DNA from: a virus
IMG/VR virus record: IMGVR_UViG_2563366762_000007
Coordinates: 635 to 64,634 of that record
Strand: one strand, 5' to 3'
Length of the DNA: 64,000 nucleotides
The position numbers and the translations under genes are program-made. Positions 1 through 64,000 of the stretch are shown in pieces (position 1 is the first letter of the stretch; each line of letters starts with the position of its first letter). Under the pieces are notes generated by a model that worked only from the letters and a program-made list of their open reading frames with translations, was not told where the DNA came from and searched no databases.

Positions 1-607
1 TCGTTTGTCGCAACAATGTAAATTTGCTATAGAGAACTTTCCCGCAGCTTCATATTCCGTAAGAATAGCTTCTGCATCAAGTACTACCAGCAAATAGTCA
101 CAATTGCACAAAATCTTTATTGTATTTATATGGCGCTCTTGCCCAACGCTATCCTTCGCCACAATGTGATCATTACAGCCGATTGTAATCTGATAACACC
201 CAGTGGAGAAATCCTTAAAAAGGCTCACCGCCAGCCTATAACGCATTTGCTTAGCTTCTTTATCCAAATACTGTCCTTTTTGCGACATTACGGTTATGCT
301 TTAAGAATTCCAAATTAGATATCCTACAATCCATATGGTCATTATTCATATGGTCAACAACATATCCTTTTTCTGTCAAATCTCTAAGAACATCATCACC
401 ATACCACTTAGCCATCATATATCGGTGAAGGCCTCCACCAAGTGTGGCATTAGTTGGATACCCATTTGATAGTGTCCATGTATGAGTGGATAGCTCCTCA
501 TAATAATCCTCACGATACGTTGCGAAAGCCATCTGTTCCCAGCCCTCACGCATTATTGAAATTATGTCACCATGTATATTAAATTTATTCTTACTTTTTC
601 GTGGCAT
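1..607 (-). pseudogene. HNH endonuclease-domain gene, frameshifted and running off the window edge
   Basis: HNH_3-like motif VVDHMNNDHMDCRISNLEFLKHNRN. The ORF stops at 260, but removing one A from the A5 run (277-281) gives ...VAKGQYLDKEAKQMRYRLAVSLFKDF... open to position 1. Confidence 0.65.
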
Positions 608-618
608 AGCAACCTCCT

Positions 619-828
619 TTAGTCATTACGTTCAGAGTCTTCGATTTCCAAAGAGTAGAATGCTTGCCAGTTATCTTTGAAGATCTGATGGAATTCTCTA
701 TGTGAAACAGGCTTTTTATTGTTTGGCGTTAATTGCACATAGGCTGCATAAGCTACCGCTTGAATACTCACGCGCTGATCATTCAATATGATATCTATTA
801 TTTCTTCGTCTCTCGGTGTAAGATACAT
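619..828 (-). CDS. Hypothetical protein (69 aa)
   Basis: ORF with GAGG RBS, co-directional within the operon. Confidence 0.6.
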   Translation of the reverse strand: MYLTPRDEEIIDIILNDQRVSIQAVAYAAYVQLTPNNKKPVSHREFHQIFKDNWQAFYSLEIEDSERND

Positions 829-884
829 TTTTCTTCCTCATGTCTCTTTACTTTTAAGTTCCTTAAGGACATATCAAGGCTTAA

Positions 885-1892
885 TTAACCCCATGTCTTA
901 GATTTAAGAAGTTCAGCGATTTCCAGAGTTTCAGGTAGCTGCTCTGTCTCAAGAATTTGTGTCAAATCAAATACTCGTGAACCCATAGGAGCTCTTGGTG
1001 TTATCTTCTTAAAGTCAGTTTCATAAAATTTTTCTACAAAAAAGTATCTGTTAGCATCTAACACATATCCATACTTCTTTCCGTCTTCCATAGCTCTGGC
1101 TATCTGCTGCTTTCTTTCATCGGTCAATTTTCCAAGTTCAGCTTTATACTCAATACCAGCTTCCGTAGTGACTGCTGTGATGATTGCAATGATTTTTCCT
1201 ATGGCTCTTACACTTTTTCTTTTGTATAACCCTAGATAATCATGGGCGCTGAAGCCACGATCAATGTTATCATAGTAGAGGTTTTCATTAACATTAAAAT
1301 CAAATGTTGTACTAGCAAGTTGAACCCTCATACGCTTCCACGAATCTGAAACAATAATTAACTTGTCGTTATAGCAGTAATTCAGGTAATCGTCCAGAAC
1401 CTCTTGCATTTCATAATCTCTGTCATCAATAACATCTCGTATCGCATCAATAATCCCTTCGAAGGTAGTATTAACGTGCATTACTGGATATGTCTGTGTG
1501 GCGTTATATGCCTTCAAATGCTCTTCGAACTCTTTTTTCTTTTCTGATTTCATCAACTCAGGTGCTAAAGTTATCATAACTTTATATTTTTCATCACTGA
1601 AAGACTTCAAATGGCGGAGCAACTGATCTGTATAAAACCAGTCAGACATTTTCGTCTCAACAACAATTTTGAAGCTCTCCTGTGTGATAGTAGCATCCGG
1701 AATACTTTCGACACTTTTTTCCTGTAAATTAAAAACTATCTCTGGTTCAAAGGAGTCAGAAAAGAACTCTGATTTCAAAAAGCGAAAGAACTTATCTGAA
1801 GAATATGAATAAAGCCGAGACAATAGCAACATCGTATTTGCTGTAGCAACATTTTCTTTCTCATGGTATCTCTGGAAATAATGAATCTTCAT
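885..1892 (-). CDS. PD-(D/E)XK nuclease superfamily protein
   Basis: Motifs ENVAT ... IPDATITQESFKIVVETK ... DQLLRH. Start moved to MKIHYFQ after a GAGG RBS. Confidence 0.7.
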   Translation of the reverse strand: MKIHYFQRYHEKENVATANTMLLLSRLYSYSSDKFFRFLKSEFFSDSFEPEIVFNLQEKSVESIPDATITQESFKIVVETKMSDWFYTDQLLRHLKSFSDEKYKVMITLAPELMKSEKKKEFEEHLKAYNATQTYPVMHVNTTFEGIIDAIRDVIDDRDYEMQEVLDDYLNYCYNDKLIIVSDSWKRMRVQLASTTFDFNVNENLYYDNIDRGFSAHDYLGLYKRKSVRAIGKIIAIITAVTTEAGIEYKAELGKLTDERKQQIARAMEDGKKYGYVLDANRYFFVEKFYETDFKKITPRAPMGSRVFDLTQILETEQLPETLEIAELLKSKTWG

Positions 1893-1894
1893 AA

Positions 1895-2881
1895 CTATTT
1901 GTCTCCTCTGTTTTTCTTTCCGTAGTTCTTCGGGAAGTAATCCTTCCCAAGCTGCCAAACATACTGGTCGATTTGCTTCAGGTTAAATTTATCCAAGCCA
2001 TAGAAGGCACGGAAATCAATCAGTATGCCTTTGAAATTAACATAGTCTTTCAAATCTCCATCTTGGAAATCTGAGAAGCTATCACGATTTCTAAAATAGC
2101 GAAGCACCTCATCGACGTAGCTGTCATAAATCGGATAATCGAGTGGATTGTGATGGCTACAATACTTTGTGGCAAAGGAGTAAAAATTCTTCTCTATATC
2201 ACCGATAGTTACATACTGGATATCTCCAACAAGGGTAACATCACCGGCCTTAAGCCTCGTATCAATATCCAGAGCGCATATATGCTTAGCCACCGGATAG
2301 ATTGAGAAAATGTTCGTACTATAAAAATCATTAAGCGTTGATGCCTTCAAAAGAATATCGATAACGTCTGTATTCTTTGGGCATAGCTCAAAGAACAGTT
2401 TATTAAGTGCATCCTCCTGCAGGTGGTAGTTCTCAAGGCCGTCCCACTTTACAAGATAAAACTCAACCTGCTCGATTGACGGATAAGGAACATCAACATC
2501 CATTTTCTTCTTACGAGTATATGCACGATTAGCAGTTTTTCCCTGATTGAGCACAGATGGCTCGGCAGTTCCATCAGAAGCTAAGAATAAACGGAACCTT
2601 CTAAGATGAGACAAGTAACCATTAACAAGTGAACTAACATTACCGGTCGAGTTCTCAGAAAGAGCCTTTATTAACGCATTCTTTGCCTCATTCTCAAAAT
2701 CAGTAGCGGTCACCGCATTCCAGAACAGCTCTTTGCTTCCTTTTCTCCAAAGGTAGAAGGTGTCCACATAAGCAGTATTGATTGTTGCTTTTGAAATGTT
2801 CTGGCTATGTAGGAAGTTCCTATATAAAGCCCGCAGTTCATCATACGGTAAAGCTTTCATTTTATTAATATCCAAGGTCAA
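1895..2881 (-). CDS. Two-domain hypothetical protein with a HhH DNA-glycosylase-like C-terminal domain
   Basis: SFATKYCSHHNPLDYPIYDSYV ... LKQIDQYVW resembles the K...PIxD / D..W pattern of OGG/HhH-like glycosylases. Confidence 0.45.
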   Translation of the reverse strand: MTLDINKMKALPYDELRALYRNFLHSQNISKATINTAYVDTFYLWRKGSKELFWNAVTATDFENEAKNALIKALSENSTGNVSSLVNGYLSHLRRFRLFLASDGTAEPSVLNQGKTANRAYTRKKKMDVDVPYPSIEQVEFYLVKWDGLENYHLQEDALNKLFFELCPKNTDVIDILLKASTLNDFYSTNIFSIYPVAKHICALDIDTRLKAGDVTLVGDIQYVTIGDIEKNFYSFATKYCSHHNPLDYPIYDSYVDEVLRYFRNRDSFSDFQDGDLKDYVNFKGILIDFRAFYGLDKFNLKQIDQYVWQLGKDYFPKNYGKKNRGDK

Positions 2882-2892
2882 ACCTCCTTTAC

Positions 2893-3300
2893 TTAATACT
2901 GTTTTAATCTTTCAAGCCACTTCAATATACAGCCACTCTTAAAGAAATCTAATAATGCACCATCGCTAAAGCGCTCGGCTCTAACAGCACCCATAATAAG
3001 CGCAAGTACACACTGTGCATTCAAATTTGAAACGTCAGCATTCTTCATAGATTCCGCACCCCATTCAAGGCCGTTAGCTTTGAGAATATCTCCATAACGA
3101 GTAAGCTCAATATCTTTATTACTTTCTTCAAAGGTGTAAACATCGTCAATGAAGTTATGTACCATTTCGGAATAACCCACAAAAGGCTTCTGTATCGGAT
3201 GCCCTGGTGTTCCATTGTTTTCTTTATCAACAACCCATTCACCAATGCTATCCGCTTGGATCATAGGTATGTATTTTGTCAAAATATCGAATTTACTCAT
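2893..3300 (-). CDS. DUF6508-like protein
   Basis: C-terminal VRAERFSDGALLDFFKSGCILKWLERL. Start MSKFDIL overlaps the upstream stop. Confidence 0.6.
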   Translation of the reverse strand: MSKFDILTKYIPMIQADSIGEWVVDKENNGTPGHPIQKPFVGYSEMVHNFIDDVYTFEESNKDIELTRYGDILKANGLEWGAESMKNADVSNLNAQCVLALIMGAVRAERFSDGALLDFFKSGCILKWLERLKQY

Positions 3301-3973
3301 CCTTGCCCTCCTCAGTATCGTCAATGCCAAATAACATCTGGAACTTATCGAAGTTATACGGGTATGAGTTATCGCCATCAAACCTTACCGATTTATGGCC
3401 ATTGTTATATTCAAATTCCAACTCCCACTGCGTACCATCACACACCATGTACCCAAAGCGCTTAGTTGAATATCGCCTGCGCCATTCACCGATGTGAAGA
3501 TCCTTAAGTGCGGCTATGAAAGTATCTTTTGTAAATGGCTTCTTGTTAGCATCATCTAACAAGAAAAGTGGTTCTTTATCTTCCCATAATTTTGTATAGG
3601 CTTTCAATTCATCTGATAGTTCTATAACATAACTACGGTAGCCACCAAAGAAACCGTCAATGCTAAAGTTAATCTTGCAGATTGCACCCATATTTGCATC
3701 AAAGTCAGCGGTCTTTTCTTCTGACTTTGATAAGGTATAAGTTCCTCCAGCTTCAGCATAGGCTTGCTTGGCTCCTTCCAAGTATTCACGAGTCCAGTGA
3801 AGGCGCGTTTCTTTACTCGGATGCACAATAGGTACTATGCCATAGTCCGGGCTTTCCATTGTATTTTTAAGACGGCCTATTTCTTGCTTAAGCCCACGTA
3901 TAACGGTCAGAATCTGTTCTTCAGTTTTTCCTTTGAGATACTCTTCATAGTATCCTTCCGGGCTAATCATCAT
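3293..3973 (-). CDS. Hypothetical protein (226 aa)
   Basis: Long ORF with GGAGG RBS and a conserved-looking DGTQWEL...GDNSYP motif. Confidence 0.7.
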   Translation of the reverse strand: MMISPEGYYEEYLKGKTEEQILTVIRGLKQEIGRLKNTMESPDYGIVPIVHPSKETRLHWTREYLEGAKQAYAEAGGTYTLSKSEEKTADFDANMGAICKINFSIDGFFGGYRSYVIELSDELKAYTKLWEDKEPLFLLDDANKKPFTKDTFIAALKDLHIGEWRRRYSTKRFGYMVCDGTQWELEFEYNNGHKSVRFDGDNSYPYNFDKFQMLFGIDDTEEGKDE

Positions 3974-3988
3974 ATTAGGCCGCCTCCT

Positions 3989-4213
3989 TTACTCATTTCC
4001 TGTCTTTATTTTATTGCCATTGGGCAGAATGAAAGCCTGCTCAAACTTAACGTCCATCACATCTGCTATAGCCTTAAGTTCTTCTAATGTAATAGTCTCA
4101 CGCTTCAGCTTCTTCCCGAAGTTCTGTGGGGACTGGCCTAACCGTCTAGCCAATTCGGAAACGCTGATATTCATTTGTTCACATAGCTGTCGTATCATGT
4201 CCGAAGTTTTCAT
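3989..4213 (-). CDS. XRE-family HTH transcriptional regulator
   Basis: ISVSELARRLGQSPQNFGKKLKRETITLEELKAIA helix-turn-helix. First gene of the operon. Confidence 0.85.
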   Translation of the reverse strand: MKTSDMIRQLCEQMNISVSELARRLGQSPQNFGKKLKRETITLEELKAIADVMDVKFEQAFILPNGNKIKTGNE

Positions 4214-4311
4214 TATAATTCCTCCAAACCTCACTAGTAATAACGTAAACCATTTGGTTTCAATCTACAATATTAACATATAAATGTTTACAAACAACAA
4301 AACCCGCAACT

Positions 4312-4940
4312 AAGACCTTTGTCCGCACTTATAACTTCCTATCCGCTATATTGCCATACGGTTCTGTGGATTGGGAGAAGCTATCCATATTTTTAAATCT
4401 TCTTGTAAACAAGCTACCGAGACCAAATAATGGAGACGATTTGTCAGAAGGCATTTTGGAAAGTGTCGATCTAGAAGGCTACCGCGTAGTTGCACAGGGA
4501 ACTATGTCAATTTCTCTTGCGGATGAAAATGCAGAAATTGACCCAATACCAGTAAGCACAGATGTGGGCATCCCCGTACCGGAACTAGATACATTAACGC
4601 ATATACTTGAAACTTTCCATGATATATGGGGGGACTGTGATTGGACAGATGAAGATAGAATAAGACGTCAAGTTGCCGACCAGACATCGTTAGCCGGGAT
4701 GAAGCTTATCAAAACGCTATGAAATACTCTGATGCTCAAAATGCACGTGACGAAAGTGATCGTGCTACGATTGAAGCTATTATGAACACGATCTCAACCA
4801 ACATGGAACTGTATGAAGCTTTTGAAAGCGATAAACGCAATAAAAATAATCAGTCCTTCAAAAAGTGGTTATTAGATATGGTCTTTAATACAACATACAA
4901 ACCAGAAACACGTGAAAATCCTCCAAAGGTTAATCCATAA
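4312..4940 (+). pseudogene. hsdR: C-terminal remnant of a type I restriction subunit, frameshifted near 4680-4720
   Basis: KTFVRTYNFLSAILPYGSVDWEKLSIFLNLL...PELDTLTHILETFHDIWG, then SDAQNAR...FKKWLLDMVF in another frame. No helicase core or start is present. Confidence 0.7.
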
Positions 4941-4967
4941 AGGAAAAACCTAGGAGGTGGTGTAAAC

Positions 4968-5867
4968 GTGGCTACACGAGGAAAAAGTATAAATCTGTTT
5001 TTAATGGATGGTACACCAAATGGGAGAATAAAGTGTACCCTTGCTAATTGGACAGGTGTCGCTTACAAAATACCGCGCACAGAACTTGATAAATGTAAGG
5101 GACGCGACGATCTATCCCAAAGCGGTGTCTACTTCTTATTTGGCACTTCAGATCAAACAGATGACAATGTGGTATATGTTAGTCAAACTGGTGTACGGAA
5201 AAATGGTGAGGGTCTTCTCTGCCGCTTAATTGAACATAAACGAAACCCGGATAAGGATTATTGGACAGAGGCTATTGTATTTACTACATCCAATAATTCA
5301 TTTGGCCCTACAGAGATAAGTTATCTTGAGAACCGTTTCTGTGGGCTTGCAGTGGATGCCAGTCGGTATATAGTTAAAAATGGCAATGACCCCACTCCAG
5401 GTAACATAACAGAAGAAAAAGAAAGCGAACTAGAAGAGTTCATAGATTACGCAAAAATTATAATGGGGGCTCTAGGACATAAGTTATTTGAACCATTAAC
5501 AGATAAGCCTAAAGCAGCTGTTCCCATAGAATCTCCTGAAGATGAGTTACTTCTCTTTCTGAAGCGAAAAAGTCGCAAAAGCGGACTTGTTATTGAAGCA
5601 AGCTGTAAACAAACAAATGAGGGCTTTGTCGTCTTAAAAGGCAGCCATATAGAAACTATAGATTCCGAAAGTATTCCACCCGGAATTAAAGAACGTAGAC
5701 AAAAAGCCAAAATAGATGAGAACGGAATACTGCAAGAAGACATCTTAGTTCGTAGCCCATCATATGCTGCTGCCTTTGTCATTGGAGGTCACGTAAACGG
5801 TCTAATAGAATGGAAAACAAAAGATGGAGTATCGTTGAAAGAGATAGAAAATAATGAGGATAATTGA
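4968..5867 (+). CDS. GIY-YIG nuclease family protein with C-terminal DUF4357
   Basis: GVYFLFG...VYVSQT...RLIEH...KDYW...YLE, and C-terminal SPSYAAAFVIGGHVNGLIEWK. Confidence 0.8.
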   Translation: MATRGKSINLFLMDGTPNGRIKCTLANWTGVAYKIPRTELDKCKGRDDLSQSGVYFLFGTSDQTDDNVVYVSQTGVRKNGEGLLCRLIEHKRNPDKDYWTEAIVFTTSNNSFGPTEISYLENRFCGLAVDASRYIVKNGNDPTPGNITEEKESELEEFIDYAKIIMGALGHKLFEPLTDKPKAAVPIESPEDELLLFLKRKSRKSGLVIEASCKQTNEGFVVLKGSHIETIDSESIPPGIKERRQKAKIDENGILQEDILVRSPSYAAAFVIGGHVNGLIEWKTKDGVSLKEIENNEDN

Positions 5868-5879
5868 GCTTAATTTTAC

Positions 5880-5993
5880 ATCTAATCTGTCAACTCAACC
5901 CTGATTAATTTTAGGTTAAAATTTCACCCAAAAATATACCCTCGATATGTTTCCATAGACACACATCGAGGGTTAAAGTCGAGTTGATAGATT
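5880..5993. repeat. Element-end site cluster 3 (inverted degenerate sites plus hairpin)
   Basis: ATCTAATCTGTCAACTCAACCCT (5880-5902). Inverted copy 5978-5993 is identical to 62361-62376. Hairpin 5938-5973 contains GATATGTTTCC. Confidence 0.75.
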
Positions 5994-6038
5994 TACTTTT
6001 ATTTTTTTAAACCTAGCATTCACAAGACTTTCTAGGCT

Positions 6039-6074
6039 TTACTTTCTAGACATCAAACATACCGTCTCAACATG
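6039..6074 (-). repeat. Third copy of the rlmD 3' end (att junction)
   Basis: Minus strand reads HVETVCLMSRK*, versus rlmD HVECVVLMSRVEK*. It begins at the same CATG. Confidence 0.8.
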
Positions 6075-6203
6075 GCTTAAACCACCAAGCTTGATGTCTA
6101 AGCGTTTTTTATGGAATCTTACATCTACGGGAATATATCAACTTGCTAAGTACCTTATGAATCTAAAACTACAATCCCATACTGGAATCATTTATAGTCA
6201 TGC

Positions 6204-9200
6204 CTATTCGTTTTCTTGTTTATTATATTCGTCAATGATTGAAATCGTTGTATTTGCCACTTTACTACCAAGTGAAGCATACAACTTCTTATCTCCAATG
6301 ACATAAAATTCTTCTTTAGCCCTTGTAGAAGCAACATTCATCATATTAGGCTCGGTAACTGCCCATTTTGCAGCACCTTTACTATCGGTATCTGCACCGA
6401 GTACAAAATAAACAATCTTTGCCTCTTTACCTTGAAAAGTATGAACAGTACCTACATTTGTTGGTTTTCCTTTTTCTCGTTTTGTAAATCTAATATCGTC
6501 CAAAAATTTTGCAAGCTTGAACGCCACATTTCTAAATGGAGATATAACATAAATTTCATCCTTTAGTTCTGGATTTTCTTGCAAACGCTCATTTATTAAA
6601 TTTTTAAGTAATTCGGCTTGCTCCTTCACAAATTTATCATTCGCTTTTCCTGTTGAGTCATACCATTCCGATTTTCCATATGACTCTTCTTCATTCTTTC
6701 CTTGTACCATCAATCCATCATATGATATTTTATTTGAAATTGTAAACATTGGATAGTTCGAACGCCTATGTACCCAAAGTGGAATGCCTATCCACTCATT
6801 CTCATTCTTTCGGAATCCATATTGACTCGTATCATCCACAATTGTTTGAGTTGATGCATTAGCTGAAACATACTTTTCATTAACATTAAAATTTCTCCCG
6901 ATTAAATTCAAAATATTTGAATCTAACGTCAATACTGGTTTAATTTGTGAAGGATCTCCAACCACTGTTACTTTTTTGCTTCTAAAAATTGCACCTACAC
7001 TTGCCTGTGGTAGCGCTTGACCAGCTTCATCTATGAATAAATGACTAATTGAATTTTCATTAAGATTTTTAAACATTCTACCAAAACTAGCAAAAGTTGT
7101 ACTTACAACAGGGATAGTAAAGTTCAGCCATTGCCAAGATTCTAATATTAATTGATAACCATTATCTTTTGAATTGTAATCCAACTGTCGACTCCAAATA
7201 TTTCTAGCGGCTCTTAAATGTTTTTTATTTTCAAATAAAAATTGCTTTCTGACTTTTAGTGCTGATATAAAAAGCTTAGATTGCAAGATACGAAAGTTTT
7301 TATTAAACCAAGGATTAGACTTTTGAAGCTCTTCATACGATTGTGAAAAATCTAGTTCTTTAATATCACTTTGAGATTTTGTTTTCTCCAATGACACTAT
7401 ATTTCGCTCTATATCTTGTAATACTTTTTGTTGTGCTGACAACCATCTATTAAAGGCATTATTAGCCTTTTTAATTTGTTCTTTATTAGCATCTATTTTG
7501 ATAGCATTTCCTTTCATTGCATCATGTAAAGTATCTTTATTATTTAAGCATTCCCTTTTTTGTTCAGTAATACGATTCAAGGTGTCATTTGCATTGTTTA
7601 GCTTGTCGATATATTGATTAACTTTAGACCGATTAAAAATCTTTTGAAGCAATAATAAACCCGGTTTTTGTTCCTTAATAACATCAAAATTCCTTTCTGC
7701 CTGAGCTTGTTCATTATCTAATCTTTCCATTTTAACGGAAACATCCAACAAATCATTTTGTATTCTATTATTTTGCTCCTTCAACCTCTCTATTTCATTC
7801 GTTATTTCTGTTTCCAATGATAATAATTCTGTTCGTTTCTCACTTTCCTCTTGTTTAAAATCCCAGCTTTGCTTTTTATATTGATTTTTCAAATCTAAAA
7901 GTGGCCTAATTTCTTCACTATATTTTTGGATTCTATCTCTTTCAACTCTTAATTCATTATACAATTGTATAAATTCTTCATAAATATTTGAATTAGGTTG
8001 ATAATCATTTTCAAGATATTGTTCAATAAACTCTATTGTTAAAAGTAGTTTGTTAACGTTACTGGACGCGCCACCTTCTAACGAAAAAACTCCCCAGTTT
8101 CCTTTTTCCATCAATTCACTTTTTAGCTCTCGTTTATTAGAATAATCAACATCTAATTTTGAATTTGATATATCCCTAAAGTAATCTGCTTCTGCTAATA
8201 AATCCTGAAATTCGATACCGATATCTTTTTGTTTTGGCAATTCCATTACAATATTTTGAACTGCTCCATTATTAGAACTTGCAACAACGATATTCTTGTC
8301 TGAAATTAAATGTGGTAAAACTCCTAGTTTGGCATTTTTCCAATAAACTAAACTACCCTGGATACTTTTATCTGATAGTTGACATATAGCTAATGCTTGT
8401 TGAACAACTAAATCAGCAAAAATATCCTTCAACAGAGTCGTCTTTCCTGTTCCAGGTGGACCATTCACGCCACAAATGTTGTTATCTTCTTTCAAAGCTA
8501 AGTTAACCGCGGTTTGTTGCATAAGCGAAAGTGCATATTCGGGATTACTCGGAAAACGTCCTAACGGATAATTTTTTGGCTGTAAAATTTCCTTGAAAAT
8601 GTCCGGGTTAAAATTCGATGAATCTTTTTTACTATCAAAGTTAAATCTTTCACCTGAATAACCATTAAAATAACGACTCAAATTCTCTGTTTTTATGTTC
8701 TTTGCTTTTTGTAAATCATCAATAAAAAATGAATGTAAATTCGCATCATCATACTCTAAGTTTTTAACAAATCCATAACGGAAATTTTCGAAAGTAGCGT
8801 TATATTTTTGGAAAAGTTCTGAAATTGTTGTATTAAAACCTTCATCATCAAATCTTCTACTCAGGTCTTCACGAAATTTGTTTTCTATTTCCATAAATTC
8901 CTTTGGAAGTTCACCGTTAGCCCGAACATATCCACTCATCGTAAGGAAAAATTTTTCTGCAATAAAATTTAATTCTTTATCAAAATACAAACAAAATGTA
9001 AATTTATCAGAATTGCTTGTCTCTTCGTCAGTCGCCGGAATATTATATTTTTTCCTTAGAATATCAATTATTTCTTGGAAGTTAAAAATGTTAAAATACA
9101 ACACTATTCCCGATTTCTCAAAATCCTTCTCTGAACTTTTTTGTAGTTGCTCATTTAGAAACTCTAAAAAAAAATTAAACCACTCATTTGGCTTTGTAGG

Positions 9201-9296
9201 CAATGTTTTTAACTTTTTATCCTTTTTATCTATAGAACCTTCGGACAATTGCTCTATCGTGATCCAAGCATTTAAAATATTTTCTTTTTTATTCAT
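6204..9296 (-). CDS. SF1 DNA2/NAM7(Upf1)-like helicase with a coiled-coil insertion
   Basis: Motifs GPPGTGKTT, SSNNGAVQNI, DEAGQA, VGDPSQIKP, HRRS, ISPFR, GTVHTFQGKEA, NVASTRAK. An alternative GTG start lies at 9317. Confidence 0.85.
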   Translation of the reverse strand: MNKKENILNAWITIEQLSEGSIDKKDKKLKTLPTKPNEWFNFFLEFLNEQLQKSSEKDFEKSGIVLYFNIFNFQEIIDILRKKYNIPATDEETSNSDKFTFCLYFDKELNFIAEKFFLTMSGYVRANGELPKEFMEIENKFREDLSRRFDDEGFNTTISELFQKYNATFENFRYGFVKNLEYDDANLHSFFIDDLQKAKNIKTENLSRYFNGYSGERFNFDSKKDSSNFNPDIFKEILQPKNYPLGRFPSNPEYALSLMQQTAVNLALKEDNNICGVNGPPGTGKTTLLKDIFADLVVQQALAICQLSDKSIQGSLVYWKNAKLGVLPHLISDKNIVVASSNNGAVQNIVMELPKQKDIGIEFQDLLAEADYFRDISNSKLDVDYSNKRELKSELMEKGNWGVFSLEGGASSNVNKLLLTIEFIEQYLENDYQPNSNIYEEFIQLYNELRVERDRIQKYSEEIRPLLDLKNQYKKQSWDFKQEESEKRTELLSLETEITNEIERLKEQNNRIQNDLLDVSVKMERLDNEQAQAERNFDVIKEQKPGLLLLQKIFNRSKVNQYIDKLNNANDTLNRITEQKRECLNNKDTLHDAMKGNAIKIDANKEQIKKANNAFNRWLSAQQKVLQDIERNIVSLEKTKSQSDIKELDFSQSYEELQKSNPWFNKNFRILQSKLFISALKVRKQFLFENKKHLRAARNIWSRQLDYNSKDNGYQLILESWQWLNFTIPVVSTTFASFGRMFKNLNENSISHLFIDEAGQALPQASVGAIFRSKKVTVVGDPSQIKPVLTLDSNILNLIGRNFNVNEKYVSANASTQTIVDDTSQYGFRKNENEWIGIPLWVHRRSNYPMFTISNKISYDGLMVQGKNEEESYGKSEWYDSTGKANDKFVKEQAELLKNLINERLQENPELKDEIYVISPFRNVAFKLAKFLDDIRFTKREKGKPTNVGTVHTFQGKEAKIVYFVLGADTDSKGAAKWAVTEPNMMNVASTRAKEEFYVIGDKKLYASLGSKVANTTISIIDEYNKQENE

Positions 9297-9665
9297 GAAT
9301 TTTTTCTCTTCCCCCACTTACAGCACATTATTTTATATATCAATTGTATTAACTACCTTCTATATGTCTAGAAATTATCAGTCAATTCAAAGCAAAAGCA
9401 ACGATAAAAGCTGTAATGTATCCCTTTGTCAAGACACAAAAATCATTTTTTTAAGATAAACCCTCCTTCCCGGATTAATCTTTTGTTGCCTGTTCAAGTG
9501 TGGAAAATCCCCCCGTTCACCACCCTTGACCTTGTTTGTGTCCGTGATAGTGCTTTTATGGCGGATGGCGGAAAAACAGCCTTTAGGGCTCCATCCACAT
9601 CAAAGCGTATCACGGCCAATCACTTCTAATTTCCGCTGGCGGGACCCCGACCCCATAGCCATCAA

Positions 9666-9704
9666 GCTAACGAAGCATTGCATCTACTTAGTTAGCGTTT
9701 TTTT
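9666..9704 (+). terminator. Intrinsic terminator-like hairpin
   Basis: GCTAACGAAG...CTTAGTTAGC followed by a T run. Confidence 0.45.
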
Positions 9705-9935
9705 ATTTCTTTGATGATTTACTGATATAATAAAAAGGCCATACATAAATAAGCCTACTAAGGTTATGAATTCTTAGAATGTTCGATCCCTTGCTATTAT
9801 GTAACAGTGGCAACGGTTTGTTCATACGCTATGTCCAAAATGTCAAAAACAGTCTGCCTTTGCTTCCTGCGACTTTTCCTTCCGTTTGTCCTGATGCATT
9901 GAAAGGTTCTTATATTACAACTAATCAGATTGATT

Positions 9936-10080
9936 ATACATCTATCCTATCTCCACAACCCTACTGATGTTATCTAATCTATCTACTCAACCCTACATCA
10001 TTTTTCGGTTCTTTTTCCATCCATGGATATGTTCCCGCAAACACATTTTGGCACTTTAGGTTGAGTGGACAAGATAGATG
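9936..10080. repeat. Element-end site cluster 2
   Basis: 9936-9961 matches 62322-62347 at 23/26, and 9972-9995 matches 62357-62380 at 22/24. Inverted rlmD arm TGGATATGTTCCCGCA at 10024-10039 and an inverted motif at 10057-10080. Confidence 0.8.
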
Positions 10081-10109
10081 CAATCCAACAAACCCAGTAA
10101 ATTTAAGGA

Positions 10110-10145
10110 TTACACCCTTGACATCAAGACAACACACTCCACATG
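10110..10145 (-). repeat. Distal prophage att site, second copy of the rlmD 3' end
   Basis: 10119-10145 is identical (27 bp) to 62531-62557 and encodes HVECVVLMSRV*. Confidence 0.9.
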
Positions 10146-10188
10146 GCTCGAGAGGACAGAATGAATGTCATTTGAGCGTATCCGTTCT

Positions 10189-10242
10189 CGGAAACATATC
10201 CACTACGTTTTTGGCACTATCGGTAGGCGGGAACATATCCAC
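10189..10242 (-). repeat. Two extra copies of the rlmD VDMFP-coding arm inside the prophage end
   Basis: GCGGGAACATATCCAC at 10227-10242 is identical to 62566-62581. CGGAAACATATCCAC lies at 10189-10203. Confidence 0.8.
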
Positions 10243-10344
10243 TATAATCTTATAAAAGAAAGATGCGTCTTAATTTTAAATTAAGATTATGCTAATAATT
10301 TCATTAATAAATTGGAATTTAATAACCAAGCATATCTATAATCA

Positions 10345-11088
10345 CTAATAAAGAATATCAATCTCCGTAATCATCATTGCATGGTCTGGATACGCTGGTT
10401 TAATATCCCACACTTCACCAATCCTTATATTACTTTTTTGCGGATACTGCTCGTCATCTTCAATAAAATCCCACTTATATTCTGATGTTATTTGCAAATC
10501 ATCACTTCCTAATACATGGTCAACATCCCCAAAGCCATTAATAAGCTTAGTATTCTTTTCTACGTATACAATACTTGAATTGTCAATTTCTTGTGTATTA
10601 TACTTTAATTTTCCTATGTTGCATTTTGGAAACCAGTGACTCATACGATTTTTCTTTATATTAAAGTCTCCCGTACAAATAAAGGACTCTTTTAATTGCG
10701 ACAAATATTTATTCAATGGTTTAGTTTGTGAAGATGCATTAATAGGTGATAACATTCTAACTCCAATAACAGAAAACTTCTTATTACAACTATTAGTGTA
10801 ACTAATATGCAAAAAATTATAACATGAAGCCTCTTCGGTAGCTCTTATTAATTCTATTCCATTAGGTGCTATCTTCTTGCTTATTGCAATAAGTATTTGA
10901 TTACCGGAGAGAGCAATACTCTCTTTTATCCAATAACCTCCACTTAATGCATTCTTTATTCGAATATCATCTATATATTCCACCAAGCAAATTATGTCTG
11001 CCTGTTGTTCTAATATTCTATTATATACAAATGGCTTAACGAGAACCTTATTTGTCATCTTATGTATATTCCATTCTAATAATTTCAT
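10345..11088 (-). CDS. Endonuclease/exonuclease/phosphatase (EEP) family protein
   Basis: Motifs WNI, ADIICLVE, TGDFN, VDHV, PDHAM. Confidence 0.8.
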   Translation of the reverse strand: MKLLEWNIHKMTNKVLVKPFVYNRILEQQADIICLVEYIDDIRIKNALSGGYWIKESIALSGNQILIAISKKIAPNGIELIRATEEASCYNFLHISYTNSCNKKFSVIGVRMLSPINASSQTKPLNKYLSQLKESFICTGDFNIKKNRMSHWFPKCNIGKLKYNTQEIDNSSIVYVEKNTKLINGFGDVDHVLGSDDLQITSEYKWDFIEDDEQYPQKSNIRIGEVWDIKPAYPDHAMMITEIDILY

Positions 11089-11113
11089 ATTTGCTTGTCT
11101 CCTACACAAATCA

Positions 11114-12028
11114 CTATTTGTTTTTTGAATATACCCAAAATAAAATGCTATCTGTTAGTCTCAAACAAAATAGCGCATCTTCAATTGTTGGTGATTCAAT
11201 AGTATTCTCATTCCTATGGGTCCCGTAATCAGACATCATAGAGTAAATCATATAAATTGCTTTGGTCTTTGTCAGCTTTCCGTCTTTATTTTCATTGAAA
11301 AAATCTGCTAAATCCTCTTTTTTCAGGTCTGACTTAAGAGCCCTATCTAAGTCAGCAACCGTTGCAGTTGCACTGTCTCCGCTGGTGTTAAAGACACCTC
11401 TCATCCACTTTGCGAAATTTTCAGTCCCCTTATATTTTGAAAATATACTTACAATACTTGTCCTACATGATTCAATACAAGCTCCTGAATGCCCCTGTGT
11501 ATAAGCATCAATAGCAGATTTGTAAGCATCATATACTTCTTTATGGTTATTTTTTATCCATGACTCAACAGAAAACATCTCACTTACTCTGGAAAAGTCG
11601 CTTTCCATACAAGCAGAAACTTTAACTTTATCAAATTCAATGGCTATACTTAACCCTAAAATTTCGTATAGTTTAGCTAGCTCTTCAAAATCTTCATCGC
11701 TATCTTCAGAAATCCATCTTACATTGAAGGATTTAGTTATTTCTTTTAGCAGATTGATAATATCTTCATGCCTATTTTCCTTATACAAATCCGAGAAAAT
11801 ACTATCTAAACCTAGAAACACATCGTATTCCTCGTTATTATTCTCAAATTTGTGCGCATAGCCTTGATTGTAGAAATACGGCACTAGGTAATCCATATAT
11901 TTTTCATAAAGATCATTAAGTCCAACGCATTTTAATCTAGCCTTAAATTCTGAATTTTTCCTTATAAAAAAGCCTGGCCTGCTAAGAATTTCCGCAATTT
12001 TTGAAAGAATTATTTCCTTATCATTCAT
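11114..12028 (-). CDS. Putative abortive-infection (Abi_C/HEPN-like C-terminus) protein
   Basis: Helical C-terminus AYKSAIDAY...ACIESCRTSI...SDYGTHR...DALFCL. The family call is tentative. Confidence 0.4.
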   Translation of the reverse strand: MNDKEIILSKIAEILSRPGFFIRKNSEFKARLKCVGLNDLYEKYMDYLVPYFYNQGYAHKFENNNEEYDVFLGLDSIFSDLYKENRHEDIINLLKEITKSFNVRWISEDSDEDFEELAKLYEILGLSIAIEFDKVKVSACMESDFSRVSEMFSVESWIKNNHKEVYDAYKSAIDAYTQGHSGACIESCRTSIVSIFSKYKGTENFAKWMRGVFNTSGDSATATVADLDRALKSDLKKEDLADFFNENKDGKLTKTKAIYMIYSMMSDYGTHRNENTIESPTIEDALFCLRLTDSILFWVYSKNK

Positions 12029-12047
12029 TTTTTCACCCCATTAATGT

Positions 12048-12884
12048 TTAATACTTTTTCAAAGCAGGTAGCACCATCTCCAAATACTCCTGCCAATAAT
12101 CATTATCCCCTTCCATGTCATGAAGCCAATAGTACATTAACAGTATTTCAAATTCTTGCTTTCTTCCTTTTGTGAAGGATTTTTTCGGCATCTTTCTATA
12201 TAGGGAATCGAGATTAAAAAGATTACTTTTTTGCTTGTAATCATAATCGTACTTTCTCCAAGTATATTGACTCTTCTTTCTATGCGTTGATGGCCAAACA
12301 TCCTCGTTTTCAAAAAAACTATTTACCCAACCATAAGCAAAGGCAAGCAGATTAACCTGATACTTTGCCCATGTCTTGTCGATCCAATCAGTTATTTCTT
12401 CTGATATCGATGGTATTCCGAAATTAAACCTTTGCTCGCTTTCAACTCTATGATAGTCTTTAATAAAAAGAAAAAGCATCTCTGTTTGGTCTTTAAGAAA
12501 TGGTAACTTTTTAATGAGCTGGGAATAGCAATCATAGGAAGCATTTCTAAATTCACTATCAGTACTATACAGAAAGAAGAACTCATTCTCCTTCATAATG
12601 TTTCCGATGTATCTGTGCACTTGCTTCCCGTATTCATTGTAAATACCAACAACCCATTCTCGAACTTCAGAATCATACTCCCTAAGCTGCTTCCGATACT
12701 TCTCTAGCTTTTCATTATGGAGTACTGTTTTTTCTTCAGCTTCCGTAATATTCAGATAGTTGTTAAAATACTCGAATACATAATCAACACAGATTTTCAT
12801 ATTTTGTGCACGTGCATCAATGTCAAATTCATTGAGTTTATCTTCCTTTTTTCTTCGTGCAATGTATTCCTCAATACTTAGCAT
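12048..12884 (-). CDS. Hypothetical protein (278 aa)
   Basis: Long ORF with GAGGTG RBS, aromatic-rich and predicted helical. Confidence 0.75.
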   Translation of the reverse strand: MLSIEEYIARRKKEDKLNEFDIDARAQNMKICVDYVFEYFNNYLNITEAEEKTVLHNEKLEKYRKQLREYDSEVREWVVGIYNEYGKQVHRYIGNIMKENEFFFLYSTDSEFRNASYDCYSQLIKKLPFLKDQTEMLFLFIKDYHRVESEQRFNFGIPSISEEITDWIDKTWAKYQVNLLAFAYGWVNSFFENEDVWPSTHRKKSQYTWRKYDYDYKQKSNLFNLDSLYRKMPKKSFTKGRKQEFEILLMYYWLHDMEGDNDYWQEYLEMVLPALKKY

Positions 12885-12932
12885 TTAAACCACCTCAAGC
12901 TTTTTCGCTCTCATGGAGCAAACATATCACCC

Positions 12933-13037
12933 TCACAACTCACGTATTCTTTCCGTAATCATGGCTTTTCTTGCTTCATAAAACTTTTCGAAGTCCTCAA
13001 TTTCAAGTGATGCATTTCCGTTATTTCTACATAACAT
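12933..13037 (-). pseudogene. Short C-terminal remnant, GmrSD/DUF262-like tail
   Basis: Reads ...SLEIEDFEKFYEARKAMITERIREL*. Confidence 0.35.
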
Positions 13038-13052
13038 TAATTTTACCAATAT

Positions 13053-13811
13053 TTAATACGCACTTTGATACAATGTGCTTGTTTTACTACTATCTGATTT
13101 TTTTAAATTACAATCTTGACATGATAATTGAATGTTACACACGTCATTTATTCCGCCCTCATTTAATGATACAATATGATCAAAATGTTTTTCATTATCT
13201 TCTAACAATGAATATAATCCAGTTAAATCCCTTTTACAGAAAACACAACGACCTTTGTCCCTAAACAGTGCTGCACGCTTTACCCATTCTGGAATATACA
13301 CTCTTTTTCTTGGGTTGTCCTCAAATGCAACAGCCTGCTGATTATTAAATCTTAGTAGGAAATCTCTGTTTTGAAACAAGATATATTCGACTTCAATGGC
13401 AATATCATATATGACACCATCAAACATCCCATCTTCATATCTATTAAGGTATTCTATATATTCATTGTATGTTTCCAGATAATCCTCATGGTCAACTTTA
13501 AAATCATTGCTCAAAGAAATGTCTGTCCCTCTATATTTTAGAATAGCTTGATTTATCCAAGAGATAGGATTAAACTCCACAATTTCTCCTGAATTTGCTA
13601 TATGATTTGCCTGCTCATAAAAAACCCTTTCAATAAGCCATGAACAATATTCCCTCAATACAGATACTTTCGGAAACTCTTCTGGCTCTATTTCAAACTG
13701 CCGTTCCGTAAATTCAGCATTAGTGGTAACGTATTCAAACTTCCCCATACTTTCATTAGCAAGATGACAAAAATAGTACACATTAAAAAATTTTATATCT
13801 ATAGTTATCAT
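13053..13811 (-). CDS. HNH endonuclease (C-terminal domain)
   Basis: RDKGRCVFC...HFDHIVSLNEGGINDVCNIQLSCQDCNLKK. Confidence 0.85.
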   Translation of the reverse strand: MITIDIKFFNVYYFCHLANESMGKFEYVTTNAEFTERQFEIEPEEFPKVSVLREYCSWLIERVFYEQANHIANSGEIVEFNPISWINQAILKYRGTDISLSNDFKVDHEDYLETYNEYIEYLNRYEDGMFDGVIYDIAIEVEYILFQNRDFLLRFNNQQAVAFEDNPRKRVYIPEWVKRAALFRDKGRCVFCKRDLTGLYSLLEDNEKHFDHIVSLNEGGINDVCNIQLSCQDCNLKKSDSSKTSTLYQSAY

Positions 13812-13813
13812 CG

Positions 13814-14335
13814 CTACACCTCTTCGTTATAAAAACTTGATTTGTATTTCAATAACGTATCTTCAACTTCATGCCAGATTGTTACCGTTTCACCGTCATC
13901 CTCAAATACTTTACCGTGGCTCTTAGGCCCATCCAACTTCATCTGTGAGTAATTATTCTTAAAAGTCGGCACGTACAATTCCGGGTTGTTTTCGTCACTG
14001 CATAAGCGTTCCATCATGTCTATAGTAGCACGACCTGTGGTAGCCACTGCCTTAAAATAAGCACGGATGATTTTATGGTTATATTGATTCGGCTTAACAG
14101 CCCATACTGGGATTCGTTGATTTGCTTTTCCGTAAAAATCCTTGTTTGTATCCTCATTCTGTCTTGCTACTGTCTTTGGGTTATAGACTTGTGATGCTTT
14201 TTCAAAAGTTTTTGCAATATACCAACGCATACAACTTTCCACTGCGGTGTCTTGTGTTTCATTAGTTAAATTCAATGCGATGCGGAACTTCTCATATACA
14301 TCTGCATCCACTGTAAAGGTAACGCTCTTATTCAC
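13814..14335 (-). CDS. Putative DNA-binding protein (RHH-like N-terminus)
   Basis: KSVTFTVDADVYEKFRIAL...AVESCMRWYI shows a beta-alpha-alpha pattern. An upstream inverted repeat TTACAAAT/ATTTGTAA is present. Confidence 0.5.
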   Translation of the reverse strand: MNKSVTFTVDADVYEKFRIALNLTNETQDTAVESCMRWYIAKTFEKASQVYNPKTVARQNEDTNKDFYGKANQRIPVWAVKPNQYNHKIIRAYFKAVATTGRATIDMMERLCSDENNPELYVPTFKNNYSQMKLDGPKSHGKVFEDDGETVTIWHEVEDTLLKYKSSFYNEEV

Positions 14336-14438
14336 CGTTTACACCTCCGCTAATTACTCTATTACAAATTATACCACTGATTTGTAATTTGTAAATACTA
14401 ATCAACTAATTTGTATTGACTCATCAACAGGAACACGA

Positions 14439-14466
14439 AAAACACCCTGCATTTCAGCAAGGTGTT
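14439..14466 (-). terminator. Terminator after the recombinase operon
   Basis: AACACCTTGC-loop-GCAGGGTGTT followed by T's on the minus strand. Confidence 0.6.
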
Positions 14467-14489
14467 AGATTCTAATAACATTTTGCTAT

Positions 14490-16061
14490 TCAATTTTCAA
14501 TGTCTATACTAATGGCTGACTTAAATTCCACCTCAATCCTGTCATCGTGGACCGTAACTTTTTCAATAAGCCGCCTTACTAACTGCTCATCATATTCCTC
14601 CAGCTCGCAGGATTGCTCATTCAAGAAATCAGTCATTTCAGCGATTCGTTGCCTTTTTCCTTCACGCTCTGCATTTTCAACAAGTGCATTTTGCTTCAAT
14701 TCTCGAAGGCGGTAGATTTCATCAGCCACATCTTCATAGTCATTCTTGGATTTTGCTTGGATAAGAAGCTGTTGTTGTAATTCTTCCAATTTGCTATCAA
14801 TATCATTGGTGGCATTATCATTTTCTTCACTAAGTATAGTAGTTATGTTTTTCTGCAACGCCTGGATGAAGGGTTCTTTGTTAGCCAAAAGTTCGTTAAT
14901 AGCCTTAACTACTGCTGTCTGCAATGTTTCCTCGTTTATGGTAGGGGCAGTGCATTCAGAATCCTTCTCCTCCAGACGGCTGACGCATCTCCAAACAATA
15001 GACTTGTAACCTCGGTTATTCCAGTGTACCCGGCGGTAAATATCACCGCACTGTCCACAGTAAACAATACTCGATAAAGCATACTTACTACTATAGACCC
15101 GCTTTTTACCGTCCTTGCCCCCGCGAAGATTTGCTCTTCGAACCATCTCTTCTTGAACCTGCATAAAAAGCTCACGTGGAATGATAGGCTCATGGCTGTT
15201 TTCTACATAATACTGGGGAACGATGCCGTTATTCTTTACTCGCTTTTTAGAAAGGAAATCAACCGTATATGTTTTTTGTAGAAGGGCATCACCGATGTAC
15301 TTTTCATTCTGCAGTATCTTTTTCAGTGTTTCTGGTCTCCATTTGGCTTTGCCTGCCGCTGTTAGAATACCGTCTGCTTCTAGTCCTCTTGCTATCTGTA
15401 AAAGGCTGGCTCCCTCTAGGTACTCCCTGTAAATCCGTTTAACAACCTCAGCACCCTCTGGGTCAATCACTAATTGCTTGTTTTCATCCTTGGTGTAACC
15501 AAGGAAACGCTTGTGATTGACCTGGACTTCGCCTTGCTGATATCGATACTGAATTCCCAGCTTAACGTTCTGACTTAAGGATTGACTTTCCTGTTGGGCA
15601 AGGGATGCCATGATGGTCAGCAATACTTCACCCTTAGAATCCATGGTGTTGATATTCTCTTTCTCGAAGAATACCGCTATGTTTTTATCCTTTAACTGAC
15701 GGATGTATTTAAGGCAATCCAACGTGTTTCTGGCAAATCGGCTGATGGATTTTGTGATAATCATGTCAATTTTTCCTGCCATACATTCTTCAATCATGCG
15801 GTTGAACTCTTCACGCTTCTTGGTATTTGTACCTGTGATGCCGTCATCTGCAAAAATACCTGCCAGTTCCCATTCCTTGTTCTTCTTAATATATTTTGTA
15901 TAATGCTCGATCTGAATTTCATAACTTGAAGCCTGCTCTTCACTATCCGTTGAAACACGACAGTAAGCAGCCACTCGTATTTTGGGTTTGCTTTCACTAT
16001 TTTTATTATTTCCAACCCGTTTAATTGCCGGAATCACTGTTACATTCCTACTTACCGCCAC
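14490..16061 (-). CDS. Large serine recombinase
   Basis: AYCRVST catalytic motif, KSISRFARN, recombinase domain, and CxxC...C...C zinc ribbon with coiled coil. Confidence 0.95.
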
Positions 16062-16064
16062 TTG

Positions 16065-16478
16065 TTACACCTCACTTTCTATCAGACTGTAAGCATATTC
16101 CGCCTGCTTGTATGGATCTTCATATTTTTGCACCCGAGGTTTTACTTTGAACTTTACAGGGTAATCCCTTACCGGTTCATCTTTAGGCTCCCATATCCTT
16201 CCGAGCTTTTCTGCTCGTTTTCGTTTTTCTACTCTGGCTTTTTCAAAGGTCTCTTCATCAATAATTGGGGGGTAGAATTCATCGCCCAAGTAATGCTTGT
16301 TCTGCAACATCTTACTTGCTGTGGCATGGTAGCAGTCTATCCCAGCTTTTTTAGTAGCACCCTTCAAAGAAAGTCCTGCCAAGTATCCTGAAAATAATTC
16401 TTTTACTTGTTCTGCTGCTATTTCATCTACAACAGCCTTTCCATCTTCAATTCTATATCCATACGGTGTGTGACCCAT
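16065..16478 (-). CDS. Small recombinase-domain protein (no catalytic domain)
   Basis: PYGYRIEDG...MLQNKHYLG...PPIIDEETFEKA. Confidence 0.85.
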   Translation of the reverse strand: MGHTPYGYRIEDGKAVVDEIAAEQVKELFSGYLAGLSLKGATKKAGIDCYHATASKMLQNKHYLGDEFYPPIIDEETFEKARVEKRKRAEKLGRIWEPKDEPVRDYPVKFKVKPRVQKYEDPYKQAEYAYSLIESEV

Positions 16479-18041
16479 CTAATTCACCAACCTTTCCTTC
16501 AATGCGATTCCACATTTTAATTCAAATCCCACTTCCTCTCGTGAAAAGACCATAATCTTTTCTACGTAATTTTCAAACAGTTCATCCTCATAGGCTGTAA
16601 GCATTTGGGACTTAGTTGCAAACTTAAGCAGACGGTCAACCTCTTCAACTTTTGTAAAATTCCCATTGACGGAACGAGTAAGTTGATTCTTTTCGACAAG
16701 AAGCCTTTCTCTTTCTGCTTCCAGTGAATTCTTTTCTTTATTAAACAGAGCAGGTTCCAGATATCCTTTGGCCATTAAACCCGTCAGCATCTGACTCTGC
16801 TCCATGTTGTTTTCAATCTTAGTTTCCAACTCTTCAATTCTACGAAAACTCGCTACATTATTCTGGTTACGTAACCCATTCAAAAGTGGTCTTAATATGA
16901 ACTTCTGACCGTAAATGAGTTTATTCATCATCGTAACAAATGCAGTCTTTATATCGTCATCCCGTATGAACTGCATGGAACATTCCGTTATCTGGCTTAT
17001 ATGCTTACTGCAGCACCAAGCGATGTATTTCCTTCCAGATGAATGAATCCTTCTTTTAAAGGTACTGCCACATTCCGAGCAGATAATTTTGCTAGAGAAA
17101 GCATATCGGTTTAGATATTTGCTGTTGCGCTTTTCGATGCTTTTTTCCTTTGCTCTCTGATTGAGAACGGCATCTACGGCTTCAAAATCTTCATGGCTGA
17201 TAATTGCCTCATGATGGTTTTCTACTAGATACATATCTTTCTCACCATAATTGGTGTGCCTATTAAAATGGCTGTCCGTATAAGTCTTTTGCAAAATAAC
17301 ATCACCAGTATATTTTTCATTAGTCAGAATCCCTCTAATCGTAGTAGCTGTCCAACGACCGCCTCTTTTTGATGGGATACCCTTTTGATTAAGATCATTT
17401 GCAACTTTCTGTGTGCCTTTGCCCGATAATACCTCTGCAAAAATATACTTCACAACTTCAGCCTGCTTGGGGTTTACTATCATTTGACCGTCATTATTTT
17501 GATAACCATATGGCGGGTAGGAAATTTTAAAGGTTCCGTTTTGAAATCGTCTTTGAATGGCCCACTTCGTATTTTCTGAAATGGAAATTGACTCACTTTC
17601 TGCAAGCCCACTTAAAATGGAGAGCATCAATTCACTTTCCATTGAACCCGTATTGATATTTTCCTTCTCAAAATAGATATGAACCCCAAGGTCTATCAGT
17701 TTTCGGACCATCTCCAAGCAGTCTGTAGTATTTCTCGCAAATCGGCTGATGGACTTTGTAATGATTAAGTCAATTCTCCCAGTTTCACAGTCTGATAACA
17801 TTCTAAGCAGGTCAGAGCGTTTTTCCTTTTTCGTGCCACTGATTCCCTCGTCATAATATAAGCCTGCATATTCCCATTCTGGATTCGCCTTTATATAAGT
17901 CTCATAATGAGCCTTTTGTGTTTGCAGGCTGACTAGTTGTTCATCACTATCTGTAGAAACTCGACAGTAGGCAACTACTCGTGTTTTTGGCTTAATAAAA
18001 GTATTAGCTGGATTTCCTTCTATTTTCGTTATCTTTTTCAT
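16479..18041 (-). CDS. Large serine recombinase
   Basis: Motifs [26 protein letters not shown] zinc ribbon. Confidence 0.95.
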   Translation of the reverse strand: MKKITKIEGNPANTFIKPKTRVVAYCRVSTDSDEQLVSLQTQKAHYETYIKANPEWEYAGLYYDEGISGTKKEKRSDLLRMLSDCETGRIDLIITKSISRFARNTTDCLEMVRKLIDLGVHIYFEKENINTGSMESELMLSILSGLAESESISISENTKWAIQRRFQNGTFKISYPPYGYQNNDGQMIVNPKQAEVVKYIFAEVLSGKGTQKVANDLNQKGIPSKRGGRWTATTIRGILTNEKYTGDVILQKTYTDSHFNRHTNYGEKDMYLVENHHEAIISHEDFEAVDAVLNQRAKEKSIEKRNSKYLNRYAFSSKIICSECGSTFKRRIHSSGRKYIAWCCSKHISQITECSMQFIRDDDIKTAFVTMMNKLIYGQKFILRPLLNGLRNQNNVASFRRIEELETKIENNMEQSQMLTGLMAKGYLEPALFNKEKNSLEAERERLLVEKNQLTRSVNGNFTKVEEVDRLLKFATKSQMLTAYEDELFENYVEKIMVFSREEVGFELKCGIALKERLVN

Positions 18042-18068
18042 CCTCTCACCTCCTTCTTGGTAGGTCAC

Positions 18069-18097
18069 ATATTACCTCTGAAACCCTTATATATCAA
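18069..18097 (-). promoter_or_regulatory. SigA-like promoter upstream of the recombinases
   Basis: TTGATA-N17-TAATAT on the minus strand. Confidence 0.5.
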
Positions 18098-18102
18098 CGG
18101 CT

Positions 18103-18342
18103 TCAGGGCATTATCTCAGCTAAAAAGGGGTAGAATGTTTGGCGGTTTAATGCGTCTATTTTGTTGAATTCCACTTCAGTTATTAAGCCTTTTTCGAGCA
18201 TCTTTCTCAGCAATTTTTCTGCTTGGATATAATCAAACTCACGTTGTAACTGTTCCTGTGATACTCTCTTAAGTACGGTGGTGCTTTTGTCTACAACCTC
18301 ATCCGAGATCTTCGTAACTTTTTTATCCTCGTGCTGATTCAC
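18103..18342 (-). CDS. Small SHOCT-like protein preceding the recombinases
   Basis: KMLEKGLITEVEFNKI motif and GGAGGTG RBS. Confidence 0.7.
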   Translation of the reverse strand: MNQHEDKKVTKISDEVVDKSTTVLKRVSQEQLQREFDYIQAEKLLRKMLEKGLITEVEFNKIDALNRQTFYPFLAEIMP

Positions 18343-18355
18343 TAAGAATCACCTC

Positions 18356-18392
18356 CTACCTAATAGCCGTGGGAACAGGTCGAAGTTGAGGA
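18356..18392 (-). promoter_or_regulatory. Phage-specific promoter motif, copy 1
   Basis: TCCTCAACTT-N14-GGCTATTAGGTAG. Confidence 0.7.
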
Positions 18393-18421
18393 TTTGTAAA
18401 ATTTAATTTGAATCAGAGCAT

Positions 18422-18459
18422 AAAAAAAAGAGCCTGCAAGGGAAGAACCCCTACAGGCT
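18422..18459 (-). terminator. Terminator after the endolysin
   Basis: AGCCTGTAGGG...CCCTTGCAGGCT followed by a T8 tract. Confidence 0.75.
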
Positions 18460-18523
18460 AGATAATCTAACAGTTTAATATTTTATTTAGGAATCTCGAT
18501 GATTTTTAACTCGCTCCATTTGA

Positions 18524-19225
18524 TTAATCATACTTAATAAATGCATCAGTAAAGCCTGCTTTTTTAGCTTTGGCAAGCTGTGCCTCAGCATTTGTTTTGA
18601 CAGAGTATGCACCAATTTGTACACGGTAATATTTCTTTTTCACTGATTCTGCTGGTTTATTTTCTTCACTTAGTAGTCTCTTCACATCTGCTCGGAAGGT
18701 ACCCATATTCTTTCCATGCTTAGGAAACCAGTGCATCACATCTGCATGGTTACTAGCGATGCCTAGTTTATAACCTTCACTGTGACAGATAATATCCTTA
18801 TCGCTAAACCCATAGAGTTTGCAAAGATATACACAAAGCTCCAAGGCTTCCTTGTAAACAGCAGAAAAATACGAGGCATCGGTCAAACCGTCCTCGCAAA
18901 TTTCAAATCCAATATGAGAATTGTTTGCAGTTCCTCCAGCATGCCAACCTCGGTGATTCCAAGGCAATGTTTGATAGGTTGCAATGGAACCATCTGCTAA
19001 TTTACCAATAAAGGCATGGACACATACTTGACGGCCTCCAGGTTTGTCTTGATTCCAATGGTTGTTATATTGGTTCTTTCCTAGCAAGCCATCGTCAGGG
19101 CCAACATATCGTTTGAGCCACGGGTTGTTAGCTCCAGTTGAGTGGACCATGATGCCCTTCGGCAATATTGTTTTTCCTGCTTTGAAACAGGCATTATTTG
19201 TAAGTATTAACTTATGCAGATTCAT
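18524..19225 (-). CDS. Endolysin, N-acetylmuramoyl-L-alanine amidase (Amidase_2) with SPOR-like C-terminus
   Basis: Motifs MVHST, GWHAGG, GFEICE, CHSE, HAD, and YRVQIGAYS...KAGF. Confidence 0.9.
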   Translation of the reverse strand: MNLHKLILTNNACFKAGKTILPKGIMVHSTGANNPWLKRYVGPDDGLLGKNQYNNHWNQDKPGGRQVCVHAFIGKLADGSIATYQTLPWNHRGWHAGGTANNSHIGFEICEDGLTDASYFSAVYKEALELCVYLCKLYGFSDKDIICHSEGYKLGIASNHADVMHWFPKHGKNMGTFRADVKRLLSEENKPAESVKKKYYRVQIGAYSVKTNAEAQLAKAKKAGFTDAFIKYD

Positions 19226-19242
19226 TACGGTCACCTCACTAA

Positions 19243-20742
19243 TCAAGAATTTGTGTCAGATGCAAGAGCCACAGGGTATAGATGATAGGTAAACTTCAAA
19301 TCACAAAAAGCATTCGCCGATGTTCCATCACTTCCCATACTGATATACAATCCATAACCAGAAGGCACCCGGCTTTGACGCATTTGAATATGAATATGCA
19401 ACCCAGCGTTTGAACTATCAGCACCTATAGGTGTGCTACGTGAGATTCTGGTAAAGTTCACTTCATCATTTGATATATATAAGTCTAGTTCTTTTTCACT
19501 TGTATCCGATTGGCGGCAAAGGGTAACTAAATGACAATCATAAGCTGTTGGATAAAGCAATCCACCCTGCCCGCCTATAACCACGCTACCAATTGGCAAT
19601 AATGTGTACAAAGGTCCTCGAACGCTGTTAATACCGCCCCCGCCTGTAGCATTACCGCTCAAAACATATCTCAAATAGCTTGCCCTAGTAAATGCGTTGA
19701 TAGTAGATGTTGCGGTAGAGGTAAGGGGCAATGGTGTCGTAGCATTTTCCGCTCTTTCCAATATGAATAGACTCTCACCAGAAGGAATAGTAGCATCACC
19801 AATGGAGAAAACTCGACTCGTCCAATAGGCTGTGCTTGCTGGGTTTGGTGATGTTCCTGACCCATATGCAATGTTCGCTACATCTTGAATACCCCTTATG
19901 GCTTCGGCAAGTTTCTTGACAGTATTGCGGAGAGTGCCTTGGATTAACACCTGCACATTGTTTGTTGTCGGACTGCCCAAGGATGTAACAAATGTATAGG
20001 TTACCGTGCCAAGTACTACGTTATTGCCGCTATTTATGCTCGTAAATGTGATGGATGCTCTCCGGCTTACCATATCCGGTGCAGTAGCAGTTTCTATCGG
20101 ATGCAAATGATTAAGGATAATACCAGTCCGAGTGTATAGAGTATCTCTCATATCCTCGATTAGACCATGTGTGGTATTTAGCAAATTATAGTTATCATTT
20201 AACAGACTGTGTGTTGTATTTAAAATTGCATAGTTATCATTGACTAAACCATAGGTATCATTTAATCTGCCATGTGTGGTGTTTAGCAAATCATAGTTAT
20301 TATTTAAAAGGCTGTAGATAAGGTTTAATAGATTATATGTTTCATTAATATCTAGTTCAGCTAATGCAGAAAGAACCTGATTAAGCCATTCCTGTGCAGG
20401 AGGTTCGGGCGGCTCGGCAATTCCGTCAACAAGAGCATCCTCAACAATGGTTAGTATCTGAATGCTTTTTCCGACCACCTCTCCATAAGTGACCCTTATT
20501 TCTAGACGACCGACACCGACAATAGATGTATCCGTTGCGCTAGGCGACCATGTAAGAACTCCGTCAGCATAGCTCGTGATCACTGGATAAGCATTACCAT
20601 CCGGTCTTTTGTAAATTGCATTTAACGAGGCACTGGGGTATTTTTCTTCCAATAAGCTAGATACATCAAATTCAATATTTCGATAGTGATGCTCACCTCG
20701 ACGACCGATGGACACCGTTACTGCTTTCGTTATGTCAATCAT
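19243..20742 (-). CDS. BppU-like baseplate/receptor-binding fibre with a heptad-repeat stalk
   Basis: N-terminal IGRRGE...IEFDVS...YKRPDG...LTW domain, a PPEPP linker, and LNxNYxL/LNTTHxL repeats. Confidence 0.55.
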   Translation of the reverse strand: MIDITKAVTVSIGRRGEHHYRNIEFDVSSLLEEKYPSASLNAIYKRPDGNAYPVITSYADGVLTWSPSATDTSIVGVGRLEIRVTYGEVVGKSIQILTIVEDALVDGIAEPPEPPAQEWLNQVLSALAELDINETYNLLNLIYSLLNNNYDLLNTTHGRLNDTYGLVNDNYAILNTTHSLLNDNYNLLNTTHGLIEDMRDTLYTRTGIILNHLHPIETATAPDMVSRRASITFTSINSGNNVVLGTVTYTFVTSLGSPTTNNVQVLIQGTLRNTVKKLAEAIRGIQDVANIAYGSGTSPNPASTAYWTSRVFSIGDATIPSGESLFILERAENATTPLPLTSTATSTINAFTRASYLRYVLSGNATGGGGINSVRGPLYTLLPIGSVVIGGQGGLLYPTAYDCHLVTLCRQSDTSEKELDLYISNDEVNFTRISRSTPIGADSSNAGLHIHIQMRQSRVPSGYGLYISMGSDGTSANAFCDLKFTYHLYPVALASDTNS

Positions 20743-21179
20743 ACTTCATCACCTGGCTTACGGGGTTCTTCATCACGTCCATGTAACTGCTGTAGAACTG
20801 ATTTTAGTTTCTCTGGGATGGGTAGTCCAATATGTCCGGCATTCTCCAAAATGGATACTCCTTCATTACTCAGGTAGAAAAAGATTACTGCTGTGCGTAA
20901 GGCTCCACTATTGTCTCCAATGCTACCTAAAATTTGTGTATCGATAATATGAGCAATACCTACCATTGCAAAGATAAACACCTTTTTGAAAATTCCCTTA
21001 GCACCAATGTCACTGCACAGCTTTTTATTCACAATGGCACAAAGCACTCCCGTCACATAATCGATGACAACAAAGGCAACCAACGCATAAAGAAATCCAT
21101 CATAACCTCCGAGAAACCATCCAAGAAATCCACCTACAGCGGCAATAGCCAGCTGTATCCAATTCCAAATCTCTTTCAT
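20739..21179 (-). CDS. Holin (toxin secretion/phage lysis holin family)
   Basis: TM helices, DYVTG, NEGVSILEN, GLPIP. Confidence 0.9.
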   Translation of the reverse strand: MKEIWNWIQLAIAAVGGFLGWFLGGYDGFLYALVAFVVIDYVTGVLCAIVNKKLCSDIGAKGIFKKVFIFAMVGIAHIIDTQILGSIGDNSGALRTAVIFFYLSNEGVSILENAGHIGLPIPEKLKSVLQQLHGRDEEPRKPGDEV

Positions 21180-21213
21180 TAATAGACACCTCCATTTCGT
21201 GTGTTTCCATATA

Positions 21214-21244
21214 GAAAAGCGCCCCTGCAAATGACAAGAGCGCT
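21214..21244 (-). terminator. Terminator between the tail and lysis genes
   Basis: AGCGCTCTTG...CAGGGGCGCT followed by TTT. Confidence 0.55.
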
Positions 21245-21255
21245 GAATGTTACCT

Positions 21256-23610
21256 TTACATTATTTGAATTAGATCATGTATTTGTTGCATCACATCCGC
21301 TTTTGGTCGTCCTGTACCGATAGGTAGCCATGTGACAGGTGGTATATCGAATGTCTGGGAAGAATCAAAGCTATTAACCATTAAAATAATCGAATCAATA
21401 GCCTTGCGTATTTCAACGATATGAAATGGCCAATTCTTAATAGTGGTCTTTCCTGCAATGATCTCCTCTTTCCAAGTCATAGGGGATAGATTGTAATAGC
21501 TACGCACCCTATTTACAGCAGTTCGAATCGTCTGAATATGTGCTGCCTTTACATGCGTCACATTTGGAGTAATGATTTCAAAAGGTAATGCCAATATCGT
21601 AAAAGTACGAACAACTTCTATACTTGCTGATTCGATATCACTGTCAAGACAACGGAAGGTAACCGTATGATTACCTGCAGAAAGCGGTTCAGCTTGGTAA
21701 ATTGTCTTGACCCCATTACCAAGATAGCCGCTTACAGAAAACCGCTCAGGATTGTCTAAGCTGTTTTGCCATGAACCAGAGTCAATCCTTACCTCCACTA
21801 TTTGTGTTTGTCCATCCGGTTCAATTCCTGTTGTGATCATAAAACGTGGTGTAGCATTATAAGTAAAATTGCCAGACATTGGACAGTCCACTATCGGTGC
21901 TACAGGCGGGCTGTTTTTCTTTACCGCGTTACTAACAACATAGGCAGACACTGCATCAAGCGCATCTGTGACGCTGATTCGATAACGAGTATATCTACCG
22001 GCAACCTGTGAGGCATTTACCTGAAGAGTGCCTGAAGTCGCATTGGAAATAACTGTCGTCAGTGCTTCATAAGCAGACCAATTTAGTCCATCTATCGAAG
22101 TGGCCTGTTGAATAACATATTGCTTGATGGAGCTGGTTCCAGGTACCGTTCCACTCCACGAAAGGTTTATTGTATTTACTTCATAGATAGGAGGATTTGC
22201 GGTAAAAGAAGTCGGCGGTATTGGTAGTATGTTTTTACGAACAGTATTACTGGTAATAGTCCAGCCTGAGTAAAAATCCTCTCCAGCTGTACCACGGGTT
22301 CTTATTCGGAACCGACGATAATGACCACGTGTAGCAGGTGGACTGACATTTAAAATACTGCTTGTTGCAGAAGTATTGACTATCGCCAATGCCAACCAAG
22401 CACCCCAATTGCTATTATCTGGCGAATCACTATATTGTATTTCGTAGGAAGTGATGGGATTACCTGCGCCACCAGCTGCTCCACTCCACGAAAGAGTAAC
22501 GTTTCCTTCTGATAAAGTTGCACTTACCGTGCAGGCAGTCGGTGCTGAACAGGCAGTGATGTTGCAATAAATGCTATTACTGACTTTTTCTATTGAGTAA
22601 ACATCAAATGTGTCAATTGTCCAAATACCAAATTGTGTATATGTTCCTGGGGTCCTCGATACAATTGGGTGATAGCTACCACCGCTTGCCGCCAATATCA
22701 AAGTGGTCAACACATTCCACGCACTCCATGTGCTGTTATCTGTGGATGTGCGACTGGCAATTTGATACCCCTTAATGGGACTCGTACCGCTTGATGCTCC
22801 ACTCCAAGTAAGTGTGATAGTCTCATCGCTATATGCTGCCGGGGAGGCAACAGCAGTCGTCGCTGGCTTTGGCACCGTATTTCTGCGGACAATGTTTGTG
22901 GATACTTTCCAGCTAGAGTAATAACTAGCTCCTGCTGTACCACGCGTCCGTACCCGAAACCTTCGAAAATTACCTCGCGTGGAGGGTGGTGCAACTGATA
23001 CACTGCTACTTGATGCTGTGGTGGTCACCGTGGTCAGAGCAGTCCATGCTCCCCACGTGACGTTATCAGCAGAGTCACTATATTGAATCTCGTAACTGGA
23101 AATCGAATTATTGATGCCCCCAGAAGCTCCACTCCATGAAAGAGTCACATTGCCTTCCGCAAGTACTGGAGAAACCGTACAAGATGTCGGTGCTCCACAA
23201 GCTGTAGTAAGCAATGGAGAACTTAATACCGTATAGCTCGAATTAGTAATTACCCCAGAGGATAATGGCAAACGTCCGTCAGATACCACTTTGAATGTGA
23301 CTGGCTGCGTTGCATTACCTGTAGTAGAAGCACAAGTCACCGAAACATACCTGAGCCTTGGTGTAGTTCCGTCCCAGTTATCTCCATCCGCCGCTTTAAT
23401 ACGTACTTGTGAAGAAGATCCATTTACAGTCATAGTGCAAAGCAGTGCATAACCACTATGAATGAAAGAACCTGATGATCCCAACGCAGCGGATATGGTG
23501 AAGTTGTATGTCATTTGGCTATTGTTAGGACGGCTTTTAGTATAAGTAATCGTGTAATGAACGGTCGGACTAGAACCCGCCTGCAGAGTTATGCCGTTAA
23601 TATCCGCCAC
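21256..23610 (-). CDS. Tail protein with tandem fibronectin type III-like repeats
   Basis: Four TL(S/T)WSG-like...Y.I...W units in ABAB order, S/T-rich. Confidence 0.7.
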   Translation of the reverse strand: MADINGITLQAGSSPTVHYTITYTKSRPNNSQMTYNFTISAALGSSGSFIHSGYALLCTMTVNGSSSQVRIKAADGDNWDGTTPRLRYVSVTCASTTGNATQPVTFKVVSDGRLPLSSGVITNSSYTVLSSPLLTTACGAPTSCTVSPVLAEGNVTLSWSGASGGINNSISSYEIQYSDSADNVTWGAWTALTTVTTTASSSSVSVAPPSTRGNFRRFRVRTRGTAGASYYSSWKVSTNIVRRNTVPKPATTAVASPAAYSDETITLTWSGASSGTSPIKGYQIASRTSTDNSTWSAWNVLTTLILAASGGSYHPIVSRTPGTYTQFGIWTIDTFDVYSIEKVSNSIYCNITACSAPTACTVSATLSEGNVTLSWSGAAGGAGNPITSYEIQYSDSPDNSNWGAWLALAIVNTSATSSILNVSPPATRGHYRRFRIRTRGTAGEDFYSGWTITSNTVRKNILPIPPTSFTANPPIYEVNTINLSWSGTVPGTSSIKQYVIQQATSIDGLNWSAYEALTTVISNATSGTLQVNASQVAGRYTRYRISVTDALDAVSAYVVSNAVKKNSPPVAPIVDCPMSGNFTYNATPRFMITTGIEPDGQTQIVEVRIDSGSWQNSLDNPERFSVSGYLGNGVKTIYQAEPLSAGNHTVTFRCLDSDIESASIEVVRTFTILALPFEIITPNVTHVKAAHIQTIRTAVNRVRSYYNLSPMTWKEEIIAGKTTIKNWPFHIVEIRKAIDSIILMVNSFDSSQTFDIPPVTWLPIGTGRPKADVMQQIHDLIQIM

Positions 23611-23623
23611 TTTCATTCACCTC

Positions 23624-24127
23624 CTATTCATAAACAGCCGAAACTAGCGAGTTTACCAATCCGCAAAGACTAGTATTCAATCGTGTATCTATAATGTTAT
23701 TTACTGAAATCGATGTAGCAGCCGAAGGTACTAGAACATCAGCAATACCTAGTTCATAGACATCGCTTGTTCTTGTCAACTCCGAAGCTATGGGCGATGC
23801 CGTTGGAGTACCAGTAACAATGGCGAGCTGAATGCTTCTCGTAATTTGACTTAAACGAACCACAACCCTGTCTATGCGAGGATTGCTCCCATCTGCTGTA
23901 GCAAGGGGTTTATTTAATACATCCGTATTTTCATATCGATAACCATTAATCCATGCACTGCCCGGTGCTATGGTTACTGCTAATCCAATCCCAGGAGATA
24001 CCAGTAAGTTTGTTGGTGTCGCATAAAATACACCATTCGAGACAAGGCTTCCAAAATATGCAGCGAAATCTGTTGCGTCATAGATTCTATCTCCATCAGA
24101 TGAGTTGAAAAATCCACTTTTCTCCAT
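23624..24127 (-). CDS. Phage baseplate/minor structural protein
   Basis: MEKSGFFNS..GDRIY...G.AWING...RIDRVV, located after Tal. Confidence 0.7.
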   Translation of the reverse strand: MEKSGFFNSSDGDRIYDATDFAAYFGSLVSNGVFYATPTNLLVSPGIGLAVTIAPGSAWINGYRYENTDVLNKPLATADGSNPRIDRVVVRLSQITRSIQLAIVTGTPTASPIASELTRTSDVYELGIADVLVPSAATSISVNNIIDTRLNTSLCGLVNSLVSAVYE

Positions 24128-24144
24128 AAACTATTCCCTCCTTA

Positions 24145-26082
24145 CTAAACGGTTTTTGTGTACTCTATAACTACATAGCCTGTATATGCAGTTCTATCAT
24201 TGCCTGGTTCGACTACAATGTCGGTCATATTCACGAAGAGTCCGATTTGAGATGCAAAGTTGTTGTAACGAGCAAGGGGCAGTGGCAAGAAAACACTCCC
24301 ATTCGTGACAAAACCGGTTAAACTGACAACAGTGCTGAGGTTTGCTATACCATGAGGTACATGTTTTGGTGTTGTATCCGTAAGCGAACCGAGATTTATC
24401 TCTTTACGATAAATCGTCTTGCCATCTATCCATAGCCGCCCTGTGTTTTGTTCTGTAGTTGAGTAGTCGCTAAAGGAAGAAGCCAGTTTAGTGGCTGTAA
24501 TTGTACGGTCTGCAATTTTCAAGCCAGTGACTGCTCCATTGGCAATCCTTGCAGTAGTTACAGGTTCGTTATTGATATTAAGCCAGTTTGCTTGACCAGA
24601 AGGGTTGTTAAATACGAAAACAGAAATCACATAAAATGTCATGGTATTACGAGAAATAAAGAAACCCATTGCCCGCTGATAGCCATTCCCCGTGTTATCC
24701 CCGTTATGCTTTACCAAAAAGACATGACCGTCATCACTTGGCTGGTCACTAAACTTATTGCCACTCCATGAGGTGAAATAAAAGGCATCCCCAGAGTTCA
24801 TATGATACAACGCATATTGTCCAATGGATATAGTACCTCCACCCACATTAATTTCGAGTGCTGGTAGTTTACCATACAGATTATTGATAGTAGATGCTAC
24901 GCTGTCTCCTTGAATCTCTGAATCTACCTCAGTCAAGTCACCTAAGGTTTCCTCCACAATTCCCAACGTTTCCTCCACGGTCCCTATAGCCTGTGCAATT
25001 TCGGATATGCCCATTGGAGCCAATATCGCTGTTTTAACCTCGCTTAAGTCAGAGCGGATTTTTTGTGCTATCGTTAACTCCGCTTTTCCAAACACTACAC
25101 TGATGCTCTGACCGTCTGCGTCATAGGTTTCCTCGACTTCGGTGATACGTGTCGTCATGGATACACCCCACGCTTTGGAAATAACTTTGACGGTCTGCCC
25201 AAGATCGAAGTCTATCTTATATGTTAAATTGCCGTGTGGATTGACTGATGTATCAAATGAATAGCGTATTGCCTGCTCACTAAGCTTACTTTGACCTCGA
25301 AAGATTAGTGTATCAATGTAATCCGAACCAAAGTCTTCCGCCCGCAAATCCTTAGCATCCACAAAAATCTCATGTCTTGTCTCACCTGAGCCACTTGTAA
25401 TGGCAACAAAGGTACGCTCTGTACCTTCTCCTTCGCCAGCAACAAGGGCAGTGTTGGCATAATCTCCAGCACTTATTGTATAAATCTGTTCCGTGAGGTT
25501 CTCATATTCCTTAGAAAATACAGCTTGTGATTCCGTTCCCATATATAACGCTACGGTAAAAACCCCTGTAGTAGGAGTGAACACAGTCTTAATGCCAACA
25601 TCCGATGCAACACATAGTTCCGTCACAGCATCCATCAAATTTCGATACGATACCTGTGTGCTGATAGGAACATTAAAGTTTGGAGCAGAAAAGGATATGT
25701 TCGCAATCTTCCTTGCTACATCAGAAGGATTGATAAGATTATTATTTAAAAGTTGCTCAACACAAGTAGAAATATCACCAGACAATTTCTCCGTTTGCCA
25801 AACAATGCGGCGGGAGAGGAAGGAAGTTGCAAACCGACCACTTGCAGTAATAATTTCATGCTCGGTTTGAAAAAGTTCCAGATGTTCGATGATCCCGACT
25901 TCCTCATCATCATTTTTCCAGATGATATTCCCTTCCTTTAATAGTTCTGTATTTTCCAAAGTTGCAATCGCTTTTAACTCAAATGAGCCACACTGGGAAT
26001 AGCGTCTCGTCCAGCGTAAGTACTCGAAGGACTCCACAATGCCCACAAGATCTCGGTTTGAATTGTAGATATACAGTTCCAT
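24145..26082 (-). CDS. Siphovirus Gp37-like/Tal tail protein with a fibre-like C-terminal extension
   Basis: LRWTRRYSQCGSFEL, VAGEGEGTER, DFDLGQTV, then IANGAVT/IADRTIT repeats and WIDGKTIYRK. Confidence 0.75.
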   Translation of the reverse strand: MELYIYNSNRDLVGIVESFEYLRWTRRYSQCGSFELKAIATLENTELLKEGNIIWKNDDEEVGIIEHLELFQTEHEIITASGRFATSFLSRRIVWQTEKLSGDISTCVEQLLNNNLINPSDVARKIANISFSAPNFNVPISTQVSYRNLMDAVTELCVASDVGIKTVFTPTTGVFTVALYMGTESQAVFSKEYENLTEQIYTISAGDYANTALVAGEGEGTERTFVAITSGSGETRHEIFVDAKDLRAEDFGSDYIDTLIFRGQSKLSEQAIRYSFDTSVNPHGNLTYKIDFDLGQTVKVISKAWGVSMTTRITEVEETYDADGQSISVVFGKAELTIAQKIRSDLSEVKTAILAPMGISEIAQAIGTVEETLGIVEETLGDLTEVDSEIQGDSVASTINNLYGKLPALEINVGGGTISIGQYALYHMNSGDAFYFTSWSGNKFSDQPSDDGHVFLVKHNGDNTGNGYQRAMGFFISRNTMTFYVISVFVFNNPSGQANWLNINNEPVTTARIANGAVTGLKIADRTITATKLASSFSDYSTTEQNTGRLWIDGKTIYRKEINLGSLTDTTPKHVPHGIANLSTVVSLTGFVTNGSVFLPLPLARYNNFASQIGLFVNMTDIVVEPGNDRTAYTGYVVIEYTKTV

Positions 26083-26084
26083 TT

Positions 26085-26936
26085 TCACACCCCCAGAAAC
26101 TGCGGACGAAAGTAAATACTAACCTCTAGCAGTTCCATATTGACTGAAGCATCGTATCGTAGTGTATTAAGACCTGCCGCGAGTTGAAAGAACACCGAAT
26201 TGGTATCCAACAGTGAAAAAGCATTTGTAATCGTTGACCCATTAATCTGGACCACACGCTTACCAGCGAAGTGGGTGTATACGCGAAGTTCATCCCCAGC
26301 GCTCATTGTAGTGAGAAGTCGGATATATTCTCCCGTGTCTATGTTTAATAGTTCAGGGTTCGACACAGTACCTAAGGCTCGGAATACAATCTCACATCCA
26401 CAAGATACATCCCCGATATTTTCCACTGTAATGATTTGGCTAGGTTGACGCATTCCGAACTCCATCCCACTCATAGGAATTTCCAATTCAAACTCAAATA
26501 GCGGTATCCATGATGCCAGTTCCTCTCGCACCTCATTTAATGTCTCGAAGAAAGGGGATGGGCAGAGTAGACTGACAAAGAAGTTTGGTATTCGTTGCCG
26601 ATTAGAAACACTAAAACCCGCCTCCTCCACCACGCAGGATATCTGTCGGTCACGGTATTGAAGGGTCCCTAGTAGCTTTGGGCTGAATATTTGAAGGAAT
26701 CGTTGTCTCCTTTTAAAGGCTTCATCGGGAGTATCAGCAACAACCGTACCTTCAATCGTTATGTTTCGCATATCTAGTGTGGAGGAAATATAAAAAGCGC
26801 CATCCTGATCCGGCGCCTTGAAAGTGTTGACGGTTTGACGAATATTTCCAGTACCGTCTACCTTCGTAAGAAAGTACGGTCGGCTTTGCTTAAGCGTAAT
26901 ACTCTCTCCATCTCTATTGGTGTATGTTAGCTCCAT
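26085..26936 (-). CDS. Distal tail protein (Dit)
   Basis: QDGA...RNITIEG...CPSPFF...FFQLAAGLN, located after the TMP. Confidence 0.8.
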   Translation of the reverse strand: MELTYTNRDGESITLKQSRPYFLTKVDGTGNIRQTVNTFKAPDQDGAFYISSTLDMRNITIEGTVVADTPDEAFKRRQRFLQIFSPKLLGTLQYRDRQISCVVEEAGFSVSNRQRIPNFFVSLLCPSPFFETLNEVREELASWIPLFEFELEIPMSGMEFGMRQPSQIITVENIGDVSCGCEIVFRALGTVSNPELLNIDTGEYIRLLTTMSAGDELRVYTHFAGKRVVQINGSTITNAFSLLDTNSVFFQLAAGLNTLRYDASVNMELLEVSIYFRPQFLGV

Positions 26937-26949
26937 TTCCGTACCTCCT

Positions 26950-29370
26950 TTACAATTCAAGTGCCAGTTTACGGGATAGGTTCTTAAACTCCCGTGCTAA
27001 TTCTTTTTCTGATAGAGCTTTAGGTGTCACAACTGAAATATTTTGAGTGATACTTGAACCCGTGGCATTACCTTGTCCAGATACACCTCTGTAATTAAAA
27101 TCAAAGCTGGTTGGTACTGCATTTTGCATATCCCTTGAAACTGCTGTCATTGCATCCTCAAAACCTACACCGATACCTTCACCCATGTTGTGGCCAATTC
27201 CAGCAAATAGAGTTGAAGGGGAGCGGATACCGAAAAAGTCTTTTATCCTCGATACAACATTTCCGAAAAACCCGGATATTTTACCCCATAACCATGCACC
27301 TGCGTCTGATATACCCTTCCACAACCCTTTAATCAAATTGCCGCCCACTTGTGCCATTTGACCGATATAGCCAGTAAAGGCCCTAACCAGTCCAGAGATA
27401 ATCTGCGGTACGGCTTTTACGATCTCCACGATTATCCTTGGCAGATTTGCAATCAGTGCCACAAACAGTTGTACACCCGCTAAGATAATCTTATCGATGT
27501 TACCAATAATGGCATTGACCAGCGAGCTAACAATCTTGGGAATAGCACCTACAACAGTAGTAATAATCTGTGGCAATGCCTGTATGAGTGATATTAGAAG
27601 CCGGATACCTGCATCAATAATCAAAGGAATCGACCCAATAACAGCACTGATGATACTATCGATAATTTGCGGAATTGCTTCCACAACTGCTGTAATAATG
27701 GTAGGCAAAGCTGTGACCAGTGAGGTCAATAATTGAATACCCGCATCAATAATCTGTGGAATAGATGCAATGATAAAATCCACTATTGCTTTGATGATGA
27801 CCGGTAAGGCAGAAGTAAGCTGAGGTATTGCCTCTACCAATCCCTGTGCTAACCCTATAATCAACTGCAAAGCGGCATCCAAAATGAGTGGTAGGTTATC
27901 CATCAATCCTTGGACAATCTGCATAACTGCAGAAACTGCCGCAGGGATGAGTTGTGGTAACGCTATGCCGATTCCCTCCACAAGTGCTGTTACTAATTCA
28001 ATTGCTGCATTTATTAGCAGTGGAAGGTTATCAATTAATGCACCGACAATCGTCATTAGAGCACTTACCGTCGCTGGAATAAGTTCGGGTAAAAGGCTCA
28101 AAATTGTTTCCAGTACTTGCGCGAATATATTTGTAACCAATTCAAGAAGCATTGGTAGCAAGTCTGCAACCGCCGCTAATATTGCGCCTGTCGCTGTTGG
28201 CAAGGCGGCTACGATATTTTCTAAAACCGGTACAATATTAGTGACAACCGCCTCGAAAGCATCAACAAGATTCTCAGTCAGATTCGTCATATCAGCATTG
28301 GCATTACCGAGTCCAGCTGTAAATGAACCAAGTGCGGCCTGTAGTAACCCAATAGAACCGGAGATTGTCTCGGTTGATTCTTTTGCAAAGTTACCTGCAT
28401 ACTGCTCTGTGTTCTCAAAGAACATTTGCATTGCTACTTCGGCTTTTTCCGCTTGTGTTGCAGTATTCCAAGTGAAATCCAGACCCTTTGCGAGAGCATA
28501 GGCTTCGATGTTTGTAGCGTTCATCGCAACACCTAAGTTATCCATCATATCAAAGTTACCCTTTGCCGCCCCAGTGACTGCCTCCAATGCCGAGGACATA
28601 TCAATACCCATAACAGATGCCATGTCTGCCGCACGTTGCATGGCCTTTTCAGTTAGCTCAAGACTTCTCTGTTGCTGTATACCAGAACCTTGGAATAACG
28701 CGCCCATTTTGTTGGCAGTTGCAAGGTACTCACTTTGGGAAACACCAAGATTTTTATAAGCTTCCTCACCCGTTTTCTGAATCGATGCAGCGTATGCACC
28801 AAAAACCGCTTCTGAGCCGCCCAGGTTTTGTTCCAGCTCTCCAAACTGCGTGACTACTTCTTTACCTAACTTAATAGCAGCGGCTCCGGCTGCAACTGCA
28901 ACCGCACCCATCGCCACACTAATTCCCTTGAGTACACCGCCAAGCTTTTCAAACCTGCCACCAGCATCCTCTGCACTTTTACCTGAATCCTCTAACTCTT
29001 CACCGAGATTATCCGCTTCAATTGTAGACTCCTCAAGTTCACGTTCCATAAGGTTCAGTTCTGCCTGAGCCCTATTTAATTGGATCTGCCAGTTTTGGGT
29101 ACGACGGTCATTTTCACCGAAAGAGGAGGAGGCATTATCAAGGGCAGCCTTAAGGGTAGAAATCTTTTCTTTCTGTGCGTCAATTTCTTTATTTAAAACG
29201 GCATTTCGAGCCGTGATCGATTGAATGGATTTATCGTTTTTATCAAATTGACTGGTTACAAGGGCCATTTCACTACCTAGTACCTTAAATGATTGATTGA
29301 TTTCGGAGAGTGCCTTCTTAAATTCTCGCTCACCCTCGACACCTATTTTTAATCCAAAATTATCCGCCAT
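26950..29370 (-). CDS. Tape measure protein
   Basis: Coiled-coil N-terminus, amphipathic LPQII repeats, FGIRSPS C-terminal motif. Confidence 0.9.
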   Translation of the reverse strand: MADNFGLKIGVEGEREFKKALSEINQSFKVLGSEMALVTSQFDKNDKSIQSITARNAVLNKEIDAQKEKISTLKAALDNASSSFGENDRRTQNWQIQLNRAQAELNLMERELEESTIEADNLGEELEDSGKSAEDAGGRFEKLGGVLKGISVAMGAVAVAAGAAAIKLGKEVVTQFGELEQNLGGSEAVFGAYAASIQKTGEEAYKNLGVSQSEYLATANKMGALFQGSGIQQQRSLELTEKAMQRAADMASVMGIDMSSALEAVTGAAKGNFDMMDNLGVAMNATNIEAYALAKGLDFTWNTATQAEKAEVAMQMFFENTEQYAGNFAKESTETISGSIGLLQAALGSFTAGLGNANADMTNLTENLVDAFEAVVTNIVPVLENIVAALPTATGAILAAVADLLPMLLELVTNIFAQVLETILSLLPELIPATVSALMTIVGALIDNLPLLINAAIELVTALVEGIGIALPQLIPAAVSAVMQIVQGLMDNLPLILDAALQLIIGLAQGLVEAIPQLTSALPVIIKAIVDFIIASIPQIIDAGIQLLTSLVTALPTIITAVVEAIPQIIDSIISAVIGSIPLIIDAGIRLLISLIQALPQIITTVVGAIPKIVSSLVNAIIGNIDKIILAGVQLFVALIANLPRIIVEIVKAVPQIISGLVRAFTGYIGQMAQVGGNLIKGLWKGISDAGAWLWGKISGFFGNVVSRIKDFFGIRSPSTLFAGIGHNMGEGIGVGFEDAMTAVSRDMQNAVPTSFDFNYRGVSGQGNATGSSITQNISVVTPKALSEKELAREFKNLSRKLALEL

Positions 29371-29384
29371 CCCTTCACCTCCTC

Positions 29385-29594
29385 CTATATGCCTAGTGGG
29401 ATAATATCGTCAATGGTCTGAGTTTTCTTTGGCTTTTCAATGCCATGCCACTGCTTATGGCAAGCCCATAAATCAAAAAACAGTCCAATTGGCAGAAGCC
29501 AGAATTCCTCTGCCTCCATGCCCATCTGGACTGTTCCATAATAAAGAAGCCGGGTAAAGACCTCAGCGTCCGTTACCCGACTTCCACGTTTTTT
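29385..29594 (-). CDS. -1 frameshift extension of the tail assembly chaperone (gpGT-like)
   Basis: Slippery A AAA AAC at 29594-29588. The -1 frame is open for 67 codons (RGSRVTDAEVFTRLLYYG...DDIIPLGI*). Confidence 0.75.
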   Translation of the reverse strand, partial: KKRGSRVTDAEVFTRLLYYGTVQMGMEAEEFWLLPIGLFFDLWACHKQWHGIEKPKKTQTIDDIIPLGI

Positions 29595-29959
29595 GGAGTT
29601 TCCTCCTCACTTTCCACATTTCTCTTTGTACCTTTGAACATTGCCTCGGTAATTGCAGTTTTATATGCCGCTAAGTCAAGCGGTGAAGTAAGAAGCTCCA
29701 CTTCTTCCTCTGTAAGCAATTCTTCTGGTGCGTTCTTATTCTTAAGATTACGAATCAAAATGGACTGGTTTGCAAGCAATGTAATTAGCCAAACAATCTC
29801 GTCCAGTGCCATCTCGAAGTTTTCTGATTTCATCAGTTTTTCTCCAAGGTTTTCAAGACCACCGTAACGACCGGCAATGGCCTTTGTTGCACGTGTAGTT
29901 AAAACCAGTTCATACTCTTTGTCACGTATGTTGATTGAGGCACTTCTATCATTATCCAT
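29573..29959 (-). CDS. Tail assembly chaperone
   Basis: Lies between the major tail and TMP genes, with a slippery site at its 3' end. Confidence 0.8.
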   Translation of the reverse strand: MDNDRSASINIRDKEYELVLTTRATKAIAGRYGGLENLGEKLMKSENFEMALDEIVWLITLLANQSILIRNLKNKNAPEELLTEEEVELLTSPLDLAAYKTAITEAMFKGTKRNVESEEETPKNVEVG

Positions 29960-29970
29960 GATTTCCCCTC

Positions 29971-30561
29971 CTATGGTTCAGGTGTATATACAGGTTCATA
30001 GACTTCAGTGAACCAGCCTGTTATGGTGGTCGATGAAACACCAGGATCACCTTCTGTAACTTCCGCTTTCCATGGGTGCTTGCCCAATCCATCCAGCTTA
30101 TTCCTACGCATAACGGTTCCTTCGATGGTGGGTGTAGAAAAGGTAATGGAATCAGCCTTTGTCTGTAAGTTGGTAGCTGGTAGTCCAAACTTAACGCGAT
30201 ACAGCCAAAAATAGCGGTATGTTCCATTAGCCCTTTGTGCACGAAACCCTACTGCAACTGGTGTACCCACATTTTCACTGGCTGAGATTAATACTCCGTT
30301 GTCATCTGTAGAAGCACCAGTTAAATCCGCTGCAACTGTCGGACCAATGTCGTCAACACCGAGAGTGAGAGTACCACTGTTAAAGTCTTTCACAACCTCA
30401 GCCGCACCATCGTCAGCATACAGAATTGCTTCCACCAGTTCTACCGAAAGTTCAGCAGTGATGGCTTTTGCCAGCACAGAAGGTTGGGCATAAGTTTCCT
30501 CACCGTTAGCGTCCTCGGTTATTTTTGAATAGTACAGTCTATCAAGACCAATCGTTGCCAT
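29971..30561 (-). CDS. Major tail protein (phi13 family)
   Basis: MATIGLD...LYADDG...VAVGFRA...YFWLY. Confidence 0.9.
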   Translation of the reverse strand: MATIGLDRLYYSKITEDANGEETYAQPSVLAKAITAELSVELVEAILYADDGAAEVVKDFNSGTLTLGVDDIGPTVAADLTGASTDDNGVLISASENVGTPVAVGFRAQRANGTYRYFWLYRVKFGLPATNLQTKADSITFSTPTIEGTVMRRNKLDGLGKHPWKAEVTEGDPGVSSTTITGWFTEVYEPVYTPEP

Positions 30562-30564
30562 GTG

Positions 30565-30906
30565 TTAATCCTCCAATCTATAGTTTTTCGCCACATCGAT
30601 GGCGTAATGATGATATCCAGTATCATCCTCGTGACCGATATATCTTCGTTCGGTCACAGTAAAATCTGCATTTATTAAAGCCGTTGTGAGCTGTCTTTTC
30701 CGCTCTAGGTAGTTATTTTTTGAGAACAGTGATATCCTCGCTTCCTGCACATCAAAGCCTGGACGGTTATCCGCATGAACTTCAAAAATATCCGAAAGAG
30801 GGAGAATCACGACATACTCATCTGGTGCCAAACCTGAAAAAACCCCGGTTTCCACGGGGAGCGGTATAGCGGTCACAAGTGTATTCAATTCCTCTAAGAT
30901 ATTCAT
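30565..30906 (-). CDS. Tail terminator-like protein
   Basis: Position, ADN motif, EDDTGYHH. Confidence 0.65.
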   Translation of the reverse strand: MNILEELNTLVTAIPLPVETGVFSGLAPDEYVVILPLSDIFEVHADNRPGFDVQEARISLFSKNNYLERKRQLTTALINADFTVTERRYIGHEDDTGYHHYAIDVAKNYRLED

Positions 30907-31334
30907 ATCTTCTCGATTTCCTCCTCCAGCTTGGCGACCATTGCATTGATGCAAGGTTTCCTAGATGCATTCCTCGCAGGCTTTAGGAAGGGTTTTGCAG
31001 GCTGACCATGTTTGCCATATTCGATAATGCTGGCAAGTTTAGCATTGCTCTCACCATCAGAGCGCGGCTCAGCAAAGCCGACTTTTACATTGAAGTTTCC
31101 GTTTCTATCCTGTTTTGCACCAGAAAGGCCCAGTGAAGATAGCAACTCACCAGTGCTTTTGGATGGATATTTCGTGTCCTTGCCAACCACCTTGCTCAAA
31201 TTTCCCTTAACTTTATCCAGCACCACTTCACCGCCAACTTCCAAAACCTTAGGAAGAATCACATCGGTCTGGTCAGCTAATCGAGATACCTTTAAAAGGA
31301 ATTCTTCTGGCATCTTTATATTCGCTTTTGCCAT
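30903..31334 (-). CDS. HK97 gp10-like neck protein
   Basis: TGELLSSL...IEYG...QPAKPFLKPA. Confidence 0.85.
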   Translation of the reverse strand: MAKANIKMPEEFLLKVSRLADQTDVILPKVLEVGGEVVLDKVKGNLSKVVGKDTKYPSKSTGELLSSLGLSGAKQDRNGNFNVKVGFAEPRSDGESNAKLASIIEYGKHGQPAKPFLKPARNASRKPCINAMVAKLEEEIEKI

Positions 31335-31339
31335 ATCCA

Positions 31340-31675
31340 TCACCTCACAGTTGGTTCTAGCTTTTCGGCTAAAACCTCGACATACATCCCTCGGTTTCTT
31401 ACATCTTCAACACTTAAAATTTGATATCTGCCATCATCGCAGACGATAACCATTTCATTGGTCACCTTAAGTCCGAAGATTTTTCTAAACCTGAATAGGG
31501 AAGTTGCAGATGAAAATGATGCCATATTCGTCCATCGCTCACTGCCATGCCGATCTTCCTTGTAAGCAAGTACACTTGCGAGTATGTTGTCATCTTTTGT
31601 GGCGAAGCCTTCCTTATCCTTTGTGGGTATCGTGCAAATGATATCGATGAAGGTGTTCATCTTCCCAAAGCTCAC
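31340..31675 (-). CDS. Head closure (head-tail adaptor) protein
   Basis: Position and F.FR...YQILSV pattern. Confidence 0.75.
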   Translation of the reverse strand: MSFGKMNTFIDIICTIPTKDKEGFATKDDNILASVLAYKEDRHGSERWTNMASFSSATSLFRFRKIFGLKVTNEMVIVCDDGRYQILSVEDVRNRGMYVEVLAEKLEPTVR

Positions 31676-31676
31676 A

Positions 31677-31997
31677 CTAAACACCCCACTCTCGATCAAG
31701 TCGTAAAAGCAAGTTCACTGTATTCCATACTTGTTGTCCCGCCTGTACGCTATCAGCAAAGAAACCTGCCGTCGAGCCATCTCTACTTTCATAGAAATGA
31801 CTCGACAACATGATCACTGCTTGTTCTGTTGTTGGAGGCATAGCATGTGTTTCATAATAGTTTTCAGGAACGTGCTGATAGCTCTGTGCATAGGAGACTG
31901 CAGCAGTGATAAATCCAATAAGGAGGGCATCATCCTGATCATGTGCTAAAATTAAGTTCGCTTTAACTTTAGGCAAGAGATTATCTGCCACTGCCAT
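31677..31997 (-). CDS. Head-tail connector (gp6-like)
   Basis: KANL...DDALL..FITAA...HFYESR. Confidence 0.85.
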   Translation of the reverse strand: MAVADNLLPKVKANLILAHDQDDALLIGFITAAVSYAQSYQHVPENYYETHAMPPTTEQAVIMLSSHFYESRDGSTAGFFADSVQAGQQVWNTVNLLLRLDREWGV

Positions 31998-32023
31998 ACC
32001 ACCAACCTCCTTTACATTCCACC

Positions 32024-32236
32024 TTAGTCAGCCTCCATAAGCCCAGCTGCTTTTAGTTTGGCAAGCAGGGCATTGAAGTCCGTAACTAGACCAGCAACAT
32101 CGGTGGCGGTGCTGTCTGCCTGGTTTTCAGCAACAGGAAGCCCCATAACCGAGGCCCCTTCTTTAATTTCTAAAACACCTCCGATGACAGTTTTTTCTCC
32201 GCCTTGTTCGGTATAATTCTTCGTGTTATAACTCAT
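32024..32236 (-). CDS. Head fibre/decoration protein
   Basis: QADSTATDVAGLVTDFNALLAKLKAAG. Confidence 0.7.
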   Translation of the reverse strand: MSYNTKNYTEQGGEKTVIGGVLEIKEGASVMGLPVAENQADSTATDVAGLVTDFNALLAKLKAAGLMEAD

Positions 32237-32248
32237 AAAGCACCTCCG

Positions 32249-33442
32249 TTAGGCTTTCTGTTGGAGTACCTTAACGGCCTCCTGTAAGATAAGCTTTCCA
32301 TCAACTCGCTGAGTCGCAATAAATCCTACTTGACCTGTAACAGCATAGAGTTCATTTAATCGTTTGAATACGCGTCCTTGACGGTCTGCCACCCAGTAAT
32401 AACTAAAATCACCGAATACCATAGTCTTTGCACCTGCTTCAATAGTAGGTACATAGGATGAGGTGTACAGCGGGCGGTTAAGAATCGTATCAGGTGTCCC
32501 CGCTTGGACAGAAGGTTGCCATAAGTACTGTCCGTTTCCGTCCTTTAATTTACGGATAGCTTTTATAGTGGCGTCATTCATTACGAATACTGCCTTATTT
32601 CGATACGGTGCTTTTAAGCTGTAGAATAAATCTAATACCTCATCCAAAGTGATGGCAGTGGCACTTGCCGCAGTAACCCCAACTTGACCACCACCAGTAG
32701 CATTCAGAATTCCTGTTGGCTTTCCTGTACCGTCACCTATAAAGAAGGCTTCCTCCTCCTTGTTACCAATGCGACGGGCGAATTCTCTTGTGATGTAGCT
32801 TTCGAGATTAAACACGGAATCATTTAGCAGTTCCTCAGAGACTTTGATCATCGTTGCTAGTTTATAAGCACCAATCGATACTTGACCGAAGCTGTCATCA
32901 CTCTCTGGTATAGCTCCCTCTTCATCGATCCAACTTGCAGTGCCTTTGCTTGCAACAACAGGAATCTTGCGGTCACCAGAAGATGTAGTGATTACATTGG
33001 CCAACCTACGGAAGATATTTTCTTCCTCTAGGGCTTCTACAAGCGTACGCTCAAACTCATCTGGCACGAGGAATCCGCCTTCGGAATCAGTGCCAATCTT
33101 TAAAGCGTTCCTTACTTCATAGCTGACATTATCACGCATCGCATTCCAGAAAGCTTTTTTGTATTCAGCACTTGCGCGACCAGTCTTTTCCTCTCCAGTT
33201 CTAGTAGGTTCGTTCGTAATTGGGTTACTGGTTGCTTTCGACAGTTCCAAGTCGATAGATGCTTGACGTTCTAAACGCTCAATTTCCTTACCAAGAGCCA
33301 CCACATCGGCTTCCATTTTTTCATAGGTTGTCGTGTCCTCAGCGGATAACAGTCCATCACCGCCACGTTTTGAATCAAGGAATGCCTTTGCTGCGTCCCA
33401 TGCTTTAGCGCGTTTCTCGCGCAATTCAAGAATTTTACTCAT
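32249..33442 (-). CDS. Major capsid protein, HK97 family
   Basis: Delta domain, GGFLVP, GDGTGKPTG, KLKDGNGQYLW, FGDF. Confidence 0.95.
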   Translation of the reverse strand: MSKILELREKRAKAWDAAKAFLDSKRGGDGLLSAEDTTTYEKMEADVVALGKEIERLERQASIDLELSKATSNPITNEPTRTGEEKTGRASAEYKKAFWNAMRDNVSYEVRNALKIGTDSEGGFLVPDEFERTLVEALEEENIFRRLANVITTSSGDRKIPVVASKGTASWIDEEGAIPESDDSFGQVSIGAYKLATMIKVSEELLNDSVFNLESYITREFARRIGNKEEEAFFIGDGTGKPTGILNATGGGQVGVTAASATAITLDEVLDLFYSLKAPYRNKAVFVMNDATIKAIRKLKDGNGQYLWQPSVQAGTPDTILNRPLYTSSYVPTIEAGAKTMVFGDFSYYWVADRQGRVFKRLNELYAVTGQVGFIATQRVDGKLILQEAVKVLQQKA

Positions 33443-33461
33443 TGTTATTTCCTCCTCTAAA

Positions 33462-34151
33462 TTAGTGCGAAATTAAAGAAAGCCGCTTATCTAGCGACTC
33501 AATGGGTGTACCTGTTTTCTGTTTTGGTTGTTTTGGCAGTTTGCTGATAAGCGAGTTAGTAACTGCCATCCTGCTAAAGATAAGACTATCCGTCAAATCC
33601 GGTGGTTCACTTTCCATGAACATGATTTTGTCTGCAAAACCAAGTTCAATCGCTTTATTGGAATTCATCCATGACTCTGCATCCATTAGATGGGAGAGTT
33701 TTGTTCGAGAAAGACCCGTTTTTAACTCATAGGCATTAATAATGCTTTCCTTGACCTCATCCAATAGAGCCTTTGCCCGCAACATTTCCTCACTGTCACC
33801 GATAGCAATCGTTGATGGATTATGAATCATAAGCATGGAAACTGGGGACATATACACATCTCCACCCGCCATTGCAATAACGGATGCCGCACTTGCCGCA
33901 AGCCCATCAATCTTTACAGTGACTTTTCCGGTATACTCCATCAGCATGTTATAAATCTGAGCTGCTGCAAACACATCACCACCAGGGGAATTAATCCACA
34001 CCGTAATATCGCCAGTGCCTGCCAGCAGTTCATCCTTAAACATCTTAGGTGTGACCTCATCGCCCCACCACGTTTCTTCGGATATCACTCCATTTAAATA
34101 GAGGGTACGTACTTCATCTGAATCTCGCACCCAGTTCCAGAACTTCCTCAT
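33462..34151 (-). CDS. Prohead protease, ClpP-like
   Basis: INSPGG, AASAAS, MIHNP. Confidence 0.92.
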   Translation of the reverse strand: MRKFWNWVRDSDEVRTLYLNGVISEETWWGDEVTPKMFKDELLAGTGDITVWINSPGGDVFAAAQIYNMLMEYTGKVTVKIDGLAASAASVIAMAGGDVYMSPVSMLMIHNPSTIAIGDSEEMLRAKALLDEVKESIINAYELKTGLSRTKLSHLMDAESWMNSNKAIELGFADKIMFMESEPPDLTDSLIFSRMAVTNSLISKLPKQPKQKTGTPIESLDKRLSLISH

Positions 34152-35396
34152 TTACTGACCTCCTTCGGTTTTGGCAAACGCACCTGCGTCAGCCAGTTTC
34201 GTCATATTTCCGTTAACCAGATATAAATCGCCGCCTTCCTCAGCCGGTATCCGGTTCATATCCTCCAGTTCACGGATATCGTTGGCTGACATCCAGCCAT
34301 TTTGTCGACCTGTAGCGTAGCCATTCATACGACTTTGGTAATCACCACGAAGCAGACCGTCCAAATTGAACTTGATAAACAGTGAAGTTTTCTCAGAAGG
34401 CAAAATAAGTGATTGCTGGAGACTTTGTTCCCATCGCACCACCCACGGATCGAGGGTGTACTTTACAAACTCCAACGATTGCTGCTCAATATTGGAAAAA
34501 CTAGACTTCTCAAGATCACCCACCATATGAGGCGGTACTCGGAAAATCCTCGCTATCTCATTAATTTGGAATTTCCGTGTTTCAAGAAATTGCGCCTGTT
34601 CCGGCGGGATACCAATAGCTTGAAACTTCATGCCTTCTTCCAACACAGCAATTTTGTGAGCATTTCCTGTGCCTTGGTAAGCGCTATTCCAACTATCCTT
34701 GACCCTCTGTATATCTTTGATTACTCCTGGGTGTTCCAGCACACCTCCCGGATTAGCACCATTGGCAAAGAATGCCGCACCGTATTCTTCAGTAGCAAGT
34801 GACATTCCGATTGCATTTTTCGCCATAGCGATTGGGCTATAGCCAATGAGTCCATCAAAACCTAAGCCAGGTATGTGTAGAACTTCATCTTTACGGAGTG
34901 TGACATAGCCACCTTTTGGGTTTAGGCCACTTTCATCAGTATCACGATAGTAGGTATAGACCAGCTCTCCGTTTGTTACTCGACTAACTTCCATCTTGTT
35001 AGGAAGTAGGGGATAAAGTGCAACTGCCTGCCCACGACCGTTTCTGACCACCTGTGCATAGGCATTTCCCCAAAGTAAAAGATGACTCATCAGTGTTTCT
35101 CGAAACACGAATGAAGTCATCTCTGGATTTGGTTCATCATGAAGAAGGTAATACAACGGGTGGAAAGGAATCCTTTCTTTACCTCCATCAGAACGATATC
35201 TATATACATGAAGTGGCAGTCCGGCAATCGCTTCAGCTAATATCCTTACGCAGGCATACACTGCTGTTGCCTGCATTGCAGTACGTTCATTAACCATTTT
35301 GCCAGATGACGTACCGCCAAACAGGAAGGAGAACGCACTACCCACACGATTTTGCGGTTTGTCTCTTGAACGAAACAGTCCTTTTATTAGATTCAT
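34152..35396 (-). CDS. Portal protein, HK97 family
   Basis: VYACVRIL, PNPEMT, GYSP, IARIFRVPP. Confidence 0.95.
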   Translation of the reverse strand: MNLIKGLFRSRDKPQNRVGSAFSFLFGGTSSGKMVNERTAMQATAVYACVRILAEAIAGLPLHVYRYRSDGGKERIPFHPLYYLLHDEPNPEMTSFVFRETLMSHLLLWGNAYAQVVRNGRGQAVALYPLLPNKMEVSRVTNGELVYTYYRDTDESGLNPKGGYVTLRKDEVLHIPGLGFDGLIGYSPIAMAKNAIGMSLATEEYGAAFFANGANPGGVLEHPGVIKDIQRVKDSWNSAYQGTGNAHKIAVLEEGMKFQAIGIPPEQAQFLETRKFQINEIARIFRVPPHMVGDLEKSSFSNIEQQSLEFVKYTLDPWVVRWEQSLQQSLILPSEKTSLFIKFNLDGLLRGDYQSRMNGYATGRQNGWMSANDIRELEDMNRIPAEEGGDLYLVNGNMTKLADAGAFAKTEGGQ

Positions 35397-35439
35397 AGGC
35401 ATCACCTCCGAATATAAACATTGTGCTAACCATTAAGGT

Positions 35440-37044
35440 TTAAAAGACAATCAAACCTCGCTCGTCATACACCGAATCTCCACTATTACCTGAGCCACAA
35501 CGAATAGCACGATCAAGTGCCATGATAGTTGCCACCGCGCCATCTATTTTTTCTGTACTTTTTTCTTTATCCGGCTTCACGTTGCCCGCCGGATCAGTTT
35601 TTATAAAGATGTTGTCCATCATCCAACGAAGCACTGGATGCCCACCGTGTGCTATTCTTTCTTCTAATGTCAATTTCATCAGTTCTTTGGTTGGTGGTGA
35701 CATATCTTTAAAGCCTTGACCGAAAGGAACGACAGTAAAGCCTAATCCTTCAAGGTTCTGAACCATTTGAACAGCTCCCCAACGGTCAAAAGCAATTTCT
35801 CGAATGTTATACTTTTCTCCAAGTTCCTCAATAAACCGCTCAATGTAGCCGTAATGTACTACATTGCCTTCTGTAGTTAGAATATACCCTTGCTTCTCCC
35901 AAAGATCGTATTGCACATGGTCTCTTCGGACTCGGAGGTCAATGTTGTCCTCTGGCATCCAAAAATACGGAAGAACAACGTACTTATCTGTTTCATCCTC
36001 CGGTGGAAACACCAACACAAAGGCTGTAATGTCTGTTGTAGAAGATAGGTCAAGACCTCCATAACATACCCGCCCTTCAAGACTTTCTGGAATAACTGGA
36101 AATGCACAGGCATCCCATTTTGCCATTGGCATCCAACGGACAGACTGTTTAACCCATTGATTCAAGCGCAATTGCCGGAAGCTATTTTCCTCAGCTGGGT
36201 TCTGCTTTGCACTTTCACAAGCAGCCCTTACCTTGTCAATCCCCACCGTAATTCCCAAGCTTGGATTTGCTTTCTTCCACACTTTTGGATCTGTCCAATC
36301 ATCCTCTTCTTTGGCACCATAGATTACGGGATAAAAGGTAGGGTCGTATTTTCTGCCCTCAATAATATCAACCGCTTTTTGGTGTGTTTCGTAGCAGATA
36401 CTCTGAGTATCCGTCCCCGCAGTGGTGATAAGAAAATACAGCGGTTGGGTCCTTGCATCCCCAGATCCTTTCGTCATAACATCAAATAGTTTCCGATTTG
36501 GCTGAGTATGAAGTTCATCAAAAACAACACCATGTATATTGAAGCCGTGTTTGGAGTAGGCTTCAGCCGACAATACCTGATAGAAGCTGTTGGTCGGCAG
36601 GTACACCAATCGCTTAGTTGAAGCAAGCAACTTTACTCGTTTATTCAGCGCTGGACACATCCGCACCATATCGGCTGCTACTTCAAATACAATTGATGCC
36701 TGCTGGCGATCTGCGGCACAACCGTATACCTCTGCTCGTTCTTCACCATCTCCACAAGTGAGGAGAAGTGCGATTGCTGCTGCAAGCTCGCTTTTTCCCA
36801 TCTTTTTAGGTATTTCTATATAAGCCGTGTTAAACTGCCGGTATCCATTAGGTTTTAAGATACCGAATAAATCACGGACAATTTGCTCCTGCCAATCGAT
36901 AAGTTCAAAAGGCTTACCTGCCCATAAACCTTTCGTATGGGAGAGTGCTTCGATAAAAGCTACAGCGTAATCAGCAGCATCCTCATCGTAATATGAACCA
37001 TCAGCTATAAAGGCGGTCGGCTTATATTTCTTCAGTTTCCGCAT
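35440..37044 (-). CDS. terL: Terminase large subunit
   Basis: PKKMGKS, FDELH, TTAG, GLDLS, KIDG. Confidence 0.95.
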   Translation of the reverse strand: MRKLKKYKPTAFIADGSYYDEDAADYAVAFIEALSHTKGLWAGKPFELIDWQEQIVRDLFGILKPNGYRQFNTAYIEIPKKMGKSELAAAIALLLTCGDGEERAEVYGCAADRQQASIVFEVAADMVRMCPALNKRVKLLASTKRLVYLPTNSFYQVLSAEAYSKHGFNIHGVVFDELHTQPNRKLFDVMTKGSGDARTQPLYFLITTAGTDTQSICYETHQKAVDIIEGRKYDPTFYPVIYGAKEEDDWTDPKVWKKANPSLGITVGIDKVRAACESAKQNPAEENSFRQLRLNQWVKQSVRWMPMAKWDACAFPVIPESLEGRVCYGGLDLSSTTDITAFVLVFPPEDETDKYVVLPYFWMPEDNIDLRVRRDHVQYDLWEKQGYILTTEGNVVHYGYIERFIEELGEKYNIREIAFDRWGAVQMVQNLEGLGFTVVPFGQGFKDMSPPTKELMKLTLEERIAHGGHPVLRWMMDNIFIKTDPAGNVKPDKEKSTEKIDGAVATIMALDRAIRCGSGNSGDSVYDERGLIVF

Positions 37045-37132
37045 AAACACCGCCCCTTTATGAAAAAGGACAAAAGAAAAGAGCCTCAATCCTATAGATG
37101 AAGCCCTACTTCTTATCCTAGTTTAATTTTAT

Positions 37133-37321
37133 TTACTTATTTTCATCCACTTCCCCCGTCAGTATGAAATGAGCATATTCCGTTTTATGGTCTATTAAAT
37201 AGACTACCAATTCATAAAACCCTCGTTCATTTGCTTCATACTGGACTCGGTTTGCATCAAACATATTTGTGACTCCACTTTCTCGGATGGAAAGGATTTG
37301 TTCTTTGATTATCTCATTCAT
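37133..37321 (-). CDS. DUF5049-like phage protein
   Basis: IRESGVTNMFD. Confidence 0.7.
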   Translation of the reverse strand: MNEIIKEQILSIRESGVTNMFDANRVQYEANERGFYELVVYLIDHKTEYAHFILTGEVDENK

Positions 37322-37344
37322 TTATTACCTCCTCCGATTCATGT

Positions 37345-37572
37345 TTACTCTTCGATTCTCTTGCATAAATCCTCACCAAAGGCTACTCCAAGGGAACCAC
37401 CCGAATCCCAACTGACATGAATCGTTCCTATGTCATCAACACTAGTAACCGTACCTTTAGATCCAGGCTGAAGTTTAGTATAAGGGTCGTTCATTTTAAG
37501 TAGCATCACACGTGTTCCTGGAGTGTAATAGCTTCTAAGTTGCGTTAGCATTTCTGGGTGAATGATATTCAT
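37345..37572 (-). CDS. DUF4314-like phage protein
   Basis: GTRV.L..MNDPY...GTV..VDDIGTIHVSWD.G. Confidence 0.75.
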   Translation of the reverse strand: MNIIHPEMLTQLRSYYTPGTRVMLLKMNDPYTKLQPGSKGTVTSVDDIGTIHVSWDSGGSLGVAFGEDLCKRIEE

Positions 37573-38267
37573 TGTTCACTCACCTCCTGCTTGGCCGTTC
37601 CGCTTTTGAAAGCGGAGCTACCTGAAAGCTTGGAAAGGAGAATCTTTCGTTCCATCTTATATTCTGGTCCGATAAAACCAAGCCTTAGCAGGAAGCAACG
37701 GAAAGCATATTTTTCATTCTCTACTGATTTCTCGGTGGAGTTGACACGGGTCTGTTTTTTCGCCATTTCGCAAAGTGCCGTGACAAAATGGGTGTATGCC
37801 TTAACCTCCTCTGAGGAGCACTCACCTTGAAACCAAGGGAATGCTACAAATTCCTCATATACAATGATGGGAATGGAATCCGTATCAATTGCTTTCTTTA
37901 TTAGAGTTGCTTTGCTCTCTACCAGTCCTTTTAGGTTCTCGAGTGCCGTATCGGTAAAATCCGCCCGTGGCATTTGAATTATCAGATTGATAGATTCTTC
38001 CGCTTTATTGGTTTCTGCCTTAGGAGGTGTTGTGTCAAATTCTTCCGAAATTGCTTTAAAGTCGTGGAGACCCAATAGATCATCAACCAGTTCCTTATTA
38101 TCTGGTCCACTTAGAACTCCGTTTTTGTTAACATTGTAGTCTGCCACCTCATATGCAAATGTAGGTGCACCGAGGTATTTAACAGGAACATTCAGTTCTT
38201 GGCTGATCGCGTTAACCAGTGCTTTTCTTTTTGGTCCTGTAACATTATAGTTAATCTTCATTTTCAT
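37569..38267 (-). CDS. Conserved phage protein (often labelled virulence-related)
   Basis: YLGAPTFAY...NEKYAFRCFLLRLGFIG...LSGSSAF. Confidence 0.65.
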   Translation of the reverse strand: MKMKINYNVTGPKRKALVNAISQELNVPVKYLGAPTFAYEVADYNVNKNGVLSGPDNKELVDDLLGLHDFKAISEEFDTTPPKAETNKAEESINLIIQMPRADFTDTALENLKGLVESKATLIKKAIDTDSIPIIVYEEFVAFPWFQGECSSEEVKAYTHFVTALCEMAKKQTRVNSTEKSVENEKYAFRCFLLRLGFIGPEYKMERKILLSKLSGSSAFKSGTAKQEVSEQ

Positions 38268-38361
38268 ACCGCCTTTCTATTTTCGGTACGTACATATATC
38301 ACTCTAAAAGCTGTTATTATCAAGTCATTTAGAGCATCTTTCTGTAGAAAATACTGTTCTA

Positions 38362-39618
38362 TTAATCGGCGGTATTTTGTGTAGATAAATCAACATTTGG
38401 CAGGTCACCATATCTAAATTTCGAACCATCTCTTAAAAGAAACACACCATCCGAGTTTCCGACTTGCTCAATATACCTTTCCACAATGACATCACAGTAC
38501 TTTTCATCCAGTTCAATGGTGTAGCAAATTCTATCGGTCTGCTCACAAGCAATCAGTGTACTTCCTGAACCACCAAAGGGATCAAGCACGATGCAGTTAC
38601 TAAGGCTTGAGTTCATAATGGGGTATGCCACAAGTGCCACTGGTTTCATGGTTGGATGGTCGCCATTTTTCTTTGGTTTCTCAAACTCCCAGATGGTGGT
38701 CTGCTTGCGGTCTGAATACCAGAGATGCTTGCCTTTCTTTTTCCATCCAAAGAGTACTGGTTCATGCTGCCACTGATATGGGGAGCGACCGAGAACAAGG
38801 GACTGCTTTTTCCATATACAAGTACCGGAAAGATAAAATCCTGCATCGGAGAATGCTCTTCTAAAATTGAGTCCTTCCGTATCAGCATGAAATACATAAA
38901 TAGATGCGTCCTTTGCCATCGCTGCTTCGGTGTTTTGAAATGCCGCAAGCAGAAAATCATAGAACGCTTCATTAGCCATATTGTCATTTTTGATTTTTCC
39001 AGCAGTGCCTTCATAGTTGACGTTATATGGAGGGTCCGTAACTACCAGATTGGCAGCTTTCCCATCCATCAAGACATCAAAGGTGTCTTTCTTTGTACTG
39101 TCTCCACAGACTAATCGATGCTGTCCAAGTAGCCAAACATCCCCTAAATGCGAAACAGCGGGCTTTTTCAGCTCGCTGTCTACATCAAAATCATCTTCTT
39201 TTATATTATCCTTAAGGGAATCCTTGAAAAGATCGTCCAACTCTCCCGGGTCAAAACCTGTCAAAGACACATCAAAGTCTGAAGCATTTAGGTCCGTGAT
39301 GAGAAGTGCTAATTTGTCTTTATCCCAATCACCACTAATTTTATTTAGTGCAATGTTCAGCGCCTTCTCCTTTTGCTCATCCATTTCAACTACTACGCAT
39401 TCTATCTCATCTATACCCATACTAAGCAGGACTTTTAAACGCTGATGACCTCCGATAACTCTGCCTGTAGTCTTATTCCATATAACGGGTTCTACATAAC
39501 CAAACTCCTCAAGGGAGCGTTTAAGTTTCTCATATTCCGAATCACTCGGTTTTAAATCTTTCCTTGGGTTATATTCAGCGGGGATGAGTTGTTTAGTTTT
39601 AATCTTCTCTATCAACAT
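38362..39618 (-). CDS. ParB-domain N4/N6 DNA methyltransferase
   Basis: ParB YNPR...GGHQR, plus TDPPY, HPTMKP and DPFGGSGST. Confidence 0.92.
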   Translation of the reverse strand: MLIEKIKTKQLIPAEYNPRKDLKPSDSEYEKLKRSLEEFGYVEPVIWNKTTGRVIGGHQRLKVLLSMGIDEIECVVVEMDEQKEKALNIALNKISGDWDKDKLALLITDLNASDFDVSLTGFDPGELDDLFKDSLKDNIKEDDFDVDSELKKPAVSHLGDVWLLGQHRLVCGDSTKKDTFDVLMDGKAANLVVTDPPYNVNYEGTAGKIKNDNMANEAFYDFLLAAFQNTEAAMAKDASIYVFHADTEGLNFRRAFSDAGFYLSGTCIWKKQSLVLGRSPYQWQHEPVLFGWKKKGKHLWYSDRKQTTIWEFEKPKKNGDHPTMKPVALVAYPIMNSSLSNCIVLDPFGGSGSTLIACEQTDRICYTIELDEKYCDVIVERYIEQVGNSDGVFLLRDGSKFRYGDLPNVDLSTQNTAD

Positions 39619-40774
39619 ACTTTTCCACCGCCTTTCTAAATTCACTGTATTTATTTACATCCTCCCACGGGAACAGACAACTGTTAAAGTGACCATAAGC
39701 CGCGGTGTCAGAGTAAATCACATTTCTAAGACGCAGTTTTTCAATGATGGCCGCAGGTCTTAAGTTGAAAGTTTCCTGGGCAGCAAGAGTTAATATTTCA
39801 TCAGAAATAGTGCCAGTACCAAGGGTATTTACAGTAAAGGCTACTGGGTTTGCCTTACCAATGGCATAGGAAATACTCACTTCACATTTCTTGGCATAGC
39901 CACACCAAACGATATGCTTGGCAATATACCGAGCCATGTAAGCACCGCTTCGGTCAACTTTTGTTGGGTCTTTACCACAAAGAGCACCACCTCCATGAGA
40001 TGCAAGCCCTCCATAGGTATCGACCATGATTTTTCTTCCAGTCAAACCCGTATCGGCAGCGGGTCCACCAAGTACGAACTGACCTGATGGATTGATGAGA
40101 ATTTCTGTTTCATCATCAAAAGGGAAGTCTTCAAAGCACTGCCATAAGACATTGTTAAGGATATCTGCCTTAAGTTCTTCCTGTGTTTTATTCTTATCGT
40201 GCTGTACCGATATCACAATCGTCTTTATTCTTACTGGAGTGTCAGCTTCATATTCTACCGTTACTTGTGCTTTACCATCGGGAAGAATCCCTTTTATCAG
40301 CTTTCCTTTGCGACAATCATCCAGTCTTTTTACTATTCTGTGGGATAGTACAAGAGGGAGGGGGAGCATTTCCCTTGTTTCCTTTGTAGCATAGCCATAC
40401 ATAGTCCCCTGGTCTCCAGCACCTATGGAACCGTACTGTTCGTTTATTCCATTTCGTACTTCCAGTGCGGTATTCACACCAGCCGCAATATCTACACTTT
40501 GACTATGTATATATACATAAATCAAAAATTTTAGAGGGTTGTATCCAATCTCTTTTAGGACATTTCTAACAATGTATCGGATGTCGATTTTCCCGCTGCA
40601 GGAGATCTCGCCCGCCACGATAATTTTTCCTTTAGTCGCTATAATCTCGCAAGCCACCCTTGATGCCCTATCTTTACGTAGGCAAGCTTCCAAAATGCTA
40701 TCTGCTATGATGTCGCATAGTTTATCAGGATGTCCAGCACATACACTTTCTGCTGTTAAATATCTCTTACTCAT
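39599..40774 (-). CDS. metK: S-adenosylmethionine synthetase (phage-borne)
   Basis: ESV.AGHPDK, GAGDQG, DGKAQ, GLTGRKI, GGGALCGKDPTKVDRS. Confidence 0.95.
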   Translation of the reverse strand: MSKRYLTAESVCAGHPDKLCDIIADSILEACLRKDRASRVACEIIATKGKIIVAGEISCSGKIDIRYIVRNVLKEIGYNPLKFLIYVYIHSQSVDIAAGVNTALEVRNGINEQYGSIGAGDQGTMYGYATKETREMLPLPLVLSHRIVKRLDDCRKGKLIKGILPDGKAQVTVEYEADTPVRIKTIVISVQHDKNKTQEELKADILNNVLWQCFEDFPFDDETEILINPSGQFVLGGPAADTGLTGRKIMVDTYGGLASHGGGALCGKDPTKVDRSGAYMARYIAKHIVWCGYAKKCEVSISYAIGKANPVAFTVNTLGTGTISDEILTLAAQETFNLRPAAIIEKLRLRNVIYSDTAAYGHFNSCLFPWEDVNKYSEFRKAVEKYVDRED

Positions 40775-40794
40775 TACACCGTATCTCCTCATCT

Positions 40795-41346
40795 TTATTT
40801 TCCTCTGCGGGCAGATAGCAATCGCTCCATCACATCGTCCTGTGGGTTTAAACCAGAGTACTCTGTAGCACAGTTCTCCCTAACGATTTGATATATCTCC
40901 ATCCATAGCCTGTTTGTCTGACTCATAAAGCTCTGGCTCATCGCTACATAAGGACTTTGAATTGCATTGCCGGTAGTTGGATGCTTTGCTAGAAAACCAA
41001 ACTCGGTTACCGCTTCCTCACACTGTATCCATCTGGCCGCACTCATGGCATACCGTTCTAGAAGCTGTGGAAGTACCAAATGGGCACATTCTCGCTCCTC
41101 AAGCCATTTCCATGTAATTTCATAGATTTCACTCGCTTCTAAGGTTTTCCCATCCTTTTGCACTGCGGAGAGCATGGCCCTTGGCTTTGGCATTTCCTGC
41201 CCCTTCAGGTCAGCAGTATTCTTGAACTCGACGACCTCAAGCTTTCTTTTACCGGGATTTCCCTCTGCAATTTTGTCAGCAAGTGGTTTTTTCTTTTGAC
41301 CGGAGCCTATACGGGCGCCGCCTCGGTTTGTTCCGTCTTTGGCCAT
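40795..41346 (-). CDS. terS: Terminase small subunit (P27-like)
   Basis: RGGARIGSG.K...GNPGKR...QSPYV, located after the HNH gene. Confidence 0.8.
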   Translation of the reverse strand: MAKDGTNRGGARIGSGQKKKPLADKIAEGNPGKRKLEVVEFKNTADLKGQEMPKPRAMLSAVQKDGKTLEASEIYEITWKWLEERECAHLVLPQLLERYAMSAARWIQCEEAVTEFGFLAKHPTTGNAIQSPYVAMSQSFMSQTNRLWMEIYQIVRENCATEYSGLNPQDDVMERLLSARRGK

Positions 41347-41374
41347 TCACTCACCTCTTTTCATCGATGGACCT

Positions 41375-41460
41375 ATTACCCCGTTTGAAACCGCGAATTT
41401 TCACGCGTTACCCCACGCCCGTTACACAAAGAAAAAGCTGTAGAGATTTGACTCCCCCTA
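41375..41460. other. Candidate cos region
   Basis: GC-rich non-coding stretch between HNH and terS (ACGGGCGTGGGG on the minus strand), the usual cos position in HK97-like phages. Confidence 0.4.
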
Positions 41461-41817
41461 CCGGATTCCCCAACGGTCTCCATCTCTTGCTGTGATTGCA
41501 GAGTGGCAAGGAGTACAAAGAGCCATCAGATTACTTCTATCGTGTGTCCCACCTCTTGCAAGTGGAAGAATGTGATGCACTTCAGTTGCCGGGGTCAGCT
41601 TTCCTTGTCTTTTGCATTCCTCGCAAAGAGGATGAGCTGCAATGTAACGGTCACGTATTCTTTTCCAAGCACGACCATAACGCTTACGGGTTGCTGGATC
41701 GCGGTCATACTTTTCATACCGTGTAGCTTCCTTCTTGCTATGTTCTTCACAAAAGCGACTGTCAGTCAGCTCTGGGCAACCAGGGTAAGAGCATGGTCGC
41801 TTAGGTTTCTTTGGCAT
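41458..41817 (-). CDS. Packaging-associated HNH endonuclease
   Basis: PLCEEC...EVHHILPLARGGTHDRSNLMALCTPCH. Confidence 0.9.
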   Translation of the reverse strand: MPKKPKRPCSYPGCPELTDSRFCEEHSKKEATRYEKYDRDPATRKRYGRAWKRIRDRYIAAHPLCEECKRQGKLTPATEVHHILPLARGGTHDRSNLMALCTPCHSAITARDGDRWGIR

Positions 41818-41840
41818 ACTGCACCTCCTTTTGCCCATAG

Positions 41841-41878
41841 AAAAAGCCCTCGCAGGAGAAATGCTCCCGTGAAGGCTT
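41841..41878 (-). terminator. Terminator-like hairpin in the late-operon leader
   Basis: AAGCCTTCACGGGAG...CTCCTGCGAGGGCTT followed by TTT. Confidence 0.6.
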
Positions 41879-41930
41879 CTGTTTATTAATATTCCATACT
41901 ACTATTATATAACTTTCACTACGGACAAAC

Positions 41931-41968
41931 AGTGTCAACCTGTGCCAATGTGTGCCAAAGTATGCCAA
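41931..41968. promoter_or_regulatory. Four phased direct repeats, probable late-activator binding site
   Basis: AGTGTCAA / TGTGCCAA / TGTGCCAA / TATGCCAA at an exact 10-bp period. Confidence 0.65.
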
Positions 41969-41972
41969 CTTT

Positions 41973-42386
41973 TTATTTTGGAACCTTTAAATGTTGCAAA
42001 GCGGATGAATGGAGTCTATGCACAGTTCTCATAGAAACATTAAGGTTGACACAGATTTCTTCCCAGTTAAGAAAGTTAATGTATCGGTAGCGAAGAATCA
42101 GCTTCTCATCCACGTTTTCCATCTGGTTAATTGCTTCACGAATATCCGATTTCAGCTTTACTAATTGTTCAACCTCTTGTTGTATCTGTTGCTCCAAATC
42201 TACTATTCTAATCACATATTTTTCAAAGGGCGGGTCAGTACTCTTGGTTCGACTAACTTTTTCCTCAAGCACAGGAGATGAAACACTTCTTGATAGATCT
42301 CTTAAGTTTTGTAGCTCTTCAAGGTCGGAATTAATCAATTCATTCAGACGATAAGCCTGTTTTAAGAATTCCTTAGCTGTCATCAT
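41973..42386 (-). CDS. RinA/ArpU-like late transcriptional activator
   Basis: MTAKEFLKQ...ILRYRYI...WEEIC..LNVSMRTVHRLHSSAL, upstream of the packaging genes. Confidence 0.8.
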   Translation of the reverse strand: MMTAKEFLKQAYRLNELINSDLEELQNLRDLSRSVSSPVLEEKVSRTKSTDPPFEKYVIRIVDLEQQIQQEVEQLVKLKSDIREAINQMENVDEKLILRYRYINFLNWEEICVNLNVSMRTVHRLHSSALQHLKVPK

Positions 42387-42604
42387 CGCACCACCTCCTC
42401 TTGTAACTGTTGAATTAACATGTCAGGGTTTAGAGAGGTGAGGATATTGAACAATCCAGAATGAAAGAAGCACTCAACCTCACGTTTCGTATATAAAGCA
42501 GAATCATTGCGAGGGTGTTTTGCTAATCTTTTCAGTGCAAAACGATAATCCTTGACCGCCTGTAGAATAATGGCATTCGCCAGCTTTTCAAAAGCGTCCA
42601 TCAT
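42383..42604 (-). CDS. Conserved phage protein
   Basis: LANAIILQAVKDYR motif, with overlapping neighbours. Confidence 0.7.
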   Translation of the reverse strand: MMDAFEKLANAIILQAVKDYRFALKRLAKHPRNDSALYTKREVECFFHSGLFNILTSLNPDMLIQQLQEEVVR

Positions 42605-43962
42605 ACAACTTCCCTCGCTTTCCCAAGATTTGCTTTGACTGCATTGATAAGATCGGATTGTGTCTTTTCCTTTCGTTTCAAAGCCCTCATCACATCTTCA
42701 TCAATCGTACCTTTAGTAATAATGTGATGAATAACCACTGTCTCATTTTGACCTTGTCTCCAAAGTCTCGCATTTGTTTGCTGATAGAGTTCCAGACTCC
42801 AAGTAAGTCCAAACCAGATAAGCGTTGAACCACCACTTTGTAAGTTAAGGCCGTGTCCCGCAGATGCAGGATGGATAACCGCTACAGAAATATCGCCGTT
42901 GTTCCAATCCTTGATATCCTTGGAAGTCTTAATTTCTCTGACATTGAATTTTGCCTTAATACGCTCTAAATCGTGATTATACCAATAGGCAATAAGCACA
43001 GGTTTTCCGTTAGCACCTTCAATTAAATCCTCAAGAGCATCTAGCTTGCGGTCGTGGATAATATGGGGGTTTTTATCATCATCATAGATAGCACCGTTTG
43101 CCATTTGCAGGAGTTTCCCTGAAAGGACGGCTGCATTCATGGCATCTATTTCTTCATCAGCAAATTCAAGAACCATCTCTTCACGAAAGTGATCATATAC
43201 GGATTGTTCTTTTTCATTTAGATACACAGGCACTTCATTGATCATGCATTTTGGCATCTTCAGAAAATCGACTGATTTCATGGAAATGGTGATATCCGAA
43301 ATGAGCCGATAGATGGCATCTTCAGCACCTGGCAACGGTTTATATGAAAATACGATTTGCTGATTACGTTTATCCGGTGTAAAAAAGGAATTGCGGTAGT
43401 GAGTTATGTACCTGCCGAGTCTTTTACCCATGTCGAGAATACGAAACTCTGCCCACAAATCCATTAACCCATTACTGGAAGGTGTACCCGTAAGACCCAC
43501 AATCCGTTTTGCCCTTGGTCTGACTTTTAGTAAACTTTTAAATCTTTTTGCACCATAGGATTTAAAGGATGATAGCTCATCGATTACCACCATGTCATAG
43601 TCAAAAGGGATGCCACTTTTGTTTACCAACCAGTCCACATTTTCTCTATTTATAAGATAGACACTTGCAGGTTTTCTAAGAGCCGCCAATCGCTCCTGTT
43701 CTGTGCCGATGGCTACCGAAAACTCCAGTCCTTTTAAATGCTCCCACTTATTTATCTCAGCTGGCCAAGTATCCCTTGCTACTCGAAGTGGGGCAATGAC
43801 CAGAACCTTTCCAACTTCAAAACGATCAAGACATAAATCAAATATAGCCGTTAGAGTAATGACGCTTTTGCCAAGACCCATTTCTAAAAACACCGCAGCA
43901 ATGGGATGCTCTAAAATGAAATTGGTTGCATAGGTCTGATATTTATGAGGATTGTATTTCAC
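42601..43962 (-). CDS. SNF2-family phage helicase
   Basis: MGLGKS, DELS, TGTP, GHGLNLQ, RLWRQGQ. Confidence 0.9.
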   Translation of the reverse strand: MKYNPHKYQTYATNFILEHPIAAVFLEMGLGKSVITLTAIFDLCLDRFEVGKVLVIAPLRVARDTWPAEINKWEHLKGLEFSVAIGTEQERLAALRKPASVYLINRENVDWLVNKSGIPFDYDMVVIDELSSFKSYGAKRFKSLLKVRPRAKRIVGLTGTPSSNGLMDLWAEFRILDMGKRLGRYITHYRNSFFTPDKRNQQIVFSYKPLPGAEDAIYRLISDITISMKSVDFLKMPKCMINEVPVYLNEKEQSVYDHFREEMVLEFADEEIDAMNAAVLSGKLLQMANGAIYDDDKNPHIIHDRKLDALEDLIEGANGKPVLIAYWYNHDLERIKAKFNVREIKTSKDIKDWNNGDISVAVIHPASAGHGLNLQSGGSTLIWFGLTWSLELYQQTNARLWRQGQNETVVIHHIITKGTIDEDVMRALKRKEKTQSDLINAVKANLGKAREVV

Positions 43963-44224
43963 CCAGTATCCCTCCAATCTGCTTAACATCATCAATTACA
44001 TAGCAAGTAAAGCCTAACTTCTGTAATTGCTTTATTCTTCTAATCTGTAACAGGCGAGGTTTCTTTCCGGGAGCCTTTAATTCCACAAATGCCATCTTCC
44101 CATATGGTAAAAGCAATAGGCGGTCTGGCATCCCATCTAAACCTGGGCTAACAAACTTCGCCGCAATGCCCCCCATCTTTTTTACCTCAGCCACCAGTTT
44201 CTTTTCTATATATTTTTCAAGCAT
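43943..44224 (-). CDS. VRR-NUC nuclease
   Basis: GMPDR...FVELKAPG...LQ. Confidence 0.88.
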   Translation of the reverse strand: MLEKYIEKKLVAEVKKMGGIAAKFVSPGLDGMPDRLLLLPYGKMAFVELKAPGKKPRLLQIRRIKQLQKLGFTCYVIDDVKQIGGILGEIQSS

Positions 44225-44239
44225 AAATACCTCCCATAT

Positions 44240-44540
44240 AAAAAGGCTCAGAACAAGAAAACAACTTTGACCCAATTTTCCTATACGCGCGTGTATACGT
44301 GTATGCACAGGCTACTATTACTTCTTTTTACTATTTATAAATAAATAGGATACTTCTTGTTCCACTTGTTCCGAACCGTTGATTTTCCTTATCATTACTA
44401 ACTTTAGGGAAAGAACCAGTATGGGAACAAGGTAAGGTACAACTTAGCGTTGTTCCTCGACTCGGGAATAAGCTCGTTGCTTTCCGTAGACAGGAAACGT
44501 TACAACACCATTCTTGTTCCCAGTGTACTTGTTCCACTCA
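44240..44540. other. Candidate phage replication origin
   Basis: (C)TTGTTCC/GGAACAA repeats at 44356, 44365, 44424, 44450, 44513 and 44528, an AT-rich tract, and an alternating purine-pyrimidine run just downstream of the primase-helicase. Confidence 0.45.
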
Positions 44541-46810
44541 CTGATCTTTCTCATAATGGCACCGATAGCATAGGAATCTGAAGGCTTTAGCATTGATGCC
44601 TCTTTACCAAAACACTCACACCAAATCTCCATATTGCAGACAAGGGTTCTTTTTACTGTTCCAACACGGGTGCCGCCGCCAAATTCGCTACCGCCGAGGA
44701 AATTTCTACGCTCGTACAAAGACATAGCGTCCCAATCATCCGGTAAAAGTGTATCTAGGTAGGTACGAACCAGTCCTTCTCGTTCATCTGTTTCCATGGC
44801 ATCTGCCTGCTCACTGGTTGCCATGGATACATCATCACCTTCAAGGTAGAGTTTTTCGCCCTTCTCATAAAGCATCAATGCCTCTGCCCAAATCTGCTGT
44901 ACTTCCTCTTTGGTCATCTGCCAAGCTTTCTTTTTGCTGTTACCGCTAATGCGGACTGGCCAGAATCTACGGTTACCCGTAATATCACGAAGAAATCCAC
45001 TTTCTGCATTGGTAGAACCTACAATTACACACTGACGGGGATGACTTTCCACGTTGACACCATAACTGGCACGGTACTTATCATCAGACCTTGATATAAA
45101 AGACTTCACAACCTCCACATCGGTCTTACGCATCCCTGCAAGCTCACCCAGTTCCAGCATCCAATATCCCTGCAATTTTTCAGGACCGACTTTGTCCTTC
45201 ATATCTGTAATGGTCAAACTGTCTGAAAACCAATCTCCAGCAAGTTTCGCAAAGAAGGTTGACTTACCGATGCCTTGGGGACCGTTTAGGATAAGGACGC
45301 TGTCAAACTTTGTACCCGGTCTATAAATACGGGCTACCGCCGCAACCATGGTTTTGCGAATGACTGCTTTTGTATAGGAATTATCCGTTGCACCGAAATA
45401 ATCAATAAGCAGGTTTTCAACACGCCTAATGCCATCCCATTTTGGTAGTGAATCCAGATACTCCTTAACAGGGTGGTAGGCTCGTTCAGCCGCTACCGCT
45501 AACACAGCATCCTTGGTCTTGGTAGGAGAATAGACTCCGTATTTGCTGCTTAAGTACACCTTAAGAAGGGCATTGTCCGAATCATTCCAACCAGCCTTAA
45601 TCTGTTCCCAAGGCAGACCACCTTTAGCATCGATACCATCACGGTGGCAGTTGAAAGCGATATGCTGTAAATCCTCATCATGCCTAATAACCAGGACGAT
45701 GTTGTCTAAAGTGTCTTTTATCCGGCCTTGCTTATCTAGTTCCAAACCTGTCTGCCAATCCTCTTCACTAAACTCCTCTTCAGCCTGAGCCTGTCTTTCC
45801 TTAGCAAATTCAGCTTTTACCGCTTCATCTTTTATGGCAAACTCGCACATTGCCACAAAAGACGGCATCCTGCCAGGAGCCGTAGTAGTGGAAGCTCTAT
45901 CATCTAAAGAGCCGAATTTATGAATACGAACAAGGTCAAAAGCATTGAGGAGCAGGCCGCTTGCTGGGTCGGTGGCATGGTGGCTGTATGCGAATTTATC
46001 ATCATAGATAATTACACCCGCACTACTGTCAGCTGGAATATAGTCATAGCGCCCTCCCATAGCAGATGGTTCATAAACTGCACCTAAAAATTTATCAATT
46101 GCTTCACGAACAGAGTAGGCACGACAGAATGTTCCTACCACACCTTCCTTTAAAAACGGATCGGCTTGTTCTTTAAGACTGCGATTAATAACTTCAGACT
46201 GCCTGCTTGATATTGGCCAAGTTGATGTATCTCGCCAGTTTTCATATTTTGCAAGATAAATATCCGGGTCAAGTAATGCTCCATCCTGCTCTTCGTAGAC
46301 AAATTGACCATTAGAGGAAGTGGATGGCCAATACATAAGGCGATGGGCTTCATATGTCGTATCATCGAAAAGATCAATACCAATTTCTTTTGCCACCATA
46401 CGTCCAACAGCTGCATATTCTTCTTCGCTGATCTCACGAGCAAGGGGAACGATAAGTCTGAGTCTAGGATTTTCTGGTGTGTGCTTATGAGTGGAGTAAA
46501 CGCAACATTTGAAATCGAAAAGCATGCTAATTTGCTCCCAAATATCCGGCCTACCATAATCCATATCGAGGGTAAGCAAAGAACGGCACAAAACATTGCC
46601 CTTCTTTCGCCTTCCTTCTTTTAAGTGCCCTCCAACAAAGCCGCCCACATCCTTGATATCATCTTGCTGCCCTTTTTTAAGTTTCCGATATTCTTGTACT
46701 GTTTCTGTGGTCCGTTGCGTCGTCTTTACACGGGAGCAAAAATCCTCCCATGAAATATCTTTGTTTTTCCATTTCCTATCCATCCGGCTATTACCCACTG
46801 CAATTTTCAT
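44444..46810 (-). CDS. Primase-helicase (VapE/virulence-associated E family)
   Basis: LDMD and STHKH primase motifs, GPQGIGKS Walker A, GNRRFWP. Confidence 0.88.
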   Translation of the reverse strand: MKIAVGNSRMDRKWKNKDISWEDFCSRVKTTQRTTETVQEYRKLKKGQQDDIKDVGGFVGGHLKEGRRKKGNVLCRSLLTLDMDYGRPDIWEQISMLFDFKCCVYSTHKHTPENPRLRLIVPLAREISEEEYAAVGRMVAKEIGIDLFDDTTYEAHRLMYWPSTSSNGQFVYEEQDGALLDPDIYLAKYENWRDTSTWPISSRQSEVINRSLKEQADPFLKEGVVGTFCRAYSVREAIDKFLGAVYEPSAMGGRYDYIPADSSAGVIIYDDKFAYSHHATDPASGLLLNAFDLVRIHKFGSLDDRASTTTAPGRMPSFVAMCEFAIKDEAVKAEFAKERQAQAEEEFSEEDWQTGLELDKQGRIKDTLDNIVLVIRHDEDLQHIAFNCHRDGIDAKGGLPWEQIKAGWNDSDNALLKVYLSSKYGVYSPTKTKDAVLAVAAERAYHPVKEYLDSLPKWDGIRRVENLLIDYFGATDNSYTKAVIRKTMVAAVARIYRPGTKFDSVLILNGPQGIGKSTFFAKLAGDWFSDSLTITDMKDKVGPEKLQGYWMLELGELAGMRKTDVEVVKSFISRSDDKYRASYGVNVESHPRQCVIVGSTNAESGFLRDITGNRRFWPVRISGNSKKKAWQMTKEEVQQIWAEALMLYEKGEKLYLEGDDVSMATSEQADAMETDEREGLVRTYLDTLLPDDWDAMSLYERRNFLGGSEFGGGTRVGTVKRTLVCNMEIWCECFGKEASMLKPSDSYAIGAIMRKISEWNKYTGNKNGVVTFPVYGKQRAYSRVEEQR

Positions 46811-47241
46811 AAGCTTTCAACCTCCTCATGCTCCGGACTAAAATATCTGACCGTTTGTCTGCGTTTCTTGGCTACTTCAATCTCCCTTGCCATACCGCTT
46901 GAGATGGTATTGCCCAGCACCCACACCTCGGAGCATTTGCCCATAAGCACGATGTCCATAAATATGGCAAGCTCACGTTCCTCTGGGTTTTCATCATCCA
47001 TAAACTGCGGAAACATAAGATGGGGAGCAATTGGGATACAATTACTTTCCAAGGCAAATCTACAAAAGTTACGAGCCTTTTTAATGTTTCCTTCTACATC
47101 ACCGGAATAGGGAGAACAGATATATACAAGTGGCTTAAAGGCAGATTTTTTCTCTGCCTTTTCCTTTCTCATTATGTTGGTCAGTGCTTCATGGGGAGTT
47201 GGGTCATGGTATCCTTCATGGTTAAATTTGTTGATCCCCAT
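46807..47241 (-). CDS. DUF4406-like/nucleoside deoxyribosyltransferase-fold protein
   Basis: YICSPYSG...PIAPH...CSEVWV.G..S.GM..E. Confidence 0.65.
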   Translation of the reverse strand: MGINKFNHEGYHDPTPHEALTNIMRKEKAEKKSAFKPLVYICSPYSGDVEGNIKKARNFCRFALESNCIPIAPHLMFPQFMDDENPEERELAIFMDIVLMGKCSEVWVLGNTISSGMAREIEVAKKRRQTVRYFSPEHEEVESL

Positions 47242-47993
47242 TACACACCCTCCATTTCTATCTGAGGCAAAATACCGTCCGCCTTCATGAGTTCGTAAAT
47301 GAAGAGTCTGCCTTTTTGAGTCCAATATGTATGGACCTTTGTATGCTGTTCACCGTTACTGCCAAGGTAGCTATGTGTCTTAGTACTGGTGTAGCCTTTT
47401 TCCGCATACTTCTGATATAAAAGCCAGATACCACCTTGTTTAAACTGGATGCCCTTTTTATTAAGATAGCGGTTCATCCAAATAGCTGACTTGCCGTAAT
47501 CTTTGGCAATTGCTGATGTGGAAATGAGGTCTTTGCAATTTAAAACCACATCGTAATAAGAGACTTTCGGTTTCATTTCTGTAATTTGCTGATTCTGAAC
47601 AGCAACCGTACCTTCAAGCACTTTATTTTGTTTCCTTACTTGAGTTAGCTGTTGATTGGCAATCTGAAGTGCCCTTGCCATGATTGCCTCTGGAGAGTTC
47701 CATCTTCTTTCTATTTCAAGAAAGTATTGACGACACTCTTTCCCTTTTGGAGTACGTTGTATCATGCATAGTTCTTTTGCCATGTCAATTGTTAACTGAT
47801 GGTCTATGCTTGGTCTGCCTCCAGTACTTTCGCTCAAAAATGAGCTAAAGTCTGACCCTTCCTCAAATCCGTACTCACACATTCTTGGAAACCAATCTTT
47901 ATAAGCGGTTTTTACTTCCAAGGCTTCGTGTAAATCACGACCGAGTACGGTTGCTCGTTGATTTTCATAGTTGATTTTTACTAATTCGTCCAT
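47241..47993 (-). CDS. Phage antirepressor (AntA/AntB plus KilAC)
   Basis: GRDLHEAL...MAKELCM...R.YF, and IAKDYG...WTQKGR. Confidence 0.88.
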   Translation of the reverse strand: MDELVKINYENQRATVLGRDLHEALEVKTAYKDWFPRMCEYGFEEGSDFSSFLSESTGGRPSIDHQLTIDMAKELCMIQRTPKGKECRQYFLEIERRWNSPEAIMARALQIANQQLTQVRKQNKVLEGTVAVQNQQITEMKPKVSYYDVVLNCKDLISTSAIAKDYGKSAIWMNRYLNKKGIQFKQGGIWLLYQKYAEKGYTSTKTHSYLGSNGEQHTKVHTYWTQKGRLFIYELMKADGILPQIEMEGV

Positions 47994-48033
47994 ACGAATT
48001 ACCTCCTGCAATATAGTCAGAGAGGAAACCCCT

Positions 48034-48070
48034 CTACCTAATAGCCACAGGAGGTAATGAAAGTTGAGGA
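48034..48070 (-). promoter_or_regulatory. Phage-specific promoter motif, copy 2
   Basis: TCCTCAACTT-N14-GGCTATTAGGTAG. Confidence 0.7.
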
Positions 48071-48087
48071 TTTTGAAAAATTAATTT

Positions 48088-48842
48088 TGCATTCGGATTA
48101 TCGTGCGGAATTTGTGTATGTTAAAATGGATTTAAAGATTGATTTAGCAGTTTTTTACTTCAACAAATGGGTCATATTGTAGAGAGGTAGGAGTGAAGAA
48201 ATGAATAATTTTTTTACCGCATTAGCTTATGTAAATAAAATGATTTATGAGTCGAATCACTTAACTGTAAAGTCGGTTCAAGAAGAAAAGCAAAATTCTA
48301 AGTATGGTGCTGGTACATTTCAATTATCTTCTAAAACAGTTCGATTCAGAGTTGCGAAGATAACTCCTACCAAAGTAGGGCAGTTTGTTGCATTATGGGA
48401 AAAAGACGAAAATAATAAAAATCAACCTTACTCATATGAGGAAGCCCCAGATTTATTAGTTATAACTACCTTTAAAAATGAAAATGAGTTTGGGCAATTT
48501 ATTTTTCCAAAAGAAATTCTTTTAAAACAGAACATTCTTAGGTCTACTTCAACAAAGGGGAGAATGGCAATAAGAGTTTACCCTAGCTGGGATAGTCCGA
48601 GTAGTAAACAAGCGATGAAAACTCAGAAATGGCAGTTTCCATATTTTGTTGATATGTGTAATCCGAATAAATTACCCTTAGAAAAAATAATGGAACTGTA
48701 TTCTCTTTAAACCTCTGCAGTCGGGCTCATTTATGTAACAAACAAGACAGCACATACTAATCATAAAATAAGTGCTATCCTGTTTTTATTATTTAAAAGT
48801 TGAAAATCTTTTAACCTTTTTCCACACGATAATCCGAATACC
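48088..48842. mobile_element. Inverted-repeat-bounded cassette (MIC-like) carrying a mepB-family gene
   Basis: 48091-48110 and 48820-48839 are 19/20 inverted repeats, with AATTAATT just outside both. No transposase is present. Confidence 0.6.
48201..48710 (+). CDS. mepB: MepB family protein
   Basis: FRVAKITPTKVGQFVALW...GQFIFPK...RVYPSW...KTQKWQ. Confidence 0.8.
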   Translation: MNNFFTALAYVNKMIYESNHLTVKSVQEEKQNSKYGAGTFQLSSKTVRFRVAKITPTKVGQFVALWEKDENNKNQPYSYEEAPDLLVITTFKNENEFGQFIFPKEILLKQNILRSTSTKGRMAIRVYPSWDSPSSKQAMKTQKWQFPYFVDMCNPNKLPLEKIMELYSL

Positions 48843-48849
48843 AATTAAT

Positions 48850-50784
48850 TTAGTCTTTTTGATAAAACTGACACTCATAGCCATCAGCACTAAGTAACAG
48901 GCCATTTGCCCATGTTGGTGTCCTGGCCATCTGCTCACAGATAGCGGAAAGTGGCATCCCCATATCTGCCTCGATGATAATTTCATCGTGTACATGAGCC
49001 ACAATGGAACAATTCTTTAATGTCTGCATGGCATGACACAAAATGTCACGACTAATTGCCTGAACGATATTCTCTACAAATTTGGGACCGTAGCTTTCGA
49101 TTCTTTCCCATTTTTTCGTCCCACCGACACCTTCATAATTAACCGACTCACCGCCGAACATATTCTCTCCCATACGAGGTTTCACATAGGCAAGCCGTCT
49201 GCCAGAAGGGAGGACAATAAAGAGCATTCCACTTTGATAGATAAATTTAATGCCGTGTGTCTCTGTAGGAGTTTTTTGTTTAACACAAGTTTTTACTGCT
49301 CGGTCAACATCCCACCACAGTTTTGTAATATTGGGATTGGACTGCCTCCAAGCCGTTACAAGAGGCTGAAGCTCCTCTTCTTCAATTCCCATCTCCAAAG
49401 CACCCATTGATTTTAATGCTCCAATAGATCCACCGTAACCGAGGGCAAGTTCAGCAATTTTTCCTTTCTGACGAAGATGACCATTCACACCATGCTTTTC
49501 AACAGGTACATTAAACATCTGAGAAGCACTGGCACAGTAGATGTCACCACCCTTTTGGAATACCTCTGTTCTCCATTTTTCGCCTGCAAGCCAGGCAATG
49601 ACGCGAGCCTCAATCGCTGAAAAATCTGCCACAATGAACTTCATACCATCACGGGGTATAAAAGCAGTACGGATAAGTTCCGACAGTACTTCTGGGATTG
49701 AATCATAAAGTAAAGTAAGAGCGTCAAAATTTCCGCTTCGAACTAAAGCACGGGCCTGTTCTAAATCGAGCATATGGTTTTGGGGGAGATTTTGCAGTTG
49801 AATCAGCCTGCCAGAGAATCTGCCGGTTCTGTTGGCTCCGTAAAACTGAAACATTCCTCTTGCACGACCGTCACTACATACCGCATTCTCCATTGCTGTG
49901 TATTTTTTCACCGATGATTTCGCAAGTTGCTGACGGAGTTCCAAAACAGTGCCTAGTGGTTCAGGTGCTGTCTTTAGCATCTCAGCAACAGCTTTTTTAC
50001 CAAGGGACTCTGTTTCTAACCCATTATCGGTAAGCCAGTCTTTCATTTGTTGTACAGAGTTTGGATTCTCTAAATTGGTTATATCCTGCATTGTAGCCAT
50101 TAGTTTTTCACGGGAATGTTCATCCATTTCGACAGCCTGTTTTACGAAAGTCATGTCAATGGCAATGCCACGATCATTGATTTCTTGGTCGTGATGATAT
50201 TCTTCCCAGATCTCCTCAGGCATCGGAAACTTAGATAATCTCTGCTGTATTGACATCTCGGCTTCCACATCACGTAGATTATAGGCTTTAAATCGCTCCC
50301 ATTTATCCGCATCATGTTCTGGCAGATTGCGAACTCGACCGCCATTTGATTTAGTAGGGGAGCAAGGTGTACAGAAATATTTAATAAGGTCTTTGCCCTC
50401 TGTTAGCTTTTGTTTCTCCAAACCTAGAACTGAACCGACTCCCTCCAAAGAAAGAGGTAATCCCATATATGCCGACCATATCATGGAACATTTCCAGGAC
50501 GAGGGGCCAAGATATTCAGTAAGGTTAAGCCATTTTGATAGACACACACGCTCAAACATTGCATTGAAAGCCCACTTGGTAACGGAATCATCCATAAGTG
50601 CGTTTATAATTTCACCTGGGATTTCCTCCCCACTGGCAAGGTCAACAACTTGTACTTTGCCACCGTCCACCGAATAGCCAAATAGTAGAATTTCAAAATC
50701 ATCGCTCTCGGCATAACGGTAAACTCCAGACTTTTGAAGATTGGCACTACTAAATGTTTCAATATCAATAGAAATAGAATTCAT
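48850..50784 (-). CDS. Phage DNA polymerase, family A
   Basis: DIET exonuclease motif, TGRFSG, DFSAIEARV, RQKGK..ELA..YG, HVHDE. Confidence 0.93.
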   Translation of the reverse strand: MNSISIDIETFSSANLQKSGVYRYAESDDFEILLFGYSVDGGKVQVVDLASGEEIPGEIINALMDDSVTKWAFNAMFERVCLSKWLNLTEYLGPSSWKCSMIWSAYMGLPLSLEGVGSVLGLEKQKLTEGKDLIKYFCTPCSPTKSNGGRVRNLPEHDADKWERFKAYNLRDVEAEMSIQQRLSKFPMPEEIWEEYHHDQEINDRGIAIDMTFVKQAVEMDEHSREKLMATMQDITNLENPNSVQQMKDWLTDNGLETESLGKKAVAEMLKTAPEPLGTVLELRQQLAKSSVKKYTAMENAVCSDGRARGMFQFYGANRTGRFSGRLIQLQNLPQNHMLDLEQARALVRSGNFDALTLLYDSIPEVLSELIRTAFIPRDGMKFIVADFSAIEARVIAWLAGEKWRTEVFQKGGDIYCASASQMFNVPVEKHGVNGHLRQKGKIAELALGYGGSIGALKSMGALEMGIEEEELQPLVTAWRQSNPNITKLWWDVDRAVKTCVKQKTPTETHGIKFIYQSGMLFIVLPSGRRLAYVKPRMGENMFGGESVNYEGVGGTKKWERIESYGPKFVENIVQAISRDILCHAMQTLKNCSIVAHVHDEIIIEADMGMPLSAICEQMARTPTWANGLLLSADGYECQFYQKD

Positions 50785-50856
50785 GTATTACCGCCCTTTC
50801 CAATGCAAACGAGGTGGCAGAAGAACAACCTCCACCACCTCGTCTGTATTTATTCT

Positions 50857-51405
50857 TTATGCTAGAAAATCATCATCTTCAATAGTTGTGAAGTCATCAG
50901 CTGCATTGGTTCTTCCGCCTAAAGGCTCTCCATCTCTAATCTTCTGAATGTTGCCAAGACCACATGCAACACCCTTATTGCCATTAGAGTTAAAAGCATA
51001 GAAATTCAGGGATACTCTTGCATAACAACCACTGTAAACCTCGTTGCGATCCAAGATAGGTCTGACTGCTTTATCTACTATTTGAGGTGGAGTCTTGCTG
51101 TTGGCATTTACAAAGTAATGTCCTTTGTAAGCCTCGTCATCACGTTCTACGTCACCGTCTCGAAGTGGCAGTTTGATAGCAGCCTTATTCGGCTTTTTAC
51201 CACCAAACTTTGCAAGGCCCTCTTCAATGGCTGCATCTACTGCTGCATTGATAGCATTGATGGTTTCCTTATCTGTTTTGGGAATCAATACGGATACGCT
51301 GTACTTTTCCGCTCCGCCATTGATGGATACGGGCTCCCAGCCGTGAAAGTAGCTAAGACGTGTGTTGACGCTTGTAACAACCTTAGTTCTGTTTTGATTA
51401 TTCAT
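50857..51405 (-). CDS. DUF2815 ssDNA-binding protein
   Basis: KYSVSVLIPK, PLRDGD, YSGCY, acidic tail ending DDDFLA. Confidence 0.85.
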   Translation of the reverse strand: MNNQNRTKVVTSVNTRLSYFHGWEPVSINGGAEKYSVSVLIPKTDKETINAINAAVDAAIEEGLAKFGGKKPNKAAIKLPLRDGDVERDDEAYKGHYFVNANSKTPPQIVDKAVRPILDRNEVYSGCYARVSLNFYAFNSNGNKGVACGLGNIQKIRDGEPLGGRTNAADDFTTIEDDDFLA

Positions 51406-52546
51406 ATTCCAATTCCTCCGTTATTTCGTTAAATTCGTTTTTTACGTTTGATATATTCATAGCTGGCCGCTTATCCGAATTTGGAACCAGCGTTGGCTTG
51501 CCCGGTGGTTTATGTATGAGACCACCGAGAATTTGCTCAAATTTCTTTTTGCCCATCAGCTTCTGCATTTCCGTAAGGGTAATAAGGCTATGGCGGTAAA
51601 TATCCTTATAGCCGTTTGCCTTGGCTGCTTCAGCCACAGCCTCTTCGTCCTTATATTTACGGATAGACCTACCCTCGACTACCTTAAAACCGTGCCACTC
51701 TTTCCCGTGATTAACGGCAGCATCCGTAGCATAAGCAATGATTTCATTTGCCCACTTTGAAAGGTCGGACAATTTAGAGAGAACTTCCTCAATTTCAGAG
51801 TCCGTAAGTAGGGGTGGCAGTCTAAACTCCATCTGTGCTAATTTCAGCTTTTCTTCAGCCCTTGCACGGCATTTAACAGCCGCACGACAGAATGTACACC
51901 ATTCACCTGGAAGGTAGTCACCTTCGCCTTCATATGCCTTCTTCGCCTTTGGTTTCAGTTCATTTTCTGCCCAGTCTTTTAATTCCTTTACCGGGATTGT
52001 CCATGTGCTGACATTTTCCCTGCGGGGTTGGAAGATGGTCATAGAAACCTCCTCAATGTCATACAGGCTATCGTAGATTTCCAAAGCTCCAAGGGCATAC
52101 AATTTCATCTGCGGATTATCCACCGCATCTACCAACACACCCATGCCGTACTTAAAATCAATTATGTGAAGATTTTTGTCACCAATGATGATGCAGTCAC
52201 CAGTTCCGAACCCCTGTGGTACATAGCAGGAAAAATCAAGACGTTGTTCAATAAGTATTAACGGGTCCGTACAGCTTTGTTTCGCCAGTTCAAGCTGCTC
52301 CATTACAAATTCCACATAGGCATCGCTGTGTTCTTCCATCTCATCGGTGTTATAAGCCGAGACAGGACGCTTACTCCTCATGTGAAGTGCTTTTTTAAGT
52401 TTATGTTCACAGAGAGCATGGGCGGCGGTACCTTCAGCGGCTGCATTGGATTCGCTATTTTCAAATTCTAGTTCCAATCTTGCAGATGGTAGGCAATTCA
52501 ACCACCTATGGGACCCTGATGCGGAAAGTACTGCGTGATCACTCAT
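51398..52546 (-). CDS. DUF2800 Cas4/RecB-like nuclease
   Basis: HAVLSAS..RW..C, EGTAAH, FGTGD, DFKYG, QMKLYA, C.FC...C. Confidence 0.85.
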   Translation of the reverse strand: MSDHAVLSASGSHRWLNCLPSARLELEFENSESNAAAEGTAAHALCEHKLKKALHMRSKRPVSAYNTDEMEEHSDAYVEFVMEQLELAKQSCTDPLILIEQRLDFSCYVPQGFGTGDCIIIGDKNLHIIDFKYGMGVLVDAVDNPQMKLYALGALEIYDSLYDIEEVSMTIFQPRRENVSTWTIPVKELKDWAENELKPKAKKAYEGEGDYLPGEWCTFCRAAVKCRARAEEKLKLAQMEFRLPPLLTDSEIEEVLSKLSDLSKWANEIIAYATDAAVNHGKEWHGFKVVEGRSIRKYKDEEAVAEAAKANGYKDIYRHSLITLTEMQKLMGKKKFEQILGGLIHKPPGKPTLVPNSDKRPAMNISNVKNEFNEITEELEYE

Positions 52547-52862
52547 TCCCTAGTACCTCCGCATCTTTCAACATATCTGCATAATGTTTTGGGTCAACTT
52601 CGCTTAATTTAGAGCCACCGTATTTTTTGATGATTTCTCTCACTTGAGAAGTAAGACCGGCTTGACTCTTTTCAGCGAGTTTTGCTCTTACTTCCTCCAG
52701 AGTGATCTCCTTTTTCTTTGGCGCAGGTTCTTTTACAGGTGTAGTCGGTTCTTTTGCTTCGACAGGTTCATTGCCCGCCATTACATCGGCAACCGCTTGT
52801 ATGCTGTCTGCCAAAGAGCGCATATCAGAAACCACATCAAGAAGTAGTTTGATTTTGCTCAT
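52539..52862 (-). CDS. Conserved phage replication-module protein
   Basis: ITLEEVRAKLA...YG..KLSEV.P..Y. Confidence 0.7.
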   Translation of the reverse strand: MSKIKLLLDVVSDMRSLADSIQAVADVMAGNEPVEAKEPTTPVKEPAPKKKEITLEEVRAKLAEKSQAGLTSQVREIIKKYGGSKLSEVDPKHYADMLKDAEVLGNE

Positions 52863-53055
52863 GGTTTAATCCTCCCTCCTTAATCTCACTGATGGCGAGT
52901 TCCTGTACGGTGTCACCCGGAACAAGAATAGTCAGTTTCTGTTTATCACCAAGTAAGAAACGAAGGAAACGCTCCCTTATAGTGACATTACGACAGGAAA
53001 CAATCCCGCCAGACTGTGGAGTTTTTGAAACACTGATTTTCAAGTTGTGTTTCAT
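52837..53055 (-). CDS. Conserved small phage protein
   Basis: RBS present, first gene after promoter motif copy 3. Confidence 0.65.
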   Translation of the reverse strand: MKHNLKISVSKTPQSGGIVSCRNVTIRERFLRFLLGDKQKLTILVPGDTVQELAISEIKEGGLNHEQNQTTS

Positions 53056-53094
53056 GTTCTTCACCTCTTTCCGAGAGCGTTTATGTGCTGCCCT

Positions 53095-53131
53095 CTACCT
53101 ATTAGCCGTGGCAAGAGGGGAAAGTTGAGGA
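53095..53131 (-). promoter_or_regulatory. Phage-specific promoter motif, copy 3 (overlaps the sigma gene 3' end)
   Basis: TCCTCAACTT-N14-GGCTAATAGGTAG. Confidence 0.7.
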
Positions 53132-53671
53132 ATCTGGAAAAACTTTTTTGAAATTCTTCTTGGCTATATCTAAACGGTGTGAAATTGCACTTTTACTAAC
53201 ACCCTCCCGCTCTGCATACTCTGTTACAGAAACGCCATCCAGGAATATAGCAATCAGTAACTCTGCTTGTTTTTCCTTGAGGGTCTTGCGGATAATTTCA
53301 CAGAGATATTCATACTCCTCTTGTTTCTCCCGAGTCACTTCATCTGAATTGTCAGGATATAACTCAATCGTATTTTCCTTTATGTTTTTACCCTCATTAT
53401 CGTCATTGGCTTTTGTGTAGCCTTTTTTTCCATTAAGTTTCTTAGGAGGGGTAGTAGTAGCTGAATGACGATCCAGTTTACGCCAGTTATTGTACTCGGG
53501 CCTGTTAAAACGCTCGTCCATAATCTCCTGTGGTGAACGACGAGTCACGGTTTCCGTATCTTCGGCACAAGATAGCCTCTCCTCATAATCTGCATCAATC
53601 ATTAAGGTAAAGTCCTCGTCCGGTACCTCCAAATAGGTAGGTTTGTTGTCGTACATAATTCTAATTTTCAT
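53102..53671 (-). CDS. Sigma-70 region-4-like phage transcription factor
   Basis: LKEKQAELLIAIFLDGVSVTEYAEREGVSKSAISHRLDIAKKNF HTH. Start MKIRIM follows AAAGGA. Confidence 0.78.
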   Translation of the reverse strand: MKIRIMYDNKPTYLEVPDEDFTLMIDADYEERLSCAEDTETVTRRSPQEIMDERFNRPEYNNWRKLDRHSATTTPPKKLNGKKGYTKANDDNEGKNIKENTIELYPDNSDEVTREKQEEYEYLCEIIRKTLKEKQAELLIAIFLDGVSVTEYAEREGVSKSAISHRLDIAKKNFKKVFPDSSTFPSCHG

Positions 53672-53845
53672 TTTGCATCCTTTCCGCCGGACTGCATTGG
53701 CGGCAAAGGATACAAAAATAGGTCTGTGCCTCGAAGTACACAGACCCTTTGTCCTGAAAATGAGCGCAACAAGGTAAGGTACTTCTATTGCAACGCATAA
53801 CAATCCTTAACGGACTGAAACGTAACAATATGTATCCTTTGCCCT
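53672..53845 (-). promoter_or_regulatory. Structured leader with an RBS-sequestering hairpin and an alternative pairing partner
   Basis: 53672-53688 pairs with 53699-53716, and 53831-53843 is perfectly complementary to 53702-53714. Confidence 0.6.
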
Positions 53846-53969
53846 TATTGCAAATCAGGCATTTGATATTTTTATAGCTGGTAAGCGAACGAGTTTTTCT
53901 TTTTTGCTAAAAGTAAGCTTGTCTTACCATCTATTTAAATTTTATTAATTTGGGCATCTGAAATCCTCA

Positions 53970-54004
53970 GCTGACACTCTGCTGATACTCCGCTGATACT
54001 CCGC
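53970..54004. repeat. 3 x 11-bp tandem repeat in the divergent control region
   Basis: GCTGACACTCT GCTGATACTCC GCTGATACTCC GC. Confidence 0.75.
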
Positions 54005-54030
54005 AAATCTTTTTCATTTTCACCACGACA

Positions 54031-54068
54031 AAAAACTAAGCATTCGTAAAGAAATACTTAGTATTTTT
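54031..54068. promoter_or_regulatory. Inverted repeat, candidate Xre operator
   Basis: ACTAAGCATT...AATACTTAGT, with a further GCTTAGT half-site near 54087. Confidence 0.45.
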
Positions 54069-54159
54069 AGATTATTGATTGAAACACGCTTAGTAAATTG
54101 CTATAATAGTAAATACGCATTAATAAAAACCATCCAATAGTGCTTGGAGGGCGTTAAAA

Positions 54160-54378
54160 ATGGCATTTAGTTATAATAAACTATGGAAACTTTTAATTGA
54201 TAAAAAGATGTTGAAAAAGGATTTAATGGAAAGAACAAATTTAACTTCAACAACGTTAGCAAAAATGGGGAAAGATTTACCGGTAAGCATGGATGTGTTA
54301 GGAAGAATATGTAAAGCTCTTGAAGTTAACATAGGCGATATCGTTGACTACATCGATGATGATACTCCGAAGAAATAA
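54160..54378 (+). CDS. Small Cro/CI-type (HTH_26) regulator
   Basis: SYNKLWKLLIDK...TLAKMGK...ICKALEVNIGDIV. Confidence 0.88.
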   Translation: MAFSYNKLWKLLIDKKMLKKDLMERTNLTSTTLAKMGKDLPVSMDVLGRICKALEVNIGDIVDYIDDDTPKK

Positions 54379-54401
54379 AACTATTGAAGGAGGCGCAATG
54401 T

Positions 54402-55640
54402 ATGAAAAAGTTATGCTTTGGTACTTTTGCAACAATTTTAAAGAGATGCAAGGCTAAAAGAATTTCACAAAAACGATTGTGTGGTACCATGCTGCTTTCT
54501 ATTGCGCCTACCTATGATATTAGTGGAGAAGATGGTACCGTTTCAGATTTAATACTAGGTAAAAAGAATTTATCCCCTATAGTAACCGATACCGCTCCTG
54601 GTGCAGACCCTCATGCTATCTCAGATTACTTTAAGCAAAACATTCTCCAGATGTTGGATAGTAATAAGAGAAATCTAATCGTTTTAGCCTTGAAGGACAT
54701 TATTGCATCTGATGACTCTATCAAGCCTGATACAGTTGTTGAATTAGTAAACAGCATGACAAAGGAAGATATCATAAAGCGTAATGCCTTTGTATTAGAG
54801 GACTTTCTTGCAGGCATCCTACTTTATACAGTGCTTAACGTCGAAAATCGAAATTGTGAAAGTAGTGTTCGCGAGATAACAAATGAATACATACAGTCCT
54901 TTGAAGATAAAAGATTAGACATAAGCCTTATTAATACATATAGTAATTTGACTCCAAAGACTGCTTACGAAATTGCGATTGATGCCCACTCCCTCGTATT
55001 GCTTGCAGAAACAGGGGGCAAATGCCAAAAGTGCGGAAGAGTTTTAGGTATAAAAAAAGAAGGCAACGACATTAACTACGCTAAGGTCGTTCGCCTTTCA
55101 GAAACTGATGAAGTGGTTCTATGTGTTGATTGTGAACGTGAAATGCAAAGTGCCTCCGAAGAAGAGAAATTGGCTTTACTCTCGGACAAGCGTGACTTGG
55201 AAAATCTTATGATGGCAAGAGATGCTACTTCACGATATGTAATAGAGAAGCAAATTGAACAAGTACTTCGGGAAGTCGATTTAATGGATGTAACCGATGA
55301 TACACAGTTAAAAATCGAACCTGTTAAGGTAGAAAATAAAATTACCGAAAAACGGTTGAAAGACCGGGTGCTCGGAGATGTTCGGCAGTTATATGAAGGG
55401 GTCAACGATTCATTATATAGGCTTGCAGGAGAAAACAGTTTAAACGTTGATAAATTTGCTAGAAATGTTAGGCGGATGTATGAAGATGCAAGTGAATCAC
55501 ATATATCGCAAAGCGAAATTTACTATCTGCTTGTTGAAACATTGTTTGAAAAGACAGGCCGCAAATATAGAGGTGCGTGTGAGATTATAATCTCCTACTT
55601 CGTACAAAGGTGTGAGGTGTTCGATGAGATTACCAAATAA
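54402..55640 (+). CDS. ABC-3C/Lamassu LmuA-like protein with an HTH-like N-terminus, degenerate HNH zinc finger and CTD
   Basis: CQKC...LCVDC, and a terminal EIIISYFVQRCEVF motif overlapping the next gene. Confidence 0.65.
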   Translation: MKKLCFGTFATILKRCKAKRISQKRLCGTMLLSIAPTYDISGEDGTVSDLILGKKNLSPIVTDTAPGADPHAISDYFKQNILQMLDSNKRNLIVLALKDIIASDDSIKPDTVVELVNSMTKEDIIKRNAFVLEDFLAGILLYTVLNVENRNCESSVREITNEYIQSFEDKRLDISLINTYSNLTPKTAYEIAIDAHSLVLLAETGGKCQKCGRVLGIKKEGNDINYAKVVRLSETDEVVLCVDCEREMQSASEEEKLALLSDKRDLENLMMARDATSRYVIEKQIEQVLREVDLMDVTDDTQLKIEPVKVENKITEKRLKDRVLGDVRQLYEGVNDSLYRLAGENSLNVDKFARNVRRMYEDASESHISQSEIYYLLVETLFEKTGRKYRGACEIIISYFVQRCEVFDEITK

Positions 55641-55863
55641 AGTAATTCCCTATACTAATAGCGTTATTGCTCTGTTCCCAGATATCTTAGAGGCATTGGC
55701 ACAACAGGACATGTCCCCTAAAGAATTGTTTGAAATAACAACTTTTCGTAAAAAGGACATGGCTGATTTCCTGAGTGCTTTAAATTGCTTGTTTGCATTA
55801 GGTAAAATTGAATTAATTGAGGAAGGGAGGGTGCTTCGCTATGTTAAAGGAAATTCAGTGTGA
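55624..55863 (+). CDS. ABC-3C middle component (LmuC-like)
   Basis: MRLPNKVIPY..S...LNCLFALGKI. Small wHTH-like gene between the effector and the ATPase. Confidence 0.7.
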   Translation: MRLPNKVIPYTNSVIALFPDILEALAQQDMSPKELFEITTFRKKDMADFLSALNCLFALGKIELIEEGRVLRYVKGNSV

Positions 55864-57481
55864 TAAATTTGCACCGGATCATCGAGTTATCCGGTTTAAT
55901 TCAGGCCTAAATACAGTTTTAGGTAGCGCAGGCGGTAGCAACGCAATCGGAAAATCAACATTTCTATGGATTATAGATTATGTATTCGGCGGTGAAAGCT
56001 ATTACTCCCTAACTGATGATATAAAAAAGGAAATGGGTTCGCATATCATCTATTTCACTTTCGAGTTTGATGAACAGCCATACTATTTCTATAGAAGTAC
56101 GGATGATCCTAAAAACGTATATCGAAGCGATGAAGAGGGCCGATTCATTACAAAATTATCGCTAGAAGATTTTCGGAAATTTCTGTTTCAGGAATATAAA
56201 ATTGAGCTTCCTGCCCTTACATTTTCAGAAATAACCGAGCGTTTTTTCCGTATCTATGGTCGTGAAAATACACTTGAAAAGTATCCGTTGCTGGTAAAAC
56301 CACGTGAGCAGGATGAAAAAGCTGTAGATTTTCTATTAAAGCTATTTGGGCATTACAGAATTCTTGCTTCTATAAAAAGTATGGAGGAAGAACTCGGAAT
56401 TAAATCATCACAACTTAAGTCACGTCAGCGCCAGAAAGTGGATATAGAGAAAATTGAAAGTAACCAAAAAACAATAGAGTCGTTGAGGAATAGACTTCAA
56501 AAGCTAATGAAAAATAGTGAAGAAGCTCAATTAGCATTGTTCGGATTTGACACTCAAACGTTTGAACGAATTTCAGCAATCCAAAAAGAGTTGAATATCT
56601 TTGTTCGCAAGCGTAATCGCCTCCAATCACAGCTAAATGCTATAAAGAACAATATTGCTGAAAACAAAGTCGACACCGCAAGTGAATTTGATTCCTTGGT
56701 ACATTTTTTCCCAAACACTAATTTAAAGGCTTTTGAAGAGATTGAATATTTTCATAAAAAAATCAGAGAAATTCTAAGTGAAGAAATGGATGAGGAAATC
56801 GAGCGATTACAACCACTAATCGGTGAATATGACAAAGAGATTACGCGCCTTAATCGAAAAATCGAAGAATCTGGTCTTGCAAAAGAGATGTCTGAGAGGG
56901 TACTATCCCAGTGTGTTAATGTGTCTAAAAGCATCGATAAACTTGAAGAAGAAACAGCTGAGTTAATTCATCAAAAGGAACTTCAAGAAACACGAGCTGA
57001 ATCGGAACAAATACTTGAACAACTGTTGTTGCAACAAACAGAAAAGTTGGAGGAAATACAAGATGACATAAATCTGCGCATGGAAATAATAAATGGCGTA
57101 GTAACTGAGAGACAGGAGACCGCTCCTCTTTTGTATATTACTCCCCAAAAGGGAATCATCTTTGAAACACCTAGCAATACAAGTGAGGGAACAGCATACA
57201 AAAGCCTTGTTGTGTACGATTTAAGCATACTTGAATTACGGCCTATCCCTGCACTTATCCATGATTCAAATATTTTAAAGCGTATCGAGGATGTTCATCT
57301 GGAACGCATATTGGAGCGTTATCAGGCTAGTAGACGTCAGGTTTTTATTGCATTTGATAAAGCTGACTCTACAACTACAAAGGCTCATAAAATTTTAGAA
57401 TCGACAGCAATCTTACGCTTATCGGACGGAAATGAATTATTTGGTCGTTCGTGGAGTAAATACGAATCGAATGATTATTAA
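55841..57481 (+). CDS. ABC/SMC-like ATPase (DUF2326, LmuB-like)
   Basis: GLNTVLG...NAIGKST Walker A, a long coiled coil, and LIHDS Walker B. Confidence 0.8.
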   Translation: MLKEIQCDKFAPDHRVIRFNSGLNTVLGSAGGSNAIGKSTFLWIIDYVFGGESYYSLTDDIKKEMGSHIIYFTFEFDEQPYYFYRSTDDPKNVYRSDEEGRFITKLSLEDFRKFLFQEYKIELPALTFSEITERFFRIYGRENTLEKYPLLVKPREQDEKAVDFLLKLFGHYRILASIKSMEEELGIKSSQLKSRQRQKVDIEKIESNQKTIESLRNRLQKLMKNSEEAQLALFGFDTQTFERISAIQKELNIFVRKRNRLQSQLNAIKNNIAENKVDTASEFDSLVHFFPNTNLKAFEEIEYFHKKIREILSEEMDEEIERLQPLIGEYDKEITRLNRKIEESGLAKEMSERVLSQCVNVSKSIDKLEEETAELIHQKELQETRAESEQILEQLLLQQTEKLEEIQDDINLRMEIINGVVTERQETAPLLYITPQKGIIFETPSNTSEGTAYKSLVVYDLSILELRPIPALIHDSNILKRIEDVHLERILERYQASRRQVFIAFDKADSTTTKAHKILESTAILRLSDGNELFGRSWSKYESNDY

Positions 57482-57500
57482 CATAGGAGGATCAAAAGAA

Positions 57501-59810
57501 ATGGCTGCAATTGATGATTTATTGCGCCAAATTCCGGACACTTCCTTGCGTAGCCGCTTGGAAGAGGAATTTGCCCGCATTTCAAAAAATAAAAAATTTG
57601 GACTTGTATTTGAGGAACATATCCCTGAATGCACTCCACTTTATGAGGTTTCTATCAAACGTGGCTCTACTGTTGCACAAAAAACAGGCCATATTAATAA
57701 TGTATATACGGTGCTGAAATTAGATGGAGATACTGCCCTTTGTCGTAACAAAGCAACTGGTAATACTGAGAACATACCAATCACGGAGCTAGTTTCAGTT
57801 GCTCAATTTGGCGAGCCAATTTTCCCCACCCTCCAGCCTATTGATTCAGTTAAAAATGCACCTGATAGTAACTTATGGCATACAATCATTGAAGCAGACA
57901 ATTATCATGCCCTTCAGTTACTGGAATATCTCTACCCTAAGAAGGTTGATTGTATTTATATTGACCCCCCATACAACACCGGTGCGCGGGATTGGAAATA
58001 CAATAATAACTATGTTGATTCTAGTGACAACTGGCGACACAGTAAGTGGCTCTCAATGATGCAAAAGCGATTAAAGATTGCAAAAAGAATACTTGCTGAT
58101 GATGGTGTTTTGATTACTACAATAGATGATAATGAATATGCGCATCTATGGGTTCTTCTTCATGAGATTTTTCCAAACCTAACTCATACTTGCGTAACCA
58201 TTCAGCATAATCCCGGTGGAACTCAGGGTAAAAAATTCTCTGTAACTCACGAATATGCAATATTTTCATATTCAGCTGATAGTATTATTTACCGTAAACA
58301 GCATACTGGTGGCGATGTCTATAATCTAAGACGTTGGGGAAGTACCTCAGGTCGTTATGAAGGCGCAACATGTTTCTATCCCGTAATTTTAGACTCGAAT
58401 TATAACATTATCGGTTTCGGTGATTTACTTGATAAGGAATTACATCCATCAGCACAAGTAGAACACAATGACGATGGTACCATTTATGTCTGGCCTATTG
58501 ATAAAAATGGCATAGAAAAGAAATGGAGATATGGACGAGATACTGTAGAAACTGTTAGGGATCGAATGTATGTTGAAAGGCGAGGAGACCGAATAGAAGT
58601 AATTCTTCGTAGGGAAAGTGAACCACCTAAAACTGTCTGGACAGATCCGTTATGTAATGCAGAAGCCCACGGTACTGATATGATCAAGGCCATACTTGGT
58701 GGTGGCTTCTCATATCCCAAATCACTTTATGCAGTCCGCGAAGCGCTAACATTCGCAGTTTCGGGTAAGAAAGACGCATTGATTGTTGACTTCTTTGCAG
58801 GAAGTGGTACCACATTACACGCAGTAAATTTACTTAATGCTGAGGACAACGGAAACCGCCGCTGCATTTTAGTAACTAATAACGAAGTCTCAGATGATGA
58901 ATCAAAAACCTTGAAAAAAAATGGCTATAAGCCCGGTGATATTGAATGGGAAAAACATGGAATATGTCGTGCTATAACTTGGCCTAGAACAAAGTATAGT
59001 ATCCTTGGAAGACGTGATGATAGCTCTGTCTTAACGGGTGAGTACTTTACTACTCAGACTGTATCTGATGAAGTAGACCGTTCATTCTATCAGTTAAGTT
59101 TTGTCGATAACCCTACAGAATTAACAGCAGCTGCAAAAAAGCAAATTGTTTCTTTACTTCGAAATAAGGAAGGAAAGTCACAATTGCCGCAATCATTAGT
59201 AACCAAAGACTGTAAATTCATTGTTTCAAATAAACATACAGCATCAATTCTTTTTGATGTAAATGCAGTTGATGAGTGGTTATCTGCCATTGAAGAACAG
59301 GATCAAATATCAGACTTTTATATAGCCTCAAAATCGACTGCCATATTCAAGTCAATTAAGACACGTGTTTCAGAATTGCTAGGCCCCATTATTGTAACAT
59401 CACAAGTTAAACGTCCAATGAGCGATGGTTTTCCTGCAAATGCTGAATACTTCAAGCTAGAATTCTTGGATAAAAATCTTGTTTCATTGGGCCAACAGTT
59501 CCACGAAATACTACCATTACTTTGGCTCAAATCTGGAGCTATTGGAAAGCGACCAGAAGTAAATTACAATGAAGAACCAGAGATGTTAATTCTTCCGCAA
59601 AATGGCTTTGCTATTTTAGTCGATGAAACACGGTTCGCAGAATTTGCCGAAAAGCTTTCTGAAGAGAACGGTATCCAAATGGTCTATTTTGTAACTAACT
59701 CCGAGGAAGCATTCCGTGAAATGGCTGCCGGAGTAAAAGTAAATAACACATATCAATTATATCGAGATTATATCGATAACTTTGTGTTAGGAAGCAGGAG
59801 GGATTCATAA
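57501..59810 (+). CDS. Type III-like N6-adenine DNA methyltransferase (Mod)
   Basis: IYIDPPYNTG, FSYPKS, DFFAGSGTT (beta class), directly upstream of Res. Confidence 0.85.
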   Translation: MAAIDDLLRQIPDTSLRSRLEEEFARISKNKKFGLVFEEHIPECTPLYEVSIKRGSTVAQKTGHINNVYTVLKLDGDTALCRNKATGNTENIPITELVSVAQFGEPIFPTLQPIDSVKNAPDSNLWHTIIEADNYHALQLLEYLYPKKVDCIYIDPPYNTGARDWKYNNNYVDSSDNWRHSKWLSMMQKRLKIAKRILADDGVLITTIDDNEYAHLWVLLHEIFPNLTHTCVTIQHNPGGTQGKKFSVTHEYAIFSYSADSIIYRKQHTGGDVYNLRRWGSTSGRYEGATCFYPVILDSNYNIIGFGDLLDKELHPSAQVEHNDDGTIYVWPIDKNGIEKKWRYGRDTVETVRDRMYVERRGDRIEVILRRESEPPKTVWTDPLCNAEAHGTDMIKAILGGGFSYPKSLYAVREALTFAVSGKKDALIVDFFAGSGTTLHAVNLLNAEDNGNRRCILVTNNEVSDDESKTLKKNGYKPGDIEWEKHGICRAITWPRTKYSILGRRDDSSVLTGEYFTTQTVSDEVDRSFYQLSFVDNPTELTAAAKKQIVSLLRNKEGKSQLPQSLVTKDCKFIVSNKHTASILFDVNAVDEWLSAIEEQDQISDFYIASKSTAIFKSIKTRVSELLGPIIVTSQVKRPMSDGFPANAEYFKLEFLDKNLVSLGQQFHEILPLLWLKSGAIGKRPEVNYNEEPEMLILPQNGFAILVDETRFAEFAEKLSEENGIQMVYFVTNSEEAFREMAAGVKVNNTYQLYRDYIDNFVLGSRRDS

Positions 59811-62318
59811 ATGAGAGATATATTATTTCCTTTTCAGGAAACAGCCCTTGGTGAACTGCATTCTGCAATTAAGGATGCTCATGCAGTATGGCGTGAAAAT
59901 AAGCCTCAGATAATCTCGTTTTCCGCACCAACTGGTTCGGGAAAAACTATTATTATGACGACTCTTTTTGAAGAAATACTCTATGGTAATGAGGACAACA
60001 TTGGAGATCCAGATTCAGTATTTGTTTGGCTTTCCGATTCACCAGAACTTAACGAGCAAACACGCTTAAAAATTGAAAGCAAATCAGATAAAATCCCTGT
60101 TAGGGACTTGGTAACTATTGATTCAAACTTTAGTGCCGAGTATTTCGAAGGTGGTCACGTTTATTTTCTAAATACACAAAAACTCGGTTCTGATAAGCTA
60201 CTGACTTCATCATCTGATAAGCGGCAGTATTCCATATGGGAAACCCTTACTAATACTGCTAAACGGATTCCTAAAAAGTTTTATGTGGTGATAGATGAAG
60301 CACATAGGGGAACTTATACATCTGTGCAAGCAGAAAATAAGGCGCAATCTATCATGCAAAAATTCATTAAGGGTAGTGAAGATGACGGTCTTTGCGTCAT
60401 GCCTTTAATTATAGGTGTGACTGCAACTCCTCAGAGATTTGATAACTTAATTGCCGGAACGACTTCAACGGTTCAAAAAGTCATCGTCCCTCCTGAGCAG
60501 GTTCGTGAGTCAGGTCTTTTGAAAGATAGAATTATTATTCACTATCCAGATATTCAATTTAATGCTGATATGACCATGTTTAAAGGGGCAATTGATAATT
60601 GGCGCAAAAAATGCACTCATTGGAAGACTTACTGTGAGCGCGAAGATGAAAAAATGATAAACCCTATTCTTGTTATTCAAGTTGATGATGGGAATGATCG
60701 TATAGCAACCCAAACCGATTTGGGGGCTTGCATCGATTTACTAGAAGAATCGCTGGGACGCAAATTACAGCCTGGAGAAGCAGTACATACTTTTAATGAC
60801 CATGGCACACTTAAAGTACGTGATGTTGAAATTCAGCAAATTGAAGCATCCCGAATTCAAGAAGAAGAAAATGTGCTGATTGTGTTTTTCAAAATGAATC
60901 TTTCCACAGGTTGGGACTGCCCGCGAGCTGAAACGATGATGTCATTCCGCAGTGCCCAAGACTATACTTATATTGCTCAGTTGCTAGGACGTATGATACG
61001 TACACCTTTGGCAAGACGGATTTCTTCTGATGCTGAGCTTAATAGTGTCAGCCTATTTCTTCCATACTTTGATGAAGAAACAGTGAAGAATGTAGTTAAT
61101 GCCCTGCGTGACAGTGAGGCTGCTATGCCTACCGAAACAGGCACTAGTAAAGAGCTTGTTACACTTGGACGAAACCTTGCCTATTCCGATGTATTTGAGG
61201 CAATGGATAACCTCATAACTTATCGGATAGATTCATCTCGAAAGCAGGCACCACTTAAATTATTAATACAGCTTTCACGTGCACTGACGATGGATGGTAT
61301 TGACTTAGGGGCGCAGAAAGCTGTTAAAAATGCTGTTTTATCAAAAATGGATGGTGAGATTTCACGGATAAAAGAAAGTGGAGACTTTGACACTCGAGGG
61401 GCTTCAATTACTGGTTTTGCTCTCGGTACACTGATATTTGAATACGGAGACAATGCCTACTCCTTTGATGAAGAAACACAGACAATGACCATGTCCGATT
61501 TTGATATTTCCCGACATTTTGAGCAAGCTGGAAAGTTGTTGGGAGAGGGTTTACACAAGGAATATTGGATTCGTCATAGTACCCGAGACCATATTGATGT
61601 AAAAAAAGAAATCATCATTCTTACACATGATACTGATGCAATGGAAAGGATTAATGACTATGCTGAAGAAGAATTCATAACACTGTACGAAAACAACAAG
61701 CGATCCATTGCTAGACTTAGCGAGGCACGAAAGAATGTCTATGAAAGATTAACTAATGCTTCTGTACAACCGATATCTGTACCATGGATGTTACCAGATT
61801 CTATTGATTTTTCTAAACCAGATAATAGCAGTAAATTTGAGCAGCATCTTTATTGTTTAGAGGACGGCACATTTGAAACATCACTGAATCCATGGGAAAG
61901 CGGAGTTGTTACAGAAGAGCTTAACAATGGTGCTGTATGCTGGTTACGTAATCTTGACCGCAAAAAGTGGTCACTAGAAATCCCTTACGAAGTCAGCGGT
62001 GTCACCACTCCTATGTTCCCGGATTTAGTTATTGTTAGATCTGATGCACAAGGTTATGTTTTTGATATTTTAGAACCACACGATCCTAGCCGAAAAGACA
62101 ATTATCCTAAGGCAGTGGGTTTAGCAAAATTCGCAGAGAAGCATTGGGATATATTTGGCAGGATTCAGCTCATTCGACTTAAAAAAGGTGTAGATGGTCG
62201 TGAACATTTCTATCGACTAGATATGGGAAAAACAACGATTAGGAATAAAGTTCGTGGCATAACATCAAACGAGGAACTGGATAGAATTTTCGATACAGAT
62301 GCTGTACGAGAAGATTAA
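59811..62318 (+). CDS. Type III-like restriction helicase-nuclease (Res)
   Basis: APTGSGKT, DEAH, TATP, GWDCP, QLLGR, and C-terminal FPD...ILEPH. Confidence 0.82.
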   Translation: MRDILFPFQETALGELHSAIKDAHAVWRENKPQIISFSAPTGSGKTIIMTTLFEEILYGNEDNIGDPDSVFVWLSDSPELNEQTRLKIESKSDKIPVRDLVTIDSNFSAEYFEGGHVYFLNTQKLGSDKLLTSSSDKRQYSIWETLTNTAKRIPKKFYVVIDEAHRGTYTSVQAENKAQSIMQKFIKGSEDDGLCVMPLIIGVTATPQRFDNLIAGTTSTVQKVIVPPEQVRESGLLKDRIIIHYPDIQFNADMTMFKGAIDNWRKKCTHWKTYCEREDEKMINPILVIQVDDGNDRIATQTDLGACIDLLEESLGRKLQPGEAVHTFNDHGTLKVRDVEIQQIEASRIQEEENVLIVFFKMNLSTGWDCPRAETMMSFRSAQDYTYIAQLLGRMIRTPLARRISSDAELNSVSLFLPYFDEETVKNVVNALRDSEAAMPTETGTSKELVTLGRNLAYSDVFEAMDNLITYRIDSSRKQAPLKLLIQLSRALTMDGIDLGAQKAVKNAVLSKMDGEISRIKESGDFDTRGASITGFALGTLIFEYGDNAYSFDEETQTMTMSDFDISRHFEQAGKLLGEGLHKEYWIRHSTRDHIDVKKEIIILTHDTDAMERINDYAEEEFITLYENNKRSIARLSEARKNVYERLTNASVQPISVPWMLPDSIDFSKPDNSSKFEQHLYCLEDGTFETSLNPWESGVVTEELNNGAVCWLRNLDRKKWSLEIPYEVSGVTTPMFPDLVIVRSDAQGYVFDILEPHDPSRKDNYPKAVGLAKFAEKHWDIFGRIQLIRLKKGVDGREHFYRLDMGKTTIRNKVRGITSNEELDRIFDTDAVRED

Positions 62319-62321
62319 ATA

Positions 62322-62413
62322 ATACATCTATACTGTCTCCTCAACCCCAATAAAAAATCTAATCTATCAACTCGACCCTATCGTTTTCAGGGTAGTTGAT
62401 ATGTTTCCTCAAA
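62322..62413. repeat. Element-end site cluster 1 (prophage, rlmD-proximal)
   Basis: Same two motifs as 9936-9995, plus an inverted GTTGATATGTTTCC at 62395-62408. Confidence 0.8.
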
Positions 62414-62424
62414 GAATAAAAATG

Positions 62425-62490
62425 AGGGTTTCCCGACTTTAACATCCTCGGCAAAGTAGCCGTGAGCAAAGTTCAATGTCAGGAAACCCT
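62425..62490. terminator. Long hairpin between convergent Res and rlmD
   Basis: AGGGTTTCCCGAC...GTCAGGAAACCCT (12/13), flanked by A/T-rich runs. Confidence 0.5.
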
Positions 62491-62515
62491 TTATTTATCA
62501 GTGCTTTGAATAGCC

Positions 62516-63913
62516 TTATTTCTCCACCCGTGACATCAAGACAACACACTCCACATGTGACGTATGCGGGAACATATCCACCGGCTGCATCCACTCCAGC
62601 CGGTACTCCTTCAGCAAATACGCCACATCACGGGCCAGAGTAGAAGGATTACACGACACATACACGAACCGCTGTGGCTTCGCCTTCAGAACCGTATCCA
62701 GCAGCGCCTTATCACACCCGACACGCGGCGGGTCTACCACGATCACGTCTGGTCGATCGCCCTGCTTCACCCATTTTGGCAATAGCTCCTCCGCCTTGCC
62801 GACATAAAATTCCGCGTTCGCAATCCCGCTTTTCTCCGCATTTCGCCTAGCATCTTCAATCGCTTCCGGTATCACTTCAATCCCCCGCACCCGCTTCGCG
62901 TCCGGGGCAAGCCAAAGCGAGATCGTGCCTACGCCGCAGTACGCATCCACAACGAGTTCCTTCCCGGTCAAACCGGCCGCTTCTCTCGCTGAATTGTATA
63001 GCTTAAGCGTCTGGGCCGGGTTCAACTGAAAGAATGCGCGCGGCGACAGCGAGAATTTCACATCACCCAGCGATTCGTCAATTGTCTCCTTGCCCCATAA
63101 AGTCTCCGTTTTATCGCCAAAAATAAGCGACGTTTTTTGCTTATTAATGTTCTGATTGATGCTGGTCAGCTTCGGCAGACGCATACGCAGCTCAGTAATT
63201 ATTTCTTTTTTACGCGGTAGCTTCTCTTCTGCTGTTACGAGAATAAGCTGCTGCTCGCCGGTTTCAAAGCCAACACGCGCAATAATCGTCCGGATAACTC
63301 CGGTTCGCTTGCGCTCGTTATATACTGGAATCGACAGCATCTCCAGCACTTCCCGTGCCGCCGCGATCATCTTGTTCGTCTCTGGATGCTGAATCGGACA
63401 ATCGCCAATGTCGATAAGCTGGTGGCTATCCGCCGCATACAAACCAGTAATGATGCGGTCGCCCTGGGTTCCGGCTTGTAACTGGGCCTTATTGCGGTAC
63501 TTCCACGGCTCCTCCATGCCGAGAATCGGGCGCAGCGGCAGTTCTCCCACATCGGTATATTTCTCAAACGCACCGCGTACGATGTCCTCTTTCGCCTTTA
63601 ATTGACCTTCATAGGTCATGTGCTGCATTTGGCAGCCACCACATTCATTGTATACCGGACAGGACGGTGTTTGGCGCAAATCAGATGCCTGCTTTATTTT
63701 TTTTACTCTTCCTTCAGCGAAGGTAGGCTGCACTTTCGTGATTTTTACCTCCACGACCTCTTCAGGCAGAGCACCTGGTACGAATACAGCTTTGCGTTTA
63801 TAATAGCCGATGCCTTCACCGTTGATACCAATACGCTTTATTGTCAGCAAAATCTCCTGCCCGATTTTTAACTGCACATCGATTCCCTTTTTTCCTGTGT
63901 ATTTCTTATTCAT
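62516..63913 (-). CDS. rlmD: 23S rRNA (uracil-1939-C5)-methyltransferase
   Basis: TRAM domain, CPVYNECGGC, YRNK, AFFQ, DAYCGVG, DPPR, YVSCNPSTLARD, DMFPHTSHVE. Confidence 0.96.
   Translation of the reverse strand: MNKKYTGKKGIDVQLKIGQEILLTIKRIGINGEGIGYYKRKAVFVPGALPEEVVEVKITKVQPTFAEGRVKKIKQASDLRQTPSCPVYNECGGCQMQHMTYEGQLKAKEDIVRGAFEKYTDVGELPLRPILGMEEPWKYRNKAQLQAGTQGDRIITGLYAADSHQLIDIGDCPIQHPETNKMIAAAREVLEMLSIPVYNERKRTGVIRTIIARVGFETGEQQLILVTAEEKLPRKKEIITELRMRLPKLTSINQNINKQKTSLIFGDKTETLWGKETIDESLGDVKFSLSPRAFFQLNPAQTLKLYNSAREAAGLTGKELVVDAYCGVGTISLWLAPDAKRVRGIEVIPEAIEDARRNAEKSGIANAEFYVGKAEELLPKWVKQGDRPDVIVVDPPRVGCDKALLDTVLKAKPQRFVYVSCNPSTLARDVAYLLKEYRLEWMQPVDMFPHTSHVECVVLMSRVEK
62525..62557 (-). 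repeat. rlmD-proximal prophage att site
   Basis: 32/33 identical to 10113-10145. GC content drops on the phage side. Confidence 0.9.
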
Positions 63914-64000
63914 TCCTTATTCATCCCTTTACGTTTCTTCCTGCTCAAAATGTCTATTTATCATACCATATCACGCCTGTTGATTATCCATAAGGTGGAA

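Follow-up and report, generated by a model that had tools for sequence, protein, structure and literature searches.

The 3′-end of rlmD, a minus-strand gene for a 23S rRNA uracil methyltransferase that is interrupted at a CATG, was found to hold three integrative elements head to tail, i.e. a 52-kb prophage (E1) and two recombinase-less elements (E2 and E3). Beside an ordinary large serine recombinase (LSR) core, their ends carry conserved extra units, unexpected for serine integrases, that, judged from sequence, have about an even chance of being accessory sites. For the arrangement as a whole, tandem accretion of integrative elements (n = 3) at the rlmD 3′-end is the best explanation, and we hold it with evenly balanced confidence.

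The array in rlmD and its recombinase trio

Reading the minus strand of the window (the whole 64,000-nucleotide stretch of DNA that was analysed) recovered the three rlmD tails as the original prediction had placed them (62557, 10145 and 6074), with AGC directly followed by CATG at both internal junctions, and a tandem array in rlmD with serine-recombinase-type junctions was supported (Table 1). The prediction needed correcting in that the last tail, at 6074, is also element-borne, and in that the array goes on to a fourth junction (J4) just left of the window. The ORF at 62516-63913 (465 aa) shared 96% identity over its residues 1-458 with an uninterrupted same-genus rlmD, and the GC content was 0.47-0.48 in the chromosomal rlmD part versus 0.29-0.46 in the elements. 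The V-D-M-F-P codons of the native M sequence were conserved in 35 rlmD genes across the phylum. At J1, the sequence indicates that the crossover is most likely the CA, which falls in the His codon of H-V-E; the P arms of other hosts always had CCA at their end and diverged beyond it.

Table 1. Features of the rlmD array (window coordinates unless stated otherwise)
Feature	Position	Strand	Details
rlmD chromosomal 5′ part up to the crossover	62558..63913	-	with B half-site
Native M sequence in rlmD	62568..62581	-	codons V-D-M-F-P; outer part of B half-site
Junction J1, rlmD tail 1	62554..62557	-	CATG, then HVECVVLMSRVEK, stop
Junction J2, rlmD tail 2	10142..10145	-	CATG, then HVECVVLMSRV, stop
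Junction J3, rlmD tail 3	6071..6074	-	CATG, then HVETVCLMSRK, stop
E1, complete prophage	10146..62557	-	52,412 bp
E1-borne replacement rlmD tail	62516..62557	-	HVECVVLMSRVEK, stop; contains P′ half-site TTGATGTC
Terminator hairpin, then U run	62424..62499	-	after restored rlmD
E1 left arm, M-like unit	62398..62408	+	inverted relative to rlmD
E1 left arm, two direct R repeats	62326..62377	-	62357-62377 and 62326-62346, 31 bp apart
E1 left-end defence cargo	54384..62318	+	
LSR1	16479..18068	-	529 aa
Recombinase-domain (RD)-only small protein	16065..16478	-	137 aa
LSR2	14490..16061	-	523 aa
E1 right arm	10146..10242	-	M1 10229-10242, M2 10190-10203, P half-site 10146-10175
E2, cassette without recombinase	6075..10145	-	4,071 bp
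E2 left arm	9940..10145	-	tail 10110-10145, inverted R 10059-10079, inverted M 10026-10036, direct R 9972-9992 and 9940-9960
E2 right arm	6075..6142	-	P half-site 6075-6104, single degenerate M unit 6129-6142
E3, recombinase-less	1..6074	-	~6.3 kb, continuing to window position -254
PDC-S14 gene in E3	4968-5867	+	
E3 left arm	5880..6074	-	tail 6039-6074, inverted R about 5970-5994, M within palindrome 5944-5954, direct R 5880-5900
E3 right arm	C201:380-480		two M units; outside the window

E1 had been taken for a cassette but is a functional-looking prophage, with PHROGs matches to terminase, portal, major head, tape measure, DNA polymerase, primase-helicase and exonuclease, and with an amidase as well. 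The genes adjoining rlmD proved to be its defence cargo (ABC-3C CTD11/HamA-like, DUF2326/LmuB-like, a type III methylase and a type III restriction subunit) rather than recombinases, the recombinase trio lying at 14490-18068. LSR1 and LSR2, which share 38% identity and both contain a YCRVSTDS motif in translation, scored above the cut-offs for PF00239, PF07508 and PF13408 (Resolvase, Recombinase and Zn_ribbon_recom), the domain set of an LSR; in the 137-aa protein between them PF07508 was the sole domain found, 31-33% identical to the RD of either LSR. This three-gene module is conserved as predicted, the small gene occurring in 76 of 80 related loci.

The other two elements carry defence-like genes, as had been anticipated, namely PDC-S14 in E3 and in E2 a single large ORF (6204-9317) for an MkoC-like SF1 helicase, and no replication or packaging gene was recognised among the genes of either. 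On contig C201, no tyrosine recombinase was found (none of the genome's nine PF00589 matches) and the PF00239 matches were just the two of E1; a six-frame search with both profiles gave no match in C201 outside E1, and so none in E2 or E3, in agreement with Pfam and PADLOC scans of the E2 and E3 ORFs, which detected no recombinase. Both lack a recombinase of their own and have att-type flanks, E2 between J2 and J3 and E3 between J3 and J4, each with P and P′ arms. E2 and E3 are best explained as CIME-type cassettes that retain att sites at both ends and would move in trans. Partners have been exchanged at J2 between strains: in contigs of runs X5, X7 and X8, agreement with the window broke off precisely at 10145 and gave way to two other sequences, one of them common to X5 and X8, while a second X5 contig bridged the junction. 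E2 and E3 were linked in all four public runs compared, at the level of contigs.

Extended arms around an ordinary core

The core is an ordinary LSR site, with P and P′ half-sites GACAT...ATGTC 24 bp either side of the CA crossover, and this simple inverted repeat is accompanied by conserved extra units on both flanks. In the array, each right end has one or two ~20-bp M units (nTnGATATGTTYCC-N4-AC), ~40 bp apart, in which the positions that are invariant in the rlmD-side target half are reproduced; at each left end, the replacement tail is accompanied by an inverted M-like unit and by 23-bp R repeats, between one and three in number. Across the family, the P side has between one and four M units in direct orientation, spaced by ~40 bp and with the closest of them 44 bp away from the crossover, in which the invariant positions of the B half-site (nTn GAY ATG TTY CC N4 AC) are kept and the crossover-adjacent bases are absent. 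The P′ side runs from the replacement rlmD tail through the terminator (in E1, fold energy -33.8 kcal/mol, z -5.5, equalled by none of 200 shuffles) and one inverted M-like unit to one to three R repeats, starting ~155-190 bp from the crossover. The M copies inverted relative to rlmD in the three left arms, and those in the orientation of rlmD's own copy in the right arms of E1 and E2, the latter degenerate, were all found where predicted. The three left arms aligned with 66% mean column identity, and the arrangement of the E3 left arm recurred in L120 and L165.

These units are concentrated at the array. The 14-mer GTKGATATGTTYCC had six matches in the whole 5.31-Mb assembly, all six in the array, including two left of the window, at -213 and -174; GATATGTTYCC with at most one mismatch had 10 matches in the window versus 2.36 expected, a number reached by none of 100 shuffles, and seven of the 10 lay at junctions. 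The 21-nt R pattern gave six matches in the window versus 0.01 expected, all within the three clusters, a count that is partly circular because the pattern was derived from these same copies. Loci retrieved by this pattern had core, tail and R in the same order in 9 of 12 cases, and across 31 left arms repeat pairs beginning at +154 to +190 were seen in 17, despite differing R sequence type. The earlier suggestion that R is a variant of the M arm fails across lineages, where the R type switches (GATTAGAT, GATTTAGATG, AGAACTGCT) and M stays unchanged. In E1 and E3, the R clusters adjoin cargo genes on the 3′ side and are therefore not promoters of those genes.

Conservation and possible roles of the extra units

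Absence of the motifs from the ends of related elements had been named beforehand as evidence against an accessory role; we found them conserved at such ends in many species. Among viral loci selected by LSR1, independently of M, and with the full 10 kb downstream, the M doublet was present in five of seven, the remaining two having a coreless variant and, with a truncated LSR2, none. Viral loci selected by the P half-site and having at least 120 bp upstream showed two M units in 13 of 13 cases, a 14th with only 51 bp upstream had the proximal unit, and two tandem junctions selected by R (L103 and L111) had 2-3 M-like units. In species-representative genomes, the doublet pattern was found in at least 120 stretches by a scan itself selected by the M doublet, and the P core stood at the expected distance in 67 of the 81 matches examined, with many different host rlmD tails beyond it. 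The inverted M-like unit is looser; in roughly half of the left arms it departs from an exact M, other forms including GGAAACAAGTC and GGTAACCTGTC.

What is conserved argues against mere passengers. The diverged arms L094, L128, L129 and L135 changed their spacers but retained the 20-bp M units and their ~40-bp phase; the conserved block stops exactly at the outermost M and the innermost R, beside unrelated cargo, the sequence upstream of M1 being unconserved; and M retains T at -2 and AC at +15/+16, positions invariant in the 35 rlmD genes. These observations fit poorly with M having arisen by decay or slippage amplification from a captured rlmD fragment and with R being a tandem-repeat remnant, both persisting only because the ends spread recently and because proximity to the att core prevents their loss, while the recombinases use the ~50-bp core alone, an explanation that we consider unlikely. 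Near-identical P arms in records from several phyla do point to very recent spread, so that part of the apparent conservation reflects recent common descent, and an M copy number of 1 to 4 (period ~41 bp) resembles that of slippage-prone repeats. The M2 conservation profile, taken at positions outside the search pattern, correlated with that of the B arm (r = 0.68, the best of nine registers tried), whereas that of M1 did not (r = 0.10), which the passenger explanation would accommodate. So would the absence of an exact M unit from the P arms of TPDSL_ph1 (54% LSR1 identity) and a Gardnerella phage (52%), two more distantly related phages whose genomes have this trio and an intact attP, the lack of R pairs in 14 of the 31 left arms, and the simple sites described in the consulted part of the LSR literature (PMC3783163). 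Precise serine recombination, however, offers no route to capture of a B arm, and the position of R is constant although its sequence type varies.

A function outside recombination appears improbable, i.e. that R is iteron- or operator-like (an origin of the excised circle, a satellite packaging signal or a repressor operator), while M titrates integrase or represses transcription reading out of the element. Iterons and the lambda cosB region have direct repeats with helical phasing and an inverted copy, and R likewise forms direct repeats, spaced by ~3 or 4 helical turns, and has one copy in inverted orientation; its lineage-differing types would suit element-specific DNA-binding proteins, and the recombinase-less E2 and E3 retain R units. 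Yet the spacing between R clusters and crossover is constant across different cargo and gene orientations, E2 and E3 have no recognised replication or packaging gene, the phage terminase genes are ~25 kb away, and the M units copy the recombination target itself.

In the accessory-site reading, the integration module of E1 comprises LSR1, the RD-only protein and LSR2, and the M units would act as B-type half-sites that cannot be cleaved and that recruit additional integrase subunits, or the RD-only protein, next to attP/attR; the R repeats would bind an element-specific factor, and M and R together would form a higher-order complex tuning synapsis or directionality. The sequence data establish the anatomy of the arms, its conservation and the exchange of partners at J2 between strains, whereas binding of proteins to these units and an influence on recombination are inferred. 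Sites II and III of Tn3 and gamma-delta res are inverted dimer accessory sites that serve resolution, and tyrosine integrases use a separate domain to read arm sites. The present units may resemble both, as extra recombinase-type sites beside the crossover in a possible higher-order complex, but they are direct repeats mimicking one half of the partner site (attB). A bolder version, which we put forward tentatively and think somewhat less probable, is that this widespread dual serine integrase family may be the first LSR system with a multi-site attP, ~350-400 bp long, in which an intasome-like complex of M-loaded integrase or RD-only protein with lineage-specific R would control direction and let recombinase-less cassettes be picked up and moved.

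Relation to known systems and significance

The same target, rumA being rlmD, is used by the streptococcal rum-locus prophages (phi-m46.1/phi-Ssu_rum type) and phage-ICE tandems with an IntI/IntE pair (Huang et al. 2026, PMC13651849, consulted in part), and E1 has the marks of a dual-LSR prophage of this locus, i.e. the rumA/rlmD 3′-end, the replacement tail and an LSR-small-LSR module after lysis genes. An LSR, a small recombinase-domain protein and an LSR are annotated in the streptococcal relative Javan105 phage as in E1; one S. suis rum-locus record retains only a 96-aa fragment of the first trio gene, and S. suis rum-locus records match the E1 P arm over 97 bp, both M units included, at 93.8% identity. 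Tandem accretion with small recombinase-less cassettes occurs at the streptococcal locus as here. Tandem arrays with single or joint excision are already known for these relatives, the only ones in which such excision was demonstrated experimentally, the phage LSR pair binding att probes and being needed for excision of phage and tandems (PMC13651849, same part). By contrast, LSR1 of E1 is only 35-56% identical to the listed streptococcal phage proteins, its host belongs to another family, the array includes no ICE, and the cargo is defence rather than resistance genes. The terms 'accessory', 'inverted repeat' and 'direct repeat' are absent from the wording of PMC13651849 in the part covered, and no mention of multi-site element ends was found in the literature searched.

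Canonical LSRs (phiC31, Bxb1, A118/LI; Rutherford et al. 2013, PMC3783163, in the part consulted) have the same Resolvase, Recombinase and zinc ribbon set and a like core of two inverted half-sites around a central dinucleotide; by inspection, a GAYAT sub-motif is displaced toward the crossover by ~3-4 bp in B relative to P/P′, which agrees in direction with the 5-bp shift that has been published. However, these canonical LSRs act as single enzymes on att sites of 40-50 bp without auxiliary DNA, whereas here there are two different LSRs plus an RD-only protein, and conserved half-site-like units and repeats reach ~110 bp on one side of the crossover and ~230 bp on the other. The SCCmec/CcrAB arrays at rlmH likewise have two different LSRs, an rRNA methyltransferase gene as target, whose frame is restored after insertion at its 3′-end, and tandem arrays including recombinase-less cassettes. 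The label 'SCC-like' nevertheless holds as an analogy only: the target is rlmD, not rlmH (orfX), the autonomous member is a phage, and Ccr identity was rejected for LSR1 and LSR2, the two scoring 135-141 bits against Ccr cut-offs of 700-900 (best scores, versus CcrB with its cut-off of 900, 134.9 and 141.1). E2 and E3 resemble the CIMEs of accretion-mobilisation (Guedon et al. 2017, PMC5704250) in being att-flanked, recombinase-less and in tandem with an autonomous same-site element; most descriptions of CIMEs concern tyrosine-integrase ICEs and IMEs, whereas the partner here is a serine-integrase prophage and E2 and E3 keep long structured arms.

As an array, the arrangement is unremarkable, similar ones having already been reported in relatives. 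The same arms flag elements in the at least 120 stretches of species-representative genomes found by the doublet scan, among them the streptococcal rum-locus elements with resistance genes, so that the M doublet plus core can serve in practice to delimit such elements together with passengers that lack a recombinase. Both the value placed on large serine integrases and the models of them build on enzymes that require no more than two short sites. That picture would change with a natural family whose core is flanked by repeats and by conserved, phased mimics of a half-site, and such a family would give a handle on directionality control in two-integrase systems.

The array in the rlmD 3′ end and its elements

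Residues 1–458 of the interrupted rlmD shared 96% identity with the unbroken rlmD of a congeneric genome, with a GC content of 0.47–0.48, and the switch to foreign DNA fell at the CATG of junction J1, where the frame was still completed by HVECVVLMSRVEK and a stop codon. The original prediction that three rlmD tails start at the same CATG was confirmed in the window, with HVECVVLMSRVEK, HVECVVLMSRV and HVETVCLMSRK, each running to its stop, at J1, J2 and J3, as was AGC/CATG at both internal junctions. Native rlmD tails in five same-genus genomes were unlike these (e.g. HVESVASLIYKGSK and stop), so all three window tails are element-borne. At the fourth junction, on contig C201, the right arm of E3, near-identical to that of E1, is joined to mid-gene sequence of a DDE transposase, with GCCACGTGG common to both; contig C127 has this IS in intact form, and neither the native rlmD tail nor the reciprocal IS junction was found in an assembly search. 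The tails and junctions, including the fourth one, thus give the array order rlmD 5′ part, E1, E2, E3 and IS fragment. The IS fusion is what would be expected of a serine recombinase acting at a secondary site, and it is also present in contigs of the public runs X5 and X7.

Positions of the features of the array (window coordinates unless a contig is named)
Feature	Position	Size	Description
rlmD	63913 to 62516		minus strand; chromosomal from start down to 62558
J1	62554-62557		CATG junction
J2	10142-10145		CATG junction
J3	6071-6074		CATG junction
J4	C201:371-379 (window -263 to -255)		fourth junction, just left of the window
E1	10146-62557	52,412 bp	complete prophage
E2	6075-10145	4,071 bp	recombinase-less
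E3	6074 to about -254	about 6.3 kb	recombinase-less
LSR1	within 14490-18068	529 aa	large serine recombinase (LSR) of E1
RD-only protein	within 14490-18068	137 aa	recombinase domain (RD) alone; 31-33% identity to RD of either LSR
LSR2	within 14490-18068	523 aa	LSR of E1

E1 encodes a terminase, portal, major head, tape measure, DNA polymerase, primase-helicase, exonuclease and amidase, and carries defence cargo at its rlmD-proximal end (type III methylase and restriction subunit, ABC-3C/HamA-like, DUF2326/LmuB-like), with a small cargo block between the recombinase genes and the end away from rlmD. Five cargo ORFs between LSR2 and the E1 right arm (10345–14335), of which one alone had a family match, a weakly PtuB-like HNH nuclease, may form an uncharacterised defence or accessory block. 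The predicted three-protein recombinase system is present in E1, as LSR1, the RD-only protein and LSR2, at a place that does not adjoin rlmD. This trio is conserved: the small RD-only gene was found in 76 of the 80 viral-contig loci matched by LSR1 (72–98% identity), the other four being cut off inside LSR1, and the annotations of Streptococcus phage Javan105, Terrisporobacter phage TPDSL_ph1 and a Gardnerella phage list all three.

The only large gene of E2 codes for an SF1 helicase that PADLOC matched to MkoC; E3 has PDC-S14 together with several unknown ORFs. At 9328–9336, upstream of the helicase gene of E2, a contig of run X8 (another strain under the same organism label) has ∼1.25 kb of additional DNA. 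When the whole genome was searched in six frames, no tyrosine recombinase domain was found in C201, and the only resolvase domains placed there were the two of E1; thus E2 and E3 have att sites at both ends and no recombinase, in agreement with the CIME concept as described in passages of PMC5704250. The window gave no matches in Rfam or tRNA scans.

By using the contigs of public sequencing runs from other studies, J3 was found to be spanned in four runs, so E2 and E3 are linked there. Contigs of X5, X7 and X8 left the window sequence exactly at 10145, with X5 and X8 sharing one continuation and X7 having another, and J2 is therefore a true exchange point between strains; a second X5 contig crosses an E1-like arm and enters different cargo.

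Core site and extra sites in the element arms

The right end of the elements (P arm) always finishes with ...CTCNAGCCA across dozens of hosts, and the sequence that follows is variable; from this constancy and the change after it, the crossover is most likely located at the CA that belongs to the His codon of H-V-E. By inspection, CA is flanked at a distance of 24 bp on either side, by GACAT on the left and by the complementary ATGTC on the right, and the core is an ordinary inverted-repeat LSR site. In the rlmD half-site (B arm), the related GATAT starts 21 bp from CA, a few bp closer than the P-arm GACAT, again by inspection, and this offset has the same direction as the attB/attP zinc-ribbon shift in the relevant passages of PMC3783163. 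A group II intron (Rfam RF02003, RF00029; L070:17595-19469, same start in L093) was located directly after TTGATG of an element-borne rlmD tail, inside the half-site of the left end (P′).

Besides this core, the arms hold a ∼20-bp motif, the M unit, that matches the rlmD-side target half at its invariant positions. Its 14-mer GTKGATATGTTYCC had six copies in the 5.31-Mb assembly, every one in the array, and its 11-mer with at most one mismatch occurred 10 times in the window versus 2.36 expected, a number reached by none of 100 shuffles, with seven of the 10 at junctions. The extra sites are real and not due to chance. With the layout read in the rlmD direction, the P arms have M units directed toward the crossover: E1 and E3 each have two (a doublet) 39 bp apart, the nearer one 44 bp from CA, and E2 has a single degenerate unit. 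The P′ arms are ordered as tail, strong terminator hairpin (E1; z −5.5), inverted M-like unit and 23-bp R repeats (AGGGTYGAGKWGAYAGDWTAGAT). The E1 left arm had no blastn match in the phage collection, and a 27-nt string from the TPDSL_ph1 P′ arm matched no viral contig.

Two direct R copies about 31–32 bp apart were present in E1 and E2, and one inverted copy in E2 and E3. Among 12 viral contigs matched by the R pattern, nine had the order core, tail, (terminator), M-like unit and two to three R copies, five of these with the rlmD B arm directly upstream; one had a truncated tail and two were coreless. In 17 of 31 left arms, a repeat pair starts 154–190 bp from the crossover with lags of 27–32 or 39–41 bp. 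Only about half of the arms have an exact M as their inverted M-like unit. None of the 49 junctions with host-type tails matched R, and five of the 18 with element-type tails matched its strict consensus. Because the R type differs between lineages, the earlier idea of R as an M variant was rejected as a rule for the family.

Conservation of the arms in related loci

Conservation was first assayed at loci picked without reference to M. Among seven LSR1-selected loci with a full 10 kb downstream, five had the doublet, one an M unit joined to an R cluster without a core, and one no M unit, its LSR2 being truncated at residue 252. Fourteen viral contigs were matched by a 20-nt P-half pattern, their arms being close kin of one another; two M units were present in all 13 having at least 120 bp upstream, and the proximal one in the fourteenth with 51 bp only. 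Two tandem junctions matched by the R pattern had two to three M-like units (GACTTGTTCCC, GAAATGTTCCC, GACCTGTTCCC). The predicted conservation of extra motifs at the ends of related elements was thus borne out by M doublets in LSR1- and P-half-selected loci and by M-like units in R-selected ones.

In a doublet scan of one genome per species (at least 120 stretches), the P core was found at the expected distance in 67 of 81 doublet hits (80 loci) among the matches listed, and the sequence after it was an rlmD tail, in many different versions, or another element's tail; at least one hit (L185) was an unrelated repeat. The records, again among the matches listed, were mostly Bacillota, with some titled Bacteroidota (Segatella, Phocaeicola, Leyella), Collinsella and a Limisphaerales MAG. 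In some families three or four M units recur every ∼41 bp, and upstream of the outermost unit the sequences were unrelated between loci. Recombinase-less cassettes were sought in other loci at 26 P arms whose locus extends at least 5 kb upstream; an LSR was present in that stretch in five, and an upstream tail-like site ∼5.1–5.3 kb off in only two of the other 21 (L118, L189), the loci being short.

One P arm was near-identical in 10 loci titled Bacteroidota, Bacillota or Collinsella (L123, L125, L126, L130, L146, L148, L150, L161, L165, L166), reflecting either very recent cross-phylum spread or contaminated bins, and in L146, L161, L148, L182 and L167 an arm adjoins non-rlmD-tail sequence, i.e. 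secondary sites. A coreless variant (L051, L092, L105, L108) has the distal M unit and, ∼170 bp on, an M-like unit with three R repeats, with no crossover core or tail between the parts; it looks like two elements fused via att-core deletion. In L113, L137, L153, L160 and L174, LSR2 is reduced to its C-terminal ∼225 aa (query residues 298–522), and an intact M doublet follows 2.9 kb downstream; the elements are decayed but keep the arm.

Known systems and possible roles of M and R

The array and its logic are already known. Accretion at rumA/rlmD with recombinase-less passengers is described in passages of PMC4701971, PMC5704250 and PMC13651849, and the last (2026) reports for streptococcal relatives that a phage LSR pair binds att probes and is needed for the excision of phage and phage-ICE tandems, singly or together. 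An S. suis record has the same architecture, namely rumA, a ∼4.7-kb cassette, M doublet plus core, and the next element. The label 'SCC-like' of the original prediction holds as an analogy only, since LSR1 and LSR2 are not Ccr proteins. The words 'accessory', 'inverted repeat' and 'direct repeat' do not occur in the text of PMC13651849, and the multi-site architecture of the element ends was not found in the open-access text that was searched.

In 35 rlmD genes from the phylum, the sequence of the B arm is CAR CCN GTN GAY ATG TTY CCN NNN ACN NNN CAY GTN GAR, and the M consensus is nTn GAT ATG TTY CC N4 AC; M keeps the T at −2 and the AC at +15/+16, which are invariant in rlmD, and varies where the gene varies. 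When conservation profiles were compared at positions outside the search pattern, the proximal M unit correlated with the B arm at r = 0.68 (p = 0.004, best of nine registers tried) but the distal one at r = 0.10, so support for M as a putative mimic of the target half-site is partial. A tracking of each host's own B arm by the M-like units was rejected, given the S. suis rumA GATTTATTTCC versus the elements there GATATGTTCCC, and the inverted units in L102, L107 and L109 were also unlike their adjacent B arms.

The best reading, on which we are evenly divided, is that M and R are putative accessory binding sites. Against it stand the lack of exact M units in two remoter phages that carry the trio and whose attP is intact, the absence of R from 14 of the 31 left arms, and the recent spread that has left many arms near-identical. 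A rather unlikely explanation is that end modules of recent spread carry M and R as passenger repeats; the near-identical arms speak for it, and the diverged ones, in which spacers have changed and M units are kept, against it. A function other than recombination is more doubtful still. Under the accessory-site reading, M, which lacks the 6–9 bp adjoining the crossover, looks like a half-site that could be bound and not cut, and the fixed position of R with its lineage-specific sequence suggests that R may be read by an element-encoded protein.
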